The notes under the pieces: generated by a model | The model's database searches: none | What the model saw: only the letters and a program-made list of their open reading frames with translations | Told to the model about the DNA's origin: nothing | Assembly (NCBI GenBank): GCA_022703585.1 | Contig: JAKLDJ010000001.1 | Coordinates: forward strand, 310,891 to 374,890 | DNA from: Candidatus Omnitrophota bacterium | Lineage (GTDB): Bacteria > Omnitrophota > Gorgyraeia > Zapsychrales > JAKLDJ01 | DNA length: 64,000 bases | Direction of reading: 5' to 3' | In this document: positions 1-64,000 of the stretch, piece by piece | Position numbering within the stretch: the stretch's first letter is position 1 | Layout of the letters: each line of letters begins with the position of its first letter | Position numbers and translations under genes: made by a program

Positions 1-1000
1 GGGGGCCTATTTTTTCATATTTCAGGAAAGAGCTTAAGAGGTTTCTTCCTTGGGGATTATCCGGGCTATAATCAGCCAGCATTTCTCTGGTAATCCTGAG
101 GCGGATAACACCGGGTTGATCTTCGACGGGAACAATGTGCTCCTCGCCCCAGGGGACAGGATTACGCCGCAGATCTTCCATGATGGCATCTTCCCACCAT
201 GTTGTTTCTGCGAGGCCTGTCTTGAGATCGACGATTTCTTCGGATTCCTCGCCCTGACCTTCATCGTCCATCATCCCTGTCATCCCCATCATCCCCGGCA
301 GCACCATTACCAGCAGGCCGAGGTCGAAAACAGGGATAAAGGAGAACAGATTCTTTTGGGAAAACTCCTGTACGTCCTGTTCTGGTTTCGGCAATTTCGT
401 GACACAAAGAGTAAAGAAAGCAACCGTGCCATACTTATAGGAAGCCGTTTGAAGCAGCCATTTTAATGCCTCCACACCCACAATCGCTCCTCTACCCAGA
501 GATATTTCGAAACCGCCAAAGCCAGCCTTTTTTCTCAAGCGACCTAAAAGCGTCTCGGCAAGAACTGTCTCTATGGATAATTCATCATCTTCGAGATTAC
601 CTGTTTTATTAACAATACGTCTGTTGTCGCTTTTTCTTCGAACAACATCATCGTTATCGACGTAGTATTCTTCAAATAATCGCCTCCCGCTCTCGAGATT
701 TCCAACGCGTTCCGCTTTGAGCCTGTCCCCAGCGGAAAGCATGTCGCCGATCATCTGATAGATTTGCCCTCCTAATCCCTGCAAGGCCAGATTGGTCCTG
801 ACGCGGTTAAAGTAAATTGTGTCTAATGCTATCGCAATGGAAATTGTTTCATGTTCGTCATTTTCTTCGGTAAGCCGTCTGAGGAAGAAGGCATCGGAGT
901 TGGAAACCACACCGTCGACCTCTCTTTGCAGATAAACATCAACGCGATCTCCGCTCGCATCGGAGATAACGGCCTTGAGGATGTAGCTGTCGCCGCCTCT
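1..1000 (-). other. C-terminal-most module in the window; function unknown; acidic tail
   Basis: I translated 2-1201 codon by codon: ...LALQGLGGQIYQMIGDMLSAGDRLKAERVG...MMDDEGQGEESEEIVDLKTGLAETTWWEDAIMEDLRRNPVPWGEEHIVPVEDQPGVIRLRITREMLADYSPDNPQGRNLLSSFLKYEKIGP. There is no stop before position 1. Confidence 0.5.
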
Positions 1001-4000
1001 GGTTCTGACCTTTCGACCGTCCATCGTCATTCGGATTCTTTCCATCGAAAGCGTCTGCATCGCCCCCATCGTCCCCGGCAGCGCCACAAAGAGCAAAGAC
1101 AGCGCTTGCCCGGCAGCCAAAATAAATAACGGCCCAACCGTCGGCAGCAACCCGCCCAGGGCTTCTTCCTTTTCTTCGGATAGATAGGGATAGACTTCAT
1201 TGGCAAGCCAGTCGCATCCGTTTTTCTTTGAAATGTCGTCAACCCAAGCCGCAAAGACCGTCTGGTATCGATCGTAATCGTAGAACAAAGAAAGCGATCC
1301 CGGCCCTTCATACAGGAAGACATTGGTAGCCTCAAGTGAACGAAACTCAGGGTGAGATTTTCTCCACTCCAGGAACCATTCCCGGAAATAACTTGAGAAT
1401 TGTTCTCTGACAAATTCAGCAGGCGGGAGGGTTCGCTCGTAGAAAAACGGCTTTCTGGCACTGATAGCCGTGAGGATGCTTCCGGCGCCGGTTAAGAATA
1501 ACGGCATACGGCACTCATTTAAGAATTTTCCGAATCGGCTAAAGGGAATATAGCCCGGCTGTATCAATAAAACGCTGTCGTCGTCTGTCCTAGTCACTCC
1601 TATGTCGTTGCCTTTAAAATTGAATACGGCAATCTTTTCCTCTGCAAAAGGCAAGCCTCTTTGCCTGGCAACGTTTAAAGCCGCATGGAGCCAGCCTAAG
1701 TATTCCCGGTAAGAATCAGGGCGAAGGCTGTAGGGCATCACGGCTGTCCATCGCGCTCTTTTAAGAAATTCCGCGCTCACCGACGAACCTAAACGCTCCG
1801 CAAATAACGAAACCAGTTCTTCGCGGGCGCTTTCCTTGTCCGCTATTAACTCTTCGTCATAAATTAATCCCGGGCTAAAAATAGCAACGCTGGGGTCAAG
1901 CCATGTCAATTTCCTGCCGAGTTTTTCTGCGTCGGTTGCCAAATACGAACGCAGAATCACAGTGTGTCGCTCGGGAATAAACTCAGACACAAGAATGCTT
2001 ATCGGCGGGGCACCTGACCGGAGGAAATGCCCGGCCTGGCCGCGATCCGTCCAGTAAATGGCCGGGGATTGCCCGACAATTTCATCAAGATCGCTTAATC
2101 GTTCATGGGAGATATAGTGAATGCCGTTTATCACATTGCTATTTTCGGCTGTAACGAATTCGGGGAAAAGCCCTGCCATCAGTTCATAGTAATTTCTTTC
2201 CAGAAATACCTGAATTTTTACGTTCGGAAAACGTAATTTTAGATTGCGTGCCATTAACACCGCCATTCCTAAATCCCCGACGCCGTCGGTAAAACAGGTC
2301 GGCACAAAGTTAATGACCCCGCGGGCGGTATGCCACTGCGCGGAATAATCTTCGACTTCTCCCAGCGCAATCACCGGCAACGCCATAACGAACAAGGATA
2401 ACGCTTCCCCGGCAGCCAAAATAAATAATGCCCCGCTAAGCGGCACAAGGCCGTAATAAATTTCCCCCATCGGGTCTTGCGATGCGCGAATATTAATTTC
2501 AGGAATCACGCGGCCGCCTTCGAGGTCAAAGGCCATATCCAGCCAGCGGCGCTTATATTGGAAGATAAAGGCGCCCTCAGCAGACGTATCAATCATTTCG
2601 TCTCTAACGGCCTCAAATCCAATCTGCAAAAAGAGTTGTTCTGCCCCCTTGTCGGAAGGTTTGCTTTCTGCCAACAAGGCGTAATAGTCATGATGAGCAG
2701 CATCGATATCGATCGCCCGGAAGCTGTTGGCACCTTTTATCCTAGCGATCGCCAGTGTCAGGCTAATAAGCGCCGCGCCCAATCCCTGCTTGCGGTAACT
2801 AAGATCGACCCGAATAGCCGGGCCCATATATTCCTTAAATGTCTCCCTCAAGAAACCTGTGTGGGAAAATGCCTCGCCGTCTTGTTTGACATAAAAGTAG
2901 CGAGACCCAATTCTATTGGAAGAAGTTTTTTGGTAGACATCGATGACGTACGGCACGGCCAACCCCCTGGAGGTCTCGACCGCAGGGCCAGTCGTTAGCG
3001 TAAACTCAAATTCCCGTCCGTCTTGGGCGCGAACGGAAAGCGTAAGATTCCTTAATAGCGCCGCGGCCTGTTCAAAAATCACGCCAACCGGCACTGCGGC
3101 ATGGAGCCCCACGGGCAAGCCCGTGGTGCCTTTCTGTATTACCCTACTTCGCTCAAATACTTTCGTGTTTGAGCTTCGTAGGGTTATCCGCCCGAAAATG
3201 ACGGGCTTGGCCGTGCGGGCGGAATCTCGCCGAAGCATATTCTCGCATTCATCCACGGGCAAGCCCGTAATTTTCTGCGAAGGCGGATAAAGAACCGCTG
3301 TTTCGCCCGAAGAAGAAAGGCCGCTGCGGCTATCGTCCCCACCAATCTTCCAGCAAGAAGAATTAAGAGCCCGCTGGAAAGCAGCAATTGTCTTCCCACC
3401 AGCCACGGAGAGGTTAAGACAATGCTTTTTGAAGATTGCTTTCCAGCGGGACTTGTCTGCAGAATAAGTTCTTATCATCAGCGGCCTTATTGCCATCAAA
3501 AGAACTACCAGGATACCCAAAGCGCTCAGAACCGGCACATCAGCCCGGTATTGGCCGGGGGTTTGCGAGAAAGGATTGTTCCCATTATTTCCATTGTATC
3601 CGTTGTCGGTGCGCTTCGGCTCAATCGCCGCCTGCCGACGCATCTCGCCGATACACTCCCTTATCTCTCCAGCAAGCTGTTCATCAATGGTAATTCTCTT
3701 CCCTTCTTTCGTCTTCATTTTTCCGCTGAGCGCGAGATCCAAATCCGCTTCGGCCCGGTCGAGAAGTGTCAACAACAGCGACCCGCCAGTAGGGTTATTT
3801 TCTTGGGCCAAATGGTACAATTCGAACGGAACTTCAGTAAGATTGACATTATCGCTATCTAGGCGCAGATTCCTTCGGGTCCGATAAACATACTGTTCTT
3901 CCATCGCTTTAATACCCGACGGCTTGATCAAAAACCGGATAAAAGTGACCAGTGGCGAATCCCCGCGCTCTTCTTCTTTAAACCGGGCTCCGGTGTCACG

Positions 4001-7000
4001 GATAAGCCTGCGTGCGATACGGATCAAAAGGCCTGTCTCGTTATACGCCGCATAATAATTCTTATCCTTAACCAGATCGACCATCCTGCGGTCGGCGGCA
4101 TAAATCCCGTCCACGATTAAAATCTGCCCGTTCTTAAGATGCAGTATTTCTTTCTTCTTGTCATTACGCTTTCCATCTTTAAAATCATACGGCCCCGGAA
4201 TCCAAGCCGGCCTTCCTTCAATAATTTTTGCGAGCGCATCAAGGATAAGAGGCCAGGCATAAGCATCCGGGGAATCAAAGTCGTATAAATAATCACCGGC
4301 AAAATCGTGGATATACTCTCCGGATGCGTCCTGAATCGGAAGTACGTCGGTATCGGGGTTAAACTTCTTAGGGTCGTAATGCTTAGGATGAATCTTGTTC
4401 TTAAAGAACCTGTCCATGGGGAAGATGGCAAATATCGCCGGTGCCATGTCGCAGAAAGAGTCGGCGGCGATTGATTTTCCGCTCGCCGTCGGCCCTGCGT
4501 CTAAGAATATATTAATCTCGTCATCCTCGGCAAATTTAAGAAGCCTGACGAGCATTTGATCGCGGCGCTTCATAAAGTTTCGCTCATAAACATTTCTTTC
4601 CTTCTTGGAAGGCTTGAAATAATTCGGGTATTTAAGAATAATCGTTTTCATCTTCTCTGGAGATTCGCGCCCTAAGAGACCGACATAATCATACAGGTCC
4701 GAATAAAATTCTCTGGCCTCGCTGGGCGCCCTTAAGTCATAGAGCTCGAGCATATCGATAGAATTCTCTGTCTCGCTGATAATCGCGAAGGACCGGCCAT
4801 TGTGTTTGAGGATATAATACCGCTCTTCATCAAGCTCCCCGTGGATAATAGGCAAGTGCGCCCGCCGGACATCATGGATGCTGATCCGGGTCTTAGTATA
4901 ACCCGAAGGGCTCCCCTTGTAATCAGGGATTGACAAAGGCAACGGATAACGGCCGTCCGTCGGGGTCTTGCGATGATATCCGGCCCCCGGATAGGGCATG
5001 CTGGGTATAAAGGAAGGCCTGGTCTCGGGGTTGATAGCCACAACCGCATTGTGCAGCCGTATGTAGGGCTCTGTTTGCCGGGTGATTTTCGCCAACTCGC
5101 CCCTGCGGGTAAGCTCGATAACCGCATCATAGAGTTCACGTTTGATCTGGCGAGTAACCATCAGCCTCCTAAGCCTAATGGTGACAAAATCTTCAAAAGA
5201 TAAATAATAACCGTTACGGTAATACGGCCGGGAGAAATCAAGGTCAAGGGAATCGGCTATGTAAAGAATTTGTAATAACGGCCTCAAACGGCTGCCTAGA
5301 TGCAGATTTTTACTGTTGAGTTTGTGGTGCACGGAGGCCAAAGTAATGGCGGCTTCAATCGTATCATCGACACGCGCAAATACTTTACGAGATTTGACGA
5401 CATCGATAACGAGTTTTTGATGTTTCTGCCTTAAGGAGTCGACTTCCTGCCGTCGCATCAAATGCGCCGAGCGCAAATCTTTTTGCAAAGATTTATGAGC
5501 CTTGCCAAGTTCGTGAATAAGGGCGGCCAAGACCAGAATCCTCTTATCCTCTGTCCCCAGGTTAAGCTCCCGGGCTAACAGGAATGCTATTTTTGCGGTC
5601 CGGAAACATTGCTGCTTAACGCCGTCGATAGCGCCGGAATAGGCGTCTATAATTTTTATCAGAAGGCCTTCGAAAATACCCAACGGTCTCCTGCCGACCC
5701 CCTTGTAAGGGACATATCTTCTTAAGAATTCTAGGAATTCCGTTGCCTCCGCGCGCGCTGCCTCCTCTTTTGTCCCGCCAAAATGAATAAACTTGTGCTC
5801 TGCGGCTAAATCCTGGACCAGATACGACGTAGCCATCTTCAGGGCATCGGCCCTGGAGATTTCTCTGCCTTCCTCTCTCGCTTTCTGTATTTGCACCGCC
5901 ACTTCGGTTTCAATAGGGGAAGGATTTTCTTCAAGCATTTGTTTTAAAGTCGAGAGGGCGGCGTAAAGATGCGCATCCTCCGTTGCCGAGGCGAGATACA
6001 GGTTGATAATCTGCGCGGGGGTTAAATTAAGCCGGTCAACCAAAGAGTAAATAGCCTGTTCTGTTCTAAGCAAATCGGCTTCGGGGTGCTTGCGTTGCCA
6101 GTGTTTAAAATTATTTTGGGCGATAAAATCGCCAAACGTTTCTGTAAATAAGCTTGAAAGCCGATTACCGCGCGGCAGGAAAAACGGGAACAGACACATC
6201 AGGGACCCGTCTTCGCCCTGGCCCGGCTTATGATAATAGTCAACAAAGGAAATCTGGTCTTCAATGACCCCCACAACAGCTACAACCACTTCCCGGGCGT
6301 GAGGGCCATTGGCGCCAATGCGAATGATATCCCCGGGCATAAGGGATATAGACCCGTGTAAAGCGGCTATATTTTTCGCATCCGCTTCTCTGAGACCATG
6401 GAGCATGTAGACTGAGGTATCTATGAATCTTTCTGCGGCGACAGTAATATGGCTAAAGACCTTCGCATGAAACCCATGTTCGGTATAAATTTTTAACTCG
6501 GCAACCGCGTCAAATCTCCTTTTGTCACTTTCGCTGATTGTTCCAAGAAGCAAAATACCCAAAGCCATAACCTTCCAAGGCAATAATAGATCAAGCGGCA
6601 AGAGGAGTGCCCGAACCGAACCATCTCTATCCGATTCTGCCTTAGGCGAACGGGAAGCGGCCATTAAGTCCCTAATCAACCTGGGGATCCAGCCCCAATC
6701 AACACCAACAAAAGCACCGAGCTGCTGGCTGTCGTCTCCATCTTGGCTCTTGAGTTCTGCTAATTCCTGTTGCAAGTGCTTCCTGATCTTCTTTAAGAAT
6801 TCTTCAGCTGGCATGCCCGGATTCTCTATGGTGCCAATCACTTTCTTTTCCTTCTTTCCGGTCTGCGGATTAACTTCTTCTTTGGTCAAATAAGTCACCG
6901 GGGCTTCAGAAATTTCGCCTGAGGTCTCTGAATCAAATCCGCGCATATGAATGCCGTTGGGCCCGATCAAGACATAGGCGCCTTCACCGCCGAACTTTTT

Positions 7001-10000
7001 CGCCATACCCTTGTCGCATTCGAAATTGGCGTAATCACCGTCTTGCGTCATAAAGGCGGCCTTTAATTTGCTTAAGACATTGTGCCCTGTCAACCAATTC
7101 GGGACTTTAATCAACGACTGGATCCTGGCAATACCGATTCTTTCGCGATAGTATTTACAATGGTTCGGTTTGATGCGGGTTGTCGCGTCCGAATACCAGG
7201 AATTGACAAGATGAAGCGCCTCCCAGAGTGTGCGGAGCGGATAGCGCGGGTCTTTGATAACTCGCGAGATCGCCTCCAAGGCTGCAAAGATGTCCGTGCC
7301 TGTATACGCCTTCCCTCGATAAGTGATGATGATAGAGCCATCGTCTTCCACAGGGAACCAGCCGTGAGATAGCAGATTGTTGTAGGGGTCTTTTAAGAAG
7401 AGGTTGAAGTTTTCTCGATAGAAACGAGCCAAGGACTGCAGGGCAGGATTAGTCGGATAATTGGCCTGGGTGAGCTTGTTGTCGCCTAAAAGCATTGCGT
7501 TAATCTCGTCGATAACGGCAGTACCCCAGTCTTTATGGCTGGACCAATCTTTGCACCACCATTCAACCGAAGCATAGGCCTGGGTGTTAATGGATTCAAA
7601 GACCAGATACCACCACTTTCCTTCGGCAAGAGATTTTGATAATCGATCCTTAACTGCAGAGGTAATCGTCTTTGATAAGCCGATGGCCTCCTGCCAAAGA
7701 GCCAATTCGGCAGCATCAGCCCCGGCCTCTGCCCTGGCCCGGTGGACCTGAATCAGTTCCCGGACAAGCTCATTCCACCAGACGCCAGAAGTCTTGCCCA
7801 TACCGTTTAACCCTACAAAAGGATCGGGGACTTCAATGCGTTTGAAATGGCCGGCAAACTTCTCCCAGCTATCGAGTTGTTGACTATTCCACTGGCCGCT
7901 ATATTGTTTATACCCGTCGACAAACTTCTGGCGAAGAGTTGATACCTGGCCGCCTAAGAATTCCTTCTGGAATCTGTCCTGGTCTTCAATGTATTCGGCA
8001 AGGCGGGCAGTCCACCAGAGAAAATCATTCACGTTCTTAGGATCCGTGGCCCTCTTCGCTTTTACCCAAGCTTGCGCCCTGCGGTTAAAGGCGGAGAAGG
8101 CAGGAACAGGGCTATCGGTATAGAAGTTAAAGTTTTCATACCAGGGCAGATGAATACCAAGCAAGTTGCCAAAGGCCCAGAAATCATGGTTGCCGCTCAC
8201 ATAGAAGACTCTGTCGGGAGCGGTCTCAACAAGTTCCTTGGCCAGGTTAAAACATTTCATACCGTATTTACCCCTGTCCAAAAGGTCGCCATTTAAGTAG
8301 ATGGCCCCATTCATGGTCTTAAGAGACAGCCCCTGGATATTGAGTTGCTCTTCAACCGACATGTTGGGATCGATCTGGCCTTTGAAACCACAAAGTTGAT
8401 TTAAGGCATCGCTCAGGATAGCGGCAAATCTGGCGATATCGCCATGATAATCCGAAATGACAGCGATTCGCGGCAGGCAACCGCTGCCGGGTTTCTTTAA
8501 TTCCTTACGGATCTCCCTGAGAAGTAATTTAATTTGCTTAATGCGTTCTTTTGAATCAGCCTTGTAGATAAAGCCGATTTGTTCATAGGTGTCTTCCTTG
8601 CCGGAGAGCGTCCCCAGTGACATAAGCGGCAACCCGGCCAAGAGCAATAGTTCAAAGGCCCCGAATAGGGTCATCGCCCACAGCTCATCACCGCTTCGAA
8701 TGCCGGTATCGCCTTTTTGCGAAAGCGACGATTGTGCCGTCATCATAAGGGGGCTGGAAGGCTCGCCTGTCTCTTCGAGGGCGATGGTCATCAGGCCGCG
8801 GGAGTTCAATCGCGCTTTATAGCCTAAGCGAAGAAGGACTCTAAGAATTCCTTTTAATAACAGGTCACTGTCGGCATAACGGCCATTCTGTTCCTCTTCA
8901 ATCTTTTTCAAGTCCTCAAAGAAACGTTCAAGATACAAATTCCGTAATCCCTGAACATAGAGATCCCTGGCTGCTGCATCTACGTCCGGGATGACATACC
9001 GGATACTATCTTTAGACACACCGGGCCGATAGTTAAACTCACGAGGAATCAAGCGCCCGTTTTTCTTTTCATATTGAGCGAAAGACGATTCCGAACCCAG
9101 AAGCAGCCGTCCGCCTTCTCTTAAAGCACGGGTGAGCGAGAGCCAGAGGCGATCCCGCTCCCAATAATTCTTATAATGAACCACAAGATTCATGACGCGT
9201 ATAAGGTCGACACCCTGGGGATATAACCGAGCCAAAGTATCAAAACTGCCAAGATGAATCTTGGTATTCGGGATTAAATTCAAATGCCCGTCCAGATATT
9301 CCTGCGCAGCCCCGACAATCCACGGGTTATTGTCAATGCCTATAAGCTCTATATCTCTATTGCCGAGTCTATTACGTAATTCAAAGAAGGTCGGCGAAGA
9401 AGCCTCACCCGGCGCGCCCGGCACAGAACCAAGCCCGACATCGGCCATGCGCCTGACTGTTCCCGTTGATTCCATCTGAGGAATAAGATGACCAATCATA
9501 TATTGATCAACTGAAATCAGCCGCATGGGTTCTGTATAGGCGAGAGTCACGCGTCCCCGGCCTTGCACTAAGCCGGCCTGATCATTCAGGGCGCCTCTTA
9601 CCGTTCCCAGCAGGAATATGAGGCCAAGGCCGCTGATGTCAACCATAGCGCGCAGGTCACCTTCAGGCTCATTGGGTTGACCGGCTGAATCGGGGACAGT
9701 CCCCGCTTCGGCGGGCCCGGCCTCGGTGAGGCCCAGCAGGGCCGAGGCGGGGACTGTCCCTTCTTTCAAGGATTTCAGCGCCAGAATAATCGCGTACGGC
9801 CAACCGTTACTGGAATCCCAAAACATTGCTCGGCAACGGTTCCTGATTTCTTCCCGGCTAACCGTTTGCGGATCAAGCCCGGACAGTTTAATACCGGCAA
9901 TCGTCACGCTGGATCTTCTGGAGTTAAACACAAAATTCCGAGGCGTGAGGCCGTGCACATCGACTCTATTTTCTATTAATCGTTCGATAAGCGTATTCAT

Positions 10001-13000
10001 CAGGGTGATTTCAACGGCATTGAGCGAACGCCGGTTAAGGACATCGATAATAGATTCCTCCCGGCCGGGGATTTCCGGTTTTGGATTTATGTTGCGCGAC
10101 CTACCGGAATTTAATATTGATGTTCGCGGCCTGTCGCCGGGTCTGGGTGCAGATTTTCCTGCGATGAGTTCTTCCCGGCCTATATGCCACTGACGCTGCC
10201 TGTCGGGATTTAATACGCGCGGCTTGTCGCTTGTAAACACAGATTCTTTTCCGTCTACATCAATGACGACTTGCGCGGCATTCGCAAGGACAACCGAATT
10301 AGCATCGCCGACAGAAGTGCCGGTAGATTCGCTCCCGGCAGCCTCCCGGTCAGAATCATCCTCTTTTTCTTGAGCTTCTTCTTGCGCATCTCTTACGGAA
10401 ACAACAGGAGAACCGTAGCTTCCCATTTGGAAGAATAAGTGGTTTTCAGGGAAGCCGGGTTTATTAGCGGCGGCTTTTAATTTTTCAACTAGGTTTTCCC
10501 AACGTTCTGCGGAGGCGATAGTTTCAAGAACGATGCCAATATGGATAACCTCTACCTCTTTTTCGCTGAGAATCTGAGCAAGAGAGTCAAGAGCAACAGC
10601 CCGTTCTCTCGCATCCTTAAAAGGAGCAATAACCTCAAGGATGTCGTGAATAGAGACGCTGTTCATCCCTATACGGGTGAGGGTGTTTTTAAGAGATCGG
10701 CGGCTGGCGGCATCTTTTACAATGATAACAGCCAAATGCATCAAGAGCGCCAGCGCTATTCCACCCAACAATAAAGCGGAGAGAACAACAACCAGCGGGG
10801 TAAACACGTGGAGGTCATCAGTAATATCGATTCCATACTTGGCAGCACGGCTGACGGCGCGCAGGATTTCTTTTTGGGCGCGCTCGATTTCCTCAGGCGG
10901 GCACGGACGCTCGAGTAACTCAAAATAATAGCCAAGCTTCATCCGCGTATTTTGCTCCAACCGCCTTGCCCATTCAATTTTGGCCTCCTGGCGTATCGCG
11001 TTTTCGATAGCCCTTCTTTCAAATTCAACCTCGGGAGAATACCGTTTAAACTCGGTTGCCGTCAGGGAATCAATCGTGGATGTGCCGTAGTACTCTGAAC
11101 GCATCGTATATCGAAGAATACGGAATATTTCCCGGGCGCGGTCTTTCTCGCCGGGCAAATCACCTATCAATAAAGCGGCAGCCTGGAAGTTCAACTGAAC
11201 GTTAAAGATATTTCCTATTGTTTGACGGGTATTATGAATAACTTCAATAAGATTTTCGTAGATAGCTTCGGGGGCGTAACTTGTTAATCCGATCAGGATA
11301 CCGTCCGGCGGCGAACGGGCCAGGTAAATACGGGAAAAATCGCGGCCAAAAACCTTGTTGAATTCTTTGGTGAAAGTAAGCAGCATGGCCTTAAATAAAT
11401 CATCGGCACTGTTATAGCCAACGGCATAATTCATGCCGTGGCCGCCGACGGAATTCTCTGGTCCCAACGCCTTAAGCGGGCTCTCCAGCGCAGGGTTTTC
11501 CCTCACTAATTCCTGGATAGGCCCGTAGATATAGCGGGGATTGAGCAATAAAACGACGGCGTCGTTCGGCAATTTATCCTGGGCAACCCAGCTAAACCAT
11601 TCGCGGCTCCCCAGGCGCCTAACCAGGCCGTCTCTATCCTCGTCTCTTCTGCGGGGAACAGGATAAGTGCCTTTGCCTCTTTTGCTTTCTTTCCCTGCCA
11701 TTTTGACCAGCCGAGACAATTTTAGCCTGCTCCTGGCGCTGAGCACAAACTGTATCAAAGACTCTGGCTGCAATTCCTCGGGAGTACCCATCCCGTAATC
11801 GTCTTTGCCAAGTTTCTTGGAAATAGTTTTAATACCGGCCTCAGCTACGGTGATGGCGGCGTTTAATAACTGAACAGCCCGCCATCCCGAAATCTTCATG
11901 CCCGCCGGCAGGAGAACATCATCGGAGAGATTCACCGCCCAGAGAGAATGAGATATCTCTATGCCGCCCTCATTGCCTGCACTGCGAATCTCCTCTAACA
12001 TCTCTTTTAAAATCTCTTCTACTGCGCGGGCATTCTCGGCTTTTAGGACCACAAACTTTTCATCGCCCCGGTCATTCTTCCAGATCACCCAGCTTTGCTT
12101 AAACTCTTCACTCTTTCCTATTAAAATTTTCCCGACACGGTTGAGAAACCTGGTTGTCGCTTCGTCCCCGTAAAGGTCGTTGGCCACGCTTACATCATTA
12201 CCGTCCAGGACAATAAGGTAGAGCCGGTTAATTTCTTTTCGGTTTCGGTTGATGAACTGTATCGCGTTATTGCGGCCGTTATGCTGATTTTCCAAGTTCT
12301 CAACCTGGGCCAAGGCGACAAAGGCAAAAGCCATGTTTGCCGCAGCCATGAGTGCCTCAAGGCCGGCAAAAATACCCCCGGCCGGCAGCAGGGCAGCAAC
12401 TTCACCGTCCTCTGCCCCATTGTCCGCAACGCCTTGCGAAATCGTTACGTTAAGCGGTATTTGTTCTTCTTCACCTTGCGCCGCTAACAGCCTTTCCCGA
12501 AGAATATCCACAATAGCCATAAAATCAAACGAGGGATAATAAGAATATTCGGTATAGTATTTCAACGCCGCATCAATAATTTCTTTTGACAAAAGAATAT
12601 TCATGAGAGAACGCGGAACGCTTTCAACGAAAATAAATTTATACATGGGGCCAACTCTATGCGAAGAGACCGTATTAAACACATCCCAGAATAAAAAGAG
12701 CAATTCTATCTTCGTCATTAAGTCTTCCCTTGAGAAAATAACCTCTTCCGCTGCTTCGTAAGTGGCGACTTGTATCTCCTTTAGTGAAGGATCGAGGCTG
12801 AAGGCAAAAGCGAATTGATCTTCTTTAGCCACCTTTCTAAACAATGACTTTCCCTTGAATAAATGCCTCGCCCTCGGGCTCCCCAGTAGAGCGAATACGG
12901 TTTCCTGGAAATTCTCCGGAGTGACCGTCCGACGAGGATACTCGGAGCGGACATCGCAAGTCGCAAATTCACCGGTGGCAAAGTCCAGAAATGGGCTAAA

Positions 13001-16000
13001 ATTACAGGTGACGGCTTCTCTGCTCATACACATTCTCTTATAAAGATCCTCCATGCTGCGATCTTTCGGGACCATTCTCCCTTGTCTTCTGGACAAGGTA
13101 GCCGCCTGAGAGGTATAAATCCTGGCCATTCTCCAATTCGTATCACAATAACGTCCGGTTAATATACCGCGATAGCCGCCGGTTATTTTCTTTTCTATAT
13201 TTCTTAAGAAAGTTTTCCAAGCGTCATACGCCGGGGCGGGCTGATCAACCAACACATCGTGAGAATAAAGCACAAGATTCTTGAGAGTCGCAAGCGGAAA
13301 TATCTTTCGAAAGGCCTGTATGACCTCCGCCATCTTTTCATAAATCAATTCTTCGTTTTGCCCCAACTTGGCCGCAAATCGTTTTACTTTATCGGTGTCC
13401 CAGCTTAAGACAACTTGGATATCATTCCCAAACATGTCTTTTAGCCTGGTAAAGAACTCTTCGACTTGCCCCGGGGTACTTTGGATAAACCAGAATCCGT
13501 GTGTGATAAAACCGAATGGGATCTGTTGATCTTTGCACGCTTCGGCTACGGCCCAAAACGATTCAAAATCATCCAGCGTATCTTCACCCGCCAGGTAAAT
13601 CTTGGCGAAGCCCATGGCAATAATTTCACTAAGGATACCGGAAATATATTGCCTCATTTCCGCTTCCTTTAGGGCTATGGGTTGATGTGTGCTTAATCTT
13701 GCCGCTAACGCAGCACTTTTTGCGTAACAATACGAGCAAGCCCCCGAGCAATGTGTCCTTGCCTTCGGATGAGAGGAGTCAATCTTGCGGTTATTTTGTA
13801 TGACAAAGGTTCCTTCCTTCGCAGGAACCGATAAATCTCCTGAATAAGAAACCTGCGCTAATAATTTCCTAATTTCCGATATGCCGGCCCCTAAGGAAAT
13901 CATTTCCCCTTCTTCCTCAACCCGTCCGGAGAGGAACACTGCGGTAAGAATCACGCTTAAGCTATTCGCAAATACCGGCATCACGGCCAAGATCTCGATA
14001 ACCGGCAGCAGGGCACTGACTTCACCGTCCGACGAACGGCTGCCTGTGCTCTTCTTGCCGTCATGCACGGTTGGTGTGAGCCTTTGATTGCTCTCTTTTA
14101 AACCGAGCAGGGTATTTTCCGCTTCGTCAATAACCTCGATGATTTTAAAGGTAACTTCGGCAGGCCGGGAAAGAAGCTTCTCCAAAATAACACTGTCGCA
14201 CAGCATGCGCCTTACCTCGGCCACGACAGCTTTGGTGTCAATATCCTGCCGGCCTAACCCCTGCCTTCGCTCCTTAGCCGCCCGGCTGGTCCTATACCAG
14301 TTCAGTTTGTTGTCAATATCTTCAAACGCTTTCAGCGGTTTACCGACCCGGTCCGCCAGGTTCTTGGTATTTCTCTGGCCAATATATTTATTCATCAAAT
14401 TCTTAATCACCGCGCCGAAGGCAGGACATTGATTCGCGGCCGCCAGGACCCTATCCACTAGCTCTTTATCGAAAGCGACACTCTTTAAAAGTTCCGGCAA
14501 GTCCAGTTCATAGCTAGCGTCCACCCGAACTTTTAAGTCCCTTAAAGCGAATCCGGCTGTCAGAAGTTTGAAGCTGATACTTAAATACAATTCGCTAAAG
14601 TCATAGATGATAACATCCGGCGCTTTCTTTTCCCCTCGCTTGACCGAACTTGTGACTTGCCGGGTGGGAAATAGTTTTGAGTCAATCATAAAATCATAAA
14701 TGGCCTTTTTTGCCGCTTCCGGCAGGTTTTCAACCGGTCCGCGGCGCAAAAGAAGCTCCAGGGCTTTCTTTCCACGTTCAAGACGATTCCTCGAACCGGA
14801 CGGCTCGAGTTTTTCGGTAATCTTTAATTGAGCCCTTAAGGACTTGGCCCGGCTCTTATCCTCCACGCTGATCATCTCCGGCGTTAATCCCTGGCCAAGA
14901 ACAACATTAAGCACCACACCTGTTTTTAAGGGAATATCCTGCCGCCACAGCTGGCCTTTTTCGATGCCCGGCACGGTAACCGGGCTATCCGTTGACAGCA
15001 TAAATCCGGAATACTTTTCGTCAATCCTCACCTTGGGGTGAAAAGCCAGGTCATAAACCGAAGCGCCCCAGGGTAATTCAATAACAGAAAGCGTATCCGT
15101 CACTAAAACCACGAAAATTCTTTCGCGCTTCATTTCGGCTTCGTAAAGTTTTTTAAAGTTCTGTTCGGCGTCGCTGCCCAGGCCCAGATCGGCAGGATCG
15201 GCCTTAAAAATCTGGTTGAACCCTAAGGCATTAAGGATGCCTTGTAATTTGTATAACCAGTGGGCCAAGGTGACGCCATTATGATCCTGGTATCCGTAGC
15301 GGTATTTAGCATAATTCTCATGATCCATGACTTGAATTTCCCAGGGCCTATTGTGGCTGTCCCTGTAGGTGATCCGTGCGGATTTGTAGTTCTTTTTATC
15401 CTGGGGAGTGCCGGTAAATTCGGCATACGGCCTGACGCCTTCGGCAGAAAGCTCTTCCATGACCCGGGTAAAGGCCCTGTCATAATGATTGGCAATGATC
15501 ATGACCCTTAATAAATCATCCAGGGCGGCAATGGATTTAAATCTGGGCTTGCGGGATGACATCGCCTTTTCATGCGTACCCCAGATGCCTTTCATGTTGA
15601 CTTCAACGGTCGTCGGTGTTTCTTCTTGAGCTGACGTCCGCATAACTCTGCGCCAACGAATCTCCTGGCGTCTGAGCACCGGTTTAAGTTCTGCTAATGA
15701 CCTGACATCCAGAACCTTACACATGATAGCCTCTGTTGTCCTGAACTGCAGGTCATTGTCAATAGCAAATACCCGGTCTTGCAATTCTCGGACGATCGCG
15801 TGAAAACCCATTCTTTGCCAGAGCGGGATAAAGACATGCTCCATTAATCCGATAACAGCTTTTTTCTTTGATTTCTCGACCCTGAATAAGTTGCAGTAGG
15901 CATCGCAAGACGCGAGCATCCTGACCCTGGGATTGCCCTCGGTTAACTGCAGAATCATCTCCATGTAATTCGGGACGGTATCGTCGGTTCCAAACGCCTG

Positions 16001-19000
16001 GATACGGCCGTCAATATAGACATTCTCGGCGTTAATGATCCTGGCCTCAAGAATAATTTCGGACATTAACCGGATATCCTTTTTCCTCTCCGGTAATGCC
16101 CCGGCCAAATCTTTTAAGATAGCCTTCCGTTGCTCATTGGTAATCGTAGCAGCATGCAGTAAAGCGGCGGCAATAACAACATCATCGCCGCCCCATCCGG
16201 CGAGGATCTGGGAAACCGTCAAAACATGTCTTACGGTATTTCTGTCAATCAAAGAGCCTCTAAGAAGCCTGTGAGTCTCTCTGATCAATGCGGGATCTAC
16301 GCCGGGATACTGGCGGTTGAATTTCTTTAATATTTCGGAGATGCTCGGCGAACTTTCTATCCGTCCCGCCAGCGTCATCCCTAAACTAAGCATGAGCCCG
16401 AGAAGTTCAAGGCCGGGGATAAGGGCCGTCATGGATTCCCCGTTATTTTTATCGTTTTCAAGCAGGGATTGCGAAAGAGATGCGTTGGCGGCCCGCGCAA
16501 ACTCTACCCGGGCGTCAAATTCATCAAGATAAATGGACGACGCCGGCAAGACAACCGGGCTGCCGGCTACTACTTTACCTGCTGTCGGATAAATCTTAAT
16601 AGCCGTCACCTGCACCGGAGTGCCGCGATGATAGATTTTAAGAACAAGGTATCCGCTCATCCTGACGCGGGGTTCGGACTCATACATCCTGACATCATAC
16701 ACAATCGTCTCGCCGGCTTTGATCGTGCCTTGCTTCCCAGCGGCATCGGTGATAACAAAAATCGAGGTTGTCACCATATCAATCGCGGCGTTGGCCACAG
16801 CCGGCACCGGTACAACGCTTTCGCCTTGAGGTGTTCCCGCAATCCGCGCTGACTCCGCCCGGGCATCAGAGAGGTCAGTATACAAACACTCCATCGACAG
16901 CCAGGGGCCGGTTTTAGTTTGAATCCGGACCTGGCCTTCCACAAGTTTGATACCCGTAATCACAAAGGTGCCGATGGCACCGTCAGAAGAATTGACAAAA
17001 TAAGTCTCGCTGCCCACAGAAAGGGTAACCAATCGGCCGGCTTTATCAGTGAGCGGAGCCGACTTTACGGAAACTAAAGTTAACCAACGCAGAGAATCGT
17101 TTGGATTGATACACAATTCATTAAGGGGATATACGCCGGCAGCGGTCCCGGCATATTCGGTTTCAATAAAGACCTGCCCTTCTCTAAGGAGAATGTTTTT
17201 AATGTCAAAAGGAATGATAATGCTTTTCTCATCGCCCGAACGGCTGGCTAAAGCCTCGCGCGAGTGGATTGCCCTATAAACCTTAATGCCTTTTCCGACA
17301 GAAAGAGGAATTGCTCGTCCGGCCTTGTCGGTAAAGAACGTGGTTTCTTTCCCGGCCAAAGCCTGCTGCTTGGTCATCCGGGCAGATTTATTGAAACGAA
17401 ATGCCGACGACGCGAGAGCCGCCAGCGCACCTAATACAATTTTAATCTTTTTGAGAGAAATCAAACGGCCGGTTGATTGAGCGGTAACGGCAGGCATCGC
17501 TACCGCCGGTGTGTCGACTGCGGCAGGCGCGGGCTGTGTCCGGACACCGGGCAAGCGCAAGTGACCGAAATGATCGCTTTCCCTTACAGGCTCCATACTG
17601 ATTTTCCTGGCAGCTGCCATGGCATCATTAACATCAAAGAACAGAGAATACGGATGCAAAATGACCGACCTGCGGGTTTTGGCTTCAATGGCCTCGATTC
17701 TAATCGTATCAAAATTATAAATCGCCGTGATAATATAATCGCGAACCTTGGAGCCGCGGACAGGTTCTTCGGTATAAACAACACCATAAACAATTCTACC
17801 GACCCATACCTTATCTTGCTTTCCGGCGGCATCGGTGATGGAGAGTTCGTTCTCGGCAAATGCCAGCTTAGATGCCCCTGAACTGTAAGAAATTTCTTCC
17901 CGGACGTCCTGCTTGGACTCATCCCTTGATCCATCCTTGCGAGAAGACATAAACAGTGCCAGCGATGTGATGCCGAGCACAATTCCCGCAACGAGAGCGA
18001 TGATTCCGGAATGATTCGTCGCCGGTTCATTCACGACAACTTTTTCCGCTTCCGCGGCTTTGGCCGGGGCTTTGACCACGATTTCTTCCGCAAATTCTTC
18101 AGCGACTTGGACCGGGGCCTCGACCGAGGCAGCGGTTTGGGCAGGCTGCGCAATGGTAATTTTCTGGCCGGCAAAAATACGGTCCATGCCCTCGCAAGAT
18201 ACTGCACCCGTCGCCTGTCGCCAGAATTCGCATACTTTTCCGTTATCGCCCCAGAGCCGGCCTACAGGCTTGCCGGTTTGTTTTAAGTAATCAACGGTGA
18301 TCTCGCCCCAGGTATCATTCTTTTCAACAATAATCTCCTCGATCCGGCCGGTTTCGTCGCGGACAAATTCCGCGGCGCGGGCCGTGGACGGCGCGGTAAA
18401 GGCAAGCGTAACCAAGGCAAATAGTACGGCGAGAGACAATTTCAACTTATTTTTGCTGAAGCGTAAGTTGGTACCGAATCTAAATGCACGGGACGCTTCG
18501 ATATTAATCTTGGAATCCCTTGTCACTTTTCCGGAATTTTCTCTCAGGGAATTTTCAAACTCCTCGACATATTTAGAGTAGGCATAAACCGGCGATCTGG
18601 CACCGTTAACAAAACGCACGGAAATGCCTTCCCGCCCGAACACTTCGAATATCTCTTTTATCTTGTGCGCAATCTCTCCCTGCGAAGGTTGATAATCAAC
18701 CATCCCCGAAGGTACATGGCTCGCCCCGGCTAATCTGCGGGACGTGAAATAATCCAGATCAAAACTAAGGATCACTCCGTTTCTAAATACTTCTTTGTAG
18801 GCTGCGATAACAGCAGCAATATCTTCCGTGATGAAACAGAATGCGCTTGTTTCCCCAAGTAACATGCGCCCATAAAATGGATGGATCCAGAAAATATCCC
18901 CAACAAGATTAAGTTTCTTGATGTCAGTTACCCAGCTGCCACTCCAGCAAAATAAAGGAGCATTGTCACTGTGCAAATCAAAAAAGACAACAGGCAGGCC

Positions 19001-22000
19001 CCGTGGGATTTCACGATTAACAACAGCATCTTTAATGTCACCGATAATATTCTCATGCTCATCGTGGATCGCAACGGCTCTGAGCAGCCTCTTAAAATTG
19101 AAGGCCGCCTCGACTTTCTCAATTCCTCCAGCCACGGATGGAGATTGAGTTGTCGAGAGCGGCCTGTTGATTTGTCTTTGGCCCGTCAATCCCGCCTGTT
19201 GGCGGGGTTGACGAGGTCTCGTCATCCCGTCGTCTCGTCGGGATGACGGATCTTTAGTCTTTAGTCTTCGGTCTTTAACGGCTTTTAGCGCTAAATACGT
19301 CACAATCCCTGCAATCAAAAGAATGCCAAGCGCAAAAGCAATTTGAGCCAAGCCGACACTGCTCACCCCACTCACACCTAAAGCAAACGGCGTGACAAAC
19401 ATCGGCATGGGGTTAATGCCTTTAAGACCTTCCGGCCCCTTGGGCGCTTCGGGAATACTGGCCGGAGCAGCCGGGAGTTGCGCCTCAGGCGCCGGAGCCG
19501 GCATAACAGGATTGCTGACACTGCCGTCGGCGGAAGAAGCGGACTGCCCTTGGTCGACCTCGCTAAGAGCATTCAACCGCAAGACTAATTTTTCGACAAA
19601 ATCCATGATCGCAAGATTAAGCGTCATTTTATCGGATAAGTCGGAAAGGCTTTTCATTTCCTTCTTGAATAAAACAATCCGCGACCTGACGGGCCTTAAG
19701 TAAGGGGTGTGTTTAATTCTAAAGATGCTTTGCAAATAATTCAATATGTCCCCTTCGCCGTGAACGTTATAGGAATGGAAAGATAAAACCCATGTGCCTT
19801 GCGACAAGGTGCGAATATACTTAAACCCTTCGGCAAAACTCTTTAATCCGGAGCCGCTTCTATAAATTTCGACATTCTCATCTCGCGCCGGATCATGTTT
19901 ATATCTCCAGGTAAATCCGGAGCCGCGATGGGACAGCAAATCTTGGGCCTGCTCTCTGGTCATGGAAATAGTATTAAAGAATTCTTCCAGCGTCTGCCTT
20001 TGTTCAATAACGGCGTTCCATATCTTTATATGAGCCCGGGCCTGGCCCCGTTCAATATCCACCTTGGGCGAAGAAGCAAGGGCTTCAAACATACCGGTCG
20101 CGCGCGTTTCTTTTGTCCGGTATATTTCCCCTAACCAAATAAAACTATTCATCAGGCTCATAACCGACGGCCTTCTTCCCCCCATGGGCTGACGGCTGTA
20201 TTCGTTGGCGGAATATGCCACCAAATACCCGTTTAAGATCCTGAACTTACCTGACTTAAGGCCATCAACCAGGGCATCGTGTGCTATCCGGGGAGCAAAA
20301 ATATTTACCTCTTGGCCCTCTTGATCAACAATATTAAATAATTCCGGAATGGCCCCGCCCCAGACGCCGATCAAAAGCGCTCCGTTGGGGAGTGCCTTCA
20401 TCATGAAGGTGGATGAGGCCTCAAGAAATTCATCGGATAGCATGATCGTAGCGGCAACACCCCGGGCAATAATCGGGGCTTCATTGATATTGTAATTTTC
20501 GATAAAGGCCATTTGATTTTCCAGGCCATGCTCTTTGGCAGCGGCCTTGAGACCGTCAAAAAGGGCCCTTCCGCCATATTCAAATATGCGTCCGCCGATA
20601 ATTAACCGGCTATTCGAACTCTTAAAGTCTCTTAAGAAATCCTCGTTTTTAAACAACCTGAGCATCTCAGCGTATTTATCCGGCCCTTTGTAGGCAACCT
20701 GTCTTCTGACATTAGAGACCATAGGATGCGTTAAGACGGCATCGCGAAGGGAGCCGAATTGGGCGTCGATTTGTTTCCAAGCGGATTCATCCTGGGCCGT
20801 TTGTCTCAACAACGTCCCATAATCTTCGTAAGCCTGGCGGATATTTCCGTCATTAAACGCTGTCCCTTTAAGCGTTTCCTCAAGCCAGGTGGAGCCGCCC
20901 ATATCCTGAGTTTGATTATCTTTAAGCCACAATAACAATCCCAGGGCATAAAAGGCCTTGATGATTTCAAAGCGGAACTTAAATTCCTGGAGCAGCGGGG
21001 CATTTTTGTCTTCTTTTAAGGCGGCAAATAACACGCTGTCACTCTCTTCGAGGGCAATGCCTAATTTTGCCTTGAAACTATTGATTAATTCGCGGGTTTC
21101 TTCTGCCTGCCATTGATCGAATAGGGCGCCGTTTGTGCTTCGGAGTCCGCCCTGGTTATAACTGCGGATTTTGTCCCGATAGAGCGTGAAGACTTCCGTC
21201 CCTAGAACAGGCGTGTGCTCATAAACACCAACGCCGGTAATGACATCGACTGTCTGGCCGACGTATTCGACCATATCAATAACGCCGCCCCGGATGATAT
21301 AAGGCCTTAAAGCTTCCTCAAACCGAAGCATTTCATAGGCATAGGCAGGCGGCTGGTAGAGGCCCGGCTTCCAGACCGTGTGGTTGATATGATGCCGGAC
21401 GGCTTCCGGGAACAGATATTTGGGGCCGCTGACAAAAAGTTCATTCTCGATAAATAAGATGTTGGATTTGGCAAGGCCCCGGCGCTGCAATTCCTTAAGA
21501 AGCAACTGGGACATCTCGTTATAAACCGCCATATGGACAACCCGGTAATCGGAATCGGGGTAGAGCTCATCAAAGATATAAACTTTCTGATCCCCATCAA
21601 AATAATAGGCATCGCCGTAATAAAGCGGCGCGCGGCCGAATTTTGTTTCCGCGTAATAGATGTCCGCGTAAATCGTCTTACCAATAATCCTCTTGGAGCG
21701 AGGGTCACTGGCATAATTCTTAAACACATGGTCAACCAGGTTAAAGGTCAGAGTAATATCCGTTTTGACCAGGATCTCTCTTAACGCGCTGCCCAAAGTT
21801 TGGCCTTCGGGTAACGGCGGCAGGTTGATAACGACGCCCTTGATGTCATTGTTATACAGCGGATGAATCGCGATATTGTCAGCGCCATTCTTCTTCCAGC
21901 CGACCACCAGGTCGTGCATGAGGGCCCCCAAGCCGCCGGTCATCGTCAACTGGGCGATAAAGCTGGTTAACCGCCCCACCCTTTTTTCTAATTTATCCAG

Positions 22001-25000
22001 GAGCCCGCGGTCAATTCCGGCCTCAAACTGCAAGCTAACAACAGAATAATCTTTAAGCGCCGGCGCCTCCCGCTCAAACCAGGAAAGCCCGCCCATGACC
22101 GGAAGGAAAATCAAAGGCAGTAACGCAAACGGCATAAACGCGCCGAGATATTCAGAACTCTCCCCTTCGACCGCCCATTTCTCTTCTTCGGTTTTATCGA
22201 GCAACCATTCCTTGGTTATCCTTAGTCCTTCTTCCAGACCGGTTAGGTCGCTTAAAGATAAGTTAAATACACGTTGCATGCGTGTCGTATCAAAGGTCAA
22301 GGCTGGCGGAACCACAAGCCCTAGACTCCTCATCTTTTCTTCGCTCATCGCCTCAACCGCGACAGGAGAATTTATGACTTTCTTGATTGCCAAAAGAAGC
22401 CGCTCTTGGGTAGTCGAGGCAGGGTCGGCCACGATAATAATCCGGCCGGAATCGGTTTGCTCGCGGCTTGCAGCGGCCGTGAGCAGTTTAATCAAGTCGC
22501 CGACATAGATGTAGCTATTTTGCCTGCCCGGAATAAATGTCATGCGTGCCTGTCCGTCGGCCCGGGCCATTTCCCGTATGAACTTGGGAACGACCCGGTC
22601 AGTTTCATCACCCGGGCCATAGACATTAGCAAATCTAAGAGCCTGGCCATGCGATGAATCGACAACAAACCGCTCAGCCAAAAGTTTTGTCAATGAATAC
22701 AGCCCAGGGCCTTTACTAAAGGCAGCGGGCAAAGATTCGGACGGGGACAACAACCATGCGCCCCTGTGCGTCATTTCCGCTAATATGCGATCCCGTGCCT
22801 GCGCGACAATGCCGTAATAGCGCTCCAGCAGGTTCTCAGTATCCGGGAGAAGGTGCAAATCGGCCTCGGTAACAACGCCTTCTTTTATGGTGCCCAGTTG
22901 ATAGAAATGCACCGTCGAGGCAAAGATAAACCGTTTGTTTTGCTGGCCTGCTAACCGGGCCAGAACGGCGGTGGAAACCGCGTTAACCGCGAGAGCCTGC
23001 TCGGGGCTTATGTCTCCTAATCCGCTCCAACCGCCCAGATGGAATATCACATCACTGACGCCGACCAACCGATCCAGGGCCTCGGCATCGGTCAAGTCAC
23101 CTTCGATAAGACGAACCCTCGGATGGCCGGCAGCCAATTTCTGCCGCGTCGCGCCGTTGGTCTTTCGCGCAAGCAGGTGCAGAATACCCGTGTCGGATTG
23201 TTTCAATAATAATCGGATAAGCTGTGAACCAACGGCACCCGTCGCGCCGGTAATGCCGTAGTTCATCTTTTTCTCTTCCTTAACCATCGCCGCCAGGGCG
23301 AAGAAGGTTGTCAATATCTCAAAACCAGGCAGCACGAACGCGCCGAGGCGGCCTTCGCCGTCATCCTCGTCTCCCTCGACCAAGGCCCTTAGGTCAACCT
23401 CCGAATACGCCGACATCCTGGATAAGTCAAAGATGATGTTGCCCTCCGACTGGGCCGTCTCGGCGTTTTCGAACGCGAAAACCAGCATCCCATCGGCCAG
23501 GCGGACATCAGTGATTTTCGAATTCTTAAATTGCTGAATAATCCTATAAGGAAACGCCTTAACCATGATTTGAGGCAGTGTCTCCCGGGCCCTTTGAGCG
23601 AGTTCTTCGGAGGTAACAAACCGGTGGCTGATAAAGTTTCCGCCAGTACCTCTTTCGCCGCCGACCACCGGGACCATATCTCCGACAAACCCGACAAAAT
23701 CCCTGAAATAAAACATGGCATTGTAGCCTGCCTTGGCCAGCAATATGAGTATGGCGATGGCAATGTCCCGGCGCTTCGTATCCGGAATCAAATCCCTTAA
23801 ACTCTTCTCGTCGTAATTTGAGGCAAACAGAGTTTCGGTCAAGGCCGCCAGGTCATTAGTAAGAACCCATTTTAGGGCAGCCGCCAAACCATTCGCATTG
23901 CCGGTTACTACTTCATGCATAAAGCTCTTGAAATAGGTCTTAAAAGCGGCATATTCACTATCGGCATTCCAGCCCCGGAAGCGATCCCGATGATGCTGTT
24001 CATACGTTTCCAGGAGAAAATCGATTTTTCTGCCGTAGGTACTCACCGCGTAAAAGATAGCGGTTAAGAGCACACCCTTCATGAAAGAATAATCATCGCC
24101 ATTGGTTAGGCTGTGCAATTCATGCATCAAATCGACCCTGAAGCCGTCAACGCCCAAATCGATAAAGTAGTTTAAGTAGTCGGAATAAATCTTTGCCCAA
24201 TATTCTCCCTGGTCTAAATCCGGATATAACTGATCCTGGGCTTCGCCGCGGTAATAGACAAAAGCCTTGCGGCCGTCTTTAAGGTGCAGGATAATTCCGC
24301 CTTTATTCTCTTGGAATATAGCCTCATCACTCGTATCAATGTCATAAAGTTCTTTGCGGTGAGCAAAATAACGATAGTTGTCTTCAGTCAAAGCCTCCGG
24401 CGATAACCAGGGTTCAAAGTCGACAATAACTCTTTGGCCGCGCGCCTGGACGCCCGCGATAATATCTCTGACGTCTTGCTCGGGATAAACCAGGCTCATA
24501 TCCGTTCTGGAGAAGAAATTACCGTTGCGCTCAAAAAGCCGGACGAGCTTGCCTTCATAAGAAACAATCTGCTTCTTCGTGGGATAGCCGATGACCATGG
24601 AAACGGTTGTGCCGCCCACCCTTAATGTCAACAGGATGCGGCAAGCTTCACCCCCAAAATGTTTCGCCTCAAGAATCTCTGTATCATCGCCTATATCAAA
24701 GTCCTTTTTTCTTTCCTGAAGATACGTTTTCAGATCCTCATCCTGCACATGCCTCATCTCTTCATAATCAAGGCCATGGACAAGCCGGGATGTGTACGAG
24801 GTTTTAAGCAGTCCGAATAGATACATCGTGGCTTTGATGCCGGTTCCTTTTAATAAATCGGCAATGCCGATGATATCGCGAACGGCCTTGGCCGGATGAA
24901 CGGTTAACTCTCCGGCCTGGTTGATCTCTGTTGCCGCGTCGAGAGTATTAACAATCAGTGTCAAGCCGCCGTCTCTTCTTAAATCGGCTACAGATGCCGG

Positions 25001-28000
25001 CACAATTCCTGTTTCTGCTCTTGCCAGAAAAGCAGCGGCCAAAACCGCATCTTCTGCGGGCTGTATTCTTTCTGCCCTGGCCGCGAAATCTTTAATCTCC
25101 GCAAGCCCTTCTTGTCTATCGCCGTCTATCGCCGCCAAAACCATCATCGGCACCAATGCCAGCATTTCGAATCCGGGCAACACGAACGCGGCGAGGGTAT
25201 CGTCTCCACGGGTTGTCGCATCCCCGGTTTCAGAATTGAACCAGGTGAGTATCCTGCGCGTCTCTGCTTCGCGTAACCGTGTCGACAGCCATTCCCGGGC
25301 CATAACGGGGTGCTCAATACGGAATTGCGCTGTCTCGGGTTCTTGAGCCAACTGGTTGATCTCGTTTAATACTGCCTGCGCATCCGTCATCAGGCGAGCG
25401 GCAATCTTGTCAATCTTTGCCGTATCGTCAGCCGCTGTCCCTTCGATAATTGCTTGACGGAAATGCACTGCCATGCGCATGGCTTCGTAGGCAACACCTT
25501 CTTGGAGAGTATTTTTATGGTCAACCAAGGATTCCAGGACGAGAATCGTGGCAGCCCCGAGGGAGCGAATGAGCGGTTCAAGGGTCCCTTCCAATCGGAT
25601 ACGGTAGACAGGCTTGTCACCGCCAAGTTCTTTGATGAGAAAGTTGATAAATTGGCGCGGGAACTGATAGATGCTATAAACAGTTTGGGCGGTGGCTATC
25701 AAATCTCCCAGGCTATCGGTATCCTTGCCGGTACGTTGACGATAAATACTTTTGAGTTCACCGCGCAGCATATCAATAAAATCATTTTCCACGGTGATGG
25801 CGATCGGCAGCTTGCCGGTCAAACGAATTTCCTTATAAAGAATGCGCTCAAACATCAGCCAGGCATGAAATTCAGCAAAACCCTCCATAAGCCAATGGAA
25901 TAATCTGTAGGCCTGTACGTTCAGACGCGGCTGCAAGGCATGATGGCGTTCGTGCAGCATAACCCAGGTCAGCCGAATGGGATCCGTAATCGTATCGTTA
26001 ATAAAATGCAGGTTTCGCGTGTCCCCGTTACGGTCGGTAATGGCCAGGAAGTGCCCTTGCGGTGCCTCGTCTGCATCGTCTATCAACGTCAAAGCCTGGC
26101 CTAAGGGTGTGTCATAGTTAAACAAAATAACGTTATACAAATTCATATGCCGCCTAAAGGCGCTGTTTAAAATGTTGGTAACGCTTCTTAAGACTTGCGT
26201 TTGCTGCGCCGTTGGGGCAATCGCTTCATCATTGATATGATGAATGAGCGAAATCACTTCAAGCACATCGCGGCTGCGCAAGTTATCCAAAAGCGCGACC
26301 ACTTTCTTTAATTCCGCTAACCGTTTTTGTTTCTCGACTAACAAACCATTATCGATCCGGGGATTCTTAAGATAAGTTTCTAATTCACCCACGCGATCGC
26401 TCCAGTATTCATAGTAGCTGTCCAGCGTCCCTTGCCGCTGCTCATTGCCCTCCGCCATCCCCAAGATCGGCGCTAGGGCGAAGAATAATAAAGGAAGGCC
26501 CGGCATAAATGAGGCGAGGACTTCGGCGCCGGATCTGTCAAAATTGCGGATTGAAGCAGCAATCAAATCTTTTGCGCCATATCCACTGTTTGCCTCAGCC
26601 GCATGGGGAAGAACATCCAATATCTCCTCCCAAAGTTCCTCTATGTGACCGTTTTGGATATCGGTAATACCATACACCTTATCCAAAATACCGGGTGCGC
26701 GCAGGCTTTCCCTTAATGCGCTTCTGACGCCACGAGCACCATATCCAGCATACACTAACCGGTGCCACTCATTCTCTTTCTGTCTAGTCACGAAGATACC
26801 TCGTGCGGCATTCAACGGAAGATCCTCATAAAAGATAACCTCGGTACCAACATTCTGGGCCAAGCCATGGTTGATTCTGCTCAAGGCAAAGGCCCCATCA
26901 TAGGCCACCAGCATCTTTTGCTGGCTCGTGCTGGCGGCAAAACGCTTCAGGGCTAATGAAGGCCGCATGCCAAAATAGATAGAACCGCGCGCCACGGTCC
27001 CGAGCCGATATCGTTTCAACTGGTCTACCGTTTCCTCGATATGGCCATTGGCATCTATACCTCTCGATCGGGCAAGACGAGCCAACCGATTTTTAATTCT
27101 CAAGAGAGTATGACTTTTCATTTTGGTCAACTCGTTTTCGGAAAAGCCAAGCAAAAGATGTCTAAATTCATCTTCAGTCAATTCAAAATCGGCCAAAAGA
27201 AGTTTCAGCCGGTCTCGATTGATCATAAGAGGATCACTGCTTAATTTTCTCTGAAGGATAACAACATCGGCACCATCATAAATACCGCGGAAGATATAGC
27301 CGTTTTTGGGTTGGAGTTGTTTGCTGGCATGTATCATACCCAGAGCCGGAAGGCTCATAAGTAAAGAAAAGACCTCCACGCCCGGCACAAACGCGGCGAG
27401 GGTGTCGTCTCTACGGGTTGCATCGTCCTTCCTGTCCCTATCATAAACCGCGTCAAGCATGTTCTTCAGTTGCCGAAGCTCCCGCACTCCCTCTAACAGC
27501 ATGTTCAAACGGGTAAAATTCCACAATACGATAACTTTGCATGTGAAACGCTGGATACTATTGAGCCTTTCGTCCTGGCAATTCTCTAACAGCGTCAACA
27601 AATTCCCCAGCTTGGTCTCTGTTCCGCTAAAACTGGTCAGGATCCTGCCGCAGAAATCATCTTCATCCCGGGCTCCTGTCCAATTTTTTCGTATCTCAGG
27701 GGTCCTGGTTCTGTCTTCAATCATTCCTTTACGTAAAGACGCGCAAAGTTCCCGGACTGCTTTTTGGTAGGCGGTGATCTCTTCTCTAATTTTCTTCGGT
27801 TCAAAAAATAAGAATGTGGTCAGAACGATGGCGAAATAACGGATATCGTCAATCACATTGACAACGCGGTATCTTATCCGGCGCGACAATATTGAAAGCG
27901 CAAGCGCGATCCCCAGTATTGCCGGCCAATAATTTTCAGCAAGATTGACCTCCCGGTCCATACCGAAAGCATTCGGAGGAAGAATCGCTGCTATCGTGAT

Positions 28001-31000
28001 TGCTGTAGCAAGACATCGCAAAAGTTTATCCCGGAACGAGGCATTATTATCCTTGCGTATCCCCGCCACAAAGACGGCGGGCCCCGCCAGAAGCAGCGGG
28101 GCAAGCAGGCCCGCCATCACCGCGGGCAGGACGGAAAGTAGGCCGAATATTTCCTCACCCGGCACAAAGGCGGCGAGGGTGATTTCTTCTTCGGCTTCAT
28201 TGGCGGTTGTATCAAAATGGGTACTTGCCGCATCGTTGGCGGGGCCGTTTTCTACTAACGCCTTAAATGCCGGGTTAGCTGACAGCCATTTTGAGAATTG
28301 ACTAACGGCCTGCTGCGGGTCGGCCCTGAACATATCCGTAATTCTAGACGGTAAAGGCTGAACATCGGAAACCGCGTATTGGGAATAATAGGTTAACATG
28401 GCACGGAGGATCTCTTCGGACAATAGAATATCTACCAGCTTCCGCGGTATGCTCTTTGGCTTAAATTCACCGGCCTGATCCCTGTTATCCGATGCCGCCA
28501 GGTTGATAATGTCCTCGAATAGATAAAGCAGTTCTATTTTTGTCATTAAGCCTTCGTCTGAAAAGATAACATATTCCGCCTGCTCAAAAGAGACTACTTC
28601 TTTACCTTTTAGGGCGCTGTCTAAGCTTAACGCAAAAGCAAATTGTTTTACTTTAGCCTCGCTTCTTTCTTTTTCCTCCCCGACAAATAGGTGTCTGAAC
28701 CTCGGGCGCTCAAAGAAAGACAGGAGAATATCTTTAAAGTTTTGCGGCGCAACCTTCTTACGAAGGTATTCCGAACGAGTGGGGCACGTCGCCAGCTCTC
28801 TTAAAGGAAGATCCAAGAAGGGCTCAAAGGTGCATGGCTTGATTTTGGAAAGTTTTGCGATAAGCCGAGTTAAAAGAACTTCCATGCTATACCCTCGGGG
28901 AACTGCCTTTCCCAATCGTCTGGCCGCCTCTACCGATTTCCGGGTCGCATAGAATATTGTTCCTATAGATATTTCATGGACTTGCATACGCGGTCTTCCA
29001 AGACGTTTAAGATGCCCTTGCAGCCTTGATTCAAAATCCAGGTAGGCACTACGGTCATCGTACATGTACTCATGGGGCCGGATTTTAGGATATTGCGAGA
29101 ATTCTTCTCTAAAAATAGCTAAGACCTTGGCCATGCGCGCATACACTTCGTCTTCATCCAACTTCATTGTCTTGGCCATTCTTTTCACGGCATAAGAATC
29201 CCAGCTTAAGTTCATCCTGAATTCATTTTGAAGCAGATTATTCAGCCTCTTAAAGAATGGCTGGGCTTCTTCGATGTGCTCGACAAGCCAGAAACCGTTC
29301 GTGGTAAATTCCAGTGAGAAATAATTATCTCTGAGGCCCTGCGGGTGCTTGTCCCGGTACTCGGCCACCACTTCCATGACATCCCAGAAAGATTCCTGGT
29401 CGTCGAGAGTATCCTCGCCAACAAGGTAGATGTGATACATTTGCATATTGGAAACTGCTTCGTTAATAATGCCGGAGATATACGCCCGCCTTTCTTGTTT
29501 GTCGCCTCTGTCGCCTGCTGTGGCGGAATTGGATACCTTGCGTCTTTCGCTGATGGTTTTTCCGAGATAACAAAACGAGCAGCGGCCGGAACACGGTTTT
29601 CCCGTACGATTAGTCTGAATCATAAGCGTACGGTCATACGAAGACGCGATAGATCCTTCATATCTGACTTTATCCAGCAATGCCTGAAGACGATTGACAA
29701 CTAATTGTCTGTCCTCTATCTGGCCCATCGCCATCCCCAAGTTAATGAGCTGCCCGAGGGCCAGGAGTAAAGAAATCCCCGGCACGAAGGCGTGGGAATC
29801 GGTCTCTGCCTGATCCTTAGAGGAATCAACGAGCGTATAAGCAATTTTTATGCGGTTCACTTGCACCCGTTCAATAACCACATCAAATAGCTCGCGAGGC
29901 GCATCTGTTTTTGAGTCGGTGTAGGTAATCTGTGAGGTTAAGAAGATTCTAAAATCAAATTTTCCGCTTGCCAAAAACGGTTCAACTTTCCACGCGCCCA
30001 TCCCTTCAAGCACGACAACATCGTACCTTCCCGAATTAACCGCTTCATCAACAGCTTTTGCCGCCTGATCATAATTCCAAAAGTCGTGCCCCGTATCACT
30101 ATGCCTGGCTTTGACAAGATAACGATCGAGATGAACAATCTTATAGGTGTACGGCCTGCGGTGAAAGAGGGTTCGAAATGCTTGGGCGAGAGAGCTCTTG
30201 CCGGTATTTTCATCGCCGTCCAAAAGCGCAAGGATTGGCCTCTTCCGGTTAAGTTCATCGATGCGCCGGATCATTTTTTCAAAGACCGATTTAAACGTGT
30301 CCGATGACTGGAGGACACTGGCTAAGACCATGAGACGGATTGCTATCCGGGTGAGAGGAATCATTAAAATAAGAATTCCGACAAACCCGAAAATAATTCC
30401 GATCGCTACGATTGGCCACGGCAGGGAAGCGGCGAGAACACCATCAGTTGACGGGGTCTCTGCCACCGGCCTGTACACTCTCATGCCGCTCTCATAGAGT
30501 TTGCAGTACGGGCTCGCGGGAGGCAAAACCATATCAATATGTTTAAACAACTCCGGCGACGGAAGTCCGCGCACCACGCTACCGGTGAGTAGATATCCGT
30601 GGTCCAATACCTGTCCGCGGATCACTCTCCAAAAAGAGTCTCGCGTCGCAAGAATACCGCCAAAACCCGGATTTTGAACAAGCACGACCGGAAAACGCTC
30701 CGTGATGCCGGCTAAATCTCCGACCAGAAAACGAATGTTAAATGCCCTATTCCGAAGCCACGGGGCAACAAATTTCTCTCCTCCGAATACAATACTCGCG
30801 GTCATTTGCCGGTCGGTCTCGGAATCGACAACTACCGAAGACCGGGACATGTCCACGTCGGGGAAGCGTTCTTCAATCGCCTGCCTTATTTGAACGGCCA
30901 TATCCGTAAGGGAACTCGGGAGAACCCGTCCCACCATCGTAATCTCTGAAGGGTCAAAGCAATCCACATAAACAAGCTCTTTAAGTTGCGGGAACATCCA

Positions 31001-34000
31001 AGCCAGCATCCGCAAGCTGTTGAGGTCAACCTCGCTGGCCGGATAATACAACGGGCCCTTGAATGTACGCCTGAATTCTTCAAAAGATTCAGATTCGGTA
31101 GTATCCCTTCCCTGCATCGTCCCTGCCAACGGCAATAATCCAATAAGAGAAATACCCGACAACATGAAGAGCGCGAATCCATGCAAAGTGCCGGTTTGAC
31201 CCGACTGACTATCTTGTATACTCTTAGCCGCCGGCGTCCCCCAAATCTCATCGATGGCTGCAGCTGCTGCCACACGAACCGCAGGACTGCCATTATTAGC
31301 GGCATTATATAATACGGTATACAGATTGGCGTCTTCCCGGTCGCCGATATGGCCCAAGGAACGAGCAGCCTCAACGCGCACGCTTGATTCAAGATCCGAC
31401 TGAAGCTTGGCAATAAGCGCGGGAACTGCCGTCTGGTACTGCTGGTCAACCATGGTAATCCCCAAGCTGCGGGCGGCAATAACGCCTAAGGCCTCGGCGG
31501 CTTTGATTCTGATCGTGATATCGACGCTGTTAAGCTTCGTAACCAAAGCGTTGATGGCATTCTGGTCCCTGGCGCCAAAATCTTTAATAACGGAAATGGC
31601 TGTCGACTGGGCGCGCAGTTCAGAGTTGGCAATCAACTCCAAGGCAATGGTTAATTCCTGGCCCAGCTGGCGGCGGATTAAAATCTCCAGGCCTTGCTGA
31701 GCGCCGTCTTCGATATCATTGTCTCCGTTAGAGAGCGTCGTAACCAGCAGAGTATAACCGGCTTCAAAAGTGGCAACCTCGCCCAAGAGGCGCGCGGACC
31801 ATTTGCGAACGATAGGCGACGCGGCCGTATTATTCAGAGTTGTGACCAGAGTCTCGGTTGTGATTGTCTGGGCGATGACACCTAATTCCGCTAATTCTTG
31901 ATAGGCGGCTGAGGCCAAGGTCTCTTCTTGGTTGGAATTGGTCAGCGTGTCAATGCGAGGCTGAATAACATTAGTTTGGACTAATATAAGTTCTTCATCG
32001 TTATTTCTAACAACGACCGCGGCAACGATAGTCTTCTCATCTGCCCACGTATATTCATCAATGTGTTCAAGGGCTTTAAGAAAATCTTCTGCGGTCCAAG
32101 TTGCGATATTCTTGACATCAGGTAATGTGGGAACCGGCTTCGTGGGATTATCCGAACAGCCCGGCAAAGAAACCAATAAGACCGGCGCGGCAATAGGCGT
32201 TAAAGCGACCATCACAGTTAACAACAATGAAATAACGCGATTGCGGATAGCGCGAACGAATTTAAATGTTTTTAAAGAAGAGGCCGCACCAGTATGAACT
32301 CCAAATCCACCAGCCACGGTTGGGGTTGAAGGTACTGGTTGCGGCCCTTTAAAGATCAGGGCCGAGGCAGGAGTCTTTCCAGCCACGGTTGGAGTCACCG
32401 CCAACGGCCCTTGGTTAAAATCAGAAGCCGCACCAGCAATGGTCCCAAATCTTCCAGCCACGGATGAAAGTGGGGTTGCCGGTAGCGGCTCTAAGTCTTG
32501 TGTCTTTAGTCTTTGGTCTGCAGTCTGTTGTCTTTCGCTTGTGCCCGGCGCAGCAGTCGTTTTCGCAAACCATTTTCTGTAAATAGCAATAACGCCAAAT
32601 CCTACAGCAGCAACAACGGCAAGGATTAAAGCTGCCTTGCTCACATTCACCGCCAAAACGAAGGGTAACATGATGGGATGAATGCCATGGAGGCCGGGAT
32701 TTTGCGGTGACGTTCCCGGAGTTGGCGGCAGAGAAGGCGTGCGGCCCGTGGGAACGTTGGGTAAAGCAGCTCCTCCCATTCTTTCGCTCACAGCATCGCT
32801 TACATGACCCGGTATTGCTCCTTCCCGAACGAGCTCTCTTAATCCTGCGAGAATATACTGCCTGCCTTCTTCTAATAATCTTTCGTCTTCGATTCTTTCT
32901 TGAGCAGCAACAGCGCGGTTCTTGCGGCTCGCAAATTTAATCAAATTCCTTATACTCCTGCAGAGGGAAACAAATCCAAAGATGCCGAGACCGACTGAAG
33001 AGACCAGGGCTGGTCCAAACCACGCGAATGTGACGCCGGCAAAAACGAAAATGCCCGTATAAAGGGCGATAGCCTTACGACGGATATCTTTAGGGAAAAC
33101 GAGGGCTACCGTTAATCCCACGGCATACACGACGCCAATAACTAAAACCAGGACTCCGGTGAGAAGAAAATCAACCGCGCGCAGATTTGCATCCCGGCCA
33201 AGTTCATTGGATTGAGCCGCCACGCGTTTAACCCGCGCCTCAGGCGACGGATATCTGTTGGTCAGCCACTGAATAACCGGCTCGAGAACAGGAATGCGGG
33301 ATTTGCAGATGATAATGATTCGATTGATTCTTAATACTTTATGAACCGCATCGCTAAGATCGGTAATCCCGATTTGAGCGAGGGCTTCGACTATCTGGGC
33401 ATCAACGCTGAATTCTTCCTGCCGGGACAACGGTGCGATGAATTTACGAATCCGGTATAGGATCATCGGGGTTTTTCGTTCACGCTTAAGATGAACGATC
33501 TCATGCCCCAGAAGATATGCCATGGCTTTTTCGTTAATCGCATTAAATCCGTGGCGTATAGATTCCCAGCCCAAAAGGATCTCGGCGCGGTTATTCTCAG
33601 ATCTGAGCTGAGCCCCGTAGAGGCCTTGTTCAACACGGATGGTTAGAATCGTACCCCACGGCAGGCGAATCACCGGCAATAGTTTTCCGAGAAAATCTTT
33701 GATCATGTCTTCAATCAGCCGCTCTTGAAACCGTGAAAAACGGCCAGAGAATACAATAGTGACTTCCCGAGCGGTCAAATAGTTCGGAAGCCCACCAACC
33801 CAGGGGGCCGGAGTTTGAGAAGCATTCCTTTCGACCAGCCACCGGCAGGCCAAAATACCCACGCCGACCATCGCCAGCGCCATCAAGGCAAAGATCTCCA
33901 GTCCCGGGAGAATAGCGCCTAAGGAGTCATCATCTTCTCCAAAATAAACTATGCCGCCTAAGACTTGCATAATCTTTCTTTGCAATGCGGCTGTCGCGTC

Positions 34001-37000
34001 AGACGGGCTCTTGACCGGCAGGAAACCTGTTGTTCTGTCAACGGTCACAAATAAAGAGTTTAAGAGAATCGTGATATCCCCTAAAAGATAGGTATCGGGT
34101 TGATAGACCGAGGTTACAAGAAGGACAGAGCCGGTATGGGTTTCTTTGATGGTCCACTCTCTGCCGTCGGGCAGTTCGATCTTTCTTAAGATACCGTCTT
34201 TGTCCTCTGATCTCCTCATCTCCTCACTCTGGTCAACCAGGGACCGCAGCTCTCTATTATCCGTAATATCCTCGGTGATATCTTTTACCGCGAGGTAAGG
34301 AAGGTGCATTTGTCTTTTCATCTCGCGGATTCTTTCGACCAATTCGCTCCGCTCTAACGCATCCATCCTGCGCAAGATTTCTTCCGTCAACATCCCTTGC
34401 TCGTAAAGGGCCTGCTCTTCGGCTGAGACATAACCAAGCATTTTAAGCGCGGCAGATGTCCTTAAGACATAGACTGCGGTATTAAATTCAGGAATGGCAT
34501 TTTGGTTGAACTTTTTAGTAAAACAGAAGCCTTCGCGAAGCTGGTTACGCCCGCCAACGGAAACAACCGTCCCGCCCGCCTCCGGTTTAACCGTAAATTC
34601 ATACTGGCTTGTGACATCAATGCCGTCTTTATACGCCCTTATGTAACCGGCAAAGTTTAAGTCAGAATAAGCGGCAAAGGCCTCAACCGGAGTCAAATCT
34701 TCTCCTTGAACATTGATAAGATCCGGGACTTCGATCCTTAAATCTAAGTCGCTAATCGTGTCCTTGACCGTATGGCTGCAGGGAACGGATCCGTCCGGCC
34801 CCCGCCTCTTTAATGTCTTCCAAACCTCACCCACGACTTTCCCTTCTTCTTTGTGGGTCACGGTAATCATCAGGGCTTTTTCGGCAACGACAACCAGGAC
34901 GTCCTTGCCCGAACGATGCAGGAGGCCGATGAACCCGGGATCGATAATCTGAGCTTGGCCTAAGTTATCAATATTCGATAAGAAGATAAAATGCGTGTTA
35001 TCTGCCACCATCTGCCTCAGCCTTCCTTCTAACGCCAGCCATTCAATAACCGCAAGATGGCCGCCCGGGCACAGATCGTTTTCTCCGGTCACCAGCTTAA
35101 AGATTTCTCCTGTCCGGGTCATTTTCTGGAAAACCCCGACCAGGTAGGGCCTAATTTTAGAACTAAAAACGGTTTTCGATAAGTGCCTCATAACCGAGTT
35201 ATGAGTAGAGTAGCTGTTGGCGAGATACACCGGGATTTCGGTTTTATAAAATCTTTCCATATAGCGGATATGGGCGAGTTTAAGATCGATAAATGTCCGC
35301 GCCTCACCCGCCCAGTCATTGATGATCGTGAACAAGGCCTTAACTGTCCCGCCAAATCGTGTCGCCAGGCCGCCATTGAGGATAACCTGCGCAACCCGGC
35401 TAGGCACCCTGATAGCCGCCTCGCCAAATGCCCTGTCCTGTGGGGTAATGGCATCGTAAAGCACTAAGGAATCATCTTTCACCGGCTGCTGTGCCCGCAG
35501 CTCAAGATTGCCGATCAGAGGATCTTTCCCGCTTAGAACGCTTTCGATAACTCCTGCTCGAACAGCTTCAAATTCTGCCTGATTGCCGGAGCCCGCATAA
35601 TCCCGCTCTGCCAAGAGATGATTTTGTAATTCTTGGGGAGAAGAATTCTCGAGCTCTCCTGTGCTAAGAAGATATCTGACAACGATGGGCTTGCCGCCAA
35701 AGATAAAATAGAAATAGGTGGCCGTAGGATAGCCCGAAGTTTCCATGATAACGATCGTCGAAATCGGGGTATGCCACTTAAATTCGTATTCGGAAAATTC
35801 AGCCTGCACTAAATCGTGTATTTCTTCAGGACCCATCCCCTCCCGGTTTAACGTCTCAAGGCGCAAGAAGATTTCCCTAAGAAGATTATCCGATTCGGAA
35901 GCAGTGACCATCCCCAGGAGCGCGAACGGCGCAAGGGCCAAAGGCAAGAGAGAAAAGAGCGATTTCTCTTCCTGGTCCGCATTGAGATCTTCCGTCAACC
36001 AAGCGTAGACATTCAGATAATCTCCCACGCTTCTTTCCCAGCCATTATTCGCTTGCATGGCGTTAATCATCATCTCATTCCAAAGTTCTTCATCGGAGAA
36101 CGCGGCCACGGCCCTGCGGACGGCAGAATAGAGTTGGTTGGTATTTTCCTGCTTCAACCCTGCATCCTCCGGCTTGCCGAGCCTGCGATAAACACCGTCA
36201 AAAATAAACCCGCAGCGTTTTTTGCCTAATTCAAACACCGTATCCCCGAGGCCCCCTGTCCTTCTCACAATCGGGAGGCATCCGAATCTCATCGCAATCA
36301 TCTGGAATAACCCGCTTGGCTCGTAATCGGACGGCATGTTACCCATATCTCCACCTGCATACAGCAGGTCGGCTAATTTTTTGCTGAAGGCGTTGACAAA
36401 GACAACAGAATCGTCCGTGAAACTGCCGGCTAACTCTTTGAGCTCTCTTTCCTGCGATTCGTCTCCGGAGCCTAAGATCGCCAAATCAAAACCGAGTTCT
36501 TCCTTCTTGCCTTCTTGAATCTCTCTGATCATTTGAGCGAGGATATCCAGCTGTTTCTGGTCTTCCAGCCTGGAAATGACAACCATTAAAGGACGCCGGC
36601 TATCGACAGAAAGCGAACCATAGACCATAGAAGATTTAAGATCAATTCTAGTCACATCGCCACCCCGGGAAAGAAGCTCGCGTACCAATTCCTGAATTTT
36701 AGAGCGTACCATCCGTACATGTTCGATACCGTCCTCGAGGCTATAATTAAGCCCGAATTCTTTTAATGTCTCGTTCGTGGCCGGGTTCCAGACTTCAAAA
36801 TCAATCCCGTTTAAAATACCGCCGAATCGTTCGTTGATATCGGCAAAGAGCGCATCGACTTCAAAAGGCGTATTTCTGATTTCACGGGCGTAACTGACAC
36901 TCACCGCATTAATATAATTTCCTTTAGCGCCCAGGGCCTTAATCACGCCGGGCACAATCGCCATCATATTGAGCTCTTCGGATTTGATGGCAATGCTTTC

Positions 37001-40000
37001 GAGCCCCATAAAGCCGCTGTTTTCAATTTCTTTTTGGCCGATTTCAGCAAGCCATTGAGCAGGGTATTTACCCTGGTAACCGCCGTTATGCACCGTGTAT
37101 ACGCTGGCAGTCTTCTTGAATTCCTGGCGGTAAATCGTACGCATATACAAAGGCACGAGGGCGGTATGGTGGTCACTGACGTGGATAGCATCCGGCCTCA
37201 CACCTAATTGTTTCATCATCTCCAGCGAACCGCGGGAAAGAAGAACGGAATCCCGGAATTCCAGCCGCATTCTCTTTTCTTTGTTTTCCTCATGCTTGGC
37301 GTAGGCCCGGACAAAGGCTTCCTTGTTATCGGCAACCAGCCAGTAAACGGTAAAGCCATTCACCTGGGCTTTTTTGGCGCGCAGAATTTCTATGCCGGAG
37401 TTAAACGGAATTTCAATAACCACACCCGTGTCTTCGGCGCCGTAAGATTCCATAACCTTGGCAATCGACGCAAAGCCGGGGAGGATAATACTGACCTTGT
37501 TGCCCAGCTTGGATAATGTCCGGAAATATTCATAGACATAATCGGCCTGACCGCCGACTTTTTCTCCTATCCTGGCAGCTTCCGTGGCAATGCCGACAAC
37601 CTCACCTTTGAATTGCGACACAACGCCAACCCGGCCGTTACCGTCAGGCAAATCAGCCCAGCCGATATTCCCCTGGGCGTCAACAAATTTGAATGTATAT
37701 TCAAAGTTTCTGATAGGCTTTATATCGACCCGGTAAAGCGCGCGGCCCCTGCTATTGCGGACAAAGGTCGCCTCGGTATCCGCCCATTCCCACGGATTCT
37801 TCATGTTGGAGTGCAAAAATGCCTTTAAGGTACCATCGTTGGGGCGGTTGGCATACGCTGTAAGCGTAACCTTTTGGCCAATCTTCATCGGGGCGGGAGA
37901 CTTTCTTAAATCGCCGCTTAAAGCACCTAAGGCGACAACCGGCATCATCGGCATTAAAAACAGGAACGCCCCCAATTCGGACGTTTGTGTTCCCTCATCA
38001 GTCTCTCCTGGCACGGCTCGCGGCACCTGCGTCACAAATACTTTTCCGTTGCCATACGGGAGGCTCGCCCAAGCAAAATCACCGTTGAGGCCTTCAAACT
38101 TCACGGTCCATTCGAAACTCCGGGCTGGGAATATCTTCAGTTCGTAGACGGCGCGGCCTTCAGCATTCTCGACGAATGTGAACGGCGTTTCAAAATCCTG
38201 CCACCGGCCGCTGATATCGGAATGAAGGATAACTCTCCGTGTGCCGGTTGCGTCAGGAAGATTACCATAGACCCTTAAAACGAGTCCCTGGCCTGCCTCA
38301 ATTTCGTGGCGCGCTTCTTCGAGGTCGCCTCCGAAGATGTTCGGGATGCGCCCTGCCAGGGCCTTTTTTGCCTCTTCGACAACCGTGTTTTCAAAAGCCA
38401 TTTGTTCCTCTTCGCTTCGGCCGAAAACATGCAGCGCTTCTTCGCGGGTCTTGACGCCTGCCGACAATAACCTGGCATATTCCTCTTCGGCAGCAATGAG
38501 CAGGGCATCTTCATACCGGATAGGACTATGCGTATGATATTCTTGCGGATCTTTAGGTAAGAACGGTTCCATATTTTCTGACACGGGAAGAGTCGGCAGG
38601 ATCTCCATGTCTTTCCTCGGGAATACAACGAACACGTACGGGCCGTAAGGATGCCGGGCCGGCGCATAGGGGAAGTAATGGGTCGAGGCCCATTCATAAT
38701 TTTTCGTTAAGGACGTCGGATTAGACCTGTTGCTGTAAGGTGTATTGAGCAGGGCGCCGCGGCGGTTGAGGACAACAGCCAGAATACCCTTAAACCCGAC
38801 ATTCCTCAACAGAAGTCCGGCACCTTCTCTTTGTATCCTCTCCCGTTCAATGTCATATCTGTACTTGTACGTTTCATAAACGCCAACATTGTTTTCTCGG
38901 TCAACAAAAGTCAGCTCAAAAATCATCTCGCCAAAGTCCGAACTTTGATATACCACGGTCGCTGGCGGATTACCGGACGGAACGAGCAGTGTCCCTCTCG
39001 ACCAGATCCTGTCCCCGACGGCATCAATCCTATAGGCGCGCGGTTGACCGTGCCGGTTAAGGATGATCACATCGCCGCATCCCCACAATTCGACCGGTTT
39101 ATTGCAGAACCTGCCTTCGTTGAATCGGGCGATTGTCCTTAAGATAGCGGCAAACCATTTTCCCGGCTTTAACTCACCATTTTTTGCGTTAGCCAGAATG
39201 AATTGCACAGATCTAAAATATTCCGGATAGGATATCATCCTGTTGATCAGGCGATTACTCGGATTACCTGTGCGGCCCAAGCGGTCAATCTCATAGGAGA
39301 GGAAAATCTTGAAGGCGTTATAAAGATGACTCAGGCGGGCCTGATCAGCGGCAAGTTCAGGGGATTCCGGCAAGGTGCGAACGGCGCGGACGTTTACATA
39401 GACGGTATTCCCGACCCCCTGGAGTAATGGGCCGGCCTTACCGTGAATCTCAAGAGCGAATTCTCTTTCTGTCTGGTTCATCATCCAGTCAATCAGAAAA
39501 TCTTTCTTCGCATCAAAACTGAAGGCCAAGGCGTCGAGGATTCGTTCGGCCTCAGGAAGAGCTGTGCCTTGAGGGAATGTGACGGTGATTTTATCATCGG
39601 TTCTTTGCACTCTCACCGGGAAGGTAACCGGTTCAAAGCCGGGAACTTCCTTCGCCATTACAGGGAATATCCCTTCCCAAATATTCGCCTCGTCCCGGAC
39701 TTGGCCCAGGAAGAAACTCGCCATCGACATAAACGGAATAATCGGCATCAAAGGCATGAGGGCGTTAAGAGATTCTTCAACAACCGACACTTCGCGCAGG
39801 CGGCGCTCAAAAGCGCTGCGGGCTTCGCTTAAATCTAGCAGATTGAAGTGGGGTAATTCTTCCTTCAGGAAAATGCCATGGCCGGCTACTTCAGGAACGC
39901 CATAACCGGTAATCATCCCTTCCGGCTTTGCCTTTCCTCTGGGGAAGATGTAAAGCCGGGTATCGGCTCCTGCCTGTCTTGTTACCCAGAGAATGTCAAT

Positions 40001-43000
40001 CATGTCTTCCGGCATGTGGAGGGCTTCGATTTTTCTGCTGGCGCCATCGACGATTTGCGCACGGGTTCCTTCGTAGACAAAATTCACGGCAGGCCAATTA
40101 TGGACACGGCTGGCATTATCAGGAGTCCGCTGAGTAAGTTCTTTTTCAACAATCGGGAATTGACCGAAGTAACCCTGGAAGTGGGCGTGCGTGCGAATGC
40201 TCCGGCCGGGGCCGTTCCAGAGAATGGACGCGCCGGGCATCAGTTCTGAAAGAATGGCCCCTATTCTGGAAATTTCGTTTAAGGACGGATAAACATTATG
40301 TTTGCGGTAAGAAATAACAAAGCTGGGCAATTCTTTCTTGTCATCGGTTCCCCAGAAGAACGGATTAACGTAGATATCCCAATCTCTTAAATTCGTATGG
40401 AACCGGCCTAAGTTAACGCCGCGTTCAACCAGCGGCATAAAAGCGCCGCAGAGATTACATTTGTTTTCGTCAGAATGCTGCTGTTTGAACAAATTCTTTA
40501 AAACGGTATCCCGGTAAATCTGTTTCAGCGCCAGATAAATGCCGTAGATGCCGTTTTTGCCGACATTATTAAGGATGTTGGCGAGGGCTGACTTTTTCTC
40601 GAGCGATATCCCTTTGGTGTAATTGGCGCCGCGATGGGAAACATTCACCAGCCGGTAATCTTTGCCGATCGGATAAATGGTAATACCTTCTAACTGTTGC
40701 CGTGTAATAAACCCTGCCTTCATTTGCTGCCGGGTAAGGTTCCGATAGGCTTCTTCAATAGTCGTGCCTTTGATCGGTCTAACCGCATTGCGCAACTCGC
40801 GAACCTTGCCGAAAAGAATGGCGAGAGCGGCAACAGCGGCAAGGATGGCGAAGCTCACGGGTTCAAACACTAATGCGGTAACATCTTCGCCGGGATTGGT
40901 TCCGTCGTTCCTGGGTTGATTGCCTTGTGCGGCCGGATCCGATGCCACAATGGGCCAAATGTTATACATAGGGAAGTTATCGCGGACATCCAGTGATTCA
41001 ATCAACGCCTTGGGCGCTGTCAAGACTCCCTTAATATCAAGTCGATCAAATTGGTCAACAGTCAAATCAACGATGAGCGTTTGCCCGGCGACATCGACCT
41101 CGGCATAACTATGGCCTTTACGTTCCGACTCCTGGCGTCTGATATAACGCGCCGTAAGACCGCTTTGCTGCGCCAATGTGACCGTGTGCTTAGCCCCTTC
41201 GGCACAAACAAACGGAAAATCATCATCAAACTCAAGAGACCTGCGAAGATCAGGAATAGTCTTGGTATCGTTCCAATGCCGGAGGATGACGTGCGTATCT
41301 CTTAAAATGGCCGCGAAGGTTTTAATCTCCCGCGCTTGGGCCGGAGTAACTTCAGAGTTTTGTTCGGCAGTTATCCAGCGGCTGAAAATGACGGCGAATC
41401 GTTCCGGGGTTAAGCTCACAAAGTCTCTGGCGTTAAAGTTTGCCGGTACCGGTGCATCAATATCTGAGCCTACCTCAGAAATATCCTCTTTCACGCTCAA
41501 TCTTTGGGCAACGATTTCTCCATCCTCAGCCTCCGGCTCTCCAAGATCAACTATATCTCCCAAGACTTCCATAATCTTTCTTTGCAATGCGGCTGTAGCG
41601 TCGGATGGGCTCTTGACCGGTAAAAAGCCTGTTGCTCTGTCAACAGTCACAAATAAAGAGTTTAAAAGAATCGTAATATCCCCCAAAAGGTAATCATCGG
41701 GTTGATAGACCTTGGTAATAAGAAGTACTGAACCTTTATAGGTTTCTTTGACGGTCCACTCTCTGCCATCAGACAACGTGACCTTTCTTAGGATACCGTC
41801 TTTCTCCTCCACTCTCCTCATCTCTTGACTCTGGTCAACCAGGGCCCGCAGTTCTCTATTATCCGTAATATCTTCGGTAATCTCTTTTGGCGCGAGATAA
41901 GGAAGATGCATTTGTTTCTTCATTGCACGGATTCTCTTGACCAATTCGTTTCGCGGTAACGCACCCATCCTGTGTAGAATTTCTTCAGCTGTTAATATCC
42001 CTTGTTCGTAGAGGGGTTGTTCTTCGGCGGAGATATAACCAAAAAGCTTGAGTAAGGCAGATACCCTCATAACATAGGTTGCGGTGTTAAACTCAGGGAT
42101 GGCATTTTGGTTGAACCCGTCTATAAAACAGAAACCTTCGCGCAACTGGTTACGCCCATCAATGGAAACAACCGTCCCGCCGGCCTCCGGCTTAACCGTA
42201 AACTCATACTGGTCCGTAACATCTCTGCCGTCTTTATACGCCCTGATGTAACCGGCAAAGTTGAAGGCAGGATAGTCGGCAAAGGCCTCGGCCGGAGTTA
42301 AGTCTATTCCCCCTATGCTGATAAAATCCGGGACATCAATGGTTAAGTCTAAATCACTAATAGTGTCTTTCACCGTGTCGCCGTGGGGAACAGATCCGTC
42401 CGGCCCCCGCCTTTTTAATGTCTTCCAGACCTCACCCACGACCCTCCCTTCTTTCTTATGGGTCACGGCGATCATCAGGGCTTTTTCGGCGACGACAGCC
42501 AGGACATCCTTGCCCGAGCGATGCAAGAGGCCGATAAACCCGGGATCAACAATCTGAGCTTTGCCTAAGTTGTCAATATTTGAGAAAAAGGCAAAATGCG
42601 CGTTGTCCTTCACCATATCTCTTAGCCTTCCTTCCAGGGCTAACCATTCGATAACGGCAAAATGACCGCCCGGGCACAGATCGTCTTCTCCGGTTACCAG
42701 CTTAAATACTTTTCCGTCCCGGGTCATTTTCTGGAAAACTCCGACCATGTAAGGCCTGATTTTAGAATTAAAACCGGTTTTCGATAAATACCTCATAACC
42801 GAGTTCTGGGTAGAATAGCTGTTAGCAAGATAAACCGGGATTGCAGTTTTATACTGTTTCTCCATGTAGCGAATATGGGCAAGCTTAAGATCGATAAACG
42901 TCCGCCCCTTACCGGCCCAGTTATCGATGATGGTAAACAAGGCTTTCACTGTCCCCCCGAATCGTGTGGCCAGGCCGCCATTAAGGACAACCTGGGCAAC

Positions 43001-46000
43001 CCGGTTACGTACCCTGATGGTCGCCTCGCCAAATGCCCTGTCCCCCGGGGTAATAGCAGCGTAAGACACCATGGAGGCATCTTGTACAGGCTGTTGAGCC
43101 CTCAGTTCAAGATTACCGATAAGAGGATCTTTTTTGCTTTTAACGTTCTCGATAACCCCTGCTTGAATAGCTTCAAATTCTTCCTGATTACCGGAACCGC
43201 TATAGTCCCGCTCTACCAGAAGGTGATTTTGTAATTCTTCCGGAGAAGAATTTTCAATCGCATCTGCCCCCAAAACATACTTAACAACAATGGGTTTACC
43301 GCCAAGAATGAAATAGAAATAGGTCGTCGCGGGATAGCCTGAAGTTTCCCTGATGACGATCGTCGAAATCGGGGCATGCCACTTGAAGCCGTATTCGGCA
43401 AATTCAGCCTGCAATAAATCGTGTATTTCTTCAACGCCCATCCCTTCCCGATTCAACGCCTCAAGGCGCAGAAAGATTTTTTTAAGAAAATCATCTGACT
43501 CAGAGGTAGTAATCGAACCAAATAACGGCGGAACAAAGGCAAGTACGGTGGCGGAACTAAGAGGCGTGCTAAAGAGGACGGTGGCAGCGAATAAGGCGGC
43601 AGCGATAATCAGGATAGCGGGCCCACCGCGGATACCGCCCTTCTTGGCCATCCAGTCGCGCACGGTTGAGGAAGCATCTTTGGTATTGCCTAATTGCCCC
43701 AGAAGCAGAATGGTCGGCATAATCATCATCGGCGCCAAATTCATCAAAGGCATGATGGCGTTTAGAGGCTCTTCGGGGGCTTTGGGCGCCTTGCCGGCCG
43801 GGTTGGCGGGCGCCTTCGGCGCAGCGGGCGTGTTGTCGACGGCTGGGCCTTTTTGGGTTAAAGGCGTGGTTTTGATGATTTCGAGGCGTTCGGGAGAATC
43901 AACGAACCATCTCGACTCATAATAATCCTCTATGTCATAATGTCCAACCTCAGGTTCATATCTAACTTCAAAATCATAACCTTGTTCTCGTATTTCTAAT
44001 GCTCTCTTCAAATAAAGATATAATAAAGAGGATCTATCCGTCGGTAAAGATTGCTGCATCTTCGCTAACACTTCAGAAACTAATTTGGCTTTTTTGCCGC
44101 CAATCGTAATTATAGATTCGGCAACTTCGAGAGAGGGTTCTTCCATCAACAAATTCCATAATGCTTCTTCTGCTATCTTATCTCCAGCTTGACCGCGAGC
44201 TATCAGCCTTCTCTTAGCTTCTGTCTTCTCTTCGGCAACCTTTTTCTCATGACGTCCAATGAGAGCACCAATGATATATATTACGGTAACGATAGCGGCA
44301 ATCACGCCCGCGATCAGCGGAAGGTCGGCGTGGACGGATGTAGAGCTGGGCCGAGTTTTGGGTAAATGTGACATTCGTGCATCATAAGTCTTAAATTCCC
44401 CTGTTTTTTCGTCAATAAGCGTCTGTGCAACTTCAGCTCGTGAAGCATTAATATCAGGAACCGTCTTCCAAATCAGGCTATTGGCCCAGGCAACGATTTC
44501 GGCTTTCAGCTTTTCTTGTCTTTTGTCAACCGGGGCTAAATCGACGCGCGACAAATCATTGCCGATGTTACTTACAGTTTGTTCCGGATTGTTGGCCAGG
44601 CCGGCAATAATAGCCTTGACTTCCTCCTGGGTTAACTCTAAGTCCTTTATTGGCCTGAAAAGATTTCTCTGGCGGCTAATCCTCCTAATAAATTCTTTAA
44701 ACCTGTCAGGATAATTCTTAACAAGATGCTCTAATGCTGATTCGCCCTTGAGGCCTAATTCTTTTGCCAAAAGACTGTCTTTTTGTGTAAGTAAATCCCA
44801 TTCATAAAAGCCGCCGTTTAAGAGCCGCATGACCGGCCAATGGGTGAATTTATGCAAGACAACAGAAAGGGCACGTTTTTCCTGAGCACTCGTAAGCTTA
44901 AGTTCATTAGCTATTTGATCCTCGGTATAGACAATAGTTTCCGTTTTGCCTTGAAGATGGTTGTATAACTTACGCGTTACTCCACTTTGCAAAAATCTTC
45001 CGCTCCTCACAAGGCCACGGATAACTTCGACTAAGGCAACCGCCCCTAAGCCACCCACGAACAATGTTAAGCTATTAAAATAAACGCCCACAGCCAATGT
45101 CAATACACCCACAAGAAGAGAAGAAATAATAAGCCTGCCCTTAACATTAATTGTCCTGGTTTTATCCGCCGCTTTTTCGCTGTCGTCTTTTTCTTTAGAA
45201 GATGAGAATCTGGATTTAACGGCTGGTATTATTTTCTTCATGGATGAGAGTCTGGATTTAACGGCTGGCATTATTTTCTTCATCTCCGGCATTTCGGGAA
45301 CATTGAAGTCACAGCCATATCTGTTGGCAATCTTTTTCATAATATCAAAAGAAGAATACCATCTATTTACCCAGAAACCTTTAGCCACATCAGCAAACAT
45401 TTCTCGGGAATTATTGTCAATAGAAAATCTCAAGGCCAACGGAAGAATCACGGTTACGTCTCCCAAGCCAAACATAACAGCCAAGGCAACAGTCAAGAAT
45501 CTCTCTATTGTTTTTTGGAATAAGAACGGCGCCGAGCGGGTATTCTTTGCGTTTGATATGCCAAGACCGGTAAGCATCGCATATATGCCGGCCATGGTAA
45601 AAAGGATAGCCGGATTAACCAAAGTAATGCCAGAAAACGCCATGCCTGCAAGAGCAAGCGTCATAACAAGCGGGCTTATCCAGTTCGTCCTGTGGTTAAC
45701 ATGAATAGCACGGGAATTAAAGAAGTGCGGCCCTACATCATAAGCAAACAAAAGAATGATATAGAGAACAGCGCTTACTAAGAATACCGCCGGATGATAC
45801 GGCGCAACAAAAATAACCAGCGGAAGAAGCGGGGTTGCGATCATCGGACCTATTCTCATGTAATTATAAATCTCTTTGGCGTCTCTTCTGTTAACAGCTG
45901 TTATGCGTGCCGCCATAATAAACACGTCTTTACCCTGGGTAGTATCTCTGGCCACGGCAAAGGCAAAGAGAGGATGCTGTGACGTAGAGAATACCGCCGC

Positions 46001-49000
46001 CGCAGGCTTAAACAAAAGGGCGTTGATAAACTTGAAGAAGCCCCAAGGCGCGCCATACTTGCTGTTCAATAATTTAATCAAGTTTTGTACGATAGAAAGG
46101 GCCAAGACCACGCCTGTCGCCACGAATGCCATGGCAAACGGGAAGGAGTGCGCCGGGTCAATAAATAATGCTAAAGCGAAGACTACAAAGGAAACAAGAT
46201 TGGACACAACCAAGAATTTCAGCCCCCAGAAACCGCCGGTGTTAAACAAATGGGTCCATTTCCATGTCTTCGGAGCTTGTGTACTCATATTAAGAAGCTG
46301 GCCTAACGAATCATGAATCATTTCATAGGCATCGCCGGCGTATTTTGCTTCCGTACCGTAGTCAGATTTGTAATCCGCTACTTTGGCGCCACCCATAAAC
46401 ATAGAATGGTTGTAGGCCACATTGATACCGAGACCTAAACCAAGAAGGGTCAGGGTCAAGTCTTCCGCGTTTCTCGATAAAGGCGAGATACCGTACATTT
46501 GTTCGTATTCTTCCTTATGCATGTATTTACCGTATTCTCCGACCTGACCGGTTTTATTCATGAAAGACTGAACCATCATAGTCCAGTTGGACTCATTAAA
46601 ATCTTTTACTCGGGCGACATCAGAGAGGTATTTATCAGCCACATACATCGGGAAAACCAGGCCCATGACATTTTTGCGGGAAAGCTCGTCCACGTTGTTG
46701 ACAATCCAGAATCCTTCTTCCGGTTTTACCTCCATAATAGCGTCATGGCGGATAGAAACGTCGTAGCGGTAACGGGCAAAATTGGCGATAAGGGTTGCCT
46801 TAAAGATTGCTGTCATTTCCGGCATACCGGAAATACCTTTACGAGAGCCAGTATGCGGCTGCCCCTCATTGGCCAAGCGGGAATAAAAGAATCTGTTTTC
46901 CGGACGATCTCCAATATACGTATTTGATACCGCCCCGCCCAATCCAAATTGTTGATATACAGCATAGACAATAAACTTCTTAGCAACTAATTCATCGTAG
47001 TACAGGTCAAATAAGAGGAATTGTTTTTCATCACCGCCAATGGCAGCAAGAACAACCGGTCGCTCTTCTTTTTCATTTAACAATATAAGTGGTAACCATC
47101 CAGTACGTTTTACCGTTCCGGCCAATTCATCGATTCTCGCCTTTGCAATACCAGCGTCTTCTCCAGCGTTTTTCAAAACCTCAAGAACCTTCTCAGCTAA
47201 CGCTCTTCTCGCATTGCCCGTGGAGAGAGGTCCATAGAGTTCTTTTAATTTCTGATATTCTTCATTATAAAAACTATATTCGGCAACATTTCTAAATCCG
47301 GACGCCTCTTCCTTGAATCCTTCCAGCGTACGATATATTGTATTCATTCGCATGTTTGCCCAATGGATGATCTGCTCAATAACCCATTCGCTTCTTACCT
47401 TTCCAAGATTAGCTTCCAGCTTCGCTCGTAAAATCTTGCCCTCCAGCTGCGTTTCAAACTTGGCATTTCTGACCAGGACCCTTACTTCTGCTTCCAACCC
47501 ATCCTCGTCACCAGCAACACTTAAAAGTTCGAAGGTGTCGGCAAATCTTTCCCATTCATACGGGAATCGATGAACAACCAGGTTGTTAATTTCTGTAGGA
47601 TAAACCGTCTTAGTTTCATCCCAAGCCGCTTGTTCTTCTTGGCTGAGCAAGAGGAATTGTTTTTCCATATCAGTAATAGCGCTAAATATGGCTGTGCGTT
47701 CAGTTTTCGTTAATGCTGCAAACGGCAACCATCCTATATGTTCTATTGTTACGGCTAACTCATGAATTCTTTTCTGTCCAATACCGGCTTCTCTTAAAGC
47801 ATTAAGAACATTTTCGGCTAACGTTTTCTTCGCATCACCGTTAATGTCAAATTCGAGGAATTGTTTTTCCGTATCAGTTATAGCGCTAAAAACAGCTGTG
47901 CGTTCTGTTTCCGCTAACAATGTAAGCGGCAACCATCCGGTATTTCTTATTTCTTCTTCAAGCTTATTAACCCTTGATTTTTCAATACCGGTTGCTTTCA
48001 AAGCCTTAAGAACCTTATCAGCTAACGCTCTTCTCACGCTATCACTTGCCGGTCTCTTTGCCGCGGTCCAATTGATAAGGCCAGGAATACCCTTTATCTT
48101 TTCTGATACCTTCTCCCTATCATAGCTGTACATGAAATTTTCGTCCCAGCCGGCATGATAAAGCGTCATGACCGGCCTTTCGGTCCATTGCCTAAAGGCT
48201 TCCGGCGTATCCAAATTGTAGAATGCACCCAAGATTCTTCTAAGGCTGTCGGCAAATTTCTCATCGCTTCCTTTGGGGGTAACCACTTCGAATCGTAGCA
48301 GCCTATTTCTTTCCTCTCTACTCATTGTATTATTGCCGGCCCTGGCCAAAGCGGTAATTTTATCTGCCCAGTATTCTTTAGCGCGGGCTTTCTTGGTTGC
48401 CTCTTGGTCCCCAAATCCCTTAACGCTAAAATTATTAAGATGCGCGTTCTGATAAATTCCGATCATGCGCGTTTGTCTCCAGGCGAAGAGCCCCAAGACA
48501 ACCGCAATAATAACCGGAATAAACATTGTTGCTGTTCCGGTAGCCGAAGCTGTCAACGCGGCAAAGTTGACAACGACATATCCTCCGCCGATAAGAGCTG
48601 CCGTCGCGCTAAATATACTGAGAATCCAAACAGCCGCCTTGTACCCTTTGGTCGAAACTGTCTTACCGTTTAATGCTGCTTCCACAGCCTTTATGGCATG
48701 CGGTATTTCAAAATTATACTGGATATAGAAGCGGCGTTTTTCTTCAATCACTTTCTTGTTGATTATCATCTGACCGATATACATACCGCCGCGAATCATA
48801 AAGAGGAACGATAGCCCCAGGATGATATGCGCCGGAATGGCAATCAGTGGAAGAAACTTCCATAAGTTTTCCAGGCCAATCAATCCGGAAACCTGGGCCA
48901 ACATCGGCATGCTGAAGAACCAGGAGAAAACAGGAATCATTACATTAACCAGGGCCGGCCAGGATAAGGCGTATTTGCCATTAGCAATTTTGTCTAAGAA

Positions 49001-52000
49001 AATCTGGCATACGAATACGCCGGCAATCGCCATTAACCCGGTTAACCAGAGCGGCAGTCCGAATAGGGCATTAACACCAACGAATATTCCCATGCTAGTG
49101 ACAAAGGTTCCGATTTCCTGAAGTTTAGGTATTATGCGACCAAATTTTAAATAATGCTTGGTGCCGAATTCATCAGCTTCTCTCATTGCTTTCGGCCAGG
49201 TCCTCTTGGTTTCTTCCGAAGCCTGGTATTTGCCAGTATTAATTATCTGGTCCAACATGCCGTCAAAGAACCCGACCGGCTGCAACAAAGACTTAAATTT
49301 CCTGTATTCATCAGTCTCTTGTCTCGCTAATAATCCTGATCTTACGAGTTTTAATGCCAACAAAGACAACAGGATAAGCGCTGCGGTAGCAATCGTATTT
49401 AATGAAATACCGAAAGGTAAAATACCAAAATACGATAATGCCGCCGCCGCAAACCAGAGGATTAACGATGCTATTAAAGATTTATATTCAAAGAAATCAA
49501 TCGCACGCTCAGTTGCCCTCTTCCAGTTGATAAACTTGGTCGGCCGGGTAAATACCGGGAAATTGCCCTCGATAAGGCTCTTCCTTAAGATAGGCCAGAA
49601 CTTTCTATCGACGATTTCCTGGATAATCGTGTTATGCAAAGTAGGATTATTTTCACGGCTAATCTGGAATACCTTGCGGATAAATTTATATGCATCGGGA
49701 AAAGAGAGTTCTTTTAATGACTCTACTGATTTTAACATTTCCTCCAAGAGGGAAATTTCTCTCTCCAGCGATTGTTTCTTTTTGTCATCCTGTTCTTCCA
49801 CCAACTTCTTTCTTAAATTTTGTAATATCGGTGAAAATGCTTTAAAATTATCCGTTATCTTTCTCAAATCTTCCAACGTTAATCCGGCCGCTTGTAACGG
49901 CTCATCATAATCAAAGGTTTGCAGAATACGGGTTAAGAAAAATTCTTCAAAGTAAATGCGCCAAATCCAATTATCTCCCGCTCCTTTCCTGATTTTTCCG
50001 GAAATTTGGTCATACTGAACGCCAAGGATGTAAAGGATATTGGAGCCTTGATTAACAGCTTCAGGTATTAACTCCGCTGGCTTATTATTTTGGTCTAATT
50101 CTGCGGCCAATTTCATTAAATGCCTTGTCCAGGCGATTTGACACTGCAGGTTACCGCTGAAGAATTTCAACATTTCTCTTAAAAAGGCCTCTTCCAGAGG
50201 AATTTCGACCCAACCCTCGTATGCCTTAATGCCTTCTGCTTCAAGGCCTCTAATCTTTTCTTCCAATATCCTCTTTTTATTTTCATCTTTTTCCATTTCC
50301 AAACTTTCCTTCAGCACGGCTAAAATTGCCTGTTTGTGACCGCTATCGGCACGGGCACGCTCAACTTTCATCCAAAGGCCGTTATTCCATGAAGCCGGCA
50401 TGGCTGTTACATTTCTTGAATCCTGATAACCCCAAACCTGTTCGCTGGCTTCTGTTTCATCGGCCAAACGGGTAATCAATTGGGCAATCAGTTTATTAAT
50501 CATGTAATCCAAAACATTAACAGCCCTATTCCCGCGCAGGGTATTACTCTTGTCAATAACTTGTACAGTTATGCCCCCGATTTCCCAAGTGCCTTCTGTT
50601 TTATAGGCTAATCCTCTCCTAGCGGCCATTTGTAAAAATATCGGGCGGTAAATAACAGCGACCATCTGTTCAAAAATCATGGCTCCGATTGCATCCATAT
50701 TCATTGCTGATGGAATATCTGTCCTGGCGTTTATCGCCCTGATTGTATCTTTTAAAGCTTCGAGCGGCTCCGGAACCTTAGTAAACCCTTCTGCTCTCGC
50801 CTTAATAGCATCTGCAAGGACTTTCTTCAAACCTTTAGCAACGTTTTTGATTGTTGACGGATAAAAGACATCTATAACCTGCTCGGCTGCTGTGATGTCT
50901 CTTGCTGAATCAATATTTCTCATAAATTCCGCCAAGCCTTTTATCTCATCGGACTTGGAAGGAATGGTACTTGTTCCCGCTGTTTTTGTACTGTCCTCTT
51001 TCTTGGAGGTTTTTCTTAACAATTTATATAGCCAGGCAAACCAGGCTAATAATATCGCCGCGCCGACAATCATAACAACCGGCTTTTGAGCGCTTCTTCG
51101 GGTATCTTCATATCCGTTAAGAAGCGCCTCTCGTCTCTGGTTGGCCTCTTGAAGGTCTTGTGAATCCCCTTTGAGCTGTTTATTGTGGCCGTTGACATAT
51201 CCCTGAATATTCGAATCATCAGTTTCCTGATGTTCTATGCCGGCCATGCGCTCATAAGCCCTGACGGCTGAATCTTTAAAGTGACGCGTATATTGAGCAA
51301 ACCAGCTGTTGCGCCCGAAGCGGTCGTAGGCTTCAGGGCTGTATCCGCCCTTGACGTCATCGGTTGCGGCACGATAATCCGGCAAGCCCTGGACATCTTT
51401 TGTTTCTTCGCGGAATTTATTCCAGTTGATTCTGATAAGTTTTCCGTTAAAGTAGGTTCTCGGCACAACACCCTTGAAATCAAAAATCCAATCAGGATGG
51501 CTCTCTTTATATGCCCTGTAATCCGACAATAGCTTCAAACCCTGGGGTGTCGCATCGATTTCGTAGATATCAACAACGCCCTGCAGATACGCGTTCTCAC
51601 CATTGGCCATAACTATTTCTCTCGGAACCGCAATGGCGACCTTGTGAGGCTGTTCCTGGGATAATTTGACACCAAATTGATTCTTGATAATTCCCGTATT
51701 GCTGGGAACTTCGTAATCGTTATAGTAGAGCCTTTGTTCCTGAGGTTCAAAACCAACGCCGCCGTAGGTGTTATAGAGAAGGCGGCCGTCTCCTAACCTC
51801 AAGGCCATCTTCTTTAAAGTGCGCTCACCTTGTTTGGGACGCCGGTCGACAACCTTGTATTCCAAGATCGGTTGGCCCTGCGGCCCTTTGACAACCTCTA
51901 AGTCCGACGAATGGGCAACCCAGTTACCATCGAAGACTCTGACTGAAACATCATTCTTAACCACGACCTGGCTATAGGCATTGATGTCTTCATCGACATT

Positions 52001-55000
52001 TCCTTCTGCGTCAAACTTAACATCGTAAGCGTAGCTCCCGCCGCCAAGGCCCATCTGGGTTAAGAATTCGGTTCCTAAATATTCTTCGGCGGTATTATTA
52101 TTGTAATCGACAAAACTGATGGTGCGCGGCGTGCCGTCCGAGAATTGGGTAACCGGGTTAATGTGGTTGTAGGCCTCGACACGGGCAAAGAGATTGCCTT
52201 CGGCATTCTTGATTTCCTTGTAGGATTTTTCCACAAACTTAAAGTGCTTAATCAGGCTTCTGTTGGCTGCCAGATAATCATAGTTTGTATACGCCGGGTC
52301 GTTCATAACAATATGATCCGGCAAGATTAAGGCATCCGGCCGAAGAGCCTTTTTGACCATGTAGCTGACATAACCCGTTGTGTCATCAATCCGTGTTGAG
52401 TTGGCATAGACATAACCGTGTTCGTGGCCTAAGGAGTCGGAAACCGTAACCAAGGAGTACTGGGCAATGCCGTAGCGGCCGACATCTTTCTCGTCATGGG
52501 CATCTAACGGATCGAAAGAATAAAAGCTGTAGAATTTAAGGTCGCCGGGGCGCATTTCAAACTCACCATTTTGGTTACGGTGGCCAGCCCATCGCTCGAT
52601 AGTGCGACCCTGCGTTTCTTTAATCTCCTTGGTGTCGATAGCGGCTAACAGATTATTGGCCCAAATCTCCGCGTGCCGCAAGGAAACTATCCTGATGGAA
52701 TTTTCCTTAAGCAATAAATCTGTCAGGCGTGAACGGCTGATCGCGCCGGTATTGTCATTCAAAAGATGATTTTGACCGTCAACTAATAATTTCTTCTGTC
52801 CATCCGGTTGCAGCATATAGGTCTCAACCAGCGTGGCAATATCCAAAAGCCTTAAATATTCTCTTGAATACTCTTCCCGGTTTGATTCGGCAATAAAGTC
52901 GCTGTAGCCTAATTCCTCCACGCCGCGAGGCCGGAAAGATGCTCTAATGGTTTTTAGCAAGTCCTCCCTTTGTCCGATCGTCGTCTTTTGCAAATCCGTT
53001 AAGGTCGCAAGCGTAATCTCGGTGCCATCGCCGTAGGTACCTTTTTCTTTTTGCTCAAGAATACCATTTTCTGCGCCGTTTCGTATTTCGGCAAAATAGA
53101 GTTCGGGGCGAATCATATCTCTTACGATGTAAACCTTGCCTTCGGTCATACCATTGCCTAAAATCCGCAGAGGATCCTGCTTGCTCACTAAAATACCGAC
53201 CGAACGGATTCGGCCGATGGTTCCCGTGACTATATCCCCTTGGCTAAAGTCATAATCATAATCAACGCTACCGACCTCTTGATTTTGAATATCTCTTAAG
53301 ATAAATCGTATGCGGTTCATAGCCGAGTTAATCTGGATGAGCTCATCACCGGTGTTGGTGTCAAAGATAGAAACCCAGCCCTTCAGAGGCATATAGTCAG
53401 CCATGCCTGTGCCTCTCACGGCGGTGATGTCGTAGACCTGCGGCCGATATTCATTCTGATAGGAAAGTCCGGTGACAATAGCCTCAAACCCTAATTGCTT
53501 AACTTTCGGTATAAGATTCGCAATCAAGCGTTCCTCATTCGATGACCAGCGATTACCCAGGTAAGCAAATTCAACGCTTTGATCATTCAAGGCTCCAGCG
53601 ACAAACGTCTTTTGGCCTACTTTATTGCCGGTTAGGTGACCTTTGACATCATCGGCATAAATCGGCACGTCGAATACCGTGACAACACCCAATGGTCTGT
53701 TGAAGAGGTTTGTGATTGCTAACGGCTGGCCTTTAACGGGCTTAATAATACCGTCTTCTAATCTTTGGGAATGAGAAAGAACCCAAGGCTTACCCCTTGA
53801 GCTCATGAGAGTCACATTGAAATAAACACCTTGGTAATCTTCCAAGGCATTCGTAAAATCAATGGCCGTAATTCTGCTCACCTGGTCATCAACGGCAATA
53901 GCACCAAGATTGGACTCTCTGTTAAAGGCATCGGTCCACTTGACTTCCAGAGAATTTCTGTCAAGGCGCCCTCTCTCGACCATGTAGTACTTGTTAAGAT
54001 GCTGGATAACTTCACCGTTAGGAATCCTGATGGCAACTCCGTCTCGATTGAGCAGATCCCGATCATACTGAGGTGTGTTGAACCCGGGTTGGCTCAAATC
54101 AAATCTGGTTATTGTCTGTTTATCGTAATTGATCTCTCTGATCAAAATGTCGCTATTTCTGACATACGTCCTCGCGGCCTCCAAAATCAATGAGCGGTCT
54201 ACAGGATTAATCCTGTAGGTTTCGGCGACAGTAACAGGTATACCGGTTTCTGCATCGACGCCGGCATTATGACTCTTGACGATTCTCACGGTTTGCCCGT
54301 CAGAATTAACCAGGCGAGAATTAACCGGTGCGTTGCTTTGACCAAGCCAGCTGTCGACTACCTGCTGATAGGATCCTATTAAGGGGGGCTGATCAAGCTC
54401 AATGCTATTGACCGTTGACCGCGCGTAATAACCGGCATTAATAATAGGATAGTTTTGAAGGCCGGTATAACCGCCCCAAACAGCCGTTGTCGTCACCGGA
54501 AGCTGTTTGTCGGCGGTGGGCGTGCCAATGGTCTTATTGAACGTGGTCACGACCTGCCCGTTATGCAGATAATCGACGTGAGCAGACGTCCTTCGGTTAG
54601 TGCCGGAATAATATTCCACATAGTCTTGCACGGTAATACGGCCCGTGGTATTACCGTCCCGGTAATTAAAGTTCCTGATTCCGGTAACCGGACGGTTCTG
54701 CGCGTCATACATCTGGGTGAAGACTTCGCCTTTAACGAAATCGCTAATCCGGGCGGTTAAGCGGCCGTCTTTCCAAACATAGTGATCGGCGGTGCGGTTC
54801 TTTCCATTGGTCCTGGTGTTAAAGACATCTCTTTCAAATTCATAGCCGCCGCGATAATGAGGAACCTGGCGCTCGTTGCTGCTGTCGGTGGCCTCGCGTA
54901 ACAAGCCGTAAGCGTCAATGGTTTCCCGGACCCTCATCGAGGGTTCGCTTAAGTAATCAAAATCTTCTCTGTTATTTTCCCAAACCTTCTTCGCTTCGTC

Positions 55001-58000
55001 GAAATGGGCCTGGCCGCGGGTAATCAATGAATCCGTGGCCTTGTCTTTGGTTGTGCTGGCAGAGGTCAAGTTAACCCAGTCGCGGGTGGTCGTCGTAGAA
55101 ACAACGCCGTTATCGCGCAATACTTCATCGCCGGTATGAAGATCATAGGTAACCGCCGCGGCAACACCGCGATTGTCGATTGTGTCTTCCGTCGTCACTT
55201 CCCGGCCGTTGAAGTCTTGTTTGCGGATAAATCCGTTTTCATCCAGGCGGGTGAACCCTTCCTGGACTAACTCGCCGTGGGTCTTGATTCTTCTGGCCGG
55301 TGTGGTGCCGATCCAATAGCCGTAACGGGTCTCGGCGCCGTTGCCTTCATGGAGATAAACCGGCGCGCCGTACAGATCCCTATACATAAGGTTGGACATG
55401 ACCGCTTGGGTGTCGCCATAATTCATCGTCACCGCGTCTTCGAAGCTACGAACCTTGTTACCAGTCATGTCAACAGCTTCCACGATAGCCGGAACACCGG
55501 CATTGTTGGTGCGGCTGCCGAGCTCTACTTTACTGCCTAACGTCTTAACATAATCAAACGCGTAAGGGCCGTAGAAGTTGGAAACAATTTCGCCGGTGGC
55601 AAGTTTATGGGTTTCGGGATAGACGGTAGTTTCACCACTGACCGGATCAATTGCTGATGTGGCCGCACCGTTATTGAGATCGATCTTGACATTGAGTGTC
55701 GTTTCGGCAACTCTCCTGGCGCTCATACGGCCCTGTTCATCGATAACCGGCTGACCGGCCTCGGTGGTATCGGCATAGGTCCAGGTGATGTAACCGGTGG
55801 ACGGCTGCAGCTCGCGGCTGACCAAAGCGACATCGTCGTAGAACTTCAGGTTGTCGACAACATTGCCGTTAGCGAGAACTGTCCTCAGTTTTCTATCCGG
55901 GAAATTGGCATCGATGTAATCGGTCCAGCTGCGGCCGGCCTGGTCGCCTAAATATTCGGTTGATTTGGATTCGAACAAACCGTTGGTCAATACCGGCACG
56001 CGCCAGCTGCTGGCATCCGCGGTTAAATCACTTTCATAGCGGTAGGGCACGGCAACGCCTTTAACCAGGGCGCTTTCCTGATAGGCCGCATGACGGGCGA
56101 CACGGCCTAAGAAATCGCTAAAGACCGCCCTGGCGCCGGTGGTTTCGTTAACCGATTCGAGCGTGGCGCCAAAATTCTTAGGCGACACCACAATATCAAA
56201 ACGCCCGGTCGCTTTGGTCACAGTCGCTAATTGATTCATATTCGCGTCATACACCGGTGAATAAATTCCGGGAGCGACTTCTTTGGTCTGCAATCGGGTC
56301 GTTCTCTGAGCGCCGTCGGCGCCGGTAGTAATGCCTTCAATATTAAACATACCGAAAGCGTTGGGCGCCTGTTGGCCGTTATCGGCAGTAAAGAATTCGG
56401 GATATTCGGTTCTGGCACCGGTTAAAAGATTCTCGACGTAATTAACTTTACCGAAGGCACTGTTGATATCCACAACTTGCAATTCGCGAGACATAACCTG
56501 ATTGCCCAAATACCAGGTCACATCCTGGCGCAATTCACCGCTACGCGGTTTGCTGTCCGGACGAGTCACCATTTCCACCAAGCGGATGGTTTCGTTGGTA
56601 TCTTTCCTGACCAAGTAGACAGTGGTGCTGCTGGGAATCACGTTGTACTGCGAGGCCAAGGTCAGGCCGTATTGTTCAACTTTAATCCAGTTCAGGCTGC
56701 CGTTATACTCGGGTTTTTCGTAAAGGTAAAAACCGTTCTCAAGCTCGGTAATACCGCCTAAGTAGGCGCCGGTTTCTTTAGCGTAAACACGGTGCTGAAT
56801 CATAACCGGTTTGCCCCCAGTCACGCCAAAGCCATCCGCCTTAGCCCCGTCAAGGATGGTAAAGTCAACGTAGACTTTGCTCAAATCTTCGCTTAAGCCC
56901 TTGGTAATAATCTCGGCTAAGGCAACATCAGGGGCATTAGCTAACCGGACATAACCGCCGTCAAAGATCTCCAGTCCGTTAACCAAAGGTTCATAGCGGC
57001 CGAAGCGCCCGGTGGTCCAGCGGACGATTTCTTCGTTGCCGATTCTTTCCGGTGTTAAGAAGGATTTGGCATTAACCACCGCTAAGCCGAAATCTTCGAA
57101 ATTGGCATTAGCGTTATACGGATGGCCGACGAGTTCGGGTAACCGCAGCTTCATATCCGGGGCTAGCCTCAAGCTTTCGACAAAAGACGGCAGGTCAGGA
57201 TTGGCATTAATCAGATTGAGCCAGAAGGGAATGCCCTGGGTGGGGCTGGTTCTATCACCGGTAAGGTTGCCGATGCCGCGACCTTGGGTTAAGAAATCCA
57301 ATATCCGTTCGTTGCCGGGCGTCCTTAACAAATCGAAGAGTTCAGCGACCTTTTCCAAAGTGGCCATGAGTTCCTGTGGGCTGTCCATTTTTCTCATCAA
57401 TTCAAATTTGTAATCGGCAGTAAGATATTCTTTTAGGCCGGGCTTAAGAGAATTGTAAATAAGATCCGATAAGACCTGAGTATACGAGTTTTCGTCCCTG
57501 TCATTACCGGCGATAATAGCCGAAGTCTCCCCTAAATGCTCGACTCGGACATTGCGTATTTGCGCCATATCGGCAATGGCCTGGACCAGTCTCGGGTTAG
57601 AAACAATCTCGTTCCAGGTCTGGTTAAATCTGATCTCATCGCTAGCGGAGAGAGTGCTGAGCAGCTGTTTCTGCCATCCGGTATTAATATTGAAGGTATA
57701 ACCGCCGCCGCCGAAGGCAAAGTCAATTAACCTCTGGTAGAACGGGCCGGCATCATCGGGCAGCGTGTAGTTATACAGATGAAGGATGGTTTCGCCGTGA
57801 TCTCTGCGTATCTCGTTTAATTTCCTGACCGAGCCCATAATGCTTAATTTTCCGTCCGGGCTCGGGTCGCCATCGAAGGTCTGATCCGGAGGAATAAGCT
57901 TGGAGACGATGGTGTGGCTGTTGGTGCCCGTGAATTTTATGAATTCCCGGGTAATCACGGCGCGGTGGCCGCTGGGGAGCTTCGCGGCGCGGACATGGCT

Positions 58001-61000
58001 GTCAATGGTGGACCGGAAAATATCAACAACCCGTTCTCCGTGATAATCATTGAGGTCGGGCGTCAGCGTAAAGCCGTTCTCGGTAGAATTATTGAGTATG
58101 TCAAAGAAGATGGTGCCGCGTAATTCCGCATCCGGGAATAAATTGTTAAACAAGGTCGCTGCCGCCTGGCCCGGACGGGTAAGGTCCTGGACAAAGGTCC
58201 GGTAATTCTTCAAATCAACTTTAAGGTCGTTGACGTCATAGAGCTTGTTGTGGATCGGGACTTTATGCTTGGCGATGAATGCTCCTAAGAATATGCTCCA
58301 GCCATAAACCCAGGCCTCCTGCCGTTCGTCGAGAGCCATAAATCCTTCTTCAGCCTGCAAGGCAAATCGCAGCCAGCCATTATTCTCGTAGACGTAACGG
58401 TTAGCGCCTTCATTGACAGGGGCAATCTCTATTTCTCCATATTTGAATTTAAGATCCTCAAAGGCTTCCGGATCGGTAACGATGGCATGGAAATGCTCAA
58501 AGGTAGTTACGATGCTGGACATACGGGTAAAGATCAACGGCAAACTCTTTTCGATGATATCGGGATACATAGGATTCGGAGCCCACCAGCCATACTCCCT
58601 GCCGTCGTGCTTGAGCAATTGTTCCGTCTGGATAGCCCATTTTTCGAAGCCCTTAAACTGGTCAATCGGCGCCGGGTTATCGCTGTCAAGAATTTGAGCC
58701 CAGGCACCGCGCAGCGACGGGAATAAGGTTAAGATCATTTCTCTCTGCGCCGGTGAAAGGCGAAGGACCAGGTCATAGCGGTTGGAGGCTGAGGTATATT
58801 CGTGCAGAATATTTTCAAATTCCCGGCCTTGGCTTAACGGCGCGCCGGGGATATGAATACCGGGCCGGTTATGGGCGGCAAAATCAGCGTCATAGTCGGC
58901 ATTATCACTGCCGTCCGGATTCTTAGGGTTCCATAAGCCGATTCCCGGATCAAAATACGAGAAGAGGATTGACCCGGCACGGGTATTGCCGTAGAGGAAG
59001 TCGGTATCGATTCTTCCTGCCCTATCATAAAAATAGGCTGTCGGTAAACGATGTAGTGCGGCAATCGCGTGACGCAAACCATCCTGCTGGTCGGCCTTCA
59101 TAAGAGTAAAGATCGTGCTGTTATCCCTTAAAAACAGCCGGGTCGCGGCTTGGGCCGCTTCTATCTGGGCGTCCTCACCCGGGCCGGCCGGCTGGACGTA
59201 CCAGGCCAAGGGGTTTCCGTCTTCATCAGTCTGGATATGCGCGGCATCAGCGTAGACTTTATTCCAGACCGGCTGGATATACTCGCCGGTATAGGGGTCT
59301 CTCAAGAATTTGCCGCCGTTATCGCGGTCATCGTTATCGGCATCATACATGTTCAGGTAATCAATTTGATACTGGGTCGGGTTTTCGGTATCATCGGCCA
59401 AGAGGATTGCGACCTTGGCGGCATCAACAGCTGCGGACTTCGCAAACCCAAATTTTTCTGCCGCGACCGCCAGAGGAGAATAACCTTCCTGCCTTTGCTG
59501 TCTCATGGAAGCAATACTGGCGCGCCCTTCGCGGATGGCCTTGGTAAGGCCGGCCAGGTTATGATACCATTCATCAACCGTTCTAAAGGCCTTGTCTCTG
59601 CCTATCAGCCCCATAGCAACCTCTGTCAAGGCCTCCCCGCCAACTACGGCGAGATTCGGATTGAGTTCACGGATACGGCTGACCTCTGCCTCATCTTCCG
59701 GTGTAGCCAGCGTCGGAAATACGCCGGCAGCCTTGGCAACAGAACCTTGGTCCGGGATTAAGCTCCTTAAAACTTCCGGCATATAGGAAGTAGCGTCTTG
59801 CCGTGCGGGCGTACTGGATAAATCCTGTAAATTCGAGTTTTGCGCGTTGCGGTCAGAGGCTGATTGTTCCGGCGCGCCAAACAGGCTCCTGATGTCGCCG
59901 TAGAAATTGTAGGCCGCACTAATCCGGAGATGGCCCCCATCTTCCGGAAGTTGAGATACATCCAGTTGCAACTTTTTATAATCAAACCCGACTTGCCAAC
60001 CAGCTTTACCATCGTTAGGCTGGACCACCTCACCGCTAATTTTAACCGGGCCGTTGGTGTAGGCACCGTTAAAATACTGCGCCCCCGACAAACCTTGTGA
60101 ATAACCGGCGGTAAAATCGTGGAATTGCACATTGGCGCCCTGGTTGATGATTTCTCCGTCTTTGCCGTTGGCGCTAAGGGTTACATTAAATCTCTGGCCG
60201 AGGATGAGTTTTGCTCTCGCCTCAAACCGGTCCTGTGCGTCCTGGCTAAAACGCAGATTCGGATGAAGAGGAAGCGTGCCGAGTTGCGTATCCAGAGAAA
60301 GCCGCTGAAATTCAGTCCCGATATTATCAACTCTTCCGATAATCCTGTCTACAGAGCTGGCGGCGACCGTGATGGTAGCGTTAGAGACATAAGAAACAAC
60401 ATTATCCATATTGCTGTTATACGCCGGACGATTGTAGCGGGTTACGTCAAATGTCGACGAAAGAATATCCCGGTTGTGTTCACCGGTAAGCCAACGGGAA
60501 CGTAAGGCAGCCCTGAGATCAAACTTGAGCAGGTCATCGGTATCGGCCGGGGTCCGGTTAATATTGAGGTCTAACCGCTGACGGCCCCCGAATAAACCGA
60601 CGCCTTTACCAAGGCTATAACCGTAACGGGCCTCATCACCGTTAAATAAATTCTCCGCCCTGGCGCTGAATAATCCGTTACGATAGGTGGCATCCCCGCG
60701 CCAGGGATGTTCTTTATCTTGCGGATTAAGAAAAGCGTAAAAGTCAAAATTATCACCAGAGCGCATACCGAGTCCGTAGGTACCGAAATACTTTTCGTAA
60801 GAACCGACGATCTCCTCTTCAGGAACCATATTTAATATTCCGTTGAGGTTATAGTAGGTTTCCAGTTTTCCGCTGAGAGTGACCGTACCGTTGTCATTAA
60901 CATGAACGTAATCCGGCGTGAAAAGTACATTGACCTGGTTAGTAAGGTGCTCATTCATCAGCAGCCATCTAACGTCAAACTGTTCGTAATTTCTATTGGC

Positions 61001-64000: not shown

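Follow-up and report, generated by a model that had tools for sequence, protein, structure and literature searches.

A 64-kb Stretch of Omnitrophota DNA Is an Internal Piece of One Giant Gene Whose Product Carries a Predicted GT48-Like Glucan Synthase Core

Main Finding

The window, meaning the whole stretch of 64,000 nucleotides that was analyzed, is an internal piece, 21,333 codons long, of one very large protein-coding gene. We assign its product to the published Archaeovorin-type/multi-enzyme metabolic cluster class, and it is thus an example of a known phenomenon and no size record. For the whole explanation taken jointly, namely a piece of a giant gene, a product of this class, and a glucan mechanism with a GT48-like core, we put the probability at roughly 85%. 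The value of the result lies in clues to function, which the giant-gene papers call poorly understood.

A Single Open Reading Frame Across the Window

Stops were counted in all six frames. The minus-strand frame whose first codon occupies positions 63998-64000 and whose last codon occupies positions 2-4 contained 0 stops in 21,333 codons, compared with 672, 757, 1,024, 1,368, and 1,487 stops in the remaining five frames. This count had been proposed in the preliminary description, and it bore out the claim made there that the whole window lies inside one ORF of more than 21,000 codons running off both edges. The supporting argument from the ORF track also held: exactly 33 minus-strand ORFs of at least 60 aa were found, all of them ending at coordinates divisible by 3, in one other frame. 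In the two other minus frames, 4.8-7.0% of codons are stops, and at this density an equally long open run would arise by chance with a probability of about 1e-456 to 1e-669. As both the start and the stop of the single ORF (2..64000, minus strand) lie outside the window, 21,333 aa is a lower bound. Residue i corresponds to window position 64000-3(i-1), and all modules described below are on the minus strand.

The codon-position GC was uniform along the frame, with GC1 of 0.49-0.58 and GC2 of 0.36-0.45 in all blocks of 1,000 codons, and domain matches were distributed from aa 807 to aa 20,432. The ORF is demonstrably under purifying selection. No tRNA, Rfam family or marker gene embedded in the window was found. 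An exact 42-mer taken from window positions ~63930-63975 had no match in the GTDB species genomes or in the JGI metagenome contigs. A strong SD-like motif preceded only 1 of the 451 in-frame ATGs, and with SD motifs not enriched at these sites, nothing points to a fusion of former operon genes. In window positions 1-20000, promoter-like sites occurred at chance level in a consensus scan; terminator-like hairpins numbered 46 compared with 25.3 ± 5.3 expected, which has no obvious meaning inside an ORF.

Modules Outside the Core

The HMM domain search that the preliminary description had called for returned a mosaic of single enzyme modules, and about 81% of the ORF length was without an annotated domain. 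There were at least 12 distinct domain families, each in at most two copies (two for UDPGP and for the radical-SAM-like module), and none dominated. Catalytic signatures were kept in the M23, GT5, SDR, and Metallophos modules and in both radical-SAM-like modules, and the RelA/SpoT, uridine kinase, phosphorylase, radical SAM, HPr, and GNAT modules scored below the curated cutoffs. Self-comparison gave three pairs of internal similarity only, and TRF gave four short arrays. A hydropathy scan, which is a crude predictor of TM segments, gave 52 hydrophobic peaks above 1.8 in 19-residue Kyte-Doolittle windows, clustered at aa 40-420, 4842-5175, 5929-6330, and 6563-6810.

The first of these TM-like clusters (aa ~40-420, 62741..63883) is the most N-terminal feature of the window, with peaks at aa 49, 98, 110, 151, and 399. 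It is followed by a peptidase M23 domain (LytM-type metallo-endopeptidase, aa 807-918, 61247..61582; PF01551, E 1.6e-7, 31.8 bits against a cutoff of 28.7), in which the zinc motifs HxxxD (EHDGVD, aa 807) and HxH (GHVHV, aa 903) are intact. The next stretch, aa 1001-3000 (55001..61000), is an orphan without detectable homologue or domain: no match at E ≤ 1e-5 was found among 5.8 billion proteins, no Pfam match at E ≤ 10, and no PDB match.

Downstream of the core region and the GT5 module, HEAT repeats were found at aa ~10792-10941 (31178..31627; PF13646, E 4.6e-10, 40.1 bits against a cutoff of 27.7; also PF02985 and alphaRep PDB matches). Two radical-SAM-like paralogues, 38% identical to each other, occupy aa 11416-11876 (28373..29755; CxxxCxxC at aa 11470, CSGRCSFC) and aa 16698-17153 (12542..13909; CxxxCxxC at aa 16751, CSGACSYC), the second with a weak match to PF04055 (E 0.0095). 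Between them lie a NAD-dependent epimerase/dehydratase of the extended SDR type (aa 13579-13933, 22202..23266; PF01370, E 7e-24; PDB 6dnt and 8vr2) with the motifs GxxGxxG at aa 13585 and YxxxK at aa 13768, a weakly matched alpha-glucan phosphorylase-like fragment (aa 14431-14573, 20282..20710; TIGR02094, E 8.6e-6; PF00343, E 1e-3; PDB 2c4m, E 0.005), and a RelA/SpoT-family-like module (aa 15925-16423, 14732..16228; TIGR00691, E 4.3e-12 and far under the cutoff; HD_4, E 0.0033).

Toward the C-terminal end of the window, a calcineurin-like metallophosphoesterase (aa 18511-18647, 8060..8470; PF00149, E 4e-8) has the DxH, GDxxDRG, and GNHD motifs. It is followed by an HPr-like domain (aa 19168-19247, 6260..6499; PF00381, E 9e-5, 22.9 bits against a cutoff of 23) with a His-containing GFHAK, an HD-domain phosphohydrolase (aa 19465-19586, 5243..5608; PF01966, E 6.1e-7) in which the HD dyad takes the form 'HE' (IHELGK), and a uridine-kinase-like fragment (aa 19906-19997, 4010..4285; TIGR00235, E 4.3e-8, under the cutoff).

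The Predicted GT48-Like Core

A conserved core at aa 3555-6772 (43685..53338) is collinear with the relatives L003, L012, and L020, and in all three it is followed by GT5. The identity over the core was 54-59% to L003 and L012 (tblastn) and 25-35% to L020, in the same order. Within this core, TM cluster A (aa ~4842-5175, 48476..49477), with hydrophobic peaks at aa 4842-5155, is kept in L003 and L020 and lies upstream of the GT48-like, putatively cytosolic domain. The most conserved module of the ORF, aa ~5470-6350 (44951..47593), showed profile homology to PF02364 members. It is predicted to be a divergent GT48-like glucan synthase core (FKS1/callose-synthase-type, cellulose-synthase-like fold), distantly related to the beta-1,3-glucan synthases of fungi and plants. 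Its GT-A part spans aa ~5470-5920 and TM cluster B spans aa ~5929-6330, and its motifs include FPYEWERF (aa 5479), HWANMRMNTIYRT (aa 5546), RHDAIME (aa 5751), and NAED (aa 5844).

The prediction was built up through profiles. With phmmer, the window sequence reached P0120 (E 5.7e-8) and P0127, which together with P0131 are bona fide PF02364 members (71.8, 108.3, and 128.2 bits for P0120, P0127, and P0131, respectively). A profile made of giant-type sequences only matched P0120 and P0127 with an hhalign probability of 99.3% (E 7.5e-21), and alignment A3 matched P0131 with 97.1% (E 5.9e-11). When the family profile was compared with the PDB, the top six matches were all FKS1/GSC2 (E 0.005); the five-sequence core-module profile gave nothing in the PDB, and FKS1/GSC2 appeared once distant HMMER-scan matches were added. 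PF02364, with a gathering threshold of 37.2 bits, had no match in the window sequence alone even at E ≤ 10, and the relative P0103 scored 27.7 bits against it. An AF2 model of the module from a two-sequence alignment had a pLDDT of 31.8.

The published list of FKS1 active-site residues (PMC10499315) was then compared with the core. D5753 aligned with FKS1 D1102, and E5846/D5847 aligned with E1221/D1222. In the 15-sequence alignment A6, the columns of D1102 (the DAN Asp) and of E1221/D1222 (the ED dyad) did not vary among the giant-type and bona fide GT48 sequences. FKS1 N1104, H1195, K1246, and R1248 aligned to I, K, G/A, and K, respectively, and only the change of R1248 to K is conservative; for E851, D1080, and K1082 there was no reliable alignment to the core. 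Copies of a repeat of about 68 aa ('..GWLPLxLL..ER..V..') sit inside and just upstream of the GT48-like domain (aa 5318-5453 and 5593-5669, 46994..48049; self-BLAST identity 48%; TRF period 204 at 47651-48027), and the motif is kept in the consensus of the relatives. The GT48 literature examined describes the family in fungi, plants, and green algae only. The texts of the Omnitrophota giant-gene papers examined make no mention of a GT48-like core; their catalogues may still list PF02364.

The GT5 Module, Its Flanking Duplicates and Neighbors

A GT5/GT1 glycogen/starch-synthase-like module occupies aa 8801-9335 (35996..37600; PF08323, E 2.2e-31, 109.8 bits; PF00534, 32.4 bits). It matched TIGR02095 with E 1e-86 and 291.6 bits, under the cutoff of 328.45, and PDB 6gne and 1rzu at 1e-35. 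Its AF2 model had a pLDDT of 87.8 and Foldseek target TM-scores of 0.83-0.86 to GlgA and SSIV, and the motifs KVGGQ, NGID..WNP, SRLxxQK, EPSGL, and TGGLGDTV were kept. By its TIGR02095 score the module is a divergent member of the superfamily and not a GlgA equivalog. Just before it, a beta-sandwich domain was modeled at aa ~8707-8792 (37625..37882; AF2 pLDDT 81-93, seven strands; alignment A1). This domain, putatively CBM-like, is common to the giant-type relatives and absent from ordinary GlgA.

Two UDPGP-like modules flank the GT5 module, one on each side, as parts of a longer duplication. Copy 1 (aa 6820-7497, 41510..43543) contains a UDP-glucose pyrophosphorylase-like domain at aa 6963-7174 (PF01704, E 2e-47; PDB UGPase matches), and copy 2 (aa 9354-10031, 33908..35941) contains the second UDPGP-like domain at aa 9504-9682, recognized by self-comparison and PDB matches. 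The copies were 79% identical in amino acids, with dN/dS of 0.19 and dS of 0.65 over 677 codons. This dN/dS indicates that both copies have remained protein-coding in the open frame. Another conserved module with no assigned function and no Pfam match (aa 7732-8081, 39758..40807) was 43-52% identical to L001, L003, L004, and L012. It accompanies GT5 in these relatives in a different order, lying downstream of GT5 there.

Relatives and Alternative Explanations

The closest relatives overall were 34-66% identical to the ORF, and the best reached 54-66% over the core. Those of the core module were ORFs titled 'partial [Candidatus Omnitrophota bacterium]' that fill their contigs. The closest relatives of the GT5 module (34-51% identity) came from MAGs titled Candidatus Omnitrophota or uncultured Planctomycetales, compared with 25-30% for ordinary GlgA of about 500-830 aa from other phyla. 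The ORFs of the relatives were open across whole loci of 17-22 kb, and the frame of GT5 was open across the entire fetched locus in 7 of the 13 giant-type relatives, the longest spanning 21.9 kb and more than 7,200 aa. The order of GT48-like core and then GT5 was also found in P0113. The majority of relatives are titled Omnitrophota (L005, L007, L008, L011, L013-L015, P0004, P0103, P0108-P0110, and P0129). Those with the highest identity (L003, L004, L010, and L012) are titled 'uncultured Planctomycetales bacterium', a title that comes from automated third-party (TPA) MAG submissions, and P0113 is titled Planctomycetota. Proteins of at least 10,000 aa have been reported in Planctomycetota and other PVC phyla as well (West-Roberts et al., 2023, bioRxiv 10.1101/2023.11.21.568195). 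A multi-enzyme architecture with GT5 has been described for Omnitrophota. From the relatives, the host would be an uncultivated PVC-group bacterium, most probably of Omnitrophota; the same kind of gene in a Planctomycetota or other PVC host is rather unlikely. Giant Omnitrophota proteins are the nearest parallels, as had been suggested from the sequence at the outset. In L001, L002, and L020, the homologous region is divided into several same-strand ORFs, which indicates either that a single polypeptide is not universal in the family or that there are assembly errors in those loci.

These divided ORFs bear on the possibility that the gene is operon-like in one frame, and that its translated product is cut by proteases into independent enzymes. 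The modules are indeed unrelated enzymes that are normally separate proteins, they are separate adjacent ORFs in L001, L002, and L020, and cleavage by N-terminal C39/S8 peptidases has been raised as a possibility (West-Roberts et al., bioRxiv 10.1101/2023.11.21.568195). However, M23 was the only protease found in the window, with no other processing protease, about 81% of the length is no recognizable enzyme, and the module order around the core is kept across distant relatives, which suggests that physical linkage matters. We consider such a polyprotein rather unlikely.

The same divided ORFs, the lack of an exact match in the public collections searched, and the 2-kb internal duplicates, which are 79% identical as proteins and could mislead an assembler, would fit an assembly or polishing artefact in which ordinary genes or pieces of giant genes were joined or 'corrected' into one frame. 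This is very improbable, since random joins and indels would not clear all stops over 64 kb (chance about 1e-456 or lower), there are no vestigial RBS-plus-ATG signals, and independent MAGs from other studies have the same modules in the same order in frames without a stop over more than 7,200 aa. Moreover, 31% of the third codon positions are different between the paralogues, and this divergence together with the dN/dS of 0.19 indicates that they are old and selected, not collapsed repeats; a rearrangement between them would still give a giant ORF.

A modular megasynthase (NRPS/PKS) or a repeat-built surface adhesin, favored by nothing except the gene length and the earlier impression of 'modules', has a negligible chance and was ruled out by the domain scans and self-comparison, which found no condensation, adenylation, carrier, KS or AT domains and no Ig-like, cadherin, RTX, dockerin or TSP3 repeats at E ≤ 0.01, and almost no internal repeats. 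The 'module junctions' of the preliminary description are accordingly to be taken as junctions between unrelated enzymes and not as the sign of a megasynthase.

Proposed Mechanism

Under the preferred reading of one giant multi-enzyme protein, the family core is predicted to be a membrane-embedded, cellulose-synthase-like glycosyltransferase of GT48 type, in which two TM clusters enclose a cytosolic GT-A domain. Downstream of it come the beta-sandwich and then the glycogen-synthase-like GT5 module, in the gene of this window with UDPGP-like modules on either side, and further downstream the predicted nucleotide-sugar epimerase/dehydratase, the alpha-glucan-phosphorylase-like piece, and the uridine-kinase-like piece. 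The protein may then work as a membrane-anchored assembly line from sugar nucleotide to glucan, in which UDP-glucose would be made in place and polymerized, and the polymer possibly translocated. Peptidoglycan outside the membrane is a possible substrate of the M23 peptidase, the HEAT repeats may be scaffolds, and the RelA/SpoT-like, HD, metallophosphoesterase, HPr-like, and radical-SAM-like modules may provide regulatory or accessory chemistry. A role in cell-surface, host- or prey-contact biology is conceivable from the literature only.

Selection, the kept active-site motifs, and the GT48-like/GT5 core, which is the only part kept across distant relatives and which here has flanking UDPGP-like modules, lead to a testable hypothesis, in which glucan would be made from UDP-glucose and exported, for proteins so far characterized chiefly by size. 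The wider proposal is that Omnitrophota-like giants are built around a divergent bacterial GT48-type processive glucan synthase-translocase, in cis with GT5 and, in the gene of this window, with modules like UDP-glucose enzymes; we hold it tentatively, as possible rather than probable. If it is true, the giants would be polysaccharide-building membrane machines, making for example a cell 'coat' or a glucan laid onto prey, and not only adhesins or wall-degrading enzymes. GT48, treated as eukaryotic in the GT48 literature examined, would then have deep bacterial relatives. The result also points to bacterial relatives of the target of echinocandin antifungals.

Comparison With Known Systems

The GT5 module has in common with GlgA and the plant starch synthases (GT5) a full-length GT-B domain, the motifs KxGG, NGID, EPxGL, and TGGLxDTV, and a confident structural match. 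It differs from GlgA in being about 30% identical, in its extra N-terminal beta-sandwich, and in its position inside a giant protein.

With the GT48 synthases (FKS1/GSC2 and the callose synthases; PF02364; 7xe4, 7yuy, and 8jzn), the GT-A region and the downstream TM region of the core are homologous at the profile level. Both have the TM-GT-TM layout, which on the window side comes from the hydropathy scan, and they have in common the DAN Asp, the ED dyad, and the 'EW..F', 'WA..R....YRT', 'WT..Q', and 'K...G' motifs. We also count as a likeness the fused downstream modules that resemble UDP-glucose-making enzymes. In contrast to the GT48 synthases, the core of the window is below the Pfam threshold, has N1104, H1195, and K1246 replaced, carries family-specific insertions (the 68-aa repeats), and is embedded in a bacterial protein of more than 21,000 aa.

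For protein length, the published tiers are 'large' (at least 10,000 aa) and 'giant' (at least 30,000 aa) (West-Roberts et al., 2023, bioRxiv 10.1101/2023.11.21.568195). The 21,333 aa visible here fall in the 'large' tier, and the 30,000-aa 'giant' tier is not reached within the window. One published corpus holds 3,650 proteins of at least 10,000 aa, 348 of them of at least 30,000 aa, with a maximum of 147,155 aa, so the initial view that this protein is among the largest known was overstated. The phenomenon has been documented since 2022-2023, and with thousands of such proteins published, the ORF of the window is another example and no novelty as a giant ORF. In bacteria generally, such genes are rare, as had also been stated, but they are common within Omnitrophota, where 93.8% of the complete genomes in that corpus encode one or more proteins of at least 10,000 aa. 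An ORF above 20 kb is present in 77 of 116 Velamenicoccia genomes.

The type protein of the Archaeovorins has 39,678 aa and comes from Velamenicoccus archaeovorus LiM (West-Roberts et al., 2023, bioRxiv 10.1101/2023.11.21.568195; Seymour et al., 2023, PMC10066038), and peptides of this ORF have been detected. In the Archaeovorins, GT5 is the most prevalent glycosyltransferase and HEAT the most frequent domain, and peptidases and many TM helices are typical. PF08323 occurs in 153 catalogued giants, in which radical SAM, GNAT, HD, and HEAT modules recur too. The window differs from the Archaeovorins in that no SecA_DEAD/SecA preprotein-binding, methyltransferase, NUDIX, TPR or glycoside hydrolase domain was found at E ≤ 0.01 in its 21,333 aa; such domains may be encoded in the rest of the gene or may have diverged beyond recognition. 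The end of the gene that corresponds to the N-terminal C39/S8 region of the Archaeovorins is also outside the window. The two have in common a very long single ORF, scattered TM helices (from hydropathy here), mostly unannotatable sequence, HEAT repeats, GT5 and GT1, a peptidase (M23 here), and sugar-metabolism modules. The absence from the window of dockerin/TSP3 arrays, which define the Dockerin type, is likewise Archaeovorin-like.

The second comparison is with the Class 1 'multi-enzyme metabolic cluster' (Nielsen and Lui, 2026, bioRxiv 10.64898/2026.06.07.730766). Histidine-kinase, response-regulator, phosphoglucomutase, ROK-kinase, and methyltransferase domains, all frequent in the Class 1 catalogue, were not found in the window, and the text of that paper makes no mention of UDPGP or of a GT48-like core. 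As in Class 1, the window has many distinct Pfam families with none dominating. The sugar-metabolism modules (PF08323, PF00534, and radical SAM) and the regulatory modules (GNAT and HD) of this class are both represented, and its HEAT scaffolding and membrane anchoring are likewise predicted for the window.

The Open Frame and Its Coding Signature

A six-frame translation was used to count stop codons in the window. The minus-strand frame read from plus coordinates 63998-64000 down to 2-4 contained 0 stops in 21,333 codons, compared with 672-1,487 in each of the remaining five frames. Given how often stops occur in the two other minus frames, an open run this long would arise by chance with a probability of ~1e-456 or less. 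The preliminary description had proposed a single giant ORF filling the window and had asked for this count, which bore the proposal out; its indirect argument from the ORF track was also correct, since exactly 33 minus-strand ORFs of at least 60 aa were present, all with end coordinates divisible by 3. Because the start and the stop both lie outside the window, the full protein is at least 21,333 aa long. Residues are numbered along this frame, residue i lying at window position 64000-3(i-1).

The GC content by codon position was uniform across all 1,000-codon blocks (GC1 0.49-0.58, GC2 0.36-0.45), and no tRNA or Rfam families were found embedded in the window. The longest antisense ORF (window 49158-49910, plus strand, 250 aa, TTG start) is probably not a gene, because ~0.2 ORFs of this kind would arise by chance given the stop density of its frame. 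On both strands of window 1-20000, 46 terminator-like hairpins with T-runs were counted, compared with 25.3 ± 5.3 in shuffled sequence; this excess of about twofold is unexplained inside an ORF.

Self-comparison of the giant ORF revealed very little repetition and one old internal duplication, between aa 6820-7497 (window 41510-43543) and aa 9354-10031 (window 33908-35941). Across 677 aligned codons the two modules shared 79% protein identity, with nucleotide identities of 0.84, 0.90, and 0.69 at codon positions 1, 2, and 3, respectively. The dS was 0.65 and the dN 0.126, and the resulting dN/dS of 0.19 indicates that both copies have been kept as protein in the frame of the giant ORF. The window holds a single open reading frame under selection. 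These 2-kb paralogues could also serve as a substrate for recombination or mis-assembly, and exchange between the copies would preserve the frame. This ORF does not resemble an operon that has lost its stops: a strong upstream SD-like motif preceded only 1 of the 451 in-frame ATG codons, and the other frames showed no lower rate.

Domain Content of the Giant Protein

The translation was scanned against Pfam, NCBIfam, and PDB sequences; all modules lie on the minus strand. The scan identified an M23 peptidase (aa 807-918) retaining HxxxD and HxH, two UDP-glucose pyrophosphorylase (UDPGP)-like domains (aa 6963-7174 and 9504-9682), a complete GT5/GT1 glycogen-synthase-like domain (aa 8801-9335), HEAT repeats (aa ~10792-10941), an extended SDR epimerase/dehydratase (aa 13579-13933) retaining GxxGxxG and YxxxK, a metallophosphoesterase (aa 18511-18647) retaining DxH, GDxxDRG, and GNHD, and an HD module (aa 19465-19586, window 5243-5608). 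Weak matches were obtained for two radical-SAM-like paralogues (aa 11416-11876 and 16698-17153, both with CxxxCxxC), an alpha-glucan phosphorylase-like module (aa 14431-14573), and GNAT (aa ~20366-20432). The HPr-like match (aa 19168-19247) fell just below the cutoff, and the RelA/SpoT-like (aa 15925-16423) and uridine-kinase-like (aa 19906-19997) matches below it. The UDPGP-like domains sit one in each of the duplicated modules and flank GT5, and downstream of them follow the SDR, the phosphorylase-like, and the uridine-kinase-like modules; the protein also contains the M23 peptidase and modules of regulatory type. The catalytic signatures were kept in most modules (M23, GT5, SDR, metallophosphoesterase, and both radical-SAM-like). 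The HD module carries 'HE' (IHELGK) in place of the His-Asp dyad of the family.

Cysteine was strongly depleted (71 of 21,333 residues, 0.33%), and six of these residues lie in the CxxxCxxC motifs at aa 11470 and 16751, which makes these motifs notable. A hydropathy scan gave 52 candidate TM segments, with clusters at aa 40-420, 4842-5175, 5929-6330, and 6563-6810. Together with the GT48-like module described below, the listed modules cover only ~19% of the giant ORF. Among 5.8 billion proteins, the stretch aa 1001-3000 (window 55001-61000) had 0 homologues at E ≤ 1e-5, and Pfam and PDB gave no match to it either; it is nevertheless stop-free with a normal coding signature. An NRPS/PKS or a repeat adhesin was rejected, as the scans of the 21,333 aa returned neither NRPS/PKS domains nor adhesin repeats.

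A Divergent GT48-Like Core

The most conserved stretch of the giant ORF was aa 5460-6462, which was matched by 28 proteins at E ≤ 1e-3 in a full HMMER search of 1.84 billion cluster representatives. Most of these were pieces of large proteins (2,306-7,107 aa), and the named ones were 'partial [Candidatus Omnitrophota bacterium]' ORFs filling their contigs. The window sequence alone gave no Pfam match to this core. However, the weaker matches included two bona fide PF02364 (1,3-beta-glucan synthase component) proteins, P0120 (E 5.7e-8; 71.8 bits in PF02364) and P0127 (E 3.2e-4; 108.3 bits), both above the PF02364 cutoff of 37.2. P0131, a cluster-mate of P0127 with 3,881 aa, matched PF02364 at 128.2 bits, and P0103, an Omnitrophota relative at 35% identity, matched it below threshold.

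Profile comparison with hhalign aligned a 12-sequence giant-type profile to P0120 and P0127 over 281 columns (99.3%, E 7.5e-21). The alignment of the core with its close relatives matched P0131 at 97.1% (E 5.9e-11), the region upstream of this match also aligned (70%, E 3.9e-5), and the window motifs 'FPYEWERF' and 'HWANMRMNTIYRT' sat opposite the corresponding P0131 segments. When a 15-sequence family profile was searched against PDB sequences, the top six hits were fungal FKS1/GSC2 (E 0.005), with the bacterial cellulose synthase BcsA far lower (E ~0.8-0.9). RHDAIME aligned to the DAN motif of FKS1, placing D5753 opposite D1102, and NAED aligned to N1220-E1221-D1222. Among the active-site residues listed for FKS1 (Zhao et al., 2023; PMC10499315), the D1102- and E1221/D1222-equivalent positions did not vary among the giant-type and the bona fide GT48 sequences, while N1104, H1195, and K1246 were not conserved in the core. 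By hydropathy, the core is predicted to consist of a TM cluster, a cytosolic domain of ~750 aa, and a second TM cluster, which resembles FKS1 with its GT domain between TM6 and TM7. An AlphaFold model of the module built from two sequences was of low confidence (pLDDT 31.8). These sequence comparisons indicate that the conserved core is a divergent GT48-like membrane glycosyltransferase, with a predicted GT5 glucan synthase following it.

A repeat of ~68 aa with the motif 'GWLPLxLL..ER..V' occurs in three copies inside the GT48-like domain and immediately before it (aa 5593-5669 and 5318-5453; window 46994-47224 and 47642-48049, minus strand), and its consensus is conserved in relatives. In window 44000-52000 the GC content fell to 0.435-0.45, compared with about 0.49-0.52 elsewhere, and GC3 to 0.46-0.47, compared with 0.51-0.61. 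This dip coincides with the TM-rich core and may be due in part to hydrophobic codon content; the core may also have had a separate history, since two relatives (L003 and L012) have a GC of 0.46-0.48. The P0131 ORF, from NCBI, runs uninterrupted through nearly all of its 13,069-nt contig and also carries DUF7689. As a bona fide PF02364 domain lies here inside a very large ORF, large proteins of prokaryotes may likewise include GT48 domains of canonical appearance.

The GT5 Module and Its Relatives

The GT5 module retained the motifs KVGG, NGID..WNP, SRLxxQK, EPSGL, and TGGLGDTV. In an AlphaFold2 model of aa 8668-9400 from a 55-sequence alignment (pLDDT 87.8), a seven-stranded beta-sandwich at the N-terminus precedes a GT-B fold; against starch synthase IV and bacterial GlgA, the model gave target TM-scores of 0.83-0.86. 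The best protein relatives, among them an NCBI 'glycogen/starch synthase, partial [Candidatus Omnitrophota bacterium]', were 36-48% identical, compared with ~30% for ordinary GlgA. A 42-mer taken from the window itself had no exact match in the GTDB species genomes or the JGI metagenome contigs.

GTDB species genomes scanned with an alignment of these relatives yielded 17 loci, 13 close and four from other phyla; the latter were ordinary GlgA genes of ~500-830 aa. The close loci were 34-51% identical and titled Candidatus Omnitrophota or uncultured Planctomycetales, except for two (Lysobacterales and an unclassified 'bacterium'); the highest-identity relatives (L003, L004, L010, and L012) were titled 'uncultured Planctomycetales'. 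In 7 of the 13, the module lay in a frame open over the whole fetched locus (up to 21.9 kb, >7,200 aa), and in three more in ORFs of ~4,000 aa. The locus titled Lysobacterales (JBLINE010000109.1, L006) has a GC of 36%, tandem giant-type GT5 modules, and a frame open across the contig, and is probably a mis-binned contig. Three Omnitrophota loci (L007, L008, and L009, about 10001-13830) carry two tandem GT5 modules in bounded ORFs of ~3,800-4,100 aa, and they also match window aa 13012-13486 weakly.

Conserved Order and Split Relatives

In a tblastn search with the giant translation, L003 and L012 aligned collinearly to aa 4539-6772 (54-59% identity), with the GT5 module next. The JGI metagenome contig L020 carries an ORF of >6,233 aa collinear with aa 3555-6208 and GT5 at 25-35% identity. 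The order GT48-like then GT5 was common to these three loci and the core-matching protein P0113. The module aa 7732-8081 lies on the opposite side of GT5 in the relatives, indicating that modules have been shuffled around a conserved core.

The homologous region was partly split into adjacent same-strand ORFs in L001 (1-13675), L002 (1-23003; ORFs of 2938+, 599, 1000, and 5205+ aa), and L020 (18679-18700, frame switch at ~18.69 kb), where stops and starts overlap or abut and the frame changes. Assembly errors at low coverage, genuinely split genes, or programmed frameshifts could each account for these splits. For the window itself, we put the probability that it is a genuine fragment of an Omnitrophota-type giant gene at roughly 85%.

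Proposed Function

The product would be a single polytopic membrane protein, or else a precursor that is cleaved into smaller parts. UDP-glucose might be made locally by the giant protein and polymerized into a glucan, which it may also export, and the M23 module would act on peptidoglycan at the outer side. We offer this catalytic model tentatively and consider it somewhat more likely to be wrong than right. A role in host or prey contact is suggested by the literature only. Peptides of the V. archaeovorus giant ORF are threefold up in attached cells, and genes for T2SS/T4P components and glycoside hydrolases flank giant ORFs elsewhere.

Comparison With Known Giant Proteins

The preliminary description was right in substance in its interpretation, but the giant-gene kind is already known and no longer rare in its phylum. 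A rank among the largest known proteins was overstated, since 3,650 proteins of at least 10,000 aa have been catalogued, the largest of them 147,155 aa long (Nielsen and Lui, 2026, bioRxiv 10.64898/2026.06.07.730766). The Archaeovorins of Omnitrophota are giant and TM-rich, with HEAT repeats as the most frequent domain and GT5 glycogen-synthase-like domains as the most prevalent glycosyltransferases; they also contain GT1, peptidases, methyltransferases, NUDIX, and sugar-metabolism enzymes, and most have SecA_DEAD-like domains (West-Roberts et al., 2023, bioRxiv 10.1101/2023.11.21.568195). In the multi-enzyme metabolic clusters of Nielsen and Lui, PF08323, PF00534, radical SAM, GNAT, HD, and HEAT are recurrent. 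The window resembles both in its length of >10,000 aa, TM clusters, HEAT repeats, GT5/GT1, peptidase, and many distinct families without dockerin. It differs from the Archaeovorins in that SecA_DEAD, methyltransferase, and NUDIX domains were not found within the 21,333 aa in view.

The texts of both papers make no mention of glucan synthase, GT48, or callose, although their supplementary catalogues may list the family, and within the library searched no paper joined 'Omnitrophota' with 'glucan synthase'. In the GT48 literature consulted, the family is treated as fungal, plant, and green-algal. What this analysis adds to the known giant proteins is the divergent GT48-like core and its coupling to the GT5 and UDPGP modules, and this is the part worth following up.

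Follow-up and report, generated by a model that had tools for sequence, protein, structure and literature searches.

The 64-kb stretch of DNA analyzed here (64,000 nucleotides; the window) lies within a single giant open reading frame (ORF) in which ~21 enzyme-sized modules are parted by one recurrent short element; this element probably serves to keep the modules at the membrane, to mark sites at which the chain is cut, or both. The element consists of an acidic patch closing one module, a cap L-x-A-[FL]-x-P-G-x-E, and a Leu/Met/Pro-rich hydrophobic stretch, and its sequence and distribution are best read as those of a lineage-specific junction element. No prior description of such a junction motif was found in the literature searched.

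The giant ORF and its modules

A six-frame stop count of the window shows 0 stops in the 21,333 codons of minus-strand frame 0 and 672–1,487 stops in each of the other five frames, so the window (1..64000, minus strand) is an inner piece of a single ORF, at least 21,333 aa long and open at both ends. Residues are numbered such that aa 1 corresponds to window positions 64000–63998 and aa i starts at 64000−3(i−1), running downwards. The initial annotation described modules strung together without intervening stops, as is indeed the case, and all 14 peptides that it quoted are present exactly in this frame, within ~40 nt of where it had placed them. The ORF is tiled by enzyme domains and most closely resembles the multi-enzyme giants of Omnitrophota, which have been described as membrane-anchored with cytoplasmic enzyme content, and for which transmembrane (TM) calls disagree between predictors (10.1101/2023.11.21.568195; 10.64898/2026.06.07.730766).

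The enzymes flanking the linkers are of cytoplasmic type, and include glycogen synthase, UDPGP, radical SAM, epimerase, GGDEF, HPr, and others. Pfam matches are present in 14 of the 21 segments that follow a motif (8 at E<=1e-5, 6 weak), beginning 31–789 residues past the motif and within ~150 residues in 11 of the 14; the copies themselves sit in linkers, in agreement with the proposal that they mark module boundaries. The radical-SAM-like and GGDEF-like matches are both weak (E about 3e-3), as is the methyltransferase-like match. Peptidase-like modules are also embedded in the ORF, corresponding to an M23 domain (aa 807–918), an HExxH module (aa 10166), and an HExxH-X18-E module (aa 12683). 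In an AF2 model the beta-sandwich + GlgA module forms a block with pLDDT mostly 80–98 over aa 8704–9339, a predicted fold that is a complete ADP-glucose glycogen/starch synthase, and the motifs on both sides fall outside it (pLDDT 30–54).

Consensus and copies of the junction element

The consensus is [DE][DE]-x-L-[AG]-A-[FL]-[VLM]-P-G-x-E followed by ~16 hydrophobic residues, for a total hydrophobic length of ~22 residues, and many copies terminate in L-G-x-x-x-[GAS], as judged by eye. Over the three residues immediately upstream of each anchor, 31 of the 63 positions are Asp or Glu (7.8 expected) and basic residues are nearly absent; on both sides the flanks are acidic or neutral and never basic. 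The initial observation of a recurring element is confirmed: there are 21 copies in the aa 6746–21244 region, spaced 259–1,905 aa apart (median 607), and they are isolated in linkers between unlike modules and outside polytopic bundles, rather than being internal TM helices of one polytopic domain. In a leave-one-out HMM test, with the acidic and hydrophobic blocks shuffled separately and 500 decoys per instance, 15 of the 21 copies have p<=0.01 and 17 have p<=0.05. When the whole protein was locally shuffled 50 times, a model of all 21 copies scored no more than −0.3 bits.

The copies are numbered here from the N-terminal end, and all are on the minus strand. Element 1 (APEEP LNAIMPLMNLAPMMIMPTILLLG; 43697..43795, aa 6736–6768, anchor 6746, p=0.002) lies upstream of a classical TM helix and, beyond it, a UDPGP module, and element 2 (VVEES LNALMPLMPIIPFMSMASFFLG; 39704..39799, aa 8068–8099, anchor 8078) has the same p=0.002. 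Element 3 (TQTSE LGAFLFLMPMMPVVALGALSG; 37913..38005, aa 8666–8696, anchor 8676, p=0.006) lies 8 aa upstream of the beta-sandwich + GlgA module and outside its fold (pLDDT about 30–36), and element 4 (DQEEKS LFSLLPLALAPFALLGMVTAS; 35897..35989, aa 9338–9368, anchor 9348, p=0.004) begins 15 aa past the point where the GlgA profile match ends and forms the first residues of a duplicated UDPGP module. The peptide LAFVPPLFGSI (aa 6819), originally listed as an occurrence, is a degenerate copy recognizable only as a paralogue of element 4. Element 5 (GEDDDS LGAILPGLEIFALMALAMVGVGILAC; 33845..33952, aa 10017–10052, anchor 10027, p=0.002) is the most TM-like copy, with a summed dG of about 0. The weak element 6 (DQAETD SHAFVPGISLLLALGQLINLGMAMGQ; 29720..29827, aa 11392–11427, anchor 11402, p=0.09) is upstream of a radical-SAM-like module, element 7 (EAEEEIT LAAFVPGEEIFGLLSVLPAVMAGLLAPLLLAGPAVFVAGI; 28058..28207, aa 11932–11981, anchor 11942, p=0.002) has a long hydrophobic part, and element 8 (RRDDT LAAFVPGVEVFSLLMSLPALGMI; 27332..27430, aa 12191–12223, anchor 12201, p=0.002) has the top leave-one-out score of 31.5 bits.

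Element 9 (SGAEV LASFMPGLPLLFFALAPILGMA; 26453..26548, aa 12485–12516, anchor 12495, p=0.002) precedes the HExxH-X18-E module and is followed by element 10 (RGDDT LAAFVLPGFEMLALVPMMVLAAI; 25127..25225, aa 12926–12958, anchor 12936, p=0.002). The Rossmann fold of the epimerase module begins 9 aa past element 11 (GDEDDGEGR LGAFVLPGFEILTTFFALAAMV; 23282..23377, aa 13542–13573, anchor 13552, p=0.002). Element 12 (EGESSEY LGAFMPFALLPLIFLPVMGGLSWF; 22076..22177, aa 13942–13975, anchor 13952) also has p=0.002, as do two copies additional to those listed initially, element 13 (NNGES MTALIPGLELLGLMLSLGMTLAG; 16364..16462, aa 15847–15879, anchor 15857) and element 14 (SSDGE VSALLPVIEILAVMPVFANSLSVILTAVFLSG; 13925..14050, aa 16651–16692, anchor 16661), the latter upstream of a second radical-SAM-like module. 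The degenerate, borderline element 15 (GAEDGE VAALLPAGGIFAGLEALMAAANMAFAFVALA; 12308..12430, aa 17191–17231, anchor 17201, p=0.046) precedes the GGDEF-like module, and element 16 (NEPEGD LRAMVDISGLGLIFLLGTV; 9599..9685, aa 18106–18134, anchor 18116), which contains no Pro and reaches p=0.002 at a low 8.1 bits, precedes the methyltransferase-like module. Upstream of the Metallophos module is the degenerate element 17 (RSGDE LWAMTLFGAFELLLLAGLPLMSLGTLSG; 8600..8713, aa 18430–18467, anchor 18440, p=0.10), and upstream of the HPr-HD module is element 18 (SDRDGS VRALLLPLDLLLPWKVMALGILLLGTIS; 6533..6646, aa 19119–19156, anchor 19129, p=0.01). Element 19 (YYGLVPLSGALFILAAGEALSLFVMALPVIALG; 2360..2488, aa 20505–20547, anchor 20515, p=0.37) is the weakest and bears little likeness to the core motif, but is a paralogue of the borderline element 20 (EEKEEA LGGLLPTVGPLFILAAGQALSLLFVALPGTMGAM; 1058..1189, aa 20938–20981, anchor 20948, p=0.02). 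Element 21 (EFSQKN LFSFIPVFDLGLLVMVLPGMMGMTGMM DDEGQGEE; 269..379, aa 21208–21244, anchor 21218, p=0.07), also additional to the initial list, is weak.

Origin and membrane behaviour

The ORF contains a single recent internal duplication (79% identity, 675 aa) that starts with the hydrophobic motif and ends with an acidic patch, so a module carries the motif with it at its N-terminal end, as had been proposed. Where copies share an amino acid, the codons are identical in 264/766 cases (233 expected), indicating that synonymous sites are near saturation and that the motif is not a recent DNA repeat but is kept by selection at the protein level. Pfam and NCBIfam models give no match to the element above cut-off, consistent with the initial view that it is no described sorting motif, and sequence searches found no second motif-bearing protein. 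The motif model detects the element in none of the stand-alone GlgA homologues among 150 retrieved matches, nor in the multi-module homologues. Homologous GlgA modules in Omnitrophota MAGs lack the motif; one protein (P0001) joins two GlgA modules without a hydrophobic segment between them, and in some Omnitrophota relatives a polar SSP[ILVM] motif is present at the equivalent junctions. The element thus looks to have been acquired in a polyprotein context rather than inherited from free-standing genes.

The hydrophobic segments of the motif are a class apart from the classical TM helices of the ORF. On a position-independent Hessa-type scale they score worse for insertion, with a median summed dGapp of +3.1 kcal/mol for motif segments and +1.1 kcal/mol for the other hydrophobic segments of the ORF. 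The motif segments are richer in Met (8.7% vs 2.5%, p=3e-7) and Pro (7.7% vs 4.2%), poorer in Ile+Val (12.7% vs 23.7%), and carry Glu and one or two Pro. The initial annotation saw the copies as relic N-terminal signal-anchors of formerly separate proteins, an idea with only partial support; they are isolated, inter-module, and N-terminal, but a separate origin is not borne out by the GlgA homologues, and the copies make poor signal-anchors given the acidic upstream flank, the lack of a basic flank on either side, the Glu and Pro content, and a median summed dG of about +3 kcal/mol. Exactly one motif segment parts each of the pairs GlgA/UDPGP, radical-SAM-like/GGDEF-like, methyltransferase-like/Metallophos, and Metallophos/HPr, such that full spanning would place enzymes that need nucleotides or cofactors outside the cell, and crossing at every copy would leave neighbouring nucleotide-dependent enzymes on opposite sides of the membrane. 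The alternative offered in the same annotation, that of a polyprotein-like giant with a repeated membrane tether or processing site, is the better reading.

Possible roles of the element

We tentatively favour the element as lineage-specific 'punctuation' of a giant multi-enzyme polyprotein, which would associate with the membrane but translocate none of the adjoining modules, and which may also be a processing site. The hydrophobic stretch would bring each junction to the cytoplasmic membrane as a marginal, Pro-kinked anchor, non-spanning or loosely inserted, and could conceivably be captured by SRP/YidC-type machinery on leaving the ribosome; cytoplasm-type enzymes would then be strung bead-like along the inner membrane face with no module carried across. 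The sequence-specific cap suggests recognition by a protein partner, so this site may double as the point at which the chain is cut. Acidic flanks are, however, unexpected for a segment on the anionic cytoplasmic leaflet, and a simple anchor would need no conserved L-x-A-F-x-P-G-x-E cap; both count against this reading. Given the polar SSP[ILVM] motif of the relatives, moreover, membrane contact cannot be what junction motifs do in all of these giants.

It is possible, though rather unlikely, that each copy is foremost a processing or sorting signal recognized by a dedicated membrane-associated or intramembrane protease or sortase-like enzyme, with the precursor cut into dozens of proteins; the junctions would then be the cellular counterpart of those in viral polyproteins and of tripartite C-terminal sorting signals. 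Each product would start with a short acidic tail and a hydrophobic helix as an N-out/C-in anchor with the enzyme cytoplasmic, or would lose the helix. A specific cap with a Pro/Gly-rich helix is the architecture of sortase, exosortase, and rhombosortase substrates (PMC3237569), but the element lacks a basic cluster and a C-terminal position, and curated models all score below cut-off, the nearest being a sub-threshold Heimdall-CTERM (PGF-like) match to element 11 (15.6 bits; cut-off 24). The L-G-x-x-x-[GAS] ending resembles a signal-peptidase c-region, and a different short motif at the relatives' junctions is as expected of lineage-specific cleavage sites; cleavage of such giants has been suspected in published work, which lacks sites. 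Cleavage would also account for an otherwise paradoxical feature of the ORF, the same N-out/C-in charge signal on all of its classical single TM helices. The embedded peptidase-like modules could be pertinent, but M23 enzymes are peptidoglycan hydrolases, a family search gave no significant match for the HExxH modules, and the window is wholly intra-ORF with no processing enzyme gene in view.

Ordinary bitopic TM helices, with the chain weaving through the membrane once per module and the shared motif a by-product of common descent of linker plus module, are improbable. DeepTMHMM-type predictions for such giants imply this topology, the density of predicted TM helices reported for published giants is one in roughly 370 to 1,500 residues, ~22 hydrophobic residues are enough to span a bilayer, elements 5, 7, and 19 have summed dG values of no more than +1.4 kcal/mol (roughly −0.1 to +1.4), and some copy pairs are clearly paralogous. 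Most copies, however, have positive summed dG with Glu and Pro in the core, single segments lie between adjacent cytoplasm-type enzymes, a positive-inside signal is absent on both flanks, the composition differs significantly from that of the ORF's other hydrophobic segments, and the cap is common to modules that are mostly unrelated to each other. More doubtful still is a role away from the membrane, either as a hydrophobic docking or assembly peptide for module bundling or scaffold binding, or as a largely neutral linker or recombination junction spread by module shuffling. The acidic flanks disfavour membrane binding, in relatives some junctions, as in P0001, contain no element, and the 79%-identical duplication begins and ends within the element, between acidic patch and hydrophobic cap, as fits a recombination joint. 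Persistence of the amino-acid motif despite near-saturated synonymous sites argues against neutrality, though, conservation lacks the significant helical-face periodicity expected of a packing interface (p=0.07), and 21 exposed 22-residue hydrophobic stretches would presumably risk aggregation in the cytosol.

An open frame of enzyme modules

The entire window is open in one reading frame. A frame-by-frame count finds 0 stops in the 21,333 codons of minus-strand frame 0 (in which aa 1 corresponds to window 64000-63998) and 672–1,487 stops in each of the other five frames, such that the whole window corresponds to an internal fragment of a single giant gene with both ends open. Eight ORFs of at least 150 aa are listed under the bacterial code when ORFs running off the window ends are excluded.

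With at least 21,333 codons the frame exceeds the 10,000 aa in a single ORF that characterizes the Omnitrophota multi-enzyme giants, and distinct enzyme families tile the chain with none dominating, as judged from Pfam matches against the family list of 10.64898/2026.06.07.730766. A hydropathy scan identifies 54 hydrophobic segments, in agreement with the ~2% of residues in transmembrane (TM) segments that is typical of these giants, although this is a hydropathy rather than a DeepTMHMM value. The Pfam matches, all on the minus strand, include an M23 peptidase (aa 807-918, window 61247-61582; E=1.3e-8), which is the sole match in the first 6,700 residues, two UDPGP domains, a GT5+GT1 starch/glycogen synthase, HEAT repeats, a NAD-dependent epimerase, a Metallophos domain, HPr and an HD domain, together with weak matches to radical SAM (twice), phosphorylase, HD_4, GGDEF, methyltransferase and GNAT. 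The Archaeovorin-type, TM-rich giants of the Omnitrophota (West-Roberts et al. 2023, 10.1101/2023.11.21.568195; 2026 preprint, 10.64898/2026.06.07.730766) likewise have ORFs of >10,000 aa, are likewise tiled by GT5/GT1 starch synthase, HEAT, radical SAM, HD, GNAT, methyltransferase and peptidase domains, and likewise have hydrophobic segments every few hundred residues. The domain layout of the window is thus the 'multi-enzyme metabolic' architecture of these giants, as set out in the two papers.

Over its N-terminal third the fragment has a different make-up. No Pfam family is matched at E<=0.01 in five 1,000-residue chunks covering aa 1001-6000 (window 46001-61000), and the first copy of the junction element described below appears only at aa 6746. 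The unannotated stretch continues beyond aa 6000 to aa 6745. The G+C content is 0.435-0.453 in window 44001-52000 (~aa 4000-6666) versus ~0.48-0.53 elsewhere, and this low-G+C stretch encodes two polytopic hydrophobic clusters (aa 4841-5174, window 48479-49480, and aa 5921-6324, window 45029-46240). Neither cluster matches a Pfam family even at E<=5, and no protease- or insertase-like family is found in them.

A repeated element at module junctions

The remainder of the chain contains a recurring element composed of an acidic patch, an L-x-A-F-x-P-G-x-E cap and a hydrophobic stretch. The initial annotation had counted at least 15 occurrences; the 14 peptides it quoted are all present exactly in the stop-free frame, no more than ~40 nt from where it had placed them, and a hydropathy scan with alignment raises the count to 21 copies between aa 6746 and 21244. 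Copy-to-copy distances are 259-1,905 aa, with a median of 607. Anchored at a near-invariant Pro, the consensus is [DE][DE]-x-L-[AG]-A-[FL]-[VLM]-P-[GL]-x-E-[LI]-[LF]-x-L-[LM]..., and the hydrophobic run extends from position -5 to about +16 relative to the Pro (~22 residues, ~16 of them after the cap). In the upstream flank (positions -12 to -7) up to ~60% of residues are D/E, with the maximum at -8/-7, and K/R are scarce (0-28% per column, and 0% at -8). The downstream flanks are mixed or acidic and not basic (e.g. 7 acidic and 0 basic residues at one copy, and 4 and 2 at another).

A model built from the 21 copies gives a top score of -0.3 bits across 50 locally shuffled copies of the protein. 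In leave-one-out HMM tests with the acidic and hydrophobic blocks shuffled separately, 15 of the 21 copies are recovered at p<=0.01 and 17 at p<=0.05, the weakest being those at aa 20515, 18440, 11402 and 21218. Synonymous sites differ between the copies, and positions with the same amino acid are codon-identical in 264 of 766 comparisons over all pairs versus the 233 that codon usage predicts. Conservation of the motif is thus at the level of protein sequence, and a recent DNA repeat is rejected as the source of its recurrence. Conservation on one helical face, as in a zipper, is not significant (p=0.07), and a 2A-like skipping site, an intein junction and a lipobox are all rejected on sequence, there being no NPGP and no Cys/Ser/Thr at the required positions.

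This is a conserved, selected junction element, in which an acidic patch, a specific cap and a marginal hydrophobic helix lie between modules and outside their folds. Every copy is located in a linker and none is in a polytopic cluster. Fourteen of the 21 inter-motif segments have a Pfam match, which in 11 of those 14 begins 31-152 residues past the motif. The GlgA module illustrates the arrangement: positions 3-475 of the 477 in the NCBIfam GlgA profile correspond to aa 8801-9333, and the following motif starts 15 residues beyond the end of this match. An AlphaFold2 model of the module using a 58-homologue alignment (mean pLDDT 87.6; blocks within the fold mostly average 80-98) has an N-terminal beta-sandwich and a GlgA fold spanning aa 8704-9339, and Foldseek matches it to Arabidopsis starch synthase IV (6gne) and E. 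coli glycogen synthase (2qzs; TM-score 0.88 on target). Both flanking motifs are outside this fold, with pLDDT values of 30-36 for aa 8676-8696 and ~50 for aa 9348-9368.

A UDPGP-containing module of 675 aa is present twice on the minus strand at 79% amino acid identity (aa 6814-7488 and 9348-10022; window 41537-43561 and 33935-35959), and its boundaries show how the element is divided between neighbors. The first residues of the repeat unit are those of the motif's hydrophobic part (aa 9348, matching 6814), and its last are an acidic patch (GEDDDS, matching GEPEAEDGE); in the older copy the acidic patch has no hydrophobic motif after it. The two halves of the element thus behave as parts of different modules, the hydrophobic cap forming the N-terminus of the one that follows and the acidic patch the C-terminus of the one before. 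At the upstream UDPGP copy the hydrophobic cap is degenerated (VLAFVPPLFGSITT) and a strong classical TM helix precedes it.

Other internal similarities on the minus strand are a radical-SAM-like pair (aa 11416-11876 and 16698-17153; window 28373-29755 and 12542-13909), 36% identical with E=4e-85 and each weakly matching PF04055, and a pair of beta-sandwiches of ~120 aa each that are 39% identical (aa 8556-8675 and 8694-8813; window 37976-38335 and 37562-37921). The beta-sandwich pair directly flanks the third junction element (aa 8666-8696), its downstream member forming the N-terminus of the GlgA module in the AlphaFold2 model; this beta-sandwich is a candidate carbohydrate-binding module. 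Two further module pairs are alike in the motif only. With just four or five module pairs paralogous, module duplication does not account for the recurrence of the element and is rejected as its origin.

The motif segments also differ in composition from 32 other hydrophobic segments of the same ORF. Met (8.7% versus 2.5%; Fisher p=3e-7), Pro (7.7% versus 4.2%) and Glu (2.1% versus 0.2%) are all more frequent in the motif class, whereas Ile and Val together are less so (12.7% versus 23.7%). The median summed dGapp over 19 residues is +3.1 kcal/mol (range -0.07 to +6.0) for the motif class and +1.1 for the others, many of which are below 0, these values being indicative only as the scale is a position-independent one of the Hessa type. 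A basic cluster follows each of the classical, strongly hydrophobic single helices, i.e. the ordinary TM helices at aa 6560, 7707, 10278, 10456, 14864, 15331, 17732 (aa 17732-17761, window 10718-10807, minus strand) and 20155, and follows the helix in no copy of the motif. By eye, some classical helices (aa 7707, 11188 and 17730) appear to share the motif cap, but this is rejected by a cap-only HMM, which does not detect them. Taken together, composition, basic clusters and the cap-only model indicate that the two classes are discrete.

Known signals, topology and possible function

Both papers on giant proteins handle hydrophobic segments as generic predicted TM helices (10.1101/2023.11.21.568195; 10.64898/2026.06.07.730766), whereas the junction segments of the window stand apart in sequence, with a cap that is conserved and flanks that are acidic. 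TM-rich multi-enzyme giants are already known, but in text searches of the two papers we found neither a conserved module-separating junction motif nor the junction element described as a hydrophobic-segment class of its own. The 2023 paper gives the cleavage points of giants as unknown (10.1101/2023.11.21.568195).

Tripartite C-terminal signals (LPXTG, PEP-CTERM, PGF-CTERM/Heimdall-CTERM and GlyGly-CTERM; Haft & Varghese 2011, PMC3237569) resemble the element in having a signature motif, whose counterpart here includes P-G-[F/x]-E, followed by a hydrophobic helix with helix breakers. They likewise occur in many copies per genome in proteins unrelated outside the signal, with a preceding linker that is low-complexity or acidic. 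The element differs in being internal and repeated within one chain rather than at the extreme C-terminus, each of the first 20 copies having 259-1,905 further residues before the next copy and the last (aa 21218) at least 116 residues to the window edge. It also lacks a basic cluster after the helix, and the cargo is cytoplasm-type enzymes rather than secreted proteins. Ten copies compared with curated models have no Pfam match and a single sub-threshold NCBIfam match, to Heimdall-CTERM (NF045529) at 15.6 bits versus a cut-off of 24, from the LPGFE copy at aa 13552. The element thus departs from the tripartite C-terminal sorting signals in the basic cluster, the C-terminal position and the model match, and the lack of a match above cut-off in either set of scans agrees with the initial annotation, which did not recognise it as any described sorting motif.

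The prepilin (class III) signal consists of G|F-x-x-x-E and then a hydrophobic helix, and is N-terminal with a short basic leader, Gly at -1, Phe at +1 and Glu at +5. The likeness lies in a small residue, a Phe, an acidic residue a few positions on and then ~20 hydrophobic residues. However, the window element places its Glu 5 or 6 residues beyond the Phe (F-V-P-G-x-E or F-V-L-P-G-F-E) and not 4, the leader is acidic rather than basic, the position is internal rather than N-terminal, and no prepilin N-terminal domain model is found in Pfam/NCBIfam scans of ten copies at E<=10; the element thus lacks the defining features of a prepilin-type signal. Many giant genes are close to type II secretion-like genes, according to the abstract of the 2023 paper (10.1101/2023.11.21.568195). 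The positively charged n-region that defines a Sec-type signal peptide or signal-anchor is likewise missing, the residues before the hydrophobic core being acidic.

Two systems in which long chains are divided offer further parallels. In flavivirus-type polyproteins, internal signal/stop-transfer segments between units set membrane association and define cleavage sites, and as in the window there are hydrophobic segments between functional units of one long translation product. Those segments follow normal topology, so that successive units fall in lumen and cytosol by turns, and signal peptidase or a viral protease cuts them, whereas in the window such alternation is implausible and cleavage is putative. 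MARTX toxins are, like the product of the window, giant bacterial proteins with several enzymatic modules, and these are freed by autoprocessing at short linkers via an embedded cysteine protease domain (CPD). The MARTX linkers are not hydrophobic, and are cut after Leu in unstructured linkers once InsP6 in the host cytosol has activated cleavage; a CPD-like domain of this kind is not detected in the ORF.

The placement of the enzymes bears on topology. Exactly one motif segment lies between GlgA and UDPGP, between the radical-SAM-like and GGDEF-like domains, between the methyltransferase-like and Metallophos domains, and between Metallophos and HPr, with the GlgA, UDPGP, Metallophos and HPr matches being strong and those to radical SAM, GGDEF and methyltransferase weak (E ~3e-3 to 1e-2). 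These enzymes require ADP-glucose, UTP, SAM with a reductant, GTP or PEP-derived phosphate. If every motif segment spanned the membrane, one partner of each domain pair would be outside the cytoplasm. The classical helices, which are far apart, all carry the same N-out/C-in orientation signal, and this is not satisfiable in an uncut chain. The paradox posed by the domain pairs is also met in the 2023 paper, which attributes it to unreliable TM calls, TMHMM and DeepTMHMM giving different results (10.1101/2023.11.21.568195); marginal motif-bearing segments would explain that inconsistency.

The mechanistic readings of the element all rest on one sequence. We tentatively favor, at somewhat short of an even chance, a reading in which the helix brings each junction to the cytoplasmic membrane without translocating the neighboring module. 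Each junction would be held at the membrane by its hydrophobic helix, the adjoining module would stay untranslocated, and the enzymes would be arrayed along the inner membrane face. The cap would be recognized by some protein, as is implied by its sequence specificity. Tethering leaves the acidic flanks unexplained. A rather unlikely alternative is that the cap serves a dedicated membrane protease as its cleavage or sorting site, with the released modules keeping an N-out/C-in anchor; this would resolve the recurrence of one orientation signal on all of the classical single helices, and the ORF itself contains three peptidase-like modules (M23, HExxH at aa 10166 and HExxH-X18-E at aa 12683). 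Neither HExxH module has a significant family match, however, and were the protease soluble the hydrophobic stretch would be left unexplained. We regard it as distinctly improbable that the copies are ordinary bitopic helices, a reading that has the ~22-residue hydrophobic run in its favor and both the discreteness of the motif class and the placement of the enzyme pairs against it. Very improbable, too, is that the element has no membrane role and acts as a docking peptide, or that it is no more than a near-neutral recombination joint.

The two HExxH modules are candidate processing peptidases on the basis of their motifs, of which there are two in the ORF versus 0.4 expected. The first (aa 12683, window 25940-25954, minus strand) is HERHH, followed 18 residues later by 'WLMEGFAEF' in a gluzincin-like HExxH-X18-E arrangement, within an otherwise unannotated module of 441 aa. 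The second (aa 10166, window 33491-33505, minus strand) has a non-significant M48 match (E=0.19), which is the only result for the HExxH regions in Pfam at relaxed thresholds. A sequence search of the PDB with the HExxH module gave no match, and an AlphaFold2 model made without an alignment is unusable (pLDDT 43).

Junctions in related proteins

In an exhaustive HMMER search with the GlgA module the best relatives are 35-50% identical and are in fragments of 700-6,091 aa; among the ten best matches, those with a named source (37-47% identity) come from Candidatus Omnitrophota MAGs, with a single exception labelled Lysobacterales. Word-indexed protein searches with a 2,010-aa six-motif region, a 647-aa module and the 21-copy motif alignment gave no match, and related-locus scans of GTDB genomes and JGI metagenomes gave no relative. 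A degenerate DNA pattern for L-[AG]-A-F-V-P-G-x-E has 8 viral and at least 119 metagenome matches, which are presumably chance matches as none of those listed has a hydrophobic tail or a second copy. The initial annotation had proposed that the element derives from N-terminal signal-anchors of formerly separate proteins. Against such a relic, in stand-alone GlgA proteins the fold begins right at the start of the chain, the homologue P0001 has two GlgA modules joined without a hydrophobic segment, and the motif model detects none of the 150 best GlgA-module homologues.

Some of these homologues have a different motif at their junctions. P0007 and P0010, both Omnitrophota MAG fragments, contain 11-12 copies each of the polar motif SSP[ILVM] versus 0.2-0.4 expected, and P0002 and P0004 have two copies each. 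The motif recurs every ~100-1,000 residues, and around the homologous beta-sandwich and GlgA module one copy is just upstream and another is 12-21 residues past the 'NVYAWL'-type C-terminus, the distance being 12-15 residues in P0007 and P0010. It therefore occupies the same module boundaries as the element of the window, but is short and polar and lacks both the hydrophobic stretch and the acidic patch. We know of no description of an SSP[ILVM] motif. Its presence at the same junctions in relatives suggests a general principle and not a peculiarity of one gene, such that junction motifs seem to be a general, lineage-variable feature of giants.

The element bears on whether giant bacterial chains are cut into pieces and on how cytoplasm-type enzymes are to be reconciled with dozens of predicted TM helices. 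It offers objective module boundaries for the structure prediction and annotation of giants, singles out a class of hydrophobic segments that ought to be kept out of counts of ordinary TM helices, and supplies exact peptides to seek by proteomics as well as exact positions to mutate (Pro, Gly, Glu and the acidic patch). A broader and, in our estimate, unlikely proposition is that giants carry encoded, lineage-specific 'punctuation marks' (here an acidic patch, L-x-A-F-x-P-G-x-E and a Met/Pro-rich helix; in relatives SSP[ILVM]) that would be read by a dedicated protease and/or insertase. If true, giants would offer a cellular parallel to the processing of viral polyproteins, and the marks would form a new class of sorting signal, internal and repeated.

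Several GlgA-module homologues (P0001, P0006, P0009, P0012, P0013, P0014, P0017 and P0019) share a conserved C-terminal tail, 'GGIDL ... ~35 aa ... G-F-[VT]-P-V-I-I-N-I-x-P ... FLG', and many of these carry at their N-terminus a signal peptide along with a conserved ~400-aa domain ('LIKYFLAALTVPE.D.WVNLSPYE'); neither the domain nor the C-terminal tail has a match in Pfam or NCBIfam. The 'GFVPVI' of this tail and the 'AFVPG' of the window's cap are alike by eye only.

Follow-up and report, generated by a model that had tools for sequence, protein, structure and literature searches.

The signal-peptide-like segment found in the middle of a giant Omnitrophota open reading frame is probably the first helix of a conserved helix / LysM-like loop / helix module, where it would act as an internal Sec-type start-transfer signal of a multi-pass membrane protein. 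The segment occupies positions 18374-18463 on the minus strand of the window, i.e. of the whole 64,000-nucleotide stretch analyzed here, and reads RFSKNKLK-LSLAVLFALVTLAF-TAPSTARA|AEF. The translation of 18200-18802(-) contains SKINIEASRAFRFGTNLRFSKNKLKLSLAVLFALVTLAFTAPSTARAAEFVRDE, exactly as read in the first-pass annotation, which had left the strand unstated.

The anatomy attributed to this segment, an n-h-c signal with an AxA site, is borne out. The basic n-region RFSKNKLK (18440..18463, minus strand, aa 15180-15187) has a net charge of +4 and is followed by the h-region LSLAVLFALVTLAF, a 14-residue hydrophobic core (18398..18439, minus strand, aa 15188-15201), and by the c-region TAPSTARA (18374..18397, minus strand, aa 15202-15209) with Pro at -6 and Ala at both -3 and -1. 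The predicted scissile bond follows A15209 (ARA|AEF), between 18374 and 18373, and the +1 residue is not Pro. Thus, the three parts of a Sec/SPI signal peptide are all present: a basic n-region, an h-region of 7-15 hydrophobic residues, and a polar c-region in which the -3 and -1 positions are small and a helix breaker stands close to -6. Its N-terminal location is not, as the segment stands without a Met and with 15,179 in-frame codons upstream in the window. An AlphaFold2 model of a 118-aa query places a helix over K13-F31, covering the h-region, and leaves the c-region as a low-pLDDT coil. In a strict scan for the n-h-c pattern with AXA, made with a crude regular-expression detector, the flagged segment was the sole match in 21,333 aa; the detectors of this type and the chance estimates derived from them are rough. 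Its conservation in eight further sequences makes the element more than a chance match.

The open reading frame that contains the segment spans positions 2..64000 on the minus strand and is open at both window ends. Its 21,333 codons therefore represent a lower bound for the protein length, as the gene extends past the window. Minus frame 0 lacks a single stop across these codons, as compared to 672-1,487 stops in each of the other five frames, so the earlier statement that no stop occurs for thousands of codons holds true. No alternative open reading frame of at least 150 aa overlaps the flagged site. Approximately 55-64 hydrophobic segments are distributed along the frame, and the Pfam domains scattered between them include Peptidase_M23, two copies of UDPGP, Glyco_transf_5 together with GT1, HEAT, NAD-epimerase, Metallophos, HPr and HD. 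A chain that joins Peptidase_M23, a periplasm-type domain, to cytoplasm-type ones (UDPGP, epimerase, HPr) must carry signals for export and for its arrest in its interior. One lipobox-like internal site, LVSLPG|C, was noted at aa 10615, with a roughly estimated chance of ~11% when Cys positions were randomized, and was therefore set aside.

By its length of at least 21,333 codons, its numerous TM helices and its scattered divergent enzyme domains, the protein fits the giant multi-TM proteins of Omnitrophota (West-Roberts et al. 2023, bioRxiv 10.1101/2023.11.21.568195), which include a 'multi-enzyme metabolic cluster' class (bioRxiv 10.64898/2026.06.07.730766) and for which tens to 147 TM helices were published (both preprints). 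The 'Archaeovorin' subtype of the 2023 preprint is defined by a SecA_DEAD helicase-like domain together with C39/S8 peptidase domains; Pfam detected no SecA_DEAD, C39 or S8 domains among the 21,333 aa encoded here, so that this part of a longer gene does not show the marks of the subtype.

Immediately after the putative scissile bond, a LysM-like domain (18143..18373, minus strand, aa 15210-15286) carries the invariant pattern D..G...LWG..G...E...M...G (alignments A1-A3). It is followed by a flexible Ala/Pro/Glu-rich linker (18011..18142, minus strand, aa 15287-15330) and by the second helix of the module, the 23-residue TM segment SGIIALVAGIVLGITSLALFMSS (17942..18010, minus strand, aa 15331-15353), which is preceded by a conserved N-H motif and followed by the charged flank RKDGSRDESKQDVREE (17894-17941, minus strand). 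The proposal of a LysM-like module behind the signal was only partly upheld. The predicted fold, beta-beta-alpha-alpha-beta (pLDDT 86.7, pTM 0.76), does resemble LysM, and LysM domains dominate the top Foldseek matches, but none of these is significant (E>=0.4, TM of about 0.43-0.46). Pfam LysM (PF01476) gave no match to the window domain even at E<=10 and matched a single one of the nine family members below threshold (E=0.091); the hhalign probability against LysM was 3%, and with the domain profile hmmsearch matched no PDB sequence. The domain is probably extracytoplasmic and possibly binds glycan or peptidoglycan in the periplasm. LysM domains bind GlcNAc-containing glycans such as peptidoglycan or chitin.

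The complete module, consisting of a short helix, a small-x-small site, a domain of ~75 aa, a linker and a long TM helix with K/R flanks, was found in eight other sequences (P0018, P0030, P0031 and L007-L011). All taxonomically labelled carriers are Candidatus Omnitrophota, including the 4/4 genome loci, which come from Candidatus Omnitrophota MAGs, and the same internal arrangement recurs in five independent assemblies. Most of the homologous carriers (7/8) are themselves multi-kaa open reading frames or fragments of such. For instance, the frames of L007-L011 are open across the entire 12-kb loci; four of them encode 4,061 aa or more, and L009 a contig-limited fragment of 1,529 aa. The only normal-sized homolog is P0031 (941 aa), in which the module helix forms a second, internal hydrophobic segment. 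By the labels of its carriers, the module is apparently specific for Omnitrophota. Profile scans of genome and metagenome contigs detected the relatives, while single-sequence scans of the same contigs gave no match. The window sequence itself turned up in none of the collections searched. No match was obtained in a viral contig scan or in three word-indexed protein searches with the local 300 aa, profile A1 and the L011-type module, the word-indexed searches missing the known relatives as well. Within the window protein, self-comparison revealed no second copy of the module.

Judged from sequence comparison, helix 1 is a lasting part of the module, its conservation (38% identity among five divergent members) matching that of the domain (41%). 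Small residues at -3 and -1 occur in 9/9 instances and Pro at -6 in 6/9, as counted by eye, whereas the residues between them differ (PSTARA, AKAVA, KVALG, PxxSFA); the -6 Pro is absent in P0018 and P0031. The hydrophobic cores of helix 1 are mostly 14-16 aa long, with two shorter ones in which Asn interrupts the run, versus mostly 16-23 aa for helix 2. Linkers of the homologs are Pro/Thr/Ala-rich, variable in length and located at the same position as the linker in the window.

The module is the only region that the window protein shares with the other carriers, and the blastp alignments to P0018, P0030 and L008 continue through the helix into the domain. The regions upstream of it vary: a UPF0489-like domain in the window, a GT1 glycosyltransferase in P0018 and Gly/Lys-rich low-complexity sequence in L007-L011. 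A module common to all carriers behind different upstream domains indicates that modules are shuffled. The upstream domain in the window, with its FDLHSD...SFDLDYF motifs (18452..19090, minus strand, aa 14971-15183), lies directly before the flagged helix. It is a distant UPF0489-like domain, given the sub-threshold Pfam matches in 4/4 tested members (E 7e-5 to 0.56), and is presumably cytoplasmic. By phmmer it also occurs in many proteins of 1-7 kaa (P0001-P0006, P0010, P0017, P0024, P0026 and others), usually without a following TM helix.

Orientation of the module was assigned from the positive-inside rule and the types of domains. The preceding TM helix LAQIAFALGILLIAGIVTYLAL (19286..19351, minus strand, aa 14884-14905) would run out-to-in and open a cytoplasmic loop, since its following flank KAVKDRRLKTKD (19250-19285, minus strand) contains 6 K/R vs 2 D/E; the stretch before helix 1 contains 4 vs 0. 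The flank that follows helix 1 has 2 K/R vs 2 D/E and the one leading into helix 2 has 1 vs 3, which fits a translocated loop. The flank after helix 2 is charge-neutral in the window (5 K/R, 5 D/E) and clearly K/R-rich in homologs. In P0031, the additional N-terminal hydrophobic segment would result in the opposite parity if it spans the membrane.

Under the favored reading, the K/R-rich n-region would stay in the cytoplasm, and helix 1 would insert in-to-out via SecYEG/YidC when the ribosome reaches it. The 120-aa loop would then be translocated to the periplasm until helix 2 stops the transfer and the chain returns out-to-in to the cytoplasm. The outcome would be a hairpin staple: its loop, which probably binds glycan or peptidoglycan, would be exposed to the periplasm, and the hairpin would fasten a mostly cytoplasmic multi-enzyme chain to the envelope. 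We propose that the segment is in frame with neither start nor stop because it never was a gene start in the window protein. A predictor verdict of an ordinary TM helix, suggested previously as a refutation of the signal, does not discriminate, since topology predictors permit signal-peptide states only at the N-terminus; for the same reason internal calls were explicitly suppressed in the 2026 preprint (bioRxiv 10.64898/2026.06.07.730766).

Cleavage of the chain at this site by signal peptidase I is compatible with an export role of helix 1. We entertain tentatively that the enzyme cuts ARA|AEF. The upstream product would then end in a TM anchor, and the downstream product, a type-I fragment, would have the LysM-like domain at its N-terminus. 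A core of 14 residues with Pro at -6 and AxA is predicted to be cut by the established signal-peptidase rules, which makes the uncleaved staple insecure, and the absence of Pro at +1 and the low-confidence coil over the c-region agree with cleavage. E. coli leader peptidase cuts engineered internal cleavage cassettes placed after an N-in TM helix. Small residues at -3 and -1 are kept in every instance although those between them change. A loose cassette test that picks up true N-terminal signal peptides of related long proteins as well is passed by only ~14% (10 of about 72) of the remaining internal in-to-out segments of the protein set; these cassette statistics are non-independent because the instances are homologous. 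Against cleavage, signal peptides that are cut off are not typically as conserved as the domain behind them, so that helix 1 looks more like a structural partner that is kept, and two carriers lack the -6 Pro. The polyprotein-type junction, an internal signal followed by an ectodomain and a TM anchor, occurs once in the window and is conserved; being the sole strict site in 21,333 aa, it is insufficient alone to liberate many modules. Other recurrent punctuation motifs are present in related long proteins, such as RSExR in P0010 (22 observed vs 0.2 expected). For giant Omnitrophota proteins, West-Roberts et al. (2023, bioRxiv 10.1101/2023.11.21.568195) already proposed cleavage, with C39/S8 peptidases as the enzymes, and the published re-analysis of V. 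archaeovorus data is too sparse to decide on cleavage into mature proteins. Host signal peptidase does cut internal signals in multi-pass flavivirus polyproteins (PMC6756788) and in the bunyavirus Gn/Gc precursor (PMC7926653). Pestivirus polyproteins are a further comparison for such cleavage. Our literature search found no bacterial chromosomal precedent for polyprotein cleavage at internal signal peptides.

The remaining explanations concern the origin of the segment or its annotation. It is rather doubtful that helix 1 derives from an independent secreted or type-I LysM-like protein, in which it served as the N-terminal signal peptide before capture by in-frame fusion made it an internal TM helix. 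Such a history would account for a module that is the sole region the window protein has in common with eight carriers and that follows different upstream domains, for its position ~100 aa from the N-terminus in the normal-sized P0031, and for the resemblance of the segment to genuine N-terminal signal peptides of related proteins. Yet neither 1.84 billion representatives nor the scans of genome, metagenome and viral contigs yielded a homolog that begins at the signal. The stand-alone homolog with a Met just before the signal, which had been suggested as a check, was thus not encountered; P0031 carries the signal internally, 96 codons downstream of a start well supported by a strong Shine-Dalgarno (SD) sequence, AAAGGAGG. 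The broader suggestion that the giant gene arose by in-frame fusion of many secreted or membrane proteins fares unevenly. Its mosaic aspect stands, with the module behind different upstream domains, but the repeated signal/anchor pairs that the model predicts were not seen: the window protein has one strict signal-like site versus 13 copies of the anchor motif. These 13 motifs were also considered as C-terminal sorting signals of once separate proteins and rejected: they are flanked by acidic or mixed residues where a sorting signal would have a basic tail, none is followed by a signal-like segment, and the related giants lack them. Pfam and NCBIfam searches of the local region found neither LysM nor a sorting-signal family of the PEP-CTERM or LPXTG types. 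Internal initiation at TTG 18443-18445 or 18437-18439, producing a separate secreted protein MKLSLAV..., is highly improbable. The n/h boundary does coincide exactly with the two in-frame TTG Leu codons (offsets of -2 and 0 codons from the h-region start; the former lies inside the n-region). In agreement with the earlier remark that no obvious GGAGG was seen, the 75 nt upstream of them contain no SD-like motif, whereas on an Omnitrophota contig used for comparison 12/19 genes have an SD against a background of 14%, and 18/19 start with ATG. In 6/7 readable homologous instances, no ATG, GTG or TTG occurs within 15 codons of the helix, and neither a promoter-like site nor a compositional break was detected in 17800-19400. 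The internal start offered previously as an alternative is therefore left without an SD, a conserved start codon or a promoter-like site. A sequencing or assembly error that hides a stop and a start and wrongly merges two genes is almost certainly not the explanation. We found no support for it, and it is contradicted by the stop-free frame, by the lack of a competing open reading frame over the site, by the continuous homology of three carriers through the helix into the domain, and by the recurrence of the arrangement in independent assemblies.

Whether Omnitrophota proteins of 20,000-150,000 aa work as single chains or as cut pieces is an explicit open question (bioRxiv 10.1101/2023.11.21.568195; bioRxiv 10.64898/2026.06.07.730766). 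The ARA|AEF cassette provides a concrete, conserved and experimentally addressable candidate junction in a giant protein, of a type that current pipelines discard by design along with all internal signal-peptide calls. It is conceivable, though we would not expect it, that these giants are bacterial polyproteins cut co-translationally by the signal peptidase I of the same cell at conserved cassettes like ARA|AEF in the window and SFA|A in relatives. If true, membrane-anchored fragments would be released as from flavivirus polyproteins in the ER, a first for a bacterial chromosome, and the question of whether the giants work as a single chain could be approached directly. Cleavage aside, the module is previously undescribed, phylum-restricted and mobile between giant proteins. 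It would simply explain how small, putatively wall-binding loops come to lie outside and enzyme modules inside, and it provides direct evidence for giants built by module shuffling.

When compared with known systems, the window protein shares with the Omnitrophota giants a single stop-free frame exceeding 64 kb, hydrophobic helices by the dozen, long unannotated stretches and scattered divergent domains of the sugar-metabolism, peptidase, HEAT and kinase types. The helix-LysM-like-helix module and processing by signal peptidase are described in neither of the two papers on these giants (2023, 2026). The flagged segment looks like the signal peptides at the N-termini of related long proteins, and it is built as cleavable Sec/SPI signal peptides are, with a basic n-region ahead of an h-region of 14 residues and a c-region that combines Pro at -6 with Ala-x-Ala; unlike them, it lies 15,179 codons from the upstream window end in no start-codon context and is conserved as strongly as the domain that follows. 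The domain is modeled with a beta-alpha-alpha-beta core like that of LysM (PF01476; periplasmic LysM of intimin 2mpw, YkuD 4a1i and Mg1LysM 6q40), has the strand 1/helix 1 signature V-x-K-G-D-T-x-x-x-I and a final G-Q-x-I strand, and differs in an extra N-terminal strand in some members and in an LWGxxG[KR] segment inserted between the helices. As in flavivirus and bunyavirus polyproteins, a signal-like helix in mid-chain directly precedes a lumenal or, here, probably extracytoplasmic domain and then a TM anchor, although the viral systems operate in the eukaryotic ER with demonstrated cleavage, as against a candidate site here. A parallel for the favored reading is the P2 loop between TM3 and TM4 of MalF, in which start- and stop-transfer helices bracket a large periplasmic loop of a polytopic inner-membrane protein. 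As in such loops, an N-in helix with a basic cytoplasmic flank would lead a folded ~120-aa loop out and the next helix would return the chain, in keeping with the positive-inside rule. In contrast to the MalF P2 type, helix 1 is unusually short (a core of 14 residues) and ends in a conserved signal-peptidase-type cassette, and the module as a whole is shuffled and occurs in unrelated contexts.

The best explanation for the flagged segment is a Sec-type start-transfer signal within the chain, serving as helix 1 of a shuffled anchor module in which a LysM-like loop and a second helix follow. The segment is encoded on the minus strand and consists of an n-region RFSKNKLK (18440-18463(-)), a 14-residue h-region LSLAVLFALVTLAF (18398-18439(-)) and a c-region TAPSTARA (18374-18397(-)), in which position -6 is Pro and positions -3 and -1 are Ala; the next residues are AEF. 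Translation of window positions 18200-18802(-) matched exactly the signal-like peptide that the first-pass annotation had placed inside the ORF. The uninterrupted frame described there was also borne out: no stops occur among the 21,333 minus-frame codons of the 64,000-base window, and the other five frames contain 672-1,487 stops each. At the site there is no overlapping alternative ORF of 150 aa or longer. Since this single stop-free frame fills the window and is open at both ends, the gene must exceed 64 kb. The window DNA and the local protein had no match in the genome, metagenome and protein collections searched.

The window translation contains 55-64 strongly hydrophobic segments, and the flagged site was its sole match to a strict n-h-c plus AxA pattern. 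A further signal-like segment inside the chain, FVRAIRNR-VISLLLTVMVALTPIAAPVLLVSLPG followed by CSDNPTKPVP at 32156-32263(-) (aa 10580-10615), ends in a lipobox-like site. It has a long hydrophobic stretch of 26 aa, and the site is not significant alone because randomisation of Cys positions yields at least one such site in ~11% of trials. Weaker internal signal-like segments were seen at 43550-43642(-) (aa 6787-6817; MAKKGGIRGGPAILIIAAALFAATVLFSTPLSSA followed by TV, with a Met inside) and at 27962-28030(-) (aa 11991-12013; RDKLLRCLATAITIAAILPPNAFG followed by MD), the latter forming a tight helical hairpin with a second, RRIRYR-flanked TM 8 residues later.

In an exhaustive phmmer search with a 1,200-aa query centred on the flagged site, three of the 33 matches (P0018, P0030 and P0031) aligned across the signal-like helix and the next domain. 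Profile-based scans added module instances in the genome contigs L006-L009, all four from Candidatus Omnitrophota MAGs, and in the metagenome contigs L010-L013. The module frame is open over the whole locus in L007-L011; its length is 1,529 aa on L009, which is a short contig, and at least 4,061 aa in each of the other four. All nine instances, window copy included, have a common plan. A short hydrophobic core of mostly 14-16 residues, with the signature S-x-N-[KR]-x-Y-L-T-A-G-I-F-L-F in most, is followed by a polar stretch with small residues at -3/-1 (ARA-A, AVA-A, ALG-A, SFA-A or F) and, in six of the nine, Pro at -6. The domain of ~75 aa (invariant D, G, LWG, G, E, M, G) and a linker rich in Pro/Thr/Ala lead to a TM helix that is longer than the first in most instances, with an N-H motif before it and a K/R-rich flank after it. 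Identity among five divergent members is 38% in the helix versus 41% in the domain; together with the plan shared by nine instances, this indicates that the signal-peptide likeness is conserved and not due to a chance match. Inspection by eye of the P0018 match (locus L005, GCA_014382045.1 JACNKL010000043.1) revealed the helix and the first eight domain residues twice, at aa ~468 and ~690 (SSPLFSSLNKLYLTAGIFLFNLIYTAKAVAAHFITDK), with unrelated hydrophobic sequence after the second copy.

The first-pass annotation had also proposed a LysM-like module after the signal; the predicted fold is in line with this, but sequence searches did not place the domain in the LysM family. Pfam LysM gave no match in the window domain copy even at E<=10 and matched one of the nine members at E=0.09, while a profile search of PDB sequences with the module domain returned nothing. 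At 3% probability, hhalign aligned the domain to a LysM sequence over the V-x-K-G-D-T-x-x-x-I signature alone. The AF2 model of the domain alone was confident (pLDDT 86.7, pTM 0.76), with the order strand-strand-helix-helix-strand. Its best Foldseek matches in the PDB were LysM proteins (Mg1LysM, Volvox chitinase LysM, CVNH-LysM, CEBiP and LYK3) and LysM-type baseplate proteins, all with E of at least 0.4 and TM-scores of ~0.34-0.46. An earlier AF2 model with the helix included gave a concordant result. As modelled, the domain is LysM-like in fold.

Under the positive-inside rule, charge counts orient the helices and loops around the module. After the preceding TM (aa 14884-14905) comes KAVKDRRLKTKD, with 6 K/R and 2 D/E, and the 15 residues leading into the flagged helix hold 4 K/R and no D/E. 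K/R and D/E counts are 2/2 after this helix and 1/3 before helix 2, and the flanks after helix 2 are clearly basic in homologs. We infer a cytoplasmic location for the 280-aa UPF0489-like loop. From there the flagged helix would cross in-to-out, the loop with the LysM-like domain and linker would be periplasmic, and helix 2 would bring the chain back to the cytoplasm. Two Cys, at aa 15257 and 15269 of the LysM-like domain (18185-18232(-)), lie 12 positions apart in a protein with 0.3% Cys; the pair is not conserved in homologs, and a putative disulfide would fit a periplasmic location.

Internal translation initiation at the helix, raised earlier as a source of liberated modules, is disfavoured. 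The window has a pair of in-frame TTG Leu codons where the n-region meets the h-region, but the 75 nt upstream contain no SD-like motif, in agreement with the first reading of this region. Of the seven readable homologous instances, six have no SD and no ATG, GTG or TTG up to 15 codons from the helix. For comparison, an SD-like motif precedes 12 of the 19 genes on an Omnitrophota contig (14% background), and 18 of the 19 begin with ATG. Positions 17800-19400 also show no promoter-like site and no compositional break. Cleavage of the internal cassette by signal peptidase I is a testable possibility that we consider less likely than not. By the established (-3,-1) rules the cassette is a predicted substrate (short core, Pro at -6, AxA, no Pro at +1), a property kept across instances despite residue turnover. 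A loose cassette detector, which does recover genuine N-terminal signal peptides in long relatives, was positive in just ~14% (10 of ~72) of the other in-to-out segments that lie inside chains of the same protein set. However, the helix is conserved as strongly as the domain, Pro at -6 is missing in two lineages, the window has one strict site only, and the published proteomic re-analysis was too sparse to give support. Two giant-gene papers (West-Roberts et al. 2023, bioRxiv 10.1101/2023.11.21.568195; 2026 preprint, bioRxiv 10.64898/2026.06.07.730766) proposed cleavage by C39/S8 peptidases only, and one of them treats internal signal-peptide calls as artefacts and suppresses them. In our literature search, precedents for cleaved internal signal peptides were all viral polyproteins in the ER.

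The module as a whole is shuffled between proteins. When the window protein was compared by blastp with the eight other carriers, the module (aa ~15173-15290) was the sole common region, and three alignments crossed the helix. Its upstream neighbour is a distant UPF0489-like domain (FDLHSD...SFDLDYF) in the window, a GT1 glycosyltransferase in P0018 and low-complexity sequence rich in Gly/Lys in L007-L011; the UPF0489-like domain also occurs in many proteins of 1-7 kaa, usually without a TM after it. That carriers with different upstream neighbours have one module in common speaks for the giant gene being a mosaic. The suggested fusion of secreted or membrane proteins is thereby upheld as far as shuffling goes, but no homolog beginning at the signal, stand-alone or otherwise, was found. 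The sole normal-sized carrier, P0031 (941 aa, ordinary gene neighbourhood), has the module internally, as its second hydrophobic segment, 96 codons after an annotated ATG preceded by a strong AAAGGAGG Shine-Dalgarno. Within its first 120 residues (L001 8595-8960), a signal-like hydrophobic segment at aa 14-30, which comes after the SD-led start, is followed by another, the module helix (aa ~97-113, flanked by KKDAKAGPSSR); the charges around the two predict conflicting topologies.

The recurring anchor motif of the first-pass annotation lies within 12290-39781(-) (aa 8074-17237). An iterative HMM found 13 copies, 259-1,915 aa apart. In each, an acidic/Gly lead-in precedes L-x-A-F-[VLM]-P-G-x-E-x-[FL], after which comes a hydrophobic stretch of ~22 residues that includes Pro/Gly; the flanking sequence is acidic or mixed rather than basic. 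Related Omnitrophota giant ORFs lack the motif, and none of the sorting signals in NCBIfam matched it. A re-entrant or monotopic anchor is one possible role, punctuation between modules another. P0010 and P0003, long TM-poor relatives sharing the UPF0489-like domain, have their own recurrent inter-module motif, R-[SA]-E-x-R (22 copies versus 0.2 expected and 11 versus 0.1, respectively), which does not occur in the window protein. Such lineage-specific punctuation motifs may be general in modular giants, possibly as protease sites.

Scattered divergent enzyme domains of the window protein include a LytM-type, peptidoglycan-directed Peptidase_M23 (61247-61582(-), aa 807-918), two UDPGP, GT5 (starch-synthase-like) and GT1, besides HEAT repeats, NAD-dependent epimerase, metallophosphatase, HPr and HD. 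The M23 region has no predicted TM from aa ~522 to ~4303, so a very large stretch would lie on one membrane side, probably the extracytoplasmic one. Because a periplasm-type peptidase and cytoplasm-type nucleotide-sugar enzymes and HPr share one protein, internal export and stop signals are required somewhere. Two internal duplications, neither including the flagged region, were detected: a recent one of a ~740-aa UDPGP-containing module (41339-43561(-) and 33806-35959(-); aa 6814-7554 versus 9348-10065, ~68-81% identical) and an older one (28373-29698(-) and 12542-13882(-); aa 11435-11876 versus 16707-17153, 34-49% identity). The host of the anchor module is best explained as a giant multi-pass protein of known kind, probably from Omnitrophota to judge by the homologs of the module. 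In the two giant-gene papers, ORFs of Candidatus Omnitrophota giants reach 85,804 aa (147,155 aa in the later work) and contain as many as 147 TM helices, and the architecture of the window protein matches these giant multi-TM proteins, especially the 'multi-enzyme metabolic cluster' class.

Follow-up and report, generated by a model that had tools for sequence, protein, structure and literature searches.

Nucleotide-sugar and alpha-glucan enzyme modules, probably still catalytic, fused in a giant Omnitrophota open reading frame

Giant proteins and the present open reading frame

Archaeovorin-type giants (West-Roberts et al. 2023, 10.1101/2023.11.21.568195) and long Omnitrophota proteins (10.64898/2026.06.07.730766) have tens of thousands of codons in one open reading frame with many hydrophobic segments, and published Omnitrophota giants carry HEAT repeats, GT5 (the starch synthase catalytic domain), GT1 and further metabolic enzyme domains on one chain. 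Among 916 long proteins, 153 contain a 'sugar metabolism' Pfam module (10.64898/2026.06.07.730766). The open reading frame described here is similar in all these features, and relatives of its protein are labelled Omnitrophota (Candidatus Omnitrophota at NCBI for P0006, P0008, P0017 and P0018). GT5/GT1 and sugar-metabolism modules in such proteins being already published, it adds detail and not a new phenomenon. Where it differs from the published accounts is that a synthesis-plus-degradation set can be resolved module by module, with UDPGP, GT35 phosphorylase, GH13 and DUF4922/HIT unmentioned in the main texts of 10.1101/2023.11.21.568195 and 10.64898/2026.06.07.730766. Unlike in Archaeovorin-type giants, the 64 kb of the giant frame yielded no SecA_DEAD domain.

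Glycogen enzymes act outside the bacterial cytoplasm in Chlamydia trachomatis, a host-dependent bacterium that secretes them, uses host UDP-glucose and has a GT5 synthase adapted to that donor (Gehre et al. 2016, PMC4829429). This is an analogy only: the chlamydial enzymes are separate proteins that use type III secretion (PMC4829429).

The window, meaning the whole stretch of 64,000 nt that was analysed, has no stop codon in the minus frame that starts at base 64000; each of the remaining five frames contains between 672 and 1,487 (amino acid i lies at window position 64000-3(i-1)). Pfam domains, an M23 peptidase among them, are spread over the entire length of the frame. Its N-terminus and any secretion signal are outside the window. 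The region is probably, if not securely, part of a giant membrane-associated 'Archaeovorin-like' protein of Omnitrophota in which nucleotide-sugar and alpha-glucan enzymes, fused head to tail, would still be catalytic (Table 1).

Table 1. Features on the giant open reading frame (window coordinates; the dG values, on which the topology estimates rest, are crude hydrophobicity sums with approximate scale values)
Feature	Amino acids	Window position	Strand	Evidence or remark
Giant open reading frame, one stop-free frame		1..64000	-	at least 21,333 codons, both window ends open
UDPGP-1, sugar-1-phosphate nucleotidyltransferase of UDPGP family	6815-7714	40859..43558	-	Pfam PF01704 9.2e-26
Strongly hydrophobic segment between UDPGP-1 and HIT, transmembrane candidate	7715-7733	40802..40858	-	Kyte-Doolittle 2.33; rough dG sum +0.5
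HIT-superfamily (GalT branch) NDP-hexose phosphorylase-like domain	7746-8085	39746..40765	-	DUF4922 matches of relatives, and fold
Beta-sandwich repeat R1, CBM-like	8556-8675	37976..38335	-	internal repeat with R2
Pro/Met-rich hydrophobic linker LGAFLFLMPMMPVVALGAL between R1 and R2	8676-8694	37919..37975	-	rough dG sum +2.0
Beta-sandwich repeat R2, CBM-like	8694-8813	37562..37921	-	fused directly to GT5
GT5 + GT1 glycogen/starch-synthase-like module	8801-9340	35981..37600	-	PF08323 4.3e-33; PF00534 1.6e-09
UDPGP-2, paralogue of UDPGP-1	9367-10033	33902..35902	-	PF01704 1.3e-24
Cluster of 7-8 strong transmembrane candidates	10034-11214	30359..33901	-	hydrophobicity; parts synthetic from degradative block
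Divergent GH13-like module, clan GH-H	12959-13554	23339..25126	-	PDB CGTase 7.6e-5; homologue PF00128
Extended-SDR NAD-dependent sugar epimerase/dehydratase	13574-13951	22148..23281	-	PF01370 1.2e-26
GT35 alpha-glucan-phosphorylase-like GT-B module	13971-14886	19343..22090	-	TIGR02094 6.6e-7; homologues pass PF00343

Module identities and catalytic residues

An original prediction, made from the sequence, held that a complete alpha-glucan toolkit of normally separate enzymes is covalently arrayed in one protein. The array itself is borne out by the uninterrupted frame, and every motif that had been listed is where it was said to be. 'Complete' does not hold, as neither a branching enzyme nor a phosphoglucomutase was found anywhere in the 64-kb window. 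Profile searches recover part of the set: both UDPGP modules, GT5+GT1 and the SDR epimerase are above curated Pfam thresholds, while the HIT/GalT-like, GT35-like and GH13-like modules are too divergent for direct Pfam detection and were recovered indirectly.

The two UDPGP-family nucleotidyltransferases, predicted at 35.4 and 42.9 kb, each have the nucleotide-binding loop LNGGLATRFGG, at aa 7006 (nt 42953-42985) in UDPGP-1 and at aa 9541 (nt 35380) in UDPGP-2. UDPGP-1 matches UGPases in PDB at 9e-12, and its Pfam match covers only profile positions 21-226 of 413, the N-terminal half. The copies are 77% identical in amino acids and 79% in nucleotides, and their dN/dS of 0.22 reveals purifying selection.

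In SSIII-type synthases, beta-sandwich modules are N-terminal to the catalytic domain, and the GT5 module of the window has the same arrangement. Its two repeats, foreseen as glycogen/starch-binding-like, are a genuine duplication (39% identity over 121 aa, E 8e-20), with two Trp invariant among three distinct copies of the repeat. Their nearest match is the glycogen-binding CBM21; carbohydrate binding is a candidate role with which the fold is compatible. Like GlgA, SSIII and SSIV, the GT5 module, expected at 36.3-38.3 kb with all canonical motifs, has the catalytic residues K8814, R9144, K9149 and E9227 together with TGGLxDTV (TGGLGD at aa 9249). It matches the glgA profile TIGR02095 over its full length (4.4e-89), and SS4 and the A. 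tumefaciens glycogen synthase in PDB at about 1e-38. Unlike those enzymes it has KVGGQ in place of KxGGL, and Ser (Ser/Asn in comparisons) at the position of E. coli H161, with DHH conserved instead; its 299 bits are under the 328-bit cutoff of TIGR02095, and it is embedded in a giant chain. With these departures, which qualify the expectation of a fully canonical set, the module may use a donor, or form a product, other than in glycogen synthesis. The adjoining pyrophosphorylase is of UDPGP type and not, as in GlgA systems, GlgC.

DUF4922 is a superfamily of GDP-hexose phosphorylases (PMC9871823, PMC7041677), one of which, GDPGP1, produces glucose-1-P and affects how much glycogen is present (PMC7041677). 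The HxHxQ module predicted as GalT/HIT-like at ~40.2 kb is a putative NDP-hexose phosphorylase of the HIT/GalT branch in this DUF4922/GDPGP1 superfamily. By its own sequence it has no direct Pfam match (DUF4922 included) and no PDB sequence match. An exhaustive HMMER search with it gave 21 relatives, however, and 12 of the 16 that were aligned match DUF4922 (best 1.5e-20); those found are almost only in very long proteins or their fragments. As in GDPGP1/VTC2 and Ap4A phosphorylase, a CxxC (CNLC, aa 7848-7851) precedes HxHxQ (HAHFQ, aa 7938-7942, nt 40175-40189), whose H205, H207 and Q209, corresponding to H7938, H7940 and Q7942 of the giant frame, are invariant across relatives. An AF2 model (pLDDT 82.9) has Ap4A phosphorylase Apa2 as its top Foldseek match in PDB (7.8e-6). 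Unlike the known enzymes, the module has an extra helical N-terminal region of ~110 residues.

The degradative block includes a module that has the GH13 region II, GVDGFRVDLMH (aa 13283, nt 24122-24154), as forecast at ~24.1 kb. It lacks a direct Pfam match, yet BLASTP against the PF00128 domain of P0024 (7e-9) aligns regions I-IV. The triad D13290, E13331 and D13397 is kept, also in P0001, the sole close homologue; both GH13 signature His are absent. In the SDR module, GATGAVG (GxxGxxG, aa 13582) and YSLTK (YxxxK, aa 13768) are present and epimerase/dehydratases in PDB match at 6e-10; this module is additional to the enzymes that had been listed.

The GGL-motif glycosyltransferase of GT-B type placed at ~20-22 kb is GT35 phosphorylase-like, and extends below that start, to nt 19343. 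In common with alpha-glucan phosphorylases (TIGR02094 'more_P_ylases') it has GGLG (MTGGLGAL, aa 14022, nt 21937), NHTV (aa 14205), IGGR (aa 14468) and EASSTFMMK with the PLP lysine, K14535 (nt 20396-20398). Against PF00343 it reaches 1.5e-4, under the gathering score. It has nine homologues; P0025-P0029 share 41-46% identity with it across about 90% of the length, and all four homologues that were rescanned (P0024, P0025, P0027, P0028) pass that score. A profile of the family matches glycogen phosphorylases in PDB at 7e-6, and the PLP lysine (K565) is invariant. Unlike known GT35 enzymes, the module can be aligned to established profiles over no more than about 65-125 residues. Its whole family is very divergent, which also applies to the free-standing members.

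With the catalytic residues kept in the GT5, GH13-like, GT35-like, HIT and SDR modules, and the low dN/dS of the UDPGP pair, the modules look catalytically competent and not degenerate. Judged by family membership, the UDPGP modules would convert hexose-1-phosphate and NTP to NDP/UDP-hexose, and GT5 would elongate an alpha-1,4-glucan, the two beta-sandwiches probably holding the polymer. The GH13-like and GT35-like modules may trim glucan or phosphorolyse it to glucose-1-phosphate, the HIT module may convert NDP-hexose and phosphate to hexose-1-phosphate, and the SDR module may interconvert nucleotide sugars.

A role of the modules in building or remodelling some other glycan, be it attached to protein, part of the cell envelope or a different polymer of hexose, instead of a glycogen-like storage glucan is doubtful. 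It would accord with the departures of GT5 from GlgA at two motifs and in score, with the UDPGP-type pyrophosphorylase, with the non-glucose sugar traffic that the epimerase and GDP-hexose-phosphorylase-like modules suggest, and with segments like UDP-GlcNAc-pyrophosphorylase and like fucose-pyrophosphorylase in related giant frames. However, the best matches of the GT5, GH13-like, GT35-like and CBM21-like modules are all alpha-glucan enzymes, and relatives also carry GH57, as well as CBM48 together with an amylase of branching-enzyme type.

Hydrophobic segments, linkers and likely location

Two blocks without strong transmembrane segments can be distinguished, a nucleotide-dependent, synthetic one (aa 7734-10033: HIT, both CBM-like repeats, GT5, UDPGP-2) and one with the GH13-like, epimerase and GT35-like modules (aa 11215-14866). 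HEAT repeats (nt 31223-31555; HEAT_2 3e-10, 6e-9) are inside the cluster between them. Hydrophobic segments do lie between the enzymes, as would be expected for the membrane anchors envisaged originally, but many are recurrent Pro/Met-rich, weakly hydrophobic linkers that join modules within blocks and are poor transmembrane candidates. The segment at aa 7715-7733 has an acidic N-flank and a basic C-flank; were it a true transmembrane helix, the near-identical UDPGP modules would be on opposite sides of the membrane.

The UDPGP, GT5, HIT phosphorylase and epimerase modules depend on nucleotides or nucleotide sugars, a requirement that favours a cytoplasmic location over the surface-tethered, prey-directed machine that had been suggested. 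Most likely the nucleotide-dependent block is membrane-tethered and faces the cytoplasm. An unlikely alternative places the GH13-like/GT35-like block, and perhaps all the modules, outside the cytoplasmic membrane or has them delivered to prey, where they would bind and process alpha-glucans of the prey or draw on its nucleotide sugars. Free-standing GT35-like homologues have N-terminal sequences that, judged by eye, resemble signal peptides, so export of the degradative block is conceivable, and these sequences are at odds with a wholly cytoplasmic assembly; in the giant frame a linker occupies the equivalent position before the domain. In ordinary genomes these homologues adjoin a Sortilin/Vps10-repeat gene. 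M23 peptidases are normally extracytoplasmic, and the strong transmembrane candidates between the blocks come to seven, an odd number. To our knowledge, GT35 enzymes with signal-peptide-like N-termini have not been reported. Most Archaeovorin domains are predicted to be extracellular, though some of these localisations are considered highly unlikely by the same authors (10.1101/2023.11.21.568195), and secreted glycogen enzymes are known in a PVC bacterium (PMC4829429). Against export, UTP, NDP-sugars and NAD are unavailable outside cells, and any secretion signal of the giant protein would have to be encoded beyond the window.

The linkers at module boundaries share a motif, an acidic run and then [LV][GA]A[FL][VLM]PG.E..F.LL..LP, which has 13 matches in the giant frame versus 3.1 +/- 1.8 in shuffles. 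Such linkers could be processing or targeting sites at which a polyprotein is cut into single membrane-anchored or exported enzymes, a distinctly improbable reading. Their exact placement at boundaries, and where free-standing relatives have a signal peptide, would fit it, as would the one flank polarity shared by successive linkers, since alternating transmembrane passes would differ; other giant proteins bear C39 and S8 peptidase domains, from which cleavage has also been suggested (10.1101/2023.11.21.568195). However, M23 is the sole protease domain found in the 64-kb window, nothing in relative L001 fits the motif, and a positively charged n-region, typical of signal peptides, is missing from the linkers.

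That the modules are degenerate, mere glucan- or nucleotide-binding scaffolds, is highly improbable: three are too divergent for Pfam, the GH13-like module lacks its signature His and GT5 its H161 equivalent, but every module retains its nucleophiles, general acids and cofactor residues, which do not vary among relatives of 25-50% identity, and the UDPGP paralogues are under constraint.

Relatives carrying the same modules

The modules of the fused, apparently competent set co-occur elsewhere. L001/P0007 has CBM-like, GT5 and HIT modules with CBM48+amylase further downstream; P0011 and P0030 have HIT and then GT35-like modules, P0024 has GT35-like and GH13, and P0002 has HIT and GH57. In L053 a GH13-like gene lies beside a gene for GT5 and one for CBM48-amylase-PGK.

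Glucan modules along one open frame

The window is an internal piece of a single ORF of at least 21,333 codons, open at both window ends: the minus-strand frame from base 64000 has 0 stops in 64,000 nt, compared with 672–1,487 in the other five frames. (Residue i corresponds to nt 64000 − 3(i − 1), counted down from window base 64000; a mechanical ORF listing gave a maximum of only 250 aa, since ORFs running off both ends are omitted from it.) Pfam matches over the whole length are sparse and comprise Peptidase_M23 (1.5e-07), UDPGP twice, Glyco_transf_5, Glycos_transf_1, HEAT, Epimerase, Metallophos (3.4e-08), HD (3.6e-07) and PTS-HPr (1.8e-05). The M23, PTS-HPr, HD and Metallophos domains bring together, in a single chain, functions usually found in the cytoplasm and functions usually found outside it.

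All of the motifs listed in the original prediction, which saw here a complete alpha-glucan toolkit, are present where it had placed them, and the residues expected of active sites are kept in the GH13-like module (the acidic triad), in GT5 (K/R/K/E) and in the GT35-like module (the PLP lysine). The observation is confirmed and its interpretation supported in part. The word ‘complete’ goes beyond what the window shows: Pfam scans of it turned up neither a branching enzyme nor a phosphoglucomutase nor any known type of debranching enzyme. Since the gene runs beyond both window ends, these enzymes could lie outside it. When the chain was cut at its hydrophobic segments and every piece run separately against Pfam, both UDPGP modules, GT5+GT1 and an epimerase were recovered, but the GH13-like and HIT modules gave no match and the GT35-like module only a sub-threshold one.

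Coordinates of modules, motifs and segments of the giant ORF
Feature	aa	nt	Strand	Remark
Block 1	7734-10033			HIT, CBM-like x2, GT5, UDPGP-2; no strong transmembrane segment
Block 2	11215-14866			unknown modules, GH13-like, epimerase, GT35-like; no strong transmembrane segment
LNGGLATRFGG, copy 1	7006	42985	minus	
LNGGLATRFGG, copy 2	9541	35380	minus	
UDPGP internal duplication		33806-35695 and 41339-43300	minus	
HIT module		39746-40765	minus	
HAHFQ	7938-7942	40189	minus	
R1	8556-8675		minus	39% identical to R2
R2	8694-8813		minus	39% identical to R1
TGGLGD (GT5)	9249		minus	
GH13-like module		23339-25126	minus	
GVDGFRVDLMH	13283	24122-24154	minus	
GH13 region I				module VIVDFEPWL; P0024 VIVDFVPNHM
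GH13 region II				module GVDGFRVDL; P0024 GVNGIRADM
GH13 region III				module FLLETY; P0024 FLAETY
GH13 region IV				module SNYDE; P0024 ENHDE
Epimerase/dehydratase module		22148-23281		
GT35-like module		19343-22090	minus	extends below the start first predicted
MTGGLGAL	14022	21937	minus	
Strong transmembrane candidates	6563, 6796, 7715, 10034, 10284, 10310, 10456, 10592, 10941, 11196, 14887, 15333			
Pro/Met-rich linkers	8080, 8676, 9348, 11954, 12495, 12940, 13555, 13951		minus	
Linker motif sites		22094-22150, 23282-23338, 25127-25183, 26462-26518, 28064-28141, 35903-35959, 37919-37975, 39707-39763	minus	
M23/PTS-HPr/HD/Metallophos sites		61247-61582, 6260-6499, others in 2-10501	minus	
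Second paralogous module pair		28373-29755 and 12542-13909	minus	
Internal repeat	5318-5669	46994-48049	minus	
Stretch best conserved in L001	5483-6217	45350-47554	minus	

The GT5 module passes the gathering scores of PF08323 (115.5 bits against 22.7) and PF00534 (38 bits against 26.4), and TIGR02095 (glgA) aligns with it end to end at 4.4e-89, yet at 299.3 bits this stays below the cutoff of 328.45. Its closest solved structures are Arabidopsis SS4 and the Agrobacterium glycogen synthase, both at about 1e-38. The catalytic motifs of GlgA reportedly are KxGGL, H161, R300/K305 and E377 in E. coli numbering (Yep et al.). Alignment to the two synthases shows that K8814, R9144, K9149, E9227 and TGGLGDTV are kept, and the prediction of a GT5 domain with all canonical motifs was slightly too strong: KVGGQ replaces KxGGL (Gln for Leu), and in IHVSDHH it is Ser8942 that occupies the position of the His preceding the Asp of ‘HDW’ (in the relative P0007 it is Asn, with DHH conserved). 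The two beta domains predicted directly before GT5 are indeed a tandem repeat (R1, R2). A third copy precedes GT5 in P0007, of the related contig L001, and two Trp are invariant. The AlphaFold model of R2, from three sequences, is an eight-stranded sandwich, though with pLDDT 74 and only one of five models good. The proposed kinship to starch-binding modules found no sequence link: R1 and R2 matched no CBM family, the Pfam scan of their module hit GT5 domains only, and the three-copy profile reached no better than E 0.1 (SoxZ) in the PDB. A glucan-binding role for the pair is plausible yet putative.

Both predicted UDPGP modules lie over the PF01704 gathering score of 22 (9.2e-26 and 1.3e-24; 90.9 and 87.1 bits), with only profile positions 21–226 of 413 aligned and a long insertion after these. 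The loop LNGGLATRFGG, present at both sites, aligns with LNGGLGTSMG of UGPases, and SNIDNLG is kept. The copies share 77% of their protein and 79% of their DNA sequence, with identities of 0.83/0.88/0.66 at the three codon positions and a dN/dS of 0.22; to judge from these values the pair is a duplication with both copies under purifying selection. That it is an artefact of assembly is ruled out by the 21% of bases that differ, mostly at third codon positions. A second paralogous pair, 36% identical over ~460 aa, has weak sub-threshold matches to Radical_SAM and P-loop kinase-like domains. An extended-SDR epimerase/dehydratase module, overlooked in the original prediction, is recognised by PF01370 at 1.2e-26 and has GATGAVG and YSLTK.

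For the GH13-like module nothing was found in Pfam or NCBIfam even at E <= 5, PF00128 included, and phmmer against the PDB reached cyclodextrin glycosyltransferases at 7.6e-5. In a collection of 5.8 billion proteins it has one close homologue, P0001 (39% identity), whose 621-aa gene adjoins a GT5 gene and a CBM48-amylase-amylase_C-PGK gene. The bridge to GH13 is another relative, P0024, which has a PF00128 domain (1.6e-24) to which the module aligns (BLASTP 7e-9). Along that alignment the triad is kept, D13290 (GFRVD), E13331 (FLLETY) and D13397 (SNYDE), as it also is in P0001, but both signature histidines are lost (region I, DFEPWL against DxxxNH; region IV, NYD against NHD). The GH13 region II predicted near 24.1 kb is present, and the module may be presumed to act in the manner of a glycosidase or transglycosylase of clan GH-H, without counting as a confirmed member of GH13.

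The HxHxQ module likewise has no Pfam or NCBIfam match of its own at E <= 5, DUF4922 included, nor any in the PDB by phmmer. When 1.84 billion representatives were searched exhaustively with HMMER, 21 relatives came up, with few exceptions inside very long proteins or pieces of such proteins, and H205, H207 and Q209 are invariant in an alignment of 16 sequences. A confident AlphaFold model on that alignment (pLDDT 82.9, pTM 0.84, five of five models in agreement) matched yeast Ap4A phosphorylase Apa2 best among PDB structures by Foldseek (7.8e-6). Next in order were CDP-DAG pyrophosphatase and a DUF4931 protein, and all three are HIT-fold proteins. [SH2B, met on searching the PDB with the 16-sequence profile, was rejected as a relative, being a chance match on the HLHFQ string only.] DUF4922 is matched by 12 of the 16 aligned relatives (best 1.5e-20), and one of those is named by NCBI as a DUF4922 protein of Candidatus Omnitrophota. 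The DUF4922 superfamily is that to which GDP-L-galactose and GDP-D-glucose phosphorylases belong (PMC9871823), and the product of GDPGP1 is glucose-1-phosphate, with glycogen levels affected (PMC7041677). The GalT/HIT-like guess was right, and the sharper label is an NDP-hexose phosphorylase-like domain.

A GT-B domain with a GGL motif had been predicted without a family, and does occur at MTGGLGAL. On its own its matches are sub-threshold: PF00343 at 1.5e-4 (20.6 bits against a gathering score of 27), TIGR02094 at 6.6e-7 and the PDB entry 2c4m at 5.6e-4. It has nine homologues, five of which (P0025–P0029) show 41–46% identity to it across some 90% of its length. The PF00343 rescan covered P0024, P0025, P0027 and P0028 (42–51% identical to the module), and all four exceed the gathering score with 30–34 bits. 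The profile of seven sequences finds solved glycogen phosphorylases at 7e-6. EASSTFMMK aligns with EASGTSNMK of 2c4m, the PLP lysine K14535 is invariant in the seven family members, and invariance extends to GGLG, to the NH of NHTV and to the GGR of IGGR. The module is a GT35 phosphorylase-like domain.

Linkers, signal peptides and the side of the membrane

Scattered along the chain are 47 hydrophobic 19-mers (KD >= 1.8), some of which are strong transmembrane candidates and many Pro-rich linkers. The linker motif consists of a stretch of acidic residues and, after it, [LV][GA]A[FL][VLM]PG.E..F.LL..LP (for example LAAFVPGEEIFGLLSVLP and LGAFVLPGFEILTTFF) and lies exactly at module boundaries; the regular expression has 13 matches, compared with 3.1 ± 1.8 in shuffles, and no match in the relative L001. 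Linkers score poorly for membrane insertion (the dG sums behind this are only a rough guide), and one of them sits between R1 and R2. Their flanks are mostly acidic on the N-side and several are basic on the C-side, a repeated polarity that is not the pattern of alternating transmembrane passes.

Since the linkers are poor transmembrane candidates, the glucan modules fall into two blocks that lack strong transmembrane segments, block 1 with the nucleotide-dependent synthetic modules and block 2 with the degradative ones; what separates them is a set of seven or eight strong segments together with HEAT repeats.

Four module types (UDPGP, GT5, HIT phosphorylase and epimerase) depend on NTP, NDP-sugar or NAD, from which it can be argued that they would be cytoplasmic. 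Two features sit poorly with a wholly cytoplasmic picture. One is segment 7715, which, if a true helix, puts the two UDPGP paralogues on opposite sides. The other comes from the free-standing homologues of the GT35-like module (940–1,302 aa), of which P0026, P0027 and P0028 are in ordinary gene neighbourhoods: P0025, P0027, P0028 and P0029 start with signal-peptide-like sequence (e.g. MKRFFAAFLALAVAFNPIAAQA before Q), and in the alignment the giant’s linker occupies the place of their signal peptide and spacer, directly in front of the conserved beginning SW..NAP.LKDY. A GT35-like family that is exported, if real, would be out of the ordinary. With enzymes that depend on nucleotides and relatives of proteins bearing signal peptides on a single chain, the topology problem becomes sharper. 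The reading in which every hydrophobic segment is a transmembrane pass is rejected, since it would make R1/R2 and the nucleotide-dependent modules alternate sides and does not agree with the uniform polarity of the flanks. The linker motif itself might serve for anchoring, export or cleavage, and gives such hypotheses a concrete sequence element.

Upstream of the enzyme modules is the stretch best conserved in comparison with L001 (~63% identity), which is membrane-rich and coincides with a dip in G+C to 0.435–0.45 from about 0.49–0.52 elsewhere. Neither it nor the wider conserved membrane-rich stretch at nt 44321–47560 has a Pfam or PDB match. There is also an internal repeat of ~62–77 aa in three copies, 48–52% identical.

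Published giant proteins and a possible glucan store

Among predicted proteins, the giants of Omnitrophota rank with the longest known. The present ORF exceeds the 10,000 codons that mark the Archaeovorin type, and HEAT_2 (3e-10), PF08323 (4.3e-33) and PF00534 (1.6e-09) occur on it together. HEAT repeats are the commonest domains of Archaeovorin giants, with GT5 ‘glycogen synthase’ plus GT1 second, and it has been suggested that degradation products are converted to storage compounds (West-Roberts et al., 10.1101/2023.11.21.568195). Most full-length examples have a divergent SecA_DEAD, whereas Pfam scans gave no SecA domain at E <= 0.01 anywhere in this 64-kb window, the gene extending past both its ends. 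Long Omnitrophota proteins have a Pfam module of sugar metabolism, with PF08323 in 153 of 916 alongside PF00534 and PGM, and for them both cytoplasmic-face and exported readings have been discussed (10.64898/2026.06.07.730766). UDPGP, phosphorylase, amylase and DUF4922 are absent from the main texts of both papers (10.1101/2023.11.21.568195; 10.64898/2026.06.07.730766). New in comparison with the published giants are the three hidden modules, the logic of synthesis plus turnover, and the clue from linker and signal peptides. As the three were missed by standard Pfam annotation, published domain catalogues probably undercount such modules. Beyond scattered GT5 matches, the ‘sugar metabolism’ content here is a coherent, selected set that would serve synthesis, recycling and breakdown of a glycogen-like polymer.

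Chlamydia has secreted glycogen enzymes (PMC4829429), to which a covalently linked carrier in the giant would be the counterpart. By that analogy the giant protein might, though we think it improbable, be a membrane-threaded or processed carrier of extracytoplasmic glycogen enzymes, storing prey sugar phosphates or nucleotide sugars as a predator-controlled glucan that is later remobilised. Were this so, the enzymes would be periplasmic, or would lie at the contact site or within prey, and the Pro/Met-rich linkers would be internal export or processing signals that replace the signal peptides of free-standing relatives.

Module order among relatives

L001 (CAYIMR010000001.1) is a 92-kb MAG contig with one frame fully open over the 21.9 kb examined. 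In it CBM-like and GT5 come before HIT, with CBM48 and a branching-enzyme-type amylase further on; the shared modules thus stand in a different order and have been shuffled between giant genes. Other proteins combine HIT followed by GT35-like (P0011, P0030), GT35-like with GH13 (P0024) or HIT with GH57 (P0002). Searching with the narrower alignment A5 matched a single locus, L055 (Ga0302319_10010584), with one frame fully open over the 10.7 kb examined and no Pfam matches. Four relatives (P0006, P0008, P0017, P0018) are labelled Candidatus Omnitrophota and P0024 Elusimicrobiota, while the nearest contig of the GTDB set is an ‘uncultured Planctomycetales’. An exact 60-mer of the window had no match among JGI metagenome contigs.

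Loci L056, L057 and L058 belong to the free-standing GT35-like homologues; the gene order around P0026 and P0028 is shared and includes a Sortilin/Vps10-repeat gene and fab genes. At L053 (ERZ1286166 contig_3842), and at L054 and L059 (ERZ25039480), homologous modules occur as series of genes on one strand that overlap or lie only a short way apart. In this group GH57 and DUF3536 are split across two gene calls, and the contig names suggest long-read assemblies; instead of true operons, these series may be giant genes that frameshift errors have interrupted.

Follow-up and report, generated by a model that had tools for sequence, protein, structure and literature searches.

In PKS and NRPS megasynthases, catalytic modules are duplicated whole, in frame and at linker boundaries within very long ORFs, which is recognised as one way in which genes grow. 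These duplicated modules, which are often clear gene-conversion mosaics, act on a tethered intermediate.

Giant multi-enzyme genes, of tens of thousands of codons, have been described in bacteria only recently. The giants of Omnitrophota include the "Archaeovorins" (West-Roberts et al. 2023, bioRxiv 10.1101/2023.11.21.568195) and a "multi-enzyme metabolic cluster" class, in which 65% of the proteins hold some Pfam family at least twice (bioRxiv 10.64898/2026.06.07.730766). The repeats in these giants were concluded to be ancient, with their nucleotide-level similarity dissolved (bioRxiv 10.64898/2026.06.07.730766). Neither paper mentions UDPGP modules: the terms "UDPGP" and "pyrophosphorylase" have no occurrence in the 2026 preprint, nor has "uridylyltransferase" in that of 2023.

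The window, i.e., the whole 64-kb stretch of DNA that was analysed, lies entirely within such a gene, so that the gene ends and the genomic neighbourhood, where a type II secretion or pilus locus would be expected for this class, are outside it. A single stop-free reading frame on the minus strand (positions 2-64000; 21,333 codons) overruns both of its ends and represents a portion of a giant multi-enzyme gene, a tens-of-thousands-codon ORF tiled with diverse enzyme domains as in the giants of Omnitrophota. Along this frame, the Pfam domains found above cut-off are Peptidase_M23, UDPGP (twice), Glyco_transf_5, Glycos_transf_1, HEAT, Epimerase, Metallophos, PTS-HPr, and HD; the frame also encodes 55 hydrophobic TM-like segments. 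Radical_SAM (two matches, 16.6 and 16.7 bits versus 29.5), Phosphorylase, and HD_4 stay below their cut-offs, whereas HEAT, GT5, and GT1 pass theirs. The window ORF and the Omnitrophota giants have in common a length far above 10,000 aa, HEAT, starch-synthase-like GT5, GT1, and HD domains, radical SAM matches (weak and sub-threshold here), and many hydrophobic segments. Moreover, two independent modules of the window, the UDPGP module (U) and the glycosyltransferase module (G), have closest relatives that include Candidatus Omnitrophota/Omnitrophica MAGs, at 46-50% identity. The duplication described below is an unremarkable instance of the repeated-domain architecture known from these giant genes, but, whereas the 2026 preprint concludes that the repeats of its giants are dissolved in DNA, one pair is still 82% identical here. 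In contrast to PKS and NRPS modules, conversion is undetectable and the modules are sugar-nucleotide enzymes of an ordinary soluble type.

Extent and edges of the repeat

Self-blastn of the window displays a single long diagonal, a direct repeat between positions 33936-35905 and 41538-43510 that aligns over 1,973 columns at 82.06% nucleotide identity with one 3-nt gap. The first-pass annotation had proposed two ~1.9-kb stretches at 80-88% identity and a comparison of the window with itself as the check, and both the pair and the diagonal are confirmed, with the identity per 150-nt window ranging from 74% to 90%. A separate repeat search recovers parts of the same repeat at 81-84%, and, apart from this pair, no DNA repeat longer than 173 nt was found in the window. 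Both copies are on the minus strand. Copy B, upstream in the protein, occupies 41538-43510 at the DNA level (residues ~6831-7488), and the protein alignment widens it to 41510-43561 (residues 6814-7497). Copy A, downstream in the protein, occupies 33936-35905 (residues ~9366-10022), widened likewise to 33908-35959 (residues 9348-10031). Over these wider limits, the copies are 79% identical in amino acids. As proposed initially, the repeat is intragenic because the window is one stop-free frame, in which both copies are collinear and share direct orientation and reading frame, their start-to-start offset of 7,602-7,605 nt being a multiple of three (7,602 = 3 x 2,534).

The edges of the repeat are sharp, as beyond either of them identity falls to ~25%, a random level, within a few codons, and no significant mutual similarity was found between the 1,850-aa stretches flanking the two copies. 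At the 5' edge of copy A lies a hydrophobic linker (LFSLLPLALAPFALLGMVT; 35903-35959, minus strand, residues 9348-9366), and the DNA-level repeat begins where this linker ends. Copy B likewise has a hydrophobic segment (43511-43615, minus strand, residues 6796-6830) at its 5' edge. The 3' breakpoint of copy A is spanned by the first instance (YFGEDDDSLGAILPGLEIFALMALAMVGVGILAC; 33845-33946, minus strand, residues 10019-10052) of a "punctuation" motif constituted of an acidic run, then (T/S)LAAFV-LPG(F/L)E(I/L)(L/F), and then a hydrophobic helix, of which eight instances occur between residues 10019 and 17219. The limits of the repeat coincide with the fold limits of the encoded module. As the breakpoints are junctions between hydrophobic linker and globular module, the event behaves like the copying of a single building block as a cassette.

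On the opposite strand, the ORFs antisense to the repeat (64-189 aa) had been taken as visibly paralogous too. This holds for one positionally equivalent pair (34713-34952 and 42315-42557), whereas the others do not correspond in position. The antisense ORFs are by-products of the repeat and are no evidence for genes.

A duplicated UDP-sugar pyrophosphorylase-like module

Each copy includes a UDPGP (PF01704) core identified by Pfam, at 42479-43111 in copy B (minus strand, residues 6964-7174; 91.6 bits) and at 34874-35503 in copy A (minus strand, residues 9500-9709; 87.0 bits), for a cut-off of 22; these are the only two UDPGP-type modules of the window. The core of copy B holds the nucleotide-binding loop LNGGLATRFGG. 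The Pfam match spans profile positions 21-226 of 413, and the remainder is picked up by a family profile; a PDB profile search matched UGPases at 1e-10. The initial description of a UDPGP-like module with flanking sequence was right as to the module, but the flanks make up the N- and C-terminal regions of that enzyme's fold. Indeed, AlphaFold modelled the 684-aa unit with a pLDDT of 84.2 and a pTM of 0.86, and the disordered ends of the model (residues 1-15 and 680-684) agree with the repeat limits at the DNA level. With Foldseek, UAP1/AGX1/UGP structures were matched over ~560-620 columns in most top hits (8yp3, 6g9w, 1jvg, 2icx), the best E value being ~2e-18 and the TM score normalised to the target 0.53-0.64. 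On the basis of this model, which displays the three-domain pyrophosphorylase fold, the unit is predicted to be one complete folded UDP-sugar pyrophosphorylase-like module of ~660 aa.

The modules share with the UDP-sugar pyrophosphorylases of PF01704 (UGP, UAP1/AGX1, USP) the Pfam family, the PDB profile matches, and the full-length fold, and both copies retain the LNGGxxTxxGG loop and the GH, SN.DNLG, GGT, and FNT motifs. All ten family-invariant residues (G195, G196, K206, G299, H300, N328, D330, N331, G461, and E475) are present in both. Some near-invariant positions deviate in both copies and in the outgroup, GHG being replaced by GHF/L and the family K560 by E/D with a Lys one residue away. 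The PF01704 enzymes are free proteins of 370-500 aa, whereas the modules here sit within a giant polypeptide, include ~100-aa insertions relative to them, and are 25-30% identical to standalone prokaryotic homologues.

Between the copies stand two further modules on the minus strand. Module M (39758-40795, residues 7736-8081), which has no Pfam match, starts 238 residues after copy B. Module G (35981-38377, residues 8542-9340), which ends 8 residues before copy A, comprises two ~120-aa domains in tandem and, after them, a glycogen/starch-synthase-like GT5 and a GT1. The two U modules, which flank this GT5-GT1 module, are putatively active nucleotidyltransferases that would supply NDP-sugar beside a tethered glycosyltransferase. 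The second copy may have been retained because it adds to dosage or to local supply, or because its specificity for the sugar or the nucleotide has diverged. Copies A and B differ at 14 of 110 family-conserved columns. Functional divergence between them was considered and is unsupported, as they match the family consensus near equally (64 versus 63 columns) and neither is seen decaying.

Age of the copies and gene conversion

As first proposed, the similarity between the copies far exceeds that between other paralogous modules in the gene (79% versus 33-39% in amino acids); for the radical SAM pair, identity was put at ~35% and measured at 33-38%. In this relative sense, the duplication deserves the adjective "recent" it was given, but not in absolute terms, since dS between the copies reaches 0.48-0.66 according to four methods and 31.5% of third codon positions have changed (16% and 10% of the first and second ones). 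A recent duplication would display a low dS, e.g., under 0.1. With dN of 0.12-0.14, omega is 0.19-0.27, and these values of dS and omega indicate long-standing purifying selection on both copies. In a relative-rate test, the numbers of unique changes (29 versus 20) did not differ significantly (p = 0.25).

When 1.84e9 representative proteins were searched exhaustively with HMMER, the unit had a single close relative, P0001, which comes from a Candidatus Omnitrophota MAG and is 46% identical to copy B and 45% to copy A. Being about equally distant from both copies, it makes the duplication lineage-specific. No relative of the unit above 50% identity was found in any collection searched (genome contigs, metagenome contigs, and a word-seeded protein search), the metagenome scan having also been run with a degenerate pattern of the fully conserved peptide FNQNAIPEFNTA, and the date of the duplication is therefore bracketed only coarsely. 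These collections did not contain the protein of the window itself either.

The much higher similarity of this pair than of other paralogous pairs in the gene would also be expected if ancient duplicates had been kept alike by conversion, either ongoing or as one whole-unit event, in which case 82% understates their true age. The mostly ancient repeated-domain architectures of the giants (bioRxiv 10.64898/2026.06.07.730766) point in the same direction, and a single complete conversion of the unit in the past is indistinguishable from a duplication of the same date. However, no gene conversion is detectable, and divergence is even between the copies. Indeed, in 60-codon windows dS varies between 0.37 and 0.95 without any near-identical tract or patchiness, identity is raised in no window of the alignment, and exact runs reach 27 nt at most, under the ~32 nt that differences spread evenly would give. 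Neither third positions nor runs of identical codons are significant in permutation tests (P = 0.88-0.94), and the repeat edges are sharp and placed at fold boundaries. Copies at 82% identity with exact runs of at most 27 nt are, besides, poor substrates for homologous recombination today. The ongoing conversion first suggested is unsupported by these data, and maintenance of ancient duplicates by conversion is, on balance, very unlikely.

Origin of the second copy and growth of the gene

The reading that we consider very probable is an in-situ, in-frame duplication of one enzyme module, both copies of which were kept, without detectable conversion. A single segment of ~1.97-2.0 kb, encoding exactly one UDP-sugar pyrophosphorylase-like module, would have been duplicated a single time, in the same frame and orientation, inside a giant gene of the Omnitrophota type. 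This event would postdate the split from the sole known lineage with this module type while being old in absolute terms (dS about 0.5-0.65), and the copies would since have evolved independently, at equal rates, and under purifying selection (omega about 0.2-0.27). A simple tandem duplication was rejected, as the repeat measures ~2 kb for a spacing of 7.6 kb and the copies have nothing in common in their downstream flanks. The second copy may have been inserted directly, or it may result from a 7.6-kb tandem duplication and a later deletion. An empty-site test, in which the sequence downstream of copy A was searched, gave no match.

Copy B probably marks the parental position, as suggested by one weak positional argument. 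The order U ... GT5 is common to copy B and to the relative L001, whose contig stops right after GT5. No GT-module relative among those compared carries a U module after its GT module: L002 has a homologue of M directly after it and L003 a phosphorylase-like module, so that module order is fluid. The extension of the flanks was discarded as evidence on the parental copy, since with blastp the outgroup aligns for 18 residues beyond the edge of copy B but the three-way alignment contains no convincing homology there.

The variation of module order among relatives means that modules move, and a dS of about 0.5-0.65 is on the scale of divergence between species. Both features would suit a xenologous cassette, A or B having been acquired by recombination from the homologous module of another giant gene or from a related strain or species. 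However, the GC and GC3 of both copies fit the distribution of the host gene, their evolutionary rates are symmetrical, and the sole other carrier among the 1.84e9 representatives is only 45-46% identical. In addition, the window contains two copies only, though the gene runs beyond it. Such an acquisition is highly improbable.

The duplicated structure could also be an assembly artefact, with two diverged strain variants stitched in series or a repeat collapsed or expanded, and the risk of mis-assembly had been raised at the outset. The four junctions out of four are nevertheless in frame within a 64-kb stop-free ORF, the flanks of the copies are unrelated, and between them lie modules M and G, in 5.6 kb of unique sequence that is supported by homologues. 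The differences between the copies follow the codon-position pattern of purifying selection. As no k-mer of 28 nt or more is common to the copies and identity stays at or below 90% in every 150-nt window, de Bruijn graphs and read mapping would not confuse them and the hazard is negligible. There is next to no probability that the repeat was created by assembly. In practice, the repeat is no threat to assembly, and its reading as recent or shaped by gene conversion is to be dropped.

The in-situ duplication supports the proposal, already made in the first-pass annotation, that giant genes can grow by this route, as a whole module was copied in frame. In a broader and rather unlikely scheme, the gene would be a series of cassettes, each made of a hydrophobic linker and a folded enzyme, growing by duplicative insertion of cassettes at linker junctions marked by the punctuation motif. 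This motif would either be a favoured site of recombination or act as a signal for membrane anchoring or processing that makes the enzymes semi-independent. It was rejected as a known sorting signal, the NCBIfam Heimdall-CTERM model matching one instance only, below threshold (15.1 bits versus a cut-off of 24). It was also rejected as a substrate of homologous recombination: no two instances exceed 69% identity over 51 nt or share an exact run longer than 12 nt, so that they offer microhomology at best. An HMM of the motif had no match in the relatives L001-L003. If the cassette scheme were true, the duplication of U would be a case caught in the act, an intron-free analogue of exon shuffling.

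The module order around the copies, which is not conserved in three distant relatives, supports the picture of a shuffled string of cassettes. Although its gene is unusual, the duplication itself is ordinary in evolutionary terms, and it provides a clean and datable case of growth by copying a whole enzyme module at linker boundaries, with selection keeping both copies.

The repeat and its reading frame

The 64,000-base window is a single minus-strand open frame of 21,333 codons with 0 stops in a scan for stop-free stretches. This frame extends beyond both window ends, so that the whole finding lies within one giant gene, as the intragenic location given in the first-pass annotation implied. 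Residue i corresponds to window position 64000-3(i-1), counted downwards. The encoded repertoire, i.e., HEAT, GT5, GT1, HD, M23, epimerase, and many hydrophobic segments, with two weak radical SAM matches under the Pfam cut-off, agrees with the published Omnitrophota 'Archaeovorins' and 'multi-enzyme metabolic cluster' class. Taken with the relatives of the modules U and G described below, this repertoire makes an Omnitrophota-type giant gene the apparent best assignment. The G+C content is 0.435-0.453 at 44001-52000 versus ~0.49-0.52 elsewhere in the same ORF, and residues ~4840-5175 and 5929-6331, part of this low-G+C stretch, are rich in hydrophobic segments.

Comparison of the window with itself, the dot-plot check proposed initially, displays exactly one long diagonal. 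Self-blastn places it at 33936-35905 versus 41538-43510 (1,973 columns, 82.06% identity, one 3-nt gap), which matches the two similar ~1.9-kb stretches first noticed. A separate repeat search recovers parts of it at 81-84%, and the second-longest DNA repeat measures 173 nt. Both copies are on the minus strand: copy B (41538-43510, residues ~6831-7490) is upstream in the protein and copy A (33936-35905, residues ~9366-10024) downstream. Residues 6814-7497 of copy B and 9348-10031 of copy A are 79% identical in amino acid sequence, the alignment having two one-residue gaps. The copies are in frame, their offset being 7,602 nt (3 x 2,534). On both sides of the repeat, nucleotide identity falls to random level within a few codons, and no significant similarity is found between the 1,850-residue stretches flanking the two copies. 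The 5' edge of each copy adjoins a hydrophobic TM-like segment (residues 6796-6830 for B, 9348-9366 for A), and the 3' edge of copy A passes directly into a recurrent 'punctuation' motif. A whole enzyme module has been copied as a single discrete, in-frame unit, with breakpoints at linker|module junctions.

The repeat had been regarded as a hazard for assembly. The copies share no k-mer of at least 28 nt, no 150-nt window exceeds 90% A-B identity, the four repeat junctions all keep the reading frame of the 64-kb ORF, and independent homologues of the segment separating the copies exist elsewhere. With these features, the hazard seems negligible, and no realistic route is seen by which the repeat would have caused a mis-assembly.

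The duplicated enzyme module and its divergence

Both copies of the unit, called U, carry Pfam UDPGP (PF01704), with 91.6 and 87.0 bits versus a cut-off of 22. A two-copy profile matches solved eukaryote-type UDP-glucose pyrophosphorylases at ~1e-10, aligning the nucleotide-binding loop LNGGLATRFGG with LNGGLGTSMG as well as GH and SN.DNLG motifs. The AlphaFold2 model, based on the unit aligned to 86 homologues that the exhaustive search recovered, is a confident single body (pLDDT 84.2, pTM 0.86). Its Foldseek matches are the UDP-GlcNAc and UDP-Glc pyrophosphorylases 8yp3, 6g9w, 1jvg, 2icx, and 2i5k, with E-values of ~1e-18 to 1e-15, TM scores normalised to the target of 0.53-0.64, and alignments mostly of 560-620 columns (514-625 among the top 50). 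Unit residues 1-15 and 680-684 are disordered at the two ends of the model, and these ends coincide with the DNA-level repeat limits. Thus, of the 'UDPGP-like module plus flanking sequence' described at first, the UDPGP domain stands in both copies, and the flanks are not extra material, belonging instead to the same predicted fold. In this model, the duplicated DNA appears to code for exactly one complete folded enzyme. Both copies keep 10 of the 10 residues invariant across an 88-sequence family alignment, each agrees with the consensus at 63-64 of the 110 columns conserved in the family, and the family profile finds only these two U modules among the 21,333 visible residues.

The copies differ at 16.3%, 10.4%, and 31.5% of first, second, and third codon positions, with dS of 0.48-0.66, dN of 0.12-0.14, and omega of 0.19-0.27 (NG86, LWL85, YN00, and ML). 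The synonymous distance is substantial, so the duplication can be called recent only relative to paralogues of the same gene at ~33-39% identity, not in absolute terms. Ongoing gene conversion had also been proposed. Divergence is even along the unit, with dS of 0.37-0.95 in 60-codon windows, none of which reveals a near-identical tract; the longest exact A-B nucleotide run is 27, whereas a mean of 32 would be expected if the differences were scattered evenly; and permutation tests on third-position matches and identical-codon runs are non-significant (P = 0.88-0.94). These results show no sign of conversion, whether ongoing or recent. Relative to an outgroup module, unique amino acid changes number 29 in copy A and 20 in copy B (p = 0.25), and the two have evolved under constraint at similar rates. 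Both copies have GC and GC3 values within the host-gene distribution. The two copies have undergone long independent evolution under purifying selection, with no detectable conversion.

Relatives and module order around the copies

The layout of the region is U_B - M - G - U_A. Copy B is followed by a stretch of 238 residues, then by module M (residues 7736-8081, minus strand), which has no Pfam match, and by module G (residues 8542-9340, minus strand), a tandem pair of ~120-aa domains followed by glycogen/starch-synthase-like GT5 + GT1 domains, which stops 8 residues before copy A. By these assignments, a putative sugar-nucleotide-forming module flanks a sugar-nucleotide-using transferase on each side. 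The tandem domains directly before the GT5 domain (residues 8556-8675 and 8694-8813, window 37562-38335) are 39% identical, and this pair is older than the A/B duplication. They may be carbohydrate-binding domains, and one copy is apparently present in L002, a relative's contig with a G homologue.

No relative of the unit was found by word-seeded protein search, genome-collection scans, or metagenome scans. An exhaustive HMMER search among 1.84 billion representatives found one close relative, MCX5710361.1, a 5,800-aa partial protein of the Candidatus Omnitrophota MAG GCA_026387555.1. Its module has the same limits as the duplicated unit; pairwise identity is 46% with copy B and 45% with copy A (48% and 47% in a three-way alignment). 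Since it reaches only 45-48% to both, A and B are by far nearest to each other, and the split from that lineage came before the duplication, or before the last homogenisation of the copies. Below it rank standalone UDPGP-family proteins of prokaryotes (~370 aa, 25-30% identity) and a few other long multi-domain proteins. MCX5710361.1 has a second, highly diverged UDPGP-like module (residues 4957-5264, 24890-25324 of its contig L001), located after its U-type module and before its GT5 domain. This second module shares 26% identity with the U unit, and the window has no counterpart.

On L001, the U-type module is followed by this GT5 domain 3,500 residues on, where the contig ends. The U ... G order common to L001 and the window is the one argument that copy B may hold the ancestral position, and hints at it weakly. 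The closest relatives of module G are 50%, 46%, and 36% identical, the second and third coming from Candidatus Omnitrophica MAGs; ordinary GlgA follows at ~30%. Regions 6030-9143 of L002 and 1-4198 of another relative's contig, L003, were compared with window residues 7736-9366 and 13974-14668. On L002, which has no U module, the G homologue (45-54%) is followed after 34 residues by an M homologue (41-60%), whereas the window has the reverse order, M preceding G just after copy B. On L003, the G homologue is followed by a homologue of the phosphorylase-like module that the window carries 4,600 residues beyond the G position (residues 13974-14668). The neighbour after G differs in each of the three relatives (U in 0/3), and homology of the G context stops at ~residue 9344; the copy A site is a junction of repeated module gain, loss, or exchange.

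The G|M junction of L002 has its counterparts in the window at G|U_A and U_B|..M, the two junctions that border U. This match suggests an ancestral G-(U)-M adjacency, or else duplication with a 7.6-kb period and subsequent losses, but does not discriminate between these and direct insertion of a U copy. Long ORFs of L001 overlap by a few codons in different frames (7982-8000, 27372-27508), and L002 has an in-frame stop at 8483-8763, in a region homologous to the uninterrupted module M of the window. The separate 'genes' of both contigs may be pieces of larger genes that errors or true stop codons have disrupted.

Other repeats and growth of the gene

The only other module-scale paralogous pair detected at the threshold used is a ~460-aa radical SAM-like pair (residues 11416-11876 and 16698-17153, window 28373-29755 and 12542-13909). 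Its identity of 33-38% agrees with the ~35% first estimated and points to a much older intragenic duplication than A/B. Shorter repeats include ~68-aa tandem repeats at residues ~5318-5700 (window 47651-48027; 204-nt period, ~76% nucleotide and 41-53% amino acid identity), and a 42-nt unit inside the ORF with two copies at 95% identity (45201-45283).

The punctuation motif occurs eight times between residues 10019 and 17219 (window 12344-33946), starting at residues 10019, 11941, 12192, 12927, 13544, 15848, 16652, and 17195. In order, its parts are an acidic run, (T/S)(L/M)(A/G)A(F/L)V, LPG(F/L)E(I/L/M)(L/F), and a hydrophobic stretch. The iterated motif profile gives 0-1 matches in shuffled controls, and the motif was not found in L001-L003. 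Instances often directly precede modules, e.g., the second radical SAM module (residue 16698) and the epimerase (residue 13583), and the first spans the 3' breakpoint of copy A. In DNA, no two instances are more than 69% identical over 51 nt or match exactly for more than 12 nt. The motif looks like an internal sorting-signal-type element, for which the support is one sub-threshold NCBIfam match to Heimdall-CTERM; module delimiter, membrane anchor, processing site, and recombination point are candidate roles. A second repeated hydrophobic segment type (ILAAG.ALSL...) lies at residues ~20956-20977 and ~20523-20544, 83% identical over 64 nt (window 1072-1135 versus 2371-2434).

Copy A would have arisen by duplicative insertion at the G|Y junction or by a tandem duplication, of a 7.6-kb block, with later deletion; B is probably in the parental position. 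Breakpoints at fold boundaries would reflect selection for in-frame, fold-preserving events, possibly aided by microhomology in linker-coding DNA. Both modules would be putative active NDP-sugar pyrophosphorylases supplying the tethered GT5-GT1 transferase, the duplicate being retained for local supply or diverged specificity. The duplication is real and its first description holds; the event itself is ordinary, a module duplication in a giant-gene class already known for repeated domains. Its value is modest and twofold: module order around the duplication differs among relatives, and the repeat is a clean, datable example of cassette-wise growth by module duplication, consistent with the initial suggestion of a mechanism by which such genes can grow.

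Follow-up and report, generated by a model that had tools for sequence, protein, structure and literature searches.

A divergent peptidase M23 module and a possibly tubule-like beta-rich block in a giant open reading frame of probable Omnitrophota type

The giant genes of Omnitrophota rank with the longest genes known from any form of life, and experimental work on them is close to nil. Genes of this kind are known from tiny, host-dependent Omnitrophota bacteria, and their products have been described as 'Archaeovorin'-type proteins (West-Roberts et al. 2023, 10.1101/2023.11.21.568195) and as giants of the 'class 1 multi-enzyme metabolic cluster' (Nielsen & Lui 2026, 10.64898/2026.06.07.730766). 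A divergent SecA_DEAD domain and an N-terminal C39 or S8 peptidase are common, not universal, in the described giants, and unannotated regions free of transmembrane (TM) segments have been reported to hold RHS-like antiparallel beta-helix tubules of ~1,500 aa (West-Roberts et al. 2023, section 10). TM predictions for such proteins come with a published caution that they are unreliable. The main texts of three papers that describe such proteins make no mention of M23 peptidases.

We analysed a 64-kb stretch of DNA (the window) in which an earlier note had placed a peptidase M23 domain and a long RHS/YD-repeat-like region in an N-proximal part and a LysM-like module further in, and which it had likened to the giant genes of uncultivated predatory or epibiotic bacteria. 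Translation of the six frames showed that one minus-strand frame is open across the whole window, with no stop in 21,333 codons, whereas between 672 and 1,487 stops interrupt each of the other five (Table 1). Because this frame is closed at neither end, the window holds a fragment of a giant gene of more than 64 kb. Residues 767-3567 of this frame, which make up the flagged span, are for the same reason N-proximal with respect to the window only. Elsewhere in the ORF, Pfam domains comprised starch synthase (PF08323), PF00534, radical SAM, HD, HEAT, UDPGP and an epimerase, a repertoire that matches that of class 1 giants; the first five, sugar-metabolism and regulatory enzyme domains, are scattered among the helices. 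HPr is also named among the enzymes encoded further along the same polypeptide. Like the described Omnitrophota giants, the window protein has an uninterrupted ORF of far more than 20 kb, dozens of TM helices (here by crude hydropathy) and long unannotated TM-free stretches together with a peptidase or cell-wall-directed module, and the only detectable homologs of its beta-rich block are colinear Omnitrophota ORF fragments. The earlier assignment to a giant gene of this kind, from host-dependent or predatory bacteria, was right. In contrast to the described giants, the fragment contains no SecA_DEAD, C39 or S8 domain detectable by Pfam in the window, and no dockerin or TPR domain was seen within the 64 kb; the absence of the first three is weak evidence, because the gene itself starts and ends beyond the window. 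The window contains no marker gene. On balance, we favour the view that the flagged region lies in the interior of a single giant, membrane-threaded, multi-domain gene of more than 64 kb and of Candidatus Omnitrophota type, whose product would carry an M23 module and a tubule-like beta block in its ectodomain; taken as a whole, this explanation seems to us somewhat better than an even bet.

Table 1. Features of the window (aa numbered along the giant minus-strand frame)
Feature	Position	Strand	Remarks
Giant ORF	2..64000	-	Stop-free, 21,333 codons; extends past both window ends; Pfam domains embedded
N-side cluster of 7 hydrophobic TM-like segments	62435..63985	-	aa 6-522; Kyte-Doolittle
TM-free stretch of ~3,800 aa	51092..62434	-	aa 523-4303; whole flagged region inside
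Peptidase M23 domain	61247..61582	-	aa 807-918; PF01551 match; low-complexity linkers on both flanks
HxxxD zinc-ligand motif, H808-D-G-V-D812	61565..61579	-	Alignment to ShyA and 6jmx
Conserved catalytic H863 (LHL)	61412..61414	-	Alignment to solved M23 enzymes
HxH motif, H904-V-H906	61283..61291	-	Alignment; loop before motif longer than usual (TGNAAPANNPKSGMQG)
Conserved beta-rich block	54041..57793	-	aa ~2070-3320; 21-29% identity to Omnitrophota giant-ORF fragments; no Pfam domain
'YD-like' segment of the earlier note	54541..54860	-	aa 3047-3154; one YDxxNR-type motif (MYDAQNRPV); predicted successive long beta hairpins
Second conserved block	51686..53683	-	aa ~3440-4105; without known domain; colinearity shared with the Omnitrophota relatives of the beta-rich block
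TM-like anchor	51035..51091	-	aa 4304-4322; ends the TM-free stretch

The M23 signature noticed earlier at 61261-61330 was confirmed. It lies inside the peptide GNAAPANNPKSGMQGHVHVRVRENGEVVDP (aa 889-918, window 61247-61336, minus-strand frame), and the module matched PF01551 over profile positions 2-96 of 96 with 35.9 bits (E 8.7e-9), above the cut-off of 28.7; a scan in 5,000-aa pieces gave 31.8 bits, and weak metallo-endopeptidase matches to the same region were obtained with PHROG. The best PDB matches of the module were ShyA and the Peptidase M23 entry 6jmx. Its HxxxD motif aligned with HnGtD in ShyA (6ue4) and HsGtD in 6jmx, and H904-V-H906 aligned with HLH of 6jmx, so the zinc ligands that the earlier note had proposed to check are present. 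The middle histidine, H863, lies in an LHLG that aligned with LHLS/HLSK, and we take it to be the equivalent of LytM H260. None of the five catalytic and zinc residues (H808, D812, H863, H904 and H906) is missing, and the module is predicted to be a discrete, divergent zinc endopeptidase. It shares with LytM, lysostaphin, ShyA, MepM and Csd3 a full-length Pfam profile match, the HxxxD motif, the middle histidine and HxH. In contrast to these members of the M23 family, it is located ~800 aa into the window fragment, in a protein that is at least 21,333 aa long, has no LysM, OapA, SH3b or coiled-coil partner domain and carries an insertion of ~8 residues before HxH, and its pairwise similarity to the solved enzymes is very low (16 bits).

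The beta-rich block begins ~1,150 aa beyond the M23 module. Within it are SDF(F/L)G units and, at aa 2872-2891, the motif MYRDLYGAPVYLHEGNGAET, which resembles a YD hairpin. An exhaustive HMMER search with aa 2401-3600 retrieved only 6 matches among 1.84 billion representatives, and both of the two that carried a phylum-level label were 'Candidatus Omnitrophota bacterium' proteins, partial and contig-spanning. When the family profile was run against GTDB, both loci found were Omnitrophota with fully open frames, and their colinearity with the window extends over aa 2211-5999 and aa 2069-3316. The relatives of the block are only 21-29% identical to the window protein, are colinear with it over up to ~3,800 aa and share the conserved motif VYRDxKGRxWFxxDGDGT; aa 3451-5290 matched one of them (P0001) with E down to 1e-65. 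Pfam domains were not detected in the relatives, and in particular no M23 or cell-wall domain was found beside the block in P0001, P0003, P0006, L001 or L002, all of which end short of the M23-equivalent position. Word-indexed homolog searches with aa 701-3700, the UDPGP module and a profile (A1) gave no match, a result that we ascribe to the insensitivity of this search and not to an absence of relatives, since P0001-P0004 are in that collection and were missed. Profile A1 likewise had no match among metagenome contigs. Sequence searches of the PDB returned no match for aa 930-2400, one chance match (E=1) for aa 2401-3600 and a best E of 0.64 for profile A1. These searches suggest that, among detectable relatives, the block is conserved only in Omnitrophota giant proteins.

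As for the long RHS/YD-repeat region, no match to RHS_repeat (PF05593), YD or RHS core was detected at E<=10 in 700-aa pieces (Pfam over aa 1-5200, NCBIfam over aa 501-4700), and none to RHS_repeat or YD in the entire ORF at E<=0.01. E. coli RhsA, our positive control, passed the motif, self-repeat and core-motif tests, with 10 motifs and a self-alignment E of 1.5e-11. In the window segment, by contrast, there is a single such motif over 1,300 aa, and self-alignment by hhalign did not pick up any internal repetition (best E 0.38). Loose YDxxGR-like motifs number just 3 across the 21,333 aa, and the segment quoted in the earlier note has one of these. The PxxxxDPxGL autoproteolysis motif of the RHS core is absent from all 21,333 aa, whereas RhsA has it, and no toxin or PAAR domain was found; the RHS core or terminal toxin domain that the earlier note had suggested looking for further along did not appear. 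Neither phmmer nor profile searches of the PDB produced an RHS, Tc or teneurin match, and hhalign of the block against RhsA gave a probability of 0.5% (E 0.12). Membership in the RHS/YD-repeat family was rejected given the lack of any HMM match, periodicity or core motif. The LysM-like module fared no better: LysM (PF01476) had no Pfam match anywhere in the 21,333 aa, and the GDTLxxIA-type core had 0 regular-expression matches in the whole ORF. Regarding the YD-repeat-like beta units at 54541-54860, what remains is the prediction of beta hairpins (pLDDT 50-70), whereas the YD repeats fall away (no HMM match, a single motif). The block thus shares with RHS/YD proteins (RhsA, T6SS Rhs effectors, TcB/TcC and teneurins) long antiparallel beta hairpins, which here are predicted, and a few isolated Y-(R/S)-D-x-x-G-R-like turns, and differs from them in having no periodicity, HMM match, RHS core or DPxGL autoprotease motif, toxin domain or closed-shell model.

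An AF2 model of the block built with the family alignment consisted almost entirely of antiparallel hairpins, at low confidence (pLDDT 41, pTM 0.26); consecutive beta hairpins at model residues ~519-625 (aa 3068-3174) reached pLDDT 50-71. A single-sequence model of aa 2851-3450 (pLDDT 30.7) was left out of the fold search. Foldseek against the PDB returned Rhs, teneurin or TcB/C shells as 9 of its top ten matches (E 1e-9 to 1e-6), with TM-scores of 0.06-0.16 for the block model. In the viral library, tail fibres and tail proteins matched with comparable TM-scores (E 1e-6 to 1e-5), and beta-propellers were found at E 1e-5 to 1e-3. The fold assignment is weak because AF2 confidence is low, TM-scores are 0.06-0.16 and phage tail fibres also matched. 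In agreement with the hairpin model and the Rhs/teneurin matches, the earlier impression of a loosely RHS-like, beta-rich character downstream of M23 holds. Most likely, in our view, the block is the counterpart of the 'tubule' or stalk of Omnitrophota giants, an RHS-like antiparallel beta helix, and the RHS-like resemblance would be better accounted for by this published tubule than by an RHS/YD protein. Both are unannotated, TM-free beta regions of ~1,200-1,500 aa with predicted antiparallel hairpins, and for both, RHS, Tc and T6SS shells are the nearest analogues of known structure, the likeness being one between a published description and a low-confidence model. This model showed neither a hollow tubule nor evident exterior alpha helices, which in the published tubule are regularly spaced.

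Hydrophobic segments were located with a Kyte-Doolittle scan (19-residue window, threshold >1.6), a crude predictor that gave 64 TM-like segments in the ORF and none between aa 523 and 4303. The sequence KLLRKTSKK directly follows the segment at aa 4304-4322, which under the positive-inside rule suggests that aa 523-4303 lie outside; we regard this stretch as probably extracytoplasmic. By a naive count, 20 TM segments separate it from the presumably cytoplasmic UDPGP domain, and this even number would place both on the same side, against the extracytoplasmic placement. Parity counting was rejected as a topology test, since the hydropathy predictor is too crude and, according to the literature, TM calls in such proteins are unreliable. 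In the arrangement that we propose, the flanking helix clusters would anchor the giant protein in the membrane and the TM-free ectodomain would project outward. The M23 module may then cut cell-wall peptide cross-links, either in the sacculus of a host or prey where the two cells touch or in the cell's own wall, letting the huge ectodomain through, and the beta block could serve as a structural stalk or adhesive scaffold.

Several other explanations have to be set against this one. That the giant ORF is spurious, the product of chimeric assembly or of sequencing errors that joined several genes, with the M23 domain coming from an ordinary small gene, is scarcely credible: aa 701-3700 had no match in the word-indexed protein database and aa 1-500 no identical or close relative among genome, viral or metagenome contigs, which would fit such an origin, but 21,333 codons with no stop are not attainable by error, independent Omnitrophota SAG and MAG contigs have the same fully open, colinear architecture, and around M23 there are in-frame linkers and no start/stop or intergenic signatures. 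Very improbable, too, is a genuine, highly divergent RHS/YD shell that encapsulates or delivers a toxin and together with M23 and LysM makes up a surface toxin or adhesin. The Rhs cores, teneurins and TcB/C at the top of the PDB fold search speak for it, as do the reality of the M23 domain and the family motif VYRDxKGRxWFxxDGDGT, which falls in register with a YD unit of RhsA in the single best hhalign segment; the profile, PDB and RhsA comparisons given above, the missing core motif, toxin, PAAR and LysM domains and TM-scores of ~0.1 speak against it and largely refute it already at the sequence level. The step from an RHS shell to a surface toxin, which the earlier note had implied, fails along with it, as there is no RHS core, toxin domain or closed-shell model. 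A generic fibrous adhesin or stalk, tail-fibre- or beta-solenoid-like and with no specific tie to RHS shells or to the tubule, is less remote and still unlikely; it draws on the tail-fibre and tail-protein matches, on the beta-propellers and on the low model confidence, but Rhs and teneurin structures consistently led the PDB ranking with a margin of 2-4 orders of magnitude, and the published description of Omnitrophota giant proteins fits the block.

The least unlikely of the alternatives, to which we would give about a quarter of our belief, concerns the target of the peptidase: M23 would have a housekeeping or self-directed role, remodelling the cell's own peptidoglycan for passage of the ectodomain or processing the giant polypeptide, and the beta block would be a mere spacer. 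Omnitrophota genomes are reported to retain intact peptidoglycan synthesis. There is precedent in the wall hydrolases of secretion systems and flagella, and the cultured relative V. archaeovorus attacks the archaeon Methanosaeta. Archaea of this kind are not known to contain murein, so that in such prey an M23 enzyme would find nothing to cut. Cleavage of giant proteins by peptidases has also been put forward, but in connection with C39 and S8 domains; no M23 enzyme is known to process polyproteins, which argues against a processing role. Moreover, SLT-like murein-directed domains in such proteins have been interpreted as prey-directed (West-Roberts et al., 10.1101/2023.11.21.568195), and the present data do not distinguish self from prey as the target. 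A bolder extension of the Omnitrophota-type reading, which we hold to be improbable, would make M23 and the RHS-like beta-helix block a membrane-anchored, wall-breaching conduit, a hollow beta-helix bridging two cells and physically coupled to the enzymes of sugar-nucleotide and glycogen metabolism (UDPGP, starch synthase, epimerase and HPr). If true, this would be a single-gene 'feeding tube plus metabolic line' whose peptidase opens the host's or its own peptidoglycan. A related and likewise improbable idea is that recurrent hydrophobic motifs of the form LAAFxPGxE(I/L)(F/L) are processing or insertion sites dividing the giant product into modules; the PGxE motif does not occur in the relatives, whose sequences do not reach the corresponding region.

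For the Omnitrophota-type giant that we favour, the small M23 module belongs to the few parts that might be produced separately and tried on bacterial sacculi, and such an assay would be a direct test of the hypothesis of 'cell-wall degradation during predation or episymbiosis'. 'RHS-like' impressions in these giant proteins do not indicate an Rhs toxin system. Standing at 21-29% identity to its nearest relatives among the 1.84 billion representatives, the window sequence also adds diversity to the alignments with which the beta-helix fold may be resolved.

A six-frame stop count showed that minus-strand frame 0, read from 64000 to 2, was open over all of its 21,333 codons, with 672-1,487 stops in each of the remaining five frames. 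Because this ORF exceeds the window at both ends, the window represents an inner piece of a gene that is more than 64 kb long; its division into several separate genes was ruled out by the single open frame over the whole length. With residues numbered from the high end of the window (aa i = 64000-3(i-1)), the span 53300-61700 corresponds to aa 767-3567. A crude Kyte-Doolittle scan of the fragment detected 64 transmembrane (TM)-like hydrophobic segments, clustered at aa 6-522 and numerous from aa 4304 onward, and none at aa 523-4303, so that the span lies within a single TM-free stretch of ~3,800 aa. The positive-inside rule, applied to the KLLRKTSKK that comes after the closing hydrophobic segment (aa 4304-4322), together with the crude hydropathy scan, suggests that the stretch is located outside the cytoplasmic membrane. 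GC content was 0.435-0.467 at window 44001-52000 versus ~0.50 elsewhere. This interval covers much of the TM-rich aa 4300-6800, and it is therefore probably a codon-composition effect of the hydrophobic residues and not foreign DNA.

Coordinates of features within the giant reading frame
Feature	Window positions	Residues (aa)	Strand	Remark
Peptidase_M23 domain	61247-61582	807-918	minus	Pfam
Alternating-pattern, Gly/Tyr/Asn-rich segment after M23	59800-61000	~1000-1400	minus	
TM-like segment closing the TM-free stretch		4304-4322	minus	then KLLRKTSKK
Enzyme domains between TM helices, same ORF	5243-43561		minus	Pfam
Duplicated ~740-aa UDPGP (UTP-glucose-1-phosphate uridylyltransferase) module	41339-43561 and 33806-35959		minus	
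Recurrent motif (T)LAAF-x-PG-x-E-(I/L)-(F/L)	16400-33913	10030-15867	minus	
Second internal duplication, ~460 aa	12542-13908 and 28373-29754	16698-17153 and 11416-11876		

The M23 peptidase that the earlier note had placed in this region was borne out. The Pfam Peptidase_M23 match covered nearly the complete profile (positions 2-96 of 96) and scored 35.9 bits (E 8.7e-9) with a 700-aa query and 31.8 bits with a 5,000-aa query, both above the gathering score of 28.7 bits. The peptide quoted for its signature was found at aa 889-918 (window 61247-61336). The catalytic signature was whole, comprising the zinc-ligand motifs HxxxD (H808-x3-D812) and HxH (H904-x-H906) as well as H863 (LHLG), and these residues lined up with their equivalents in the solved M23 enzymes ShyA (6ue4) and 6jmx, with weak pairwise scores (16.5 and 13.9 bits). 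Two weak matches to PHROG metallo-endopeptidase families gave further support. The domain is bordered on either side by low-complexity linkers and carries an insertion of ~8 residues ahead of HxH. Judged from its sequence, the module is probably an active enzyme and not a degenerate LytM-type regulator. The segment after M23 (e.g. YGYSLGKGVGLFGG and RISAAYNFYGDIRSLF) is reminiscent, by sequence pattern, of outer-membrane beta-barrel strands; no HMM or PDB match was found for aa ~1000-1400.

The beta-rich part of the region (aa 2401-3600) was searched exhaustively with HMMER against 1.84 billion representative proteins. Only six relatives were recovered (E 4.6e-41 to 7.7e-6), and the two with a phylum label are both 'Candidatus Omnitrophota bacterium, partial' (MFC1594621.1 and MDP2940096.1). 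The four long relatives (P0001-P0004) span their whole contig, or nearly so in the case of P0003, and are thus also fragments of giant genes; they align colinearly with aa ~2070-5290 of the window protein, with 21-29% of residues identical, and no Pfam domains were found in them. Contig ends truncate all of the relatives. Two features were conserved in an alignment of five sequences over aa 2550-3320 (A1): units that contain SDF(F/L)G, and a single hairpin motif, VYRDxKGRxWFxxDGDGT, whose version in the window is MYRDLYGAPVYLHEGNGAET. Scanning GTDB genomes with this alignment yielded two loci with fully open frames, one in SAG AM-311-J20 and one in a MAG; each of these genomes belongs to Candidatus Omnitrophota. 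The SAG locus is colinear with window aa 2211-5999, including both conserved blocks and reaching into the next TM cluster. One relative, a 562-aa JGI protein (P0005), has in common with the beta block only a ~98-aa unit (aa 2670-2766, 34% identity), beyond which it has a TM segment and a long, phage tape-measure-like tail that is Gly-rich and coiled-coil. The sharing of a single unit in another context suggests that the SDFFG unit of ~100 aa can move as a module.

Elsewhere in the ORF, the embedded enzymes are of cytoplasmic type and include UDPGP (E 2e-47), starch-synthase GT5 and GT1, HEAT, NAD-dependent epimerase, metallophosphoesterase and HD, along with weak matches to radical-SAM and GNAT and an HPr-like segment slightly below cut-off (22.9 bits). 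That these enzymes use UTP, NDP-sugars and NAD implies cytoplasmic exposure of alternate loops of the giant protein. This repertoire agrees with the 'multi-enzyme metabolic cluster' class, which is rich in PF08323, PF00534, radical SAM, HD and HEAT, from a catalogue in which 94% of long proteins have TM helices or a signal peptide and singletons make up 80% of sequence clusters (Nielsen & Lui, bioRxiv 10.64898/2026.06.07.730766). Omnitrophota giant proteins have been described with numerous TM helices, with glycosyltransferase, peptidase and other enzyme domains, and with SLT-type murein-directed domains (West-Roberts et al., bioRxiv 10.1101/2023.11.21.568195). The term M23 is absent from the main text of both papers and of Seymour et al. 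2023, and LysM from the main text of the former two. All in all, the window gene probably encodes a divergent Omnitrophota-type giant protein, a kind already known.

Besides this reading, an Rhs toxin, a generic fibrous adhesin and an artefact were considered as less probable alternatives. The beta units reported at 54541-54860 were confirmed, and the hairpin MYRDLYGAPVYLHEGNGAET resembles one YD unit, the best, non-significant hhalign segment falling on a YD unit of E. coli RhsA. However, membership in the RHS/YD-repeat family was rejected by HMM, PDB sequence, motif, self-repeat and core-motif tests. RHS_repeat, YD-repeat and RHS-core gave no Pfam or NCBIfam match in overlapping 700-aa pieces even at E<=10, nor in the entire ORF at E<=0.01, and no Rhs, Tc-toxin or teneurin chain appeared among PDB sequences, either in a phmmer search with aa 2401-3600 or with the family profile. 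A loose YDxxGR-type pattern occurred three times in 21,333 aa, once inside the segment described as YD-like; hhalign self-comparison found no internal repeat in aa 2351-3650 (best E 0.38), and the core motif PxxxxDPxGL, also in its shorter form DPxGL, was absent from the whole fragment. In contrast, RhsA, used as a positive control, showed 10 YDxxGR-type motifs in 1,377 aa, self-alignments with E down to 1.5e-11 and the core motif. The family profile aligned to RhsA with a probability of 0.5% (E 0.12). The LysM-like module likewise had to be abandoned, with no Pfam match and zero matches to three core patterns across the ORF.

The earlier observation thus holds for M23 and the beta units and not for YD repeats or LysM, and its interpretation is supported in part. 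The region would form the putatively membrane-external part of an Omnitrophota-type giant protein, with an M23 peptidoglycan endopeptidase that is discrete and probably active and, farther along, a lineage-specific beta-hairpin block. For this block the RHS-like beta-helix stalk or tubule published by West-Roberts et al. is a more probable reading than an Rhs toxin shell, the fold assignment being based on a low-confidence structure model. The target of the peptidase might be the wall of a host or prey cell or, alternatively, the cell's own sacculus, opened for passage of the ectodomain.

The two UDPGP modules share ~80% amino-acid identity, and 82% nucleotide identity over ~1,970 nt; the ~460-aa duplication, 30-49% identical, is older. 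Shorter repeats were seen at aa 5318-5450/5593-5700 and aa 8558-8675/8696-8813. The LAAF-x-PG-x-E motif was counted 7 times, against 0.7 expected and a maximum of 4 in shuffles. An acidic linker precedes the motif and a short hydrophobic stretch comes after it, and the copy at aa 13556 lies ~20 residues upstream of the epimerase Rossmann motif. By its sequence the motif resembles a signal for a module boundary, membrane insertion or processing; it recalls sorting signals of the PGF-/PEP-CTERM type, but its position is internal to the protein.
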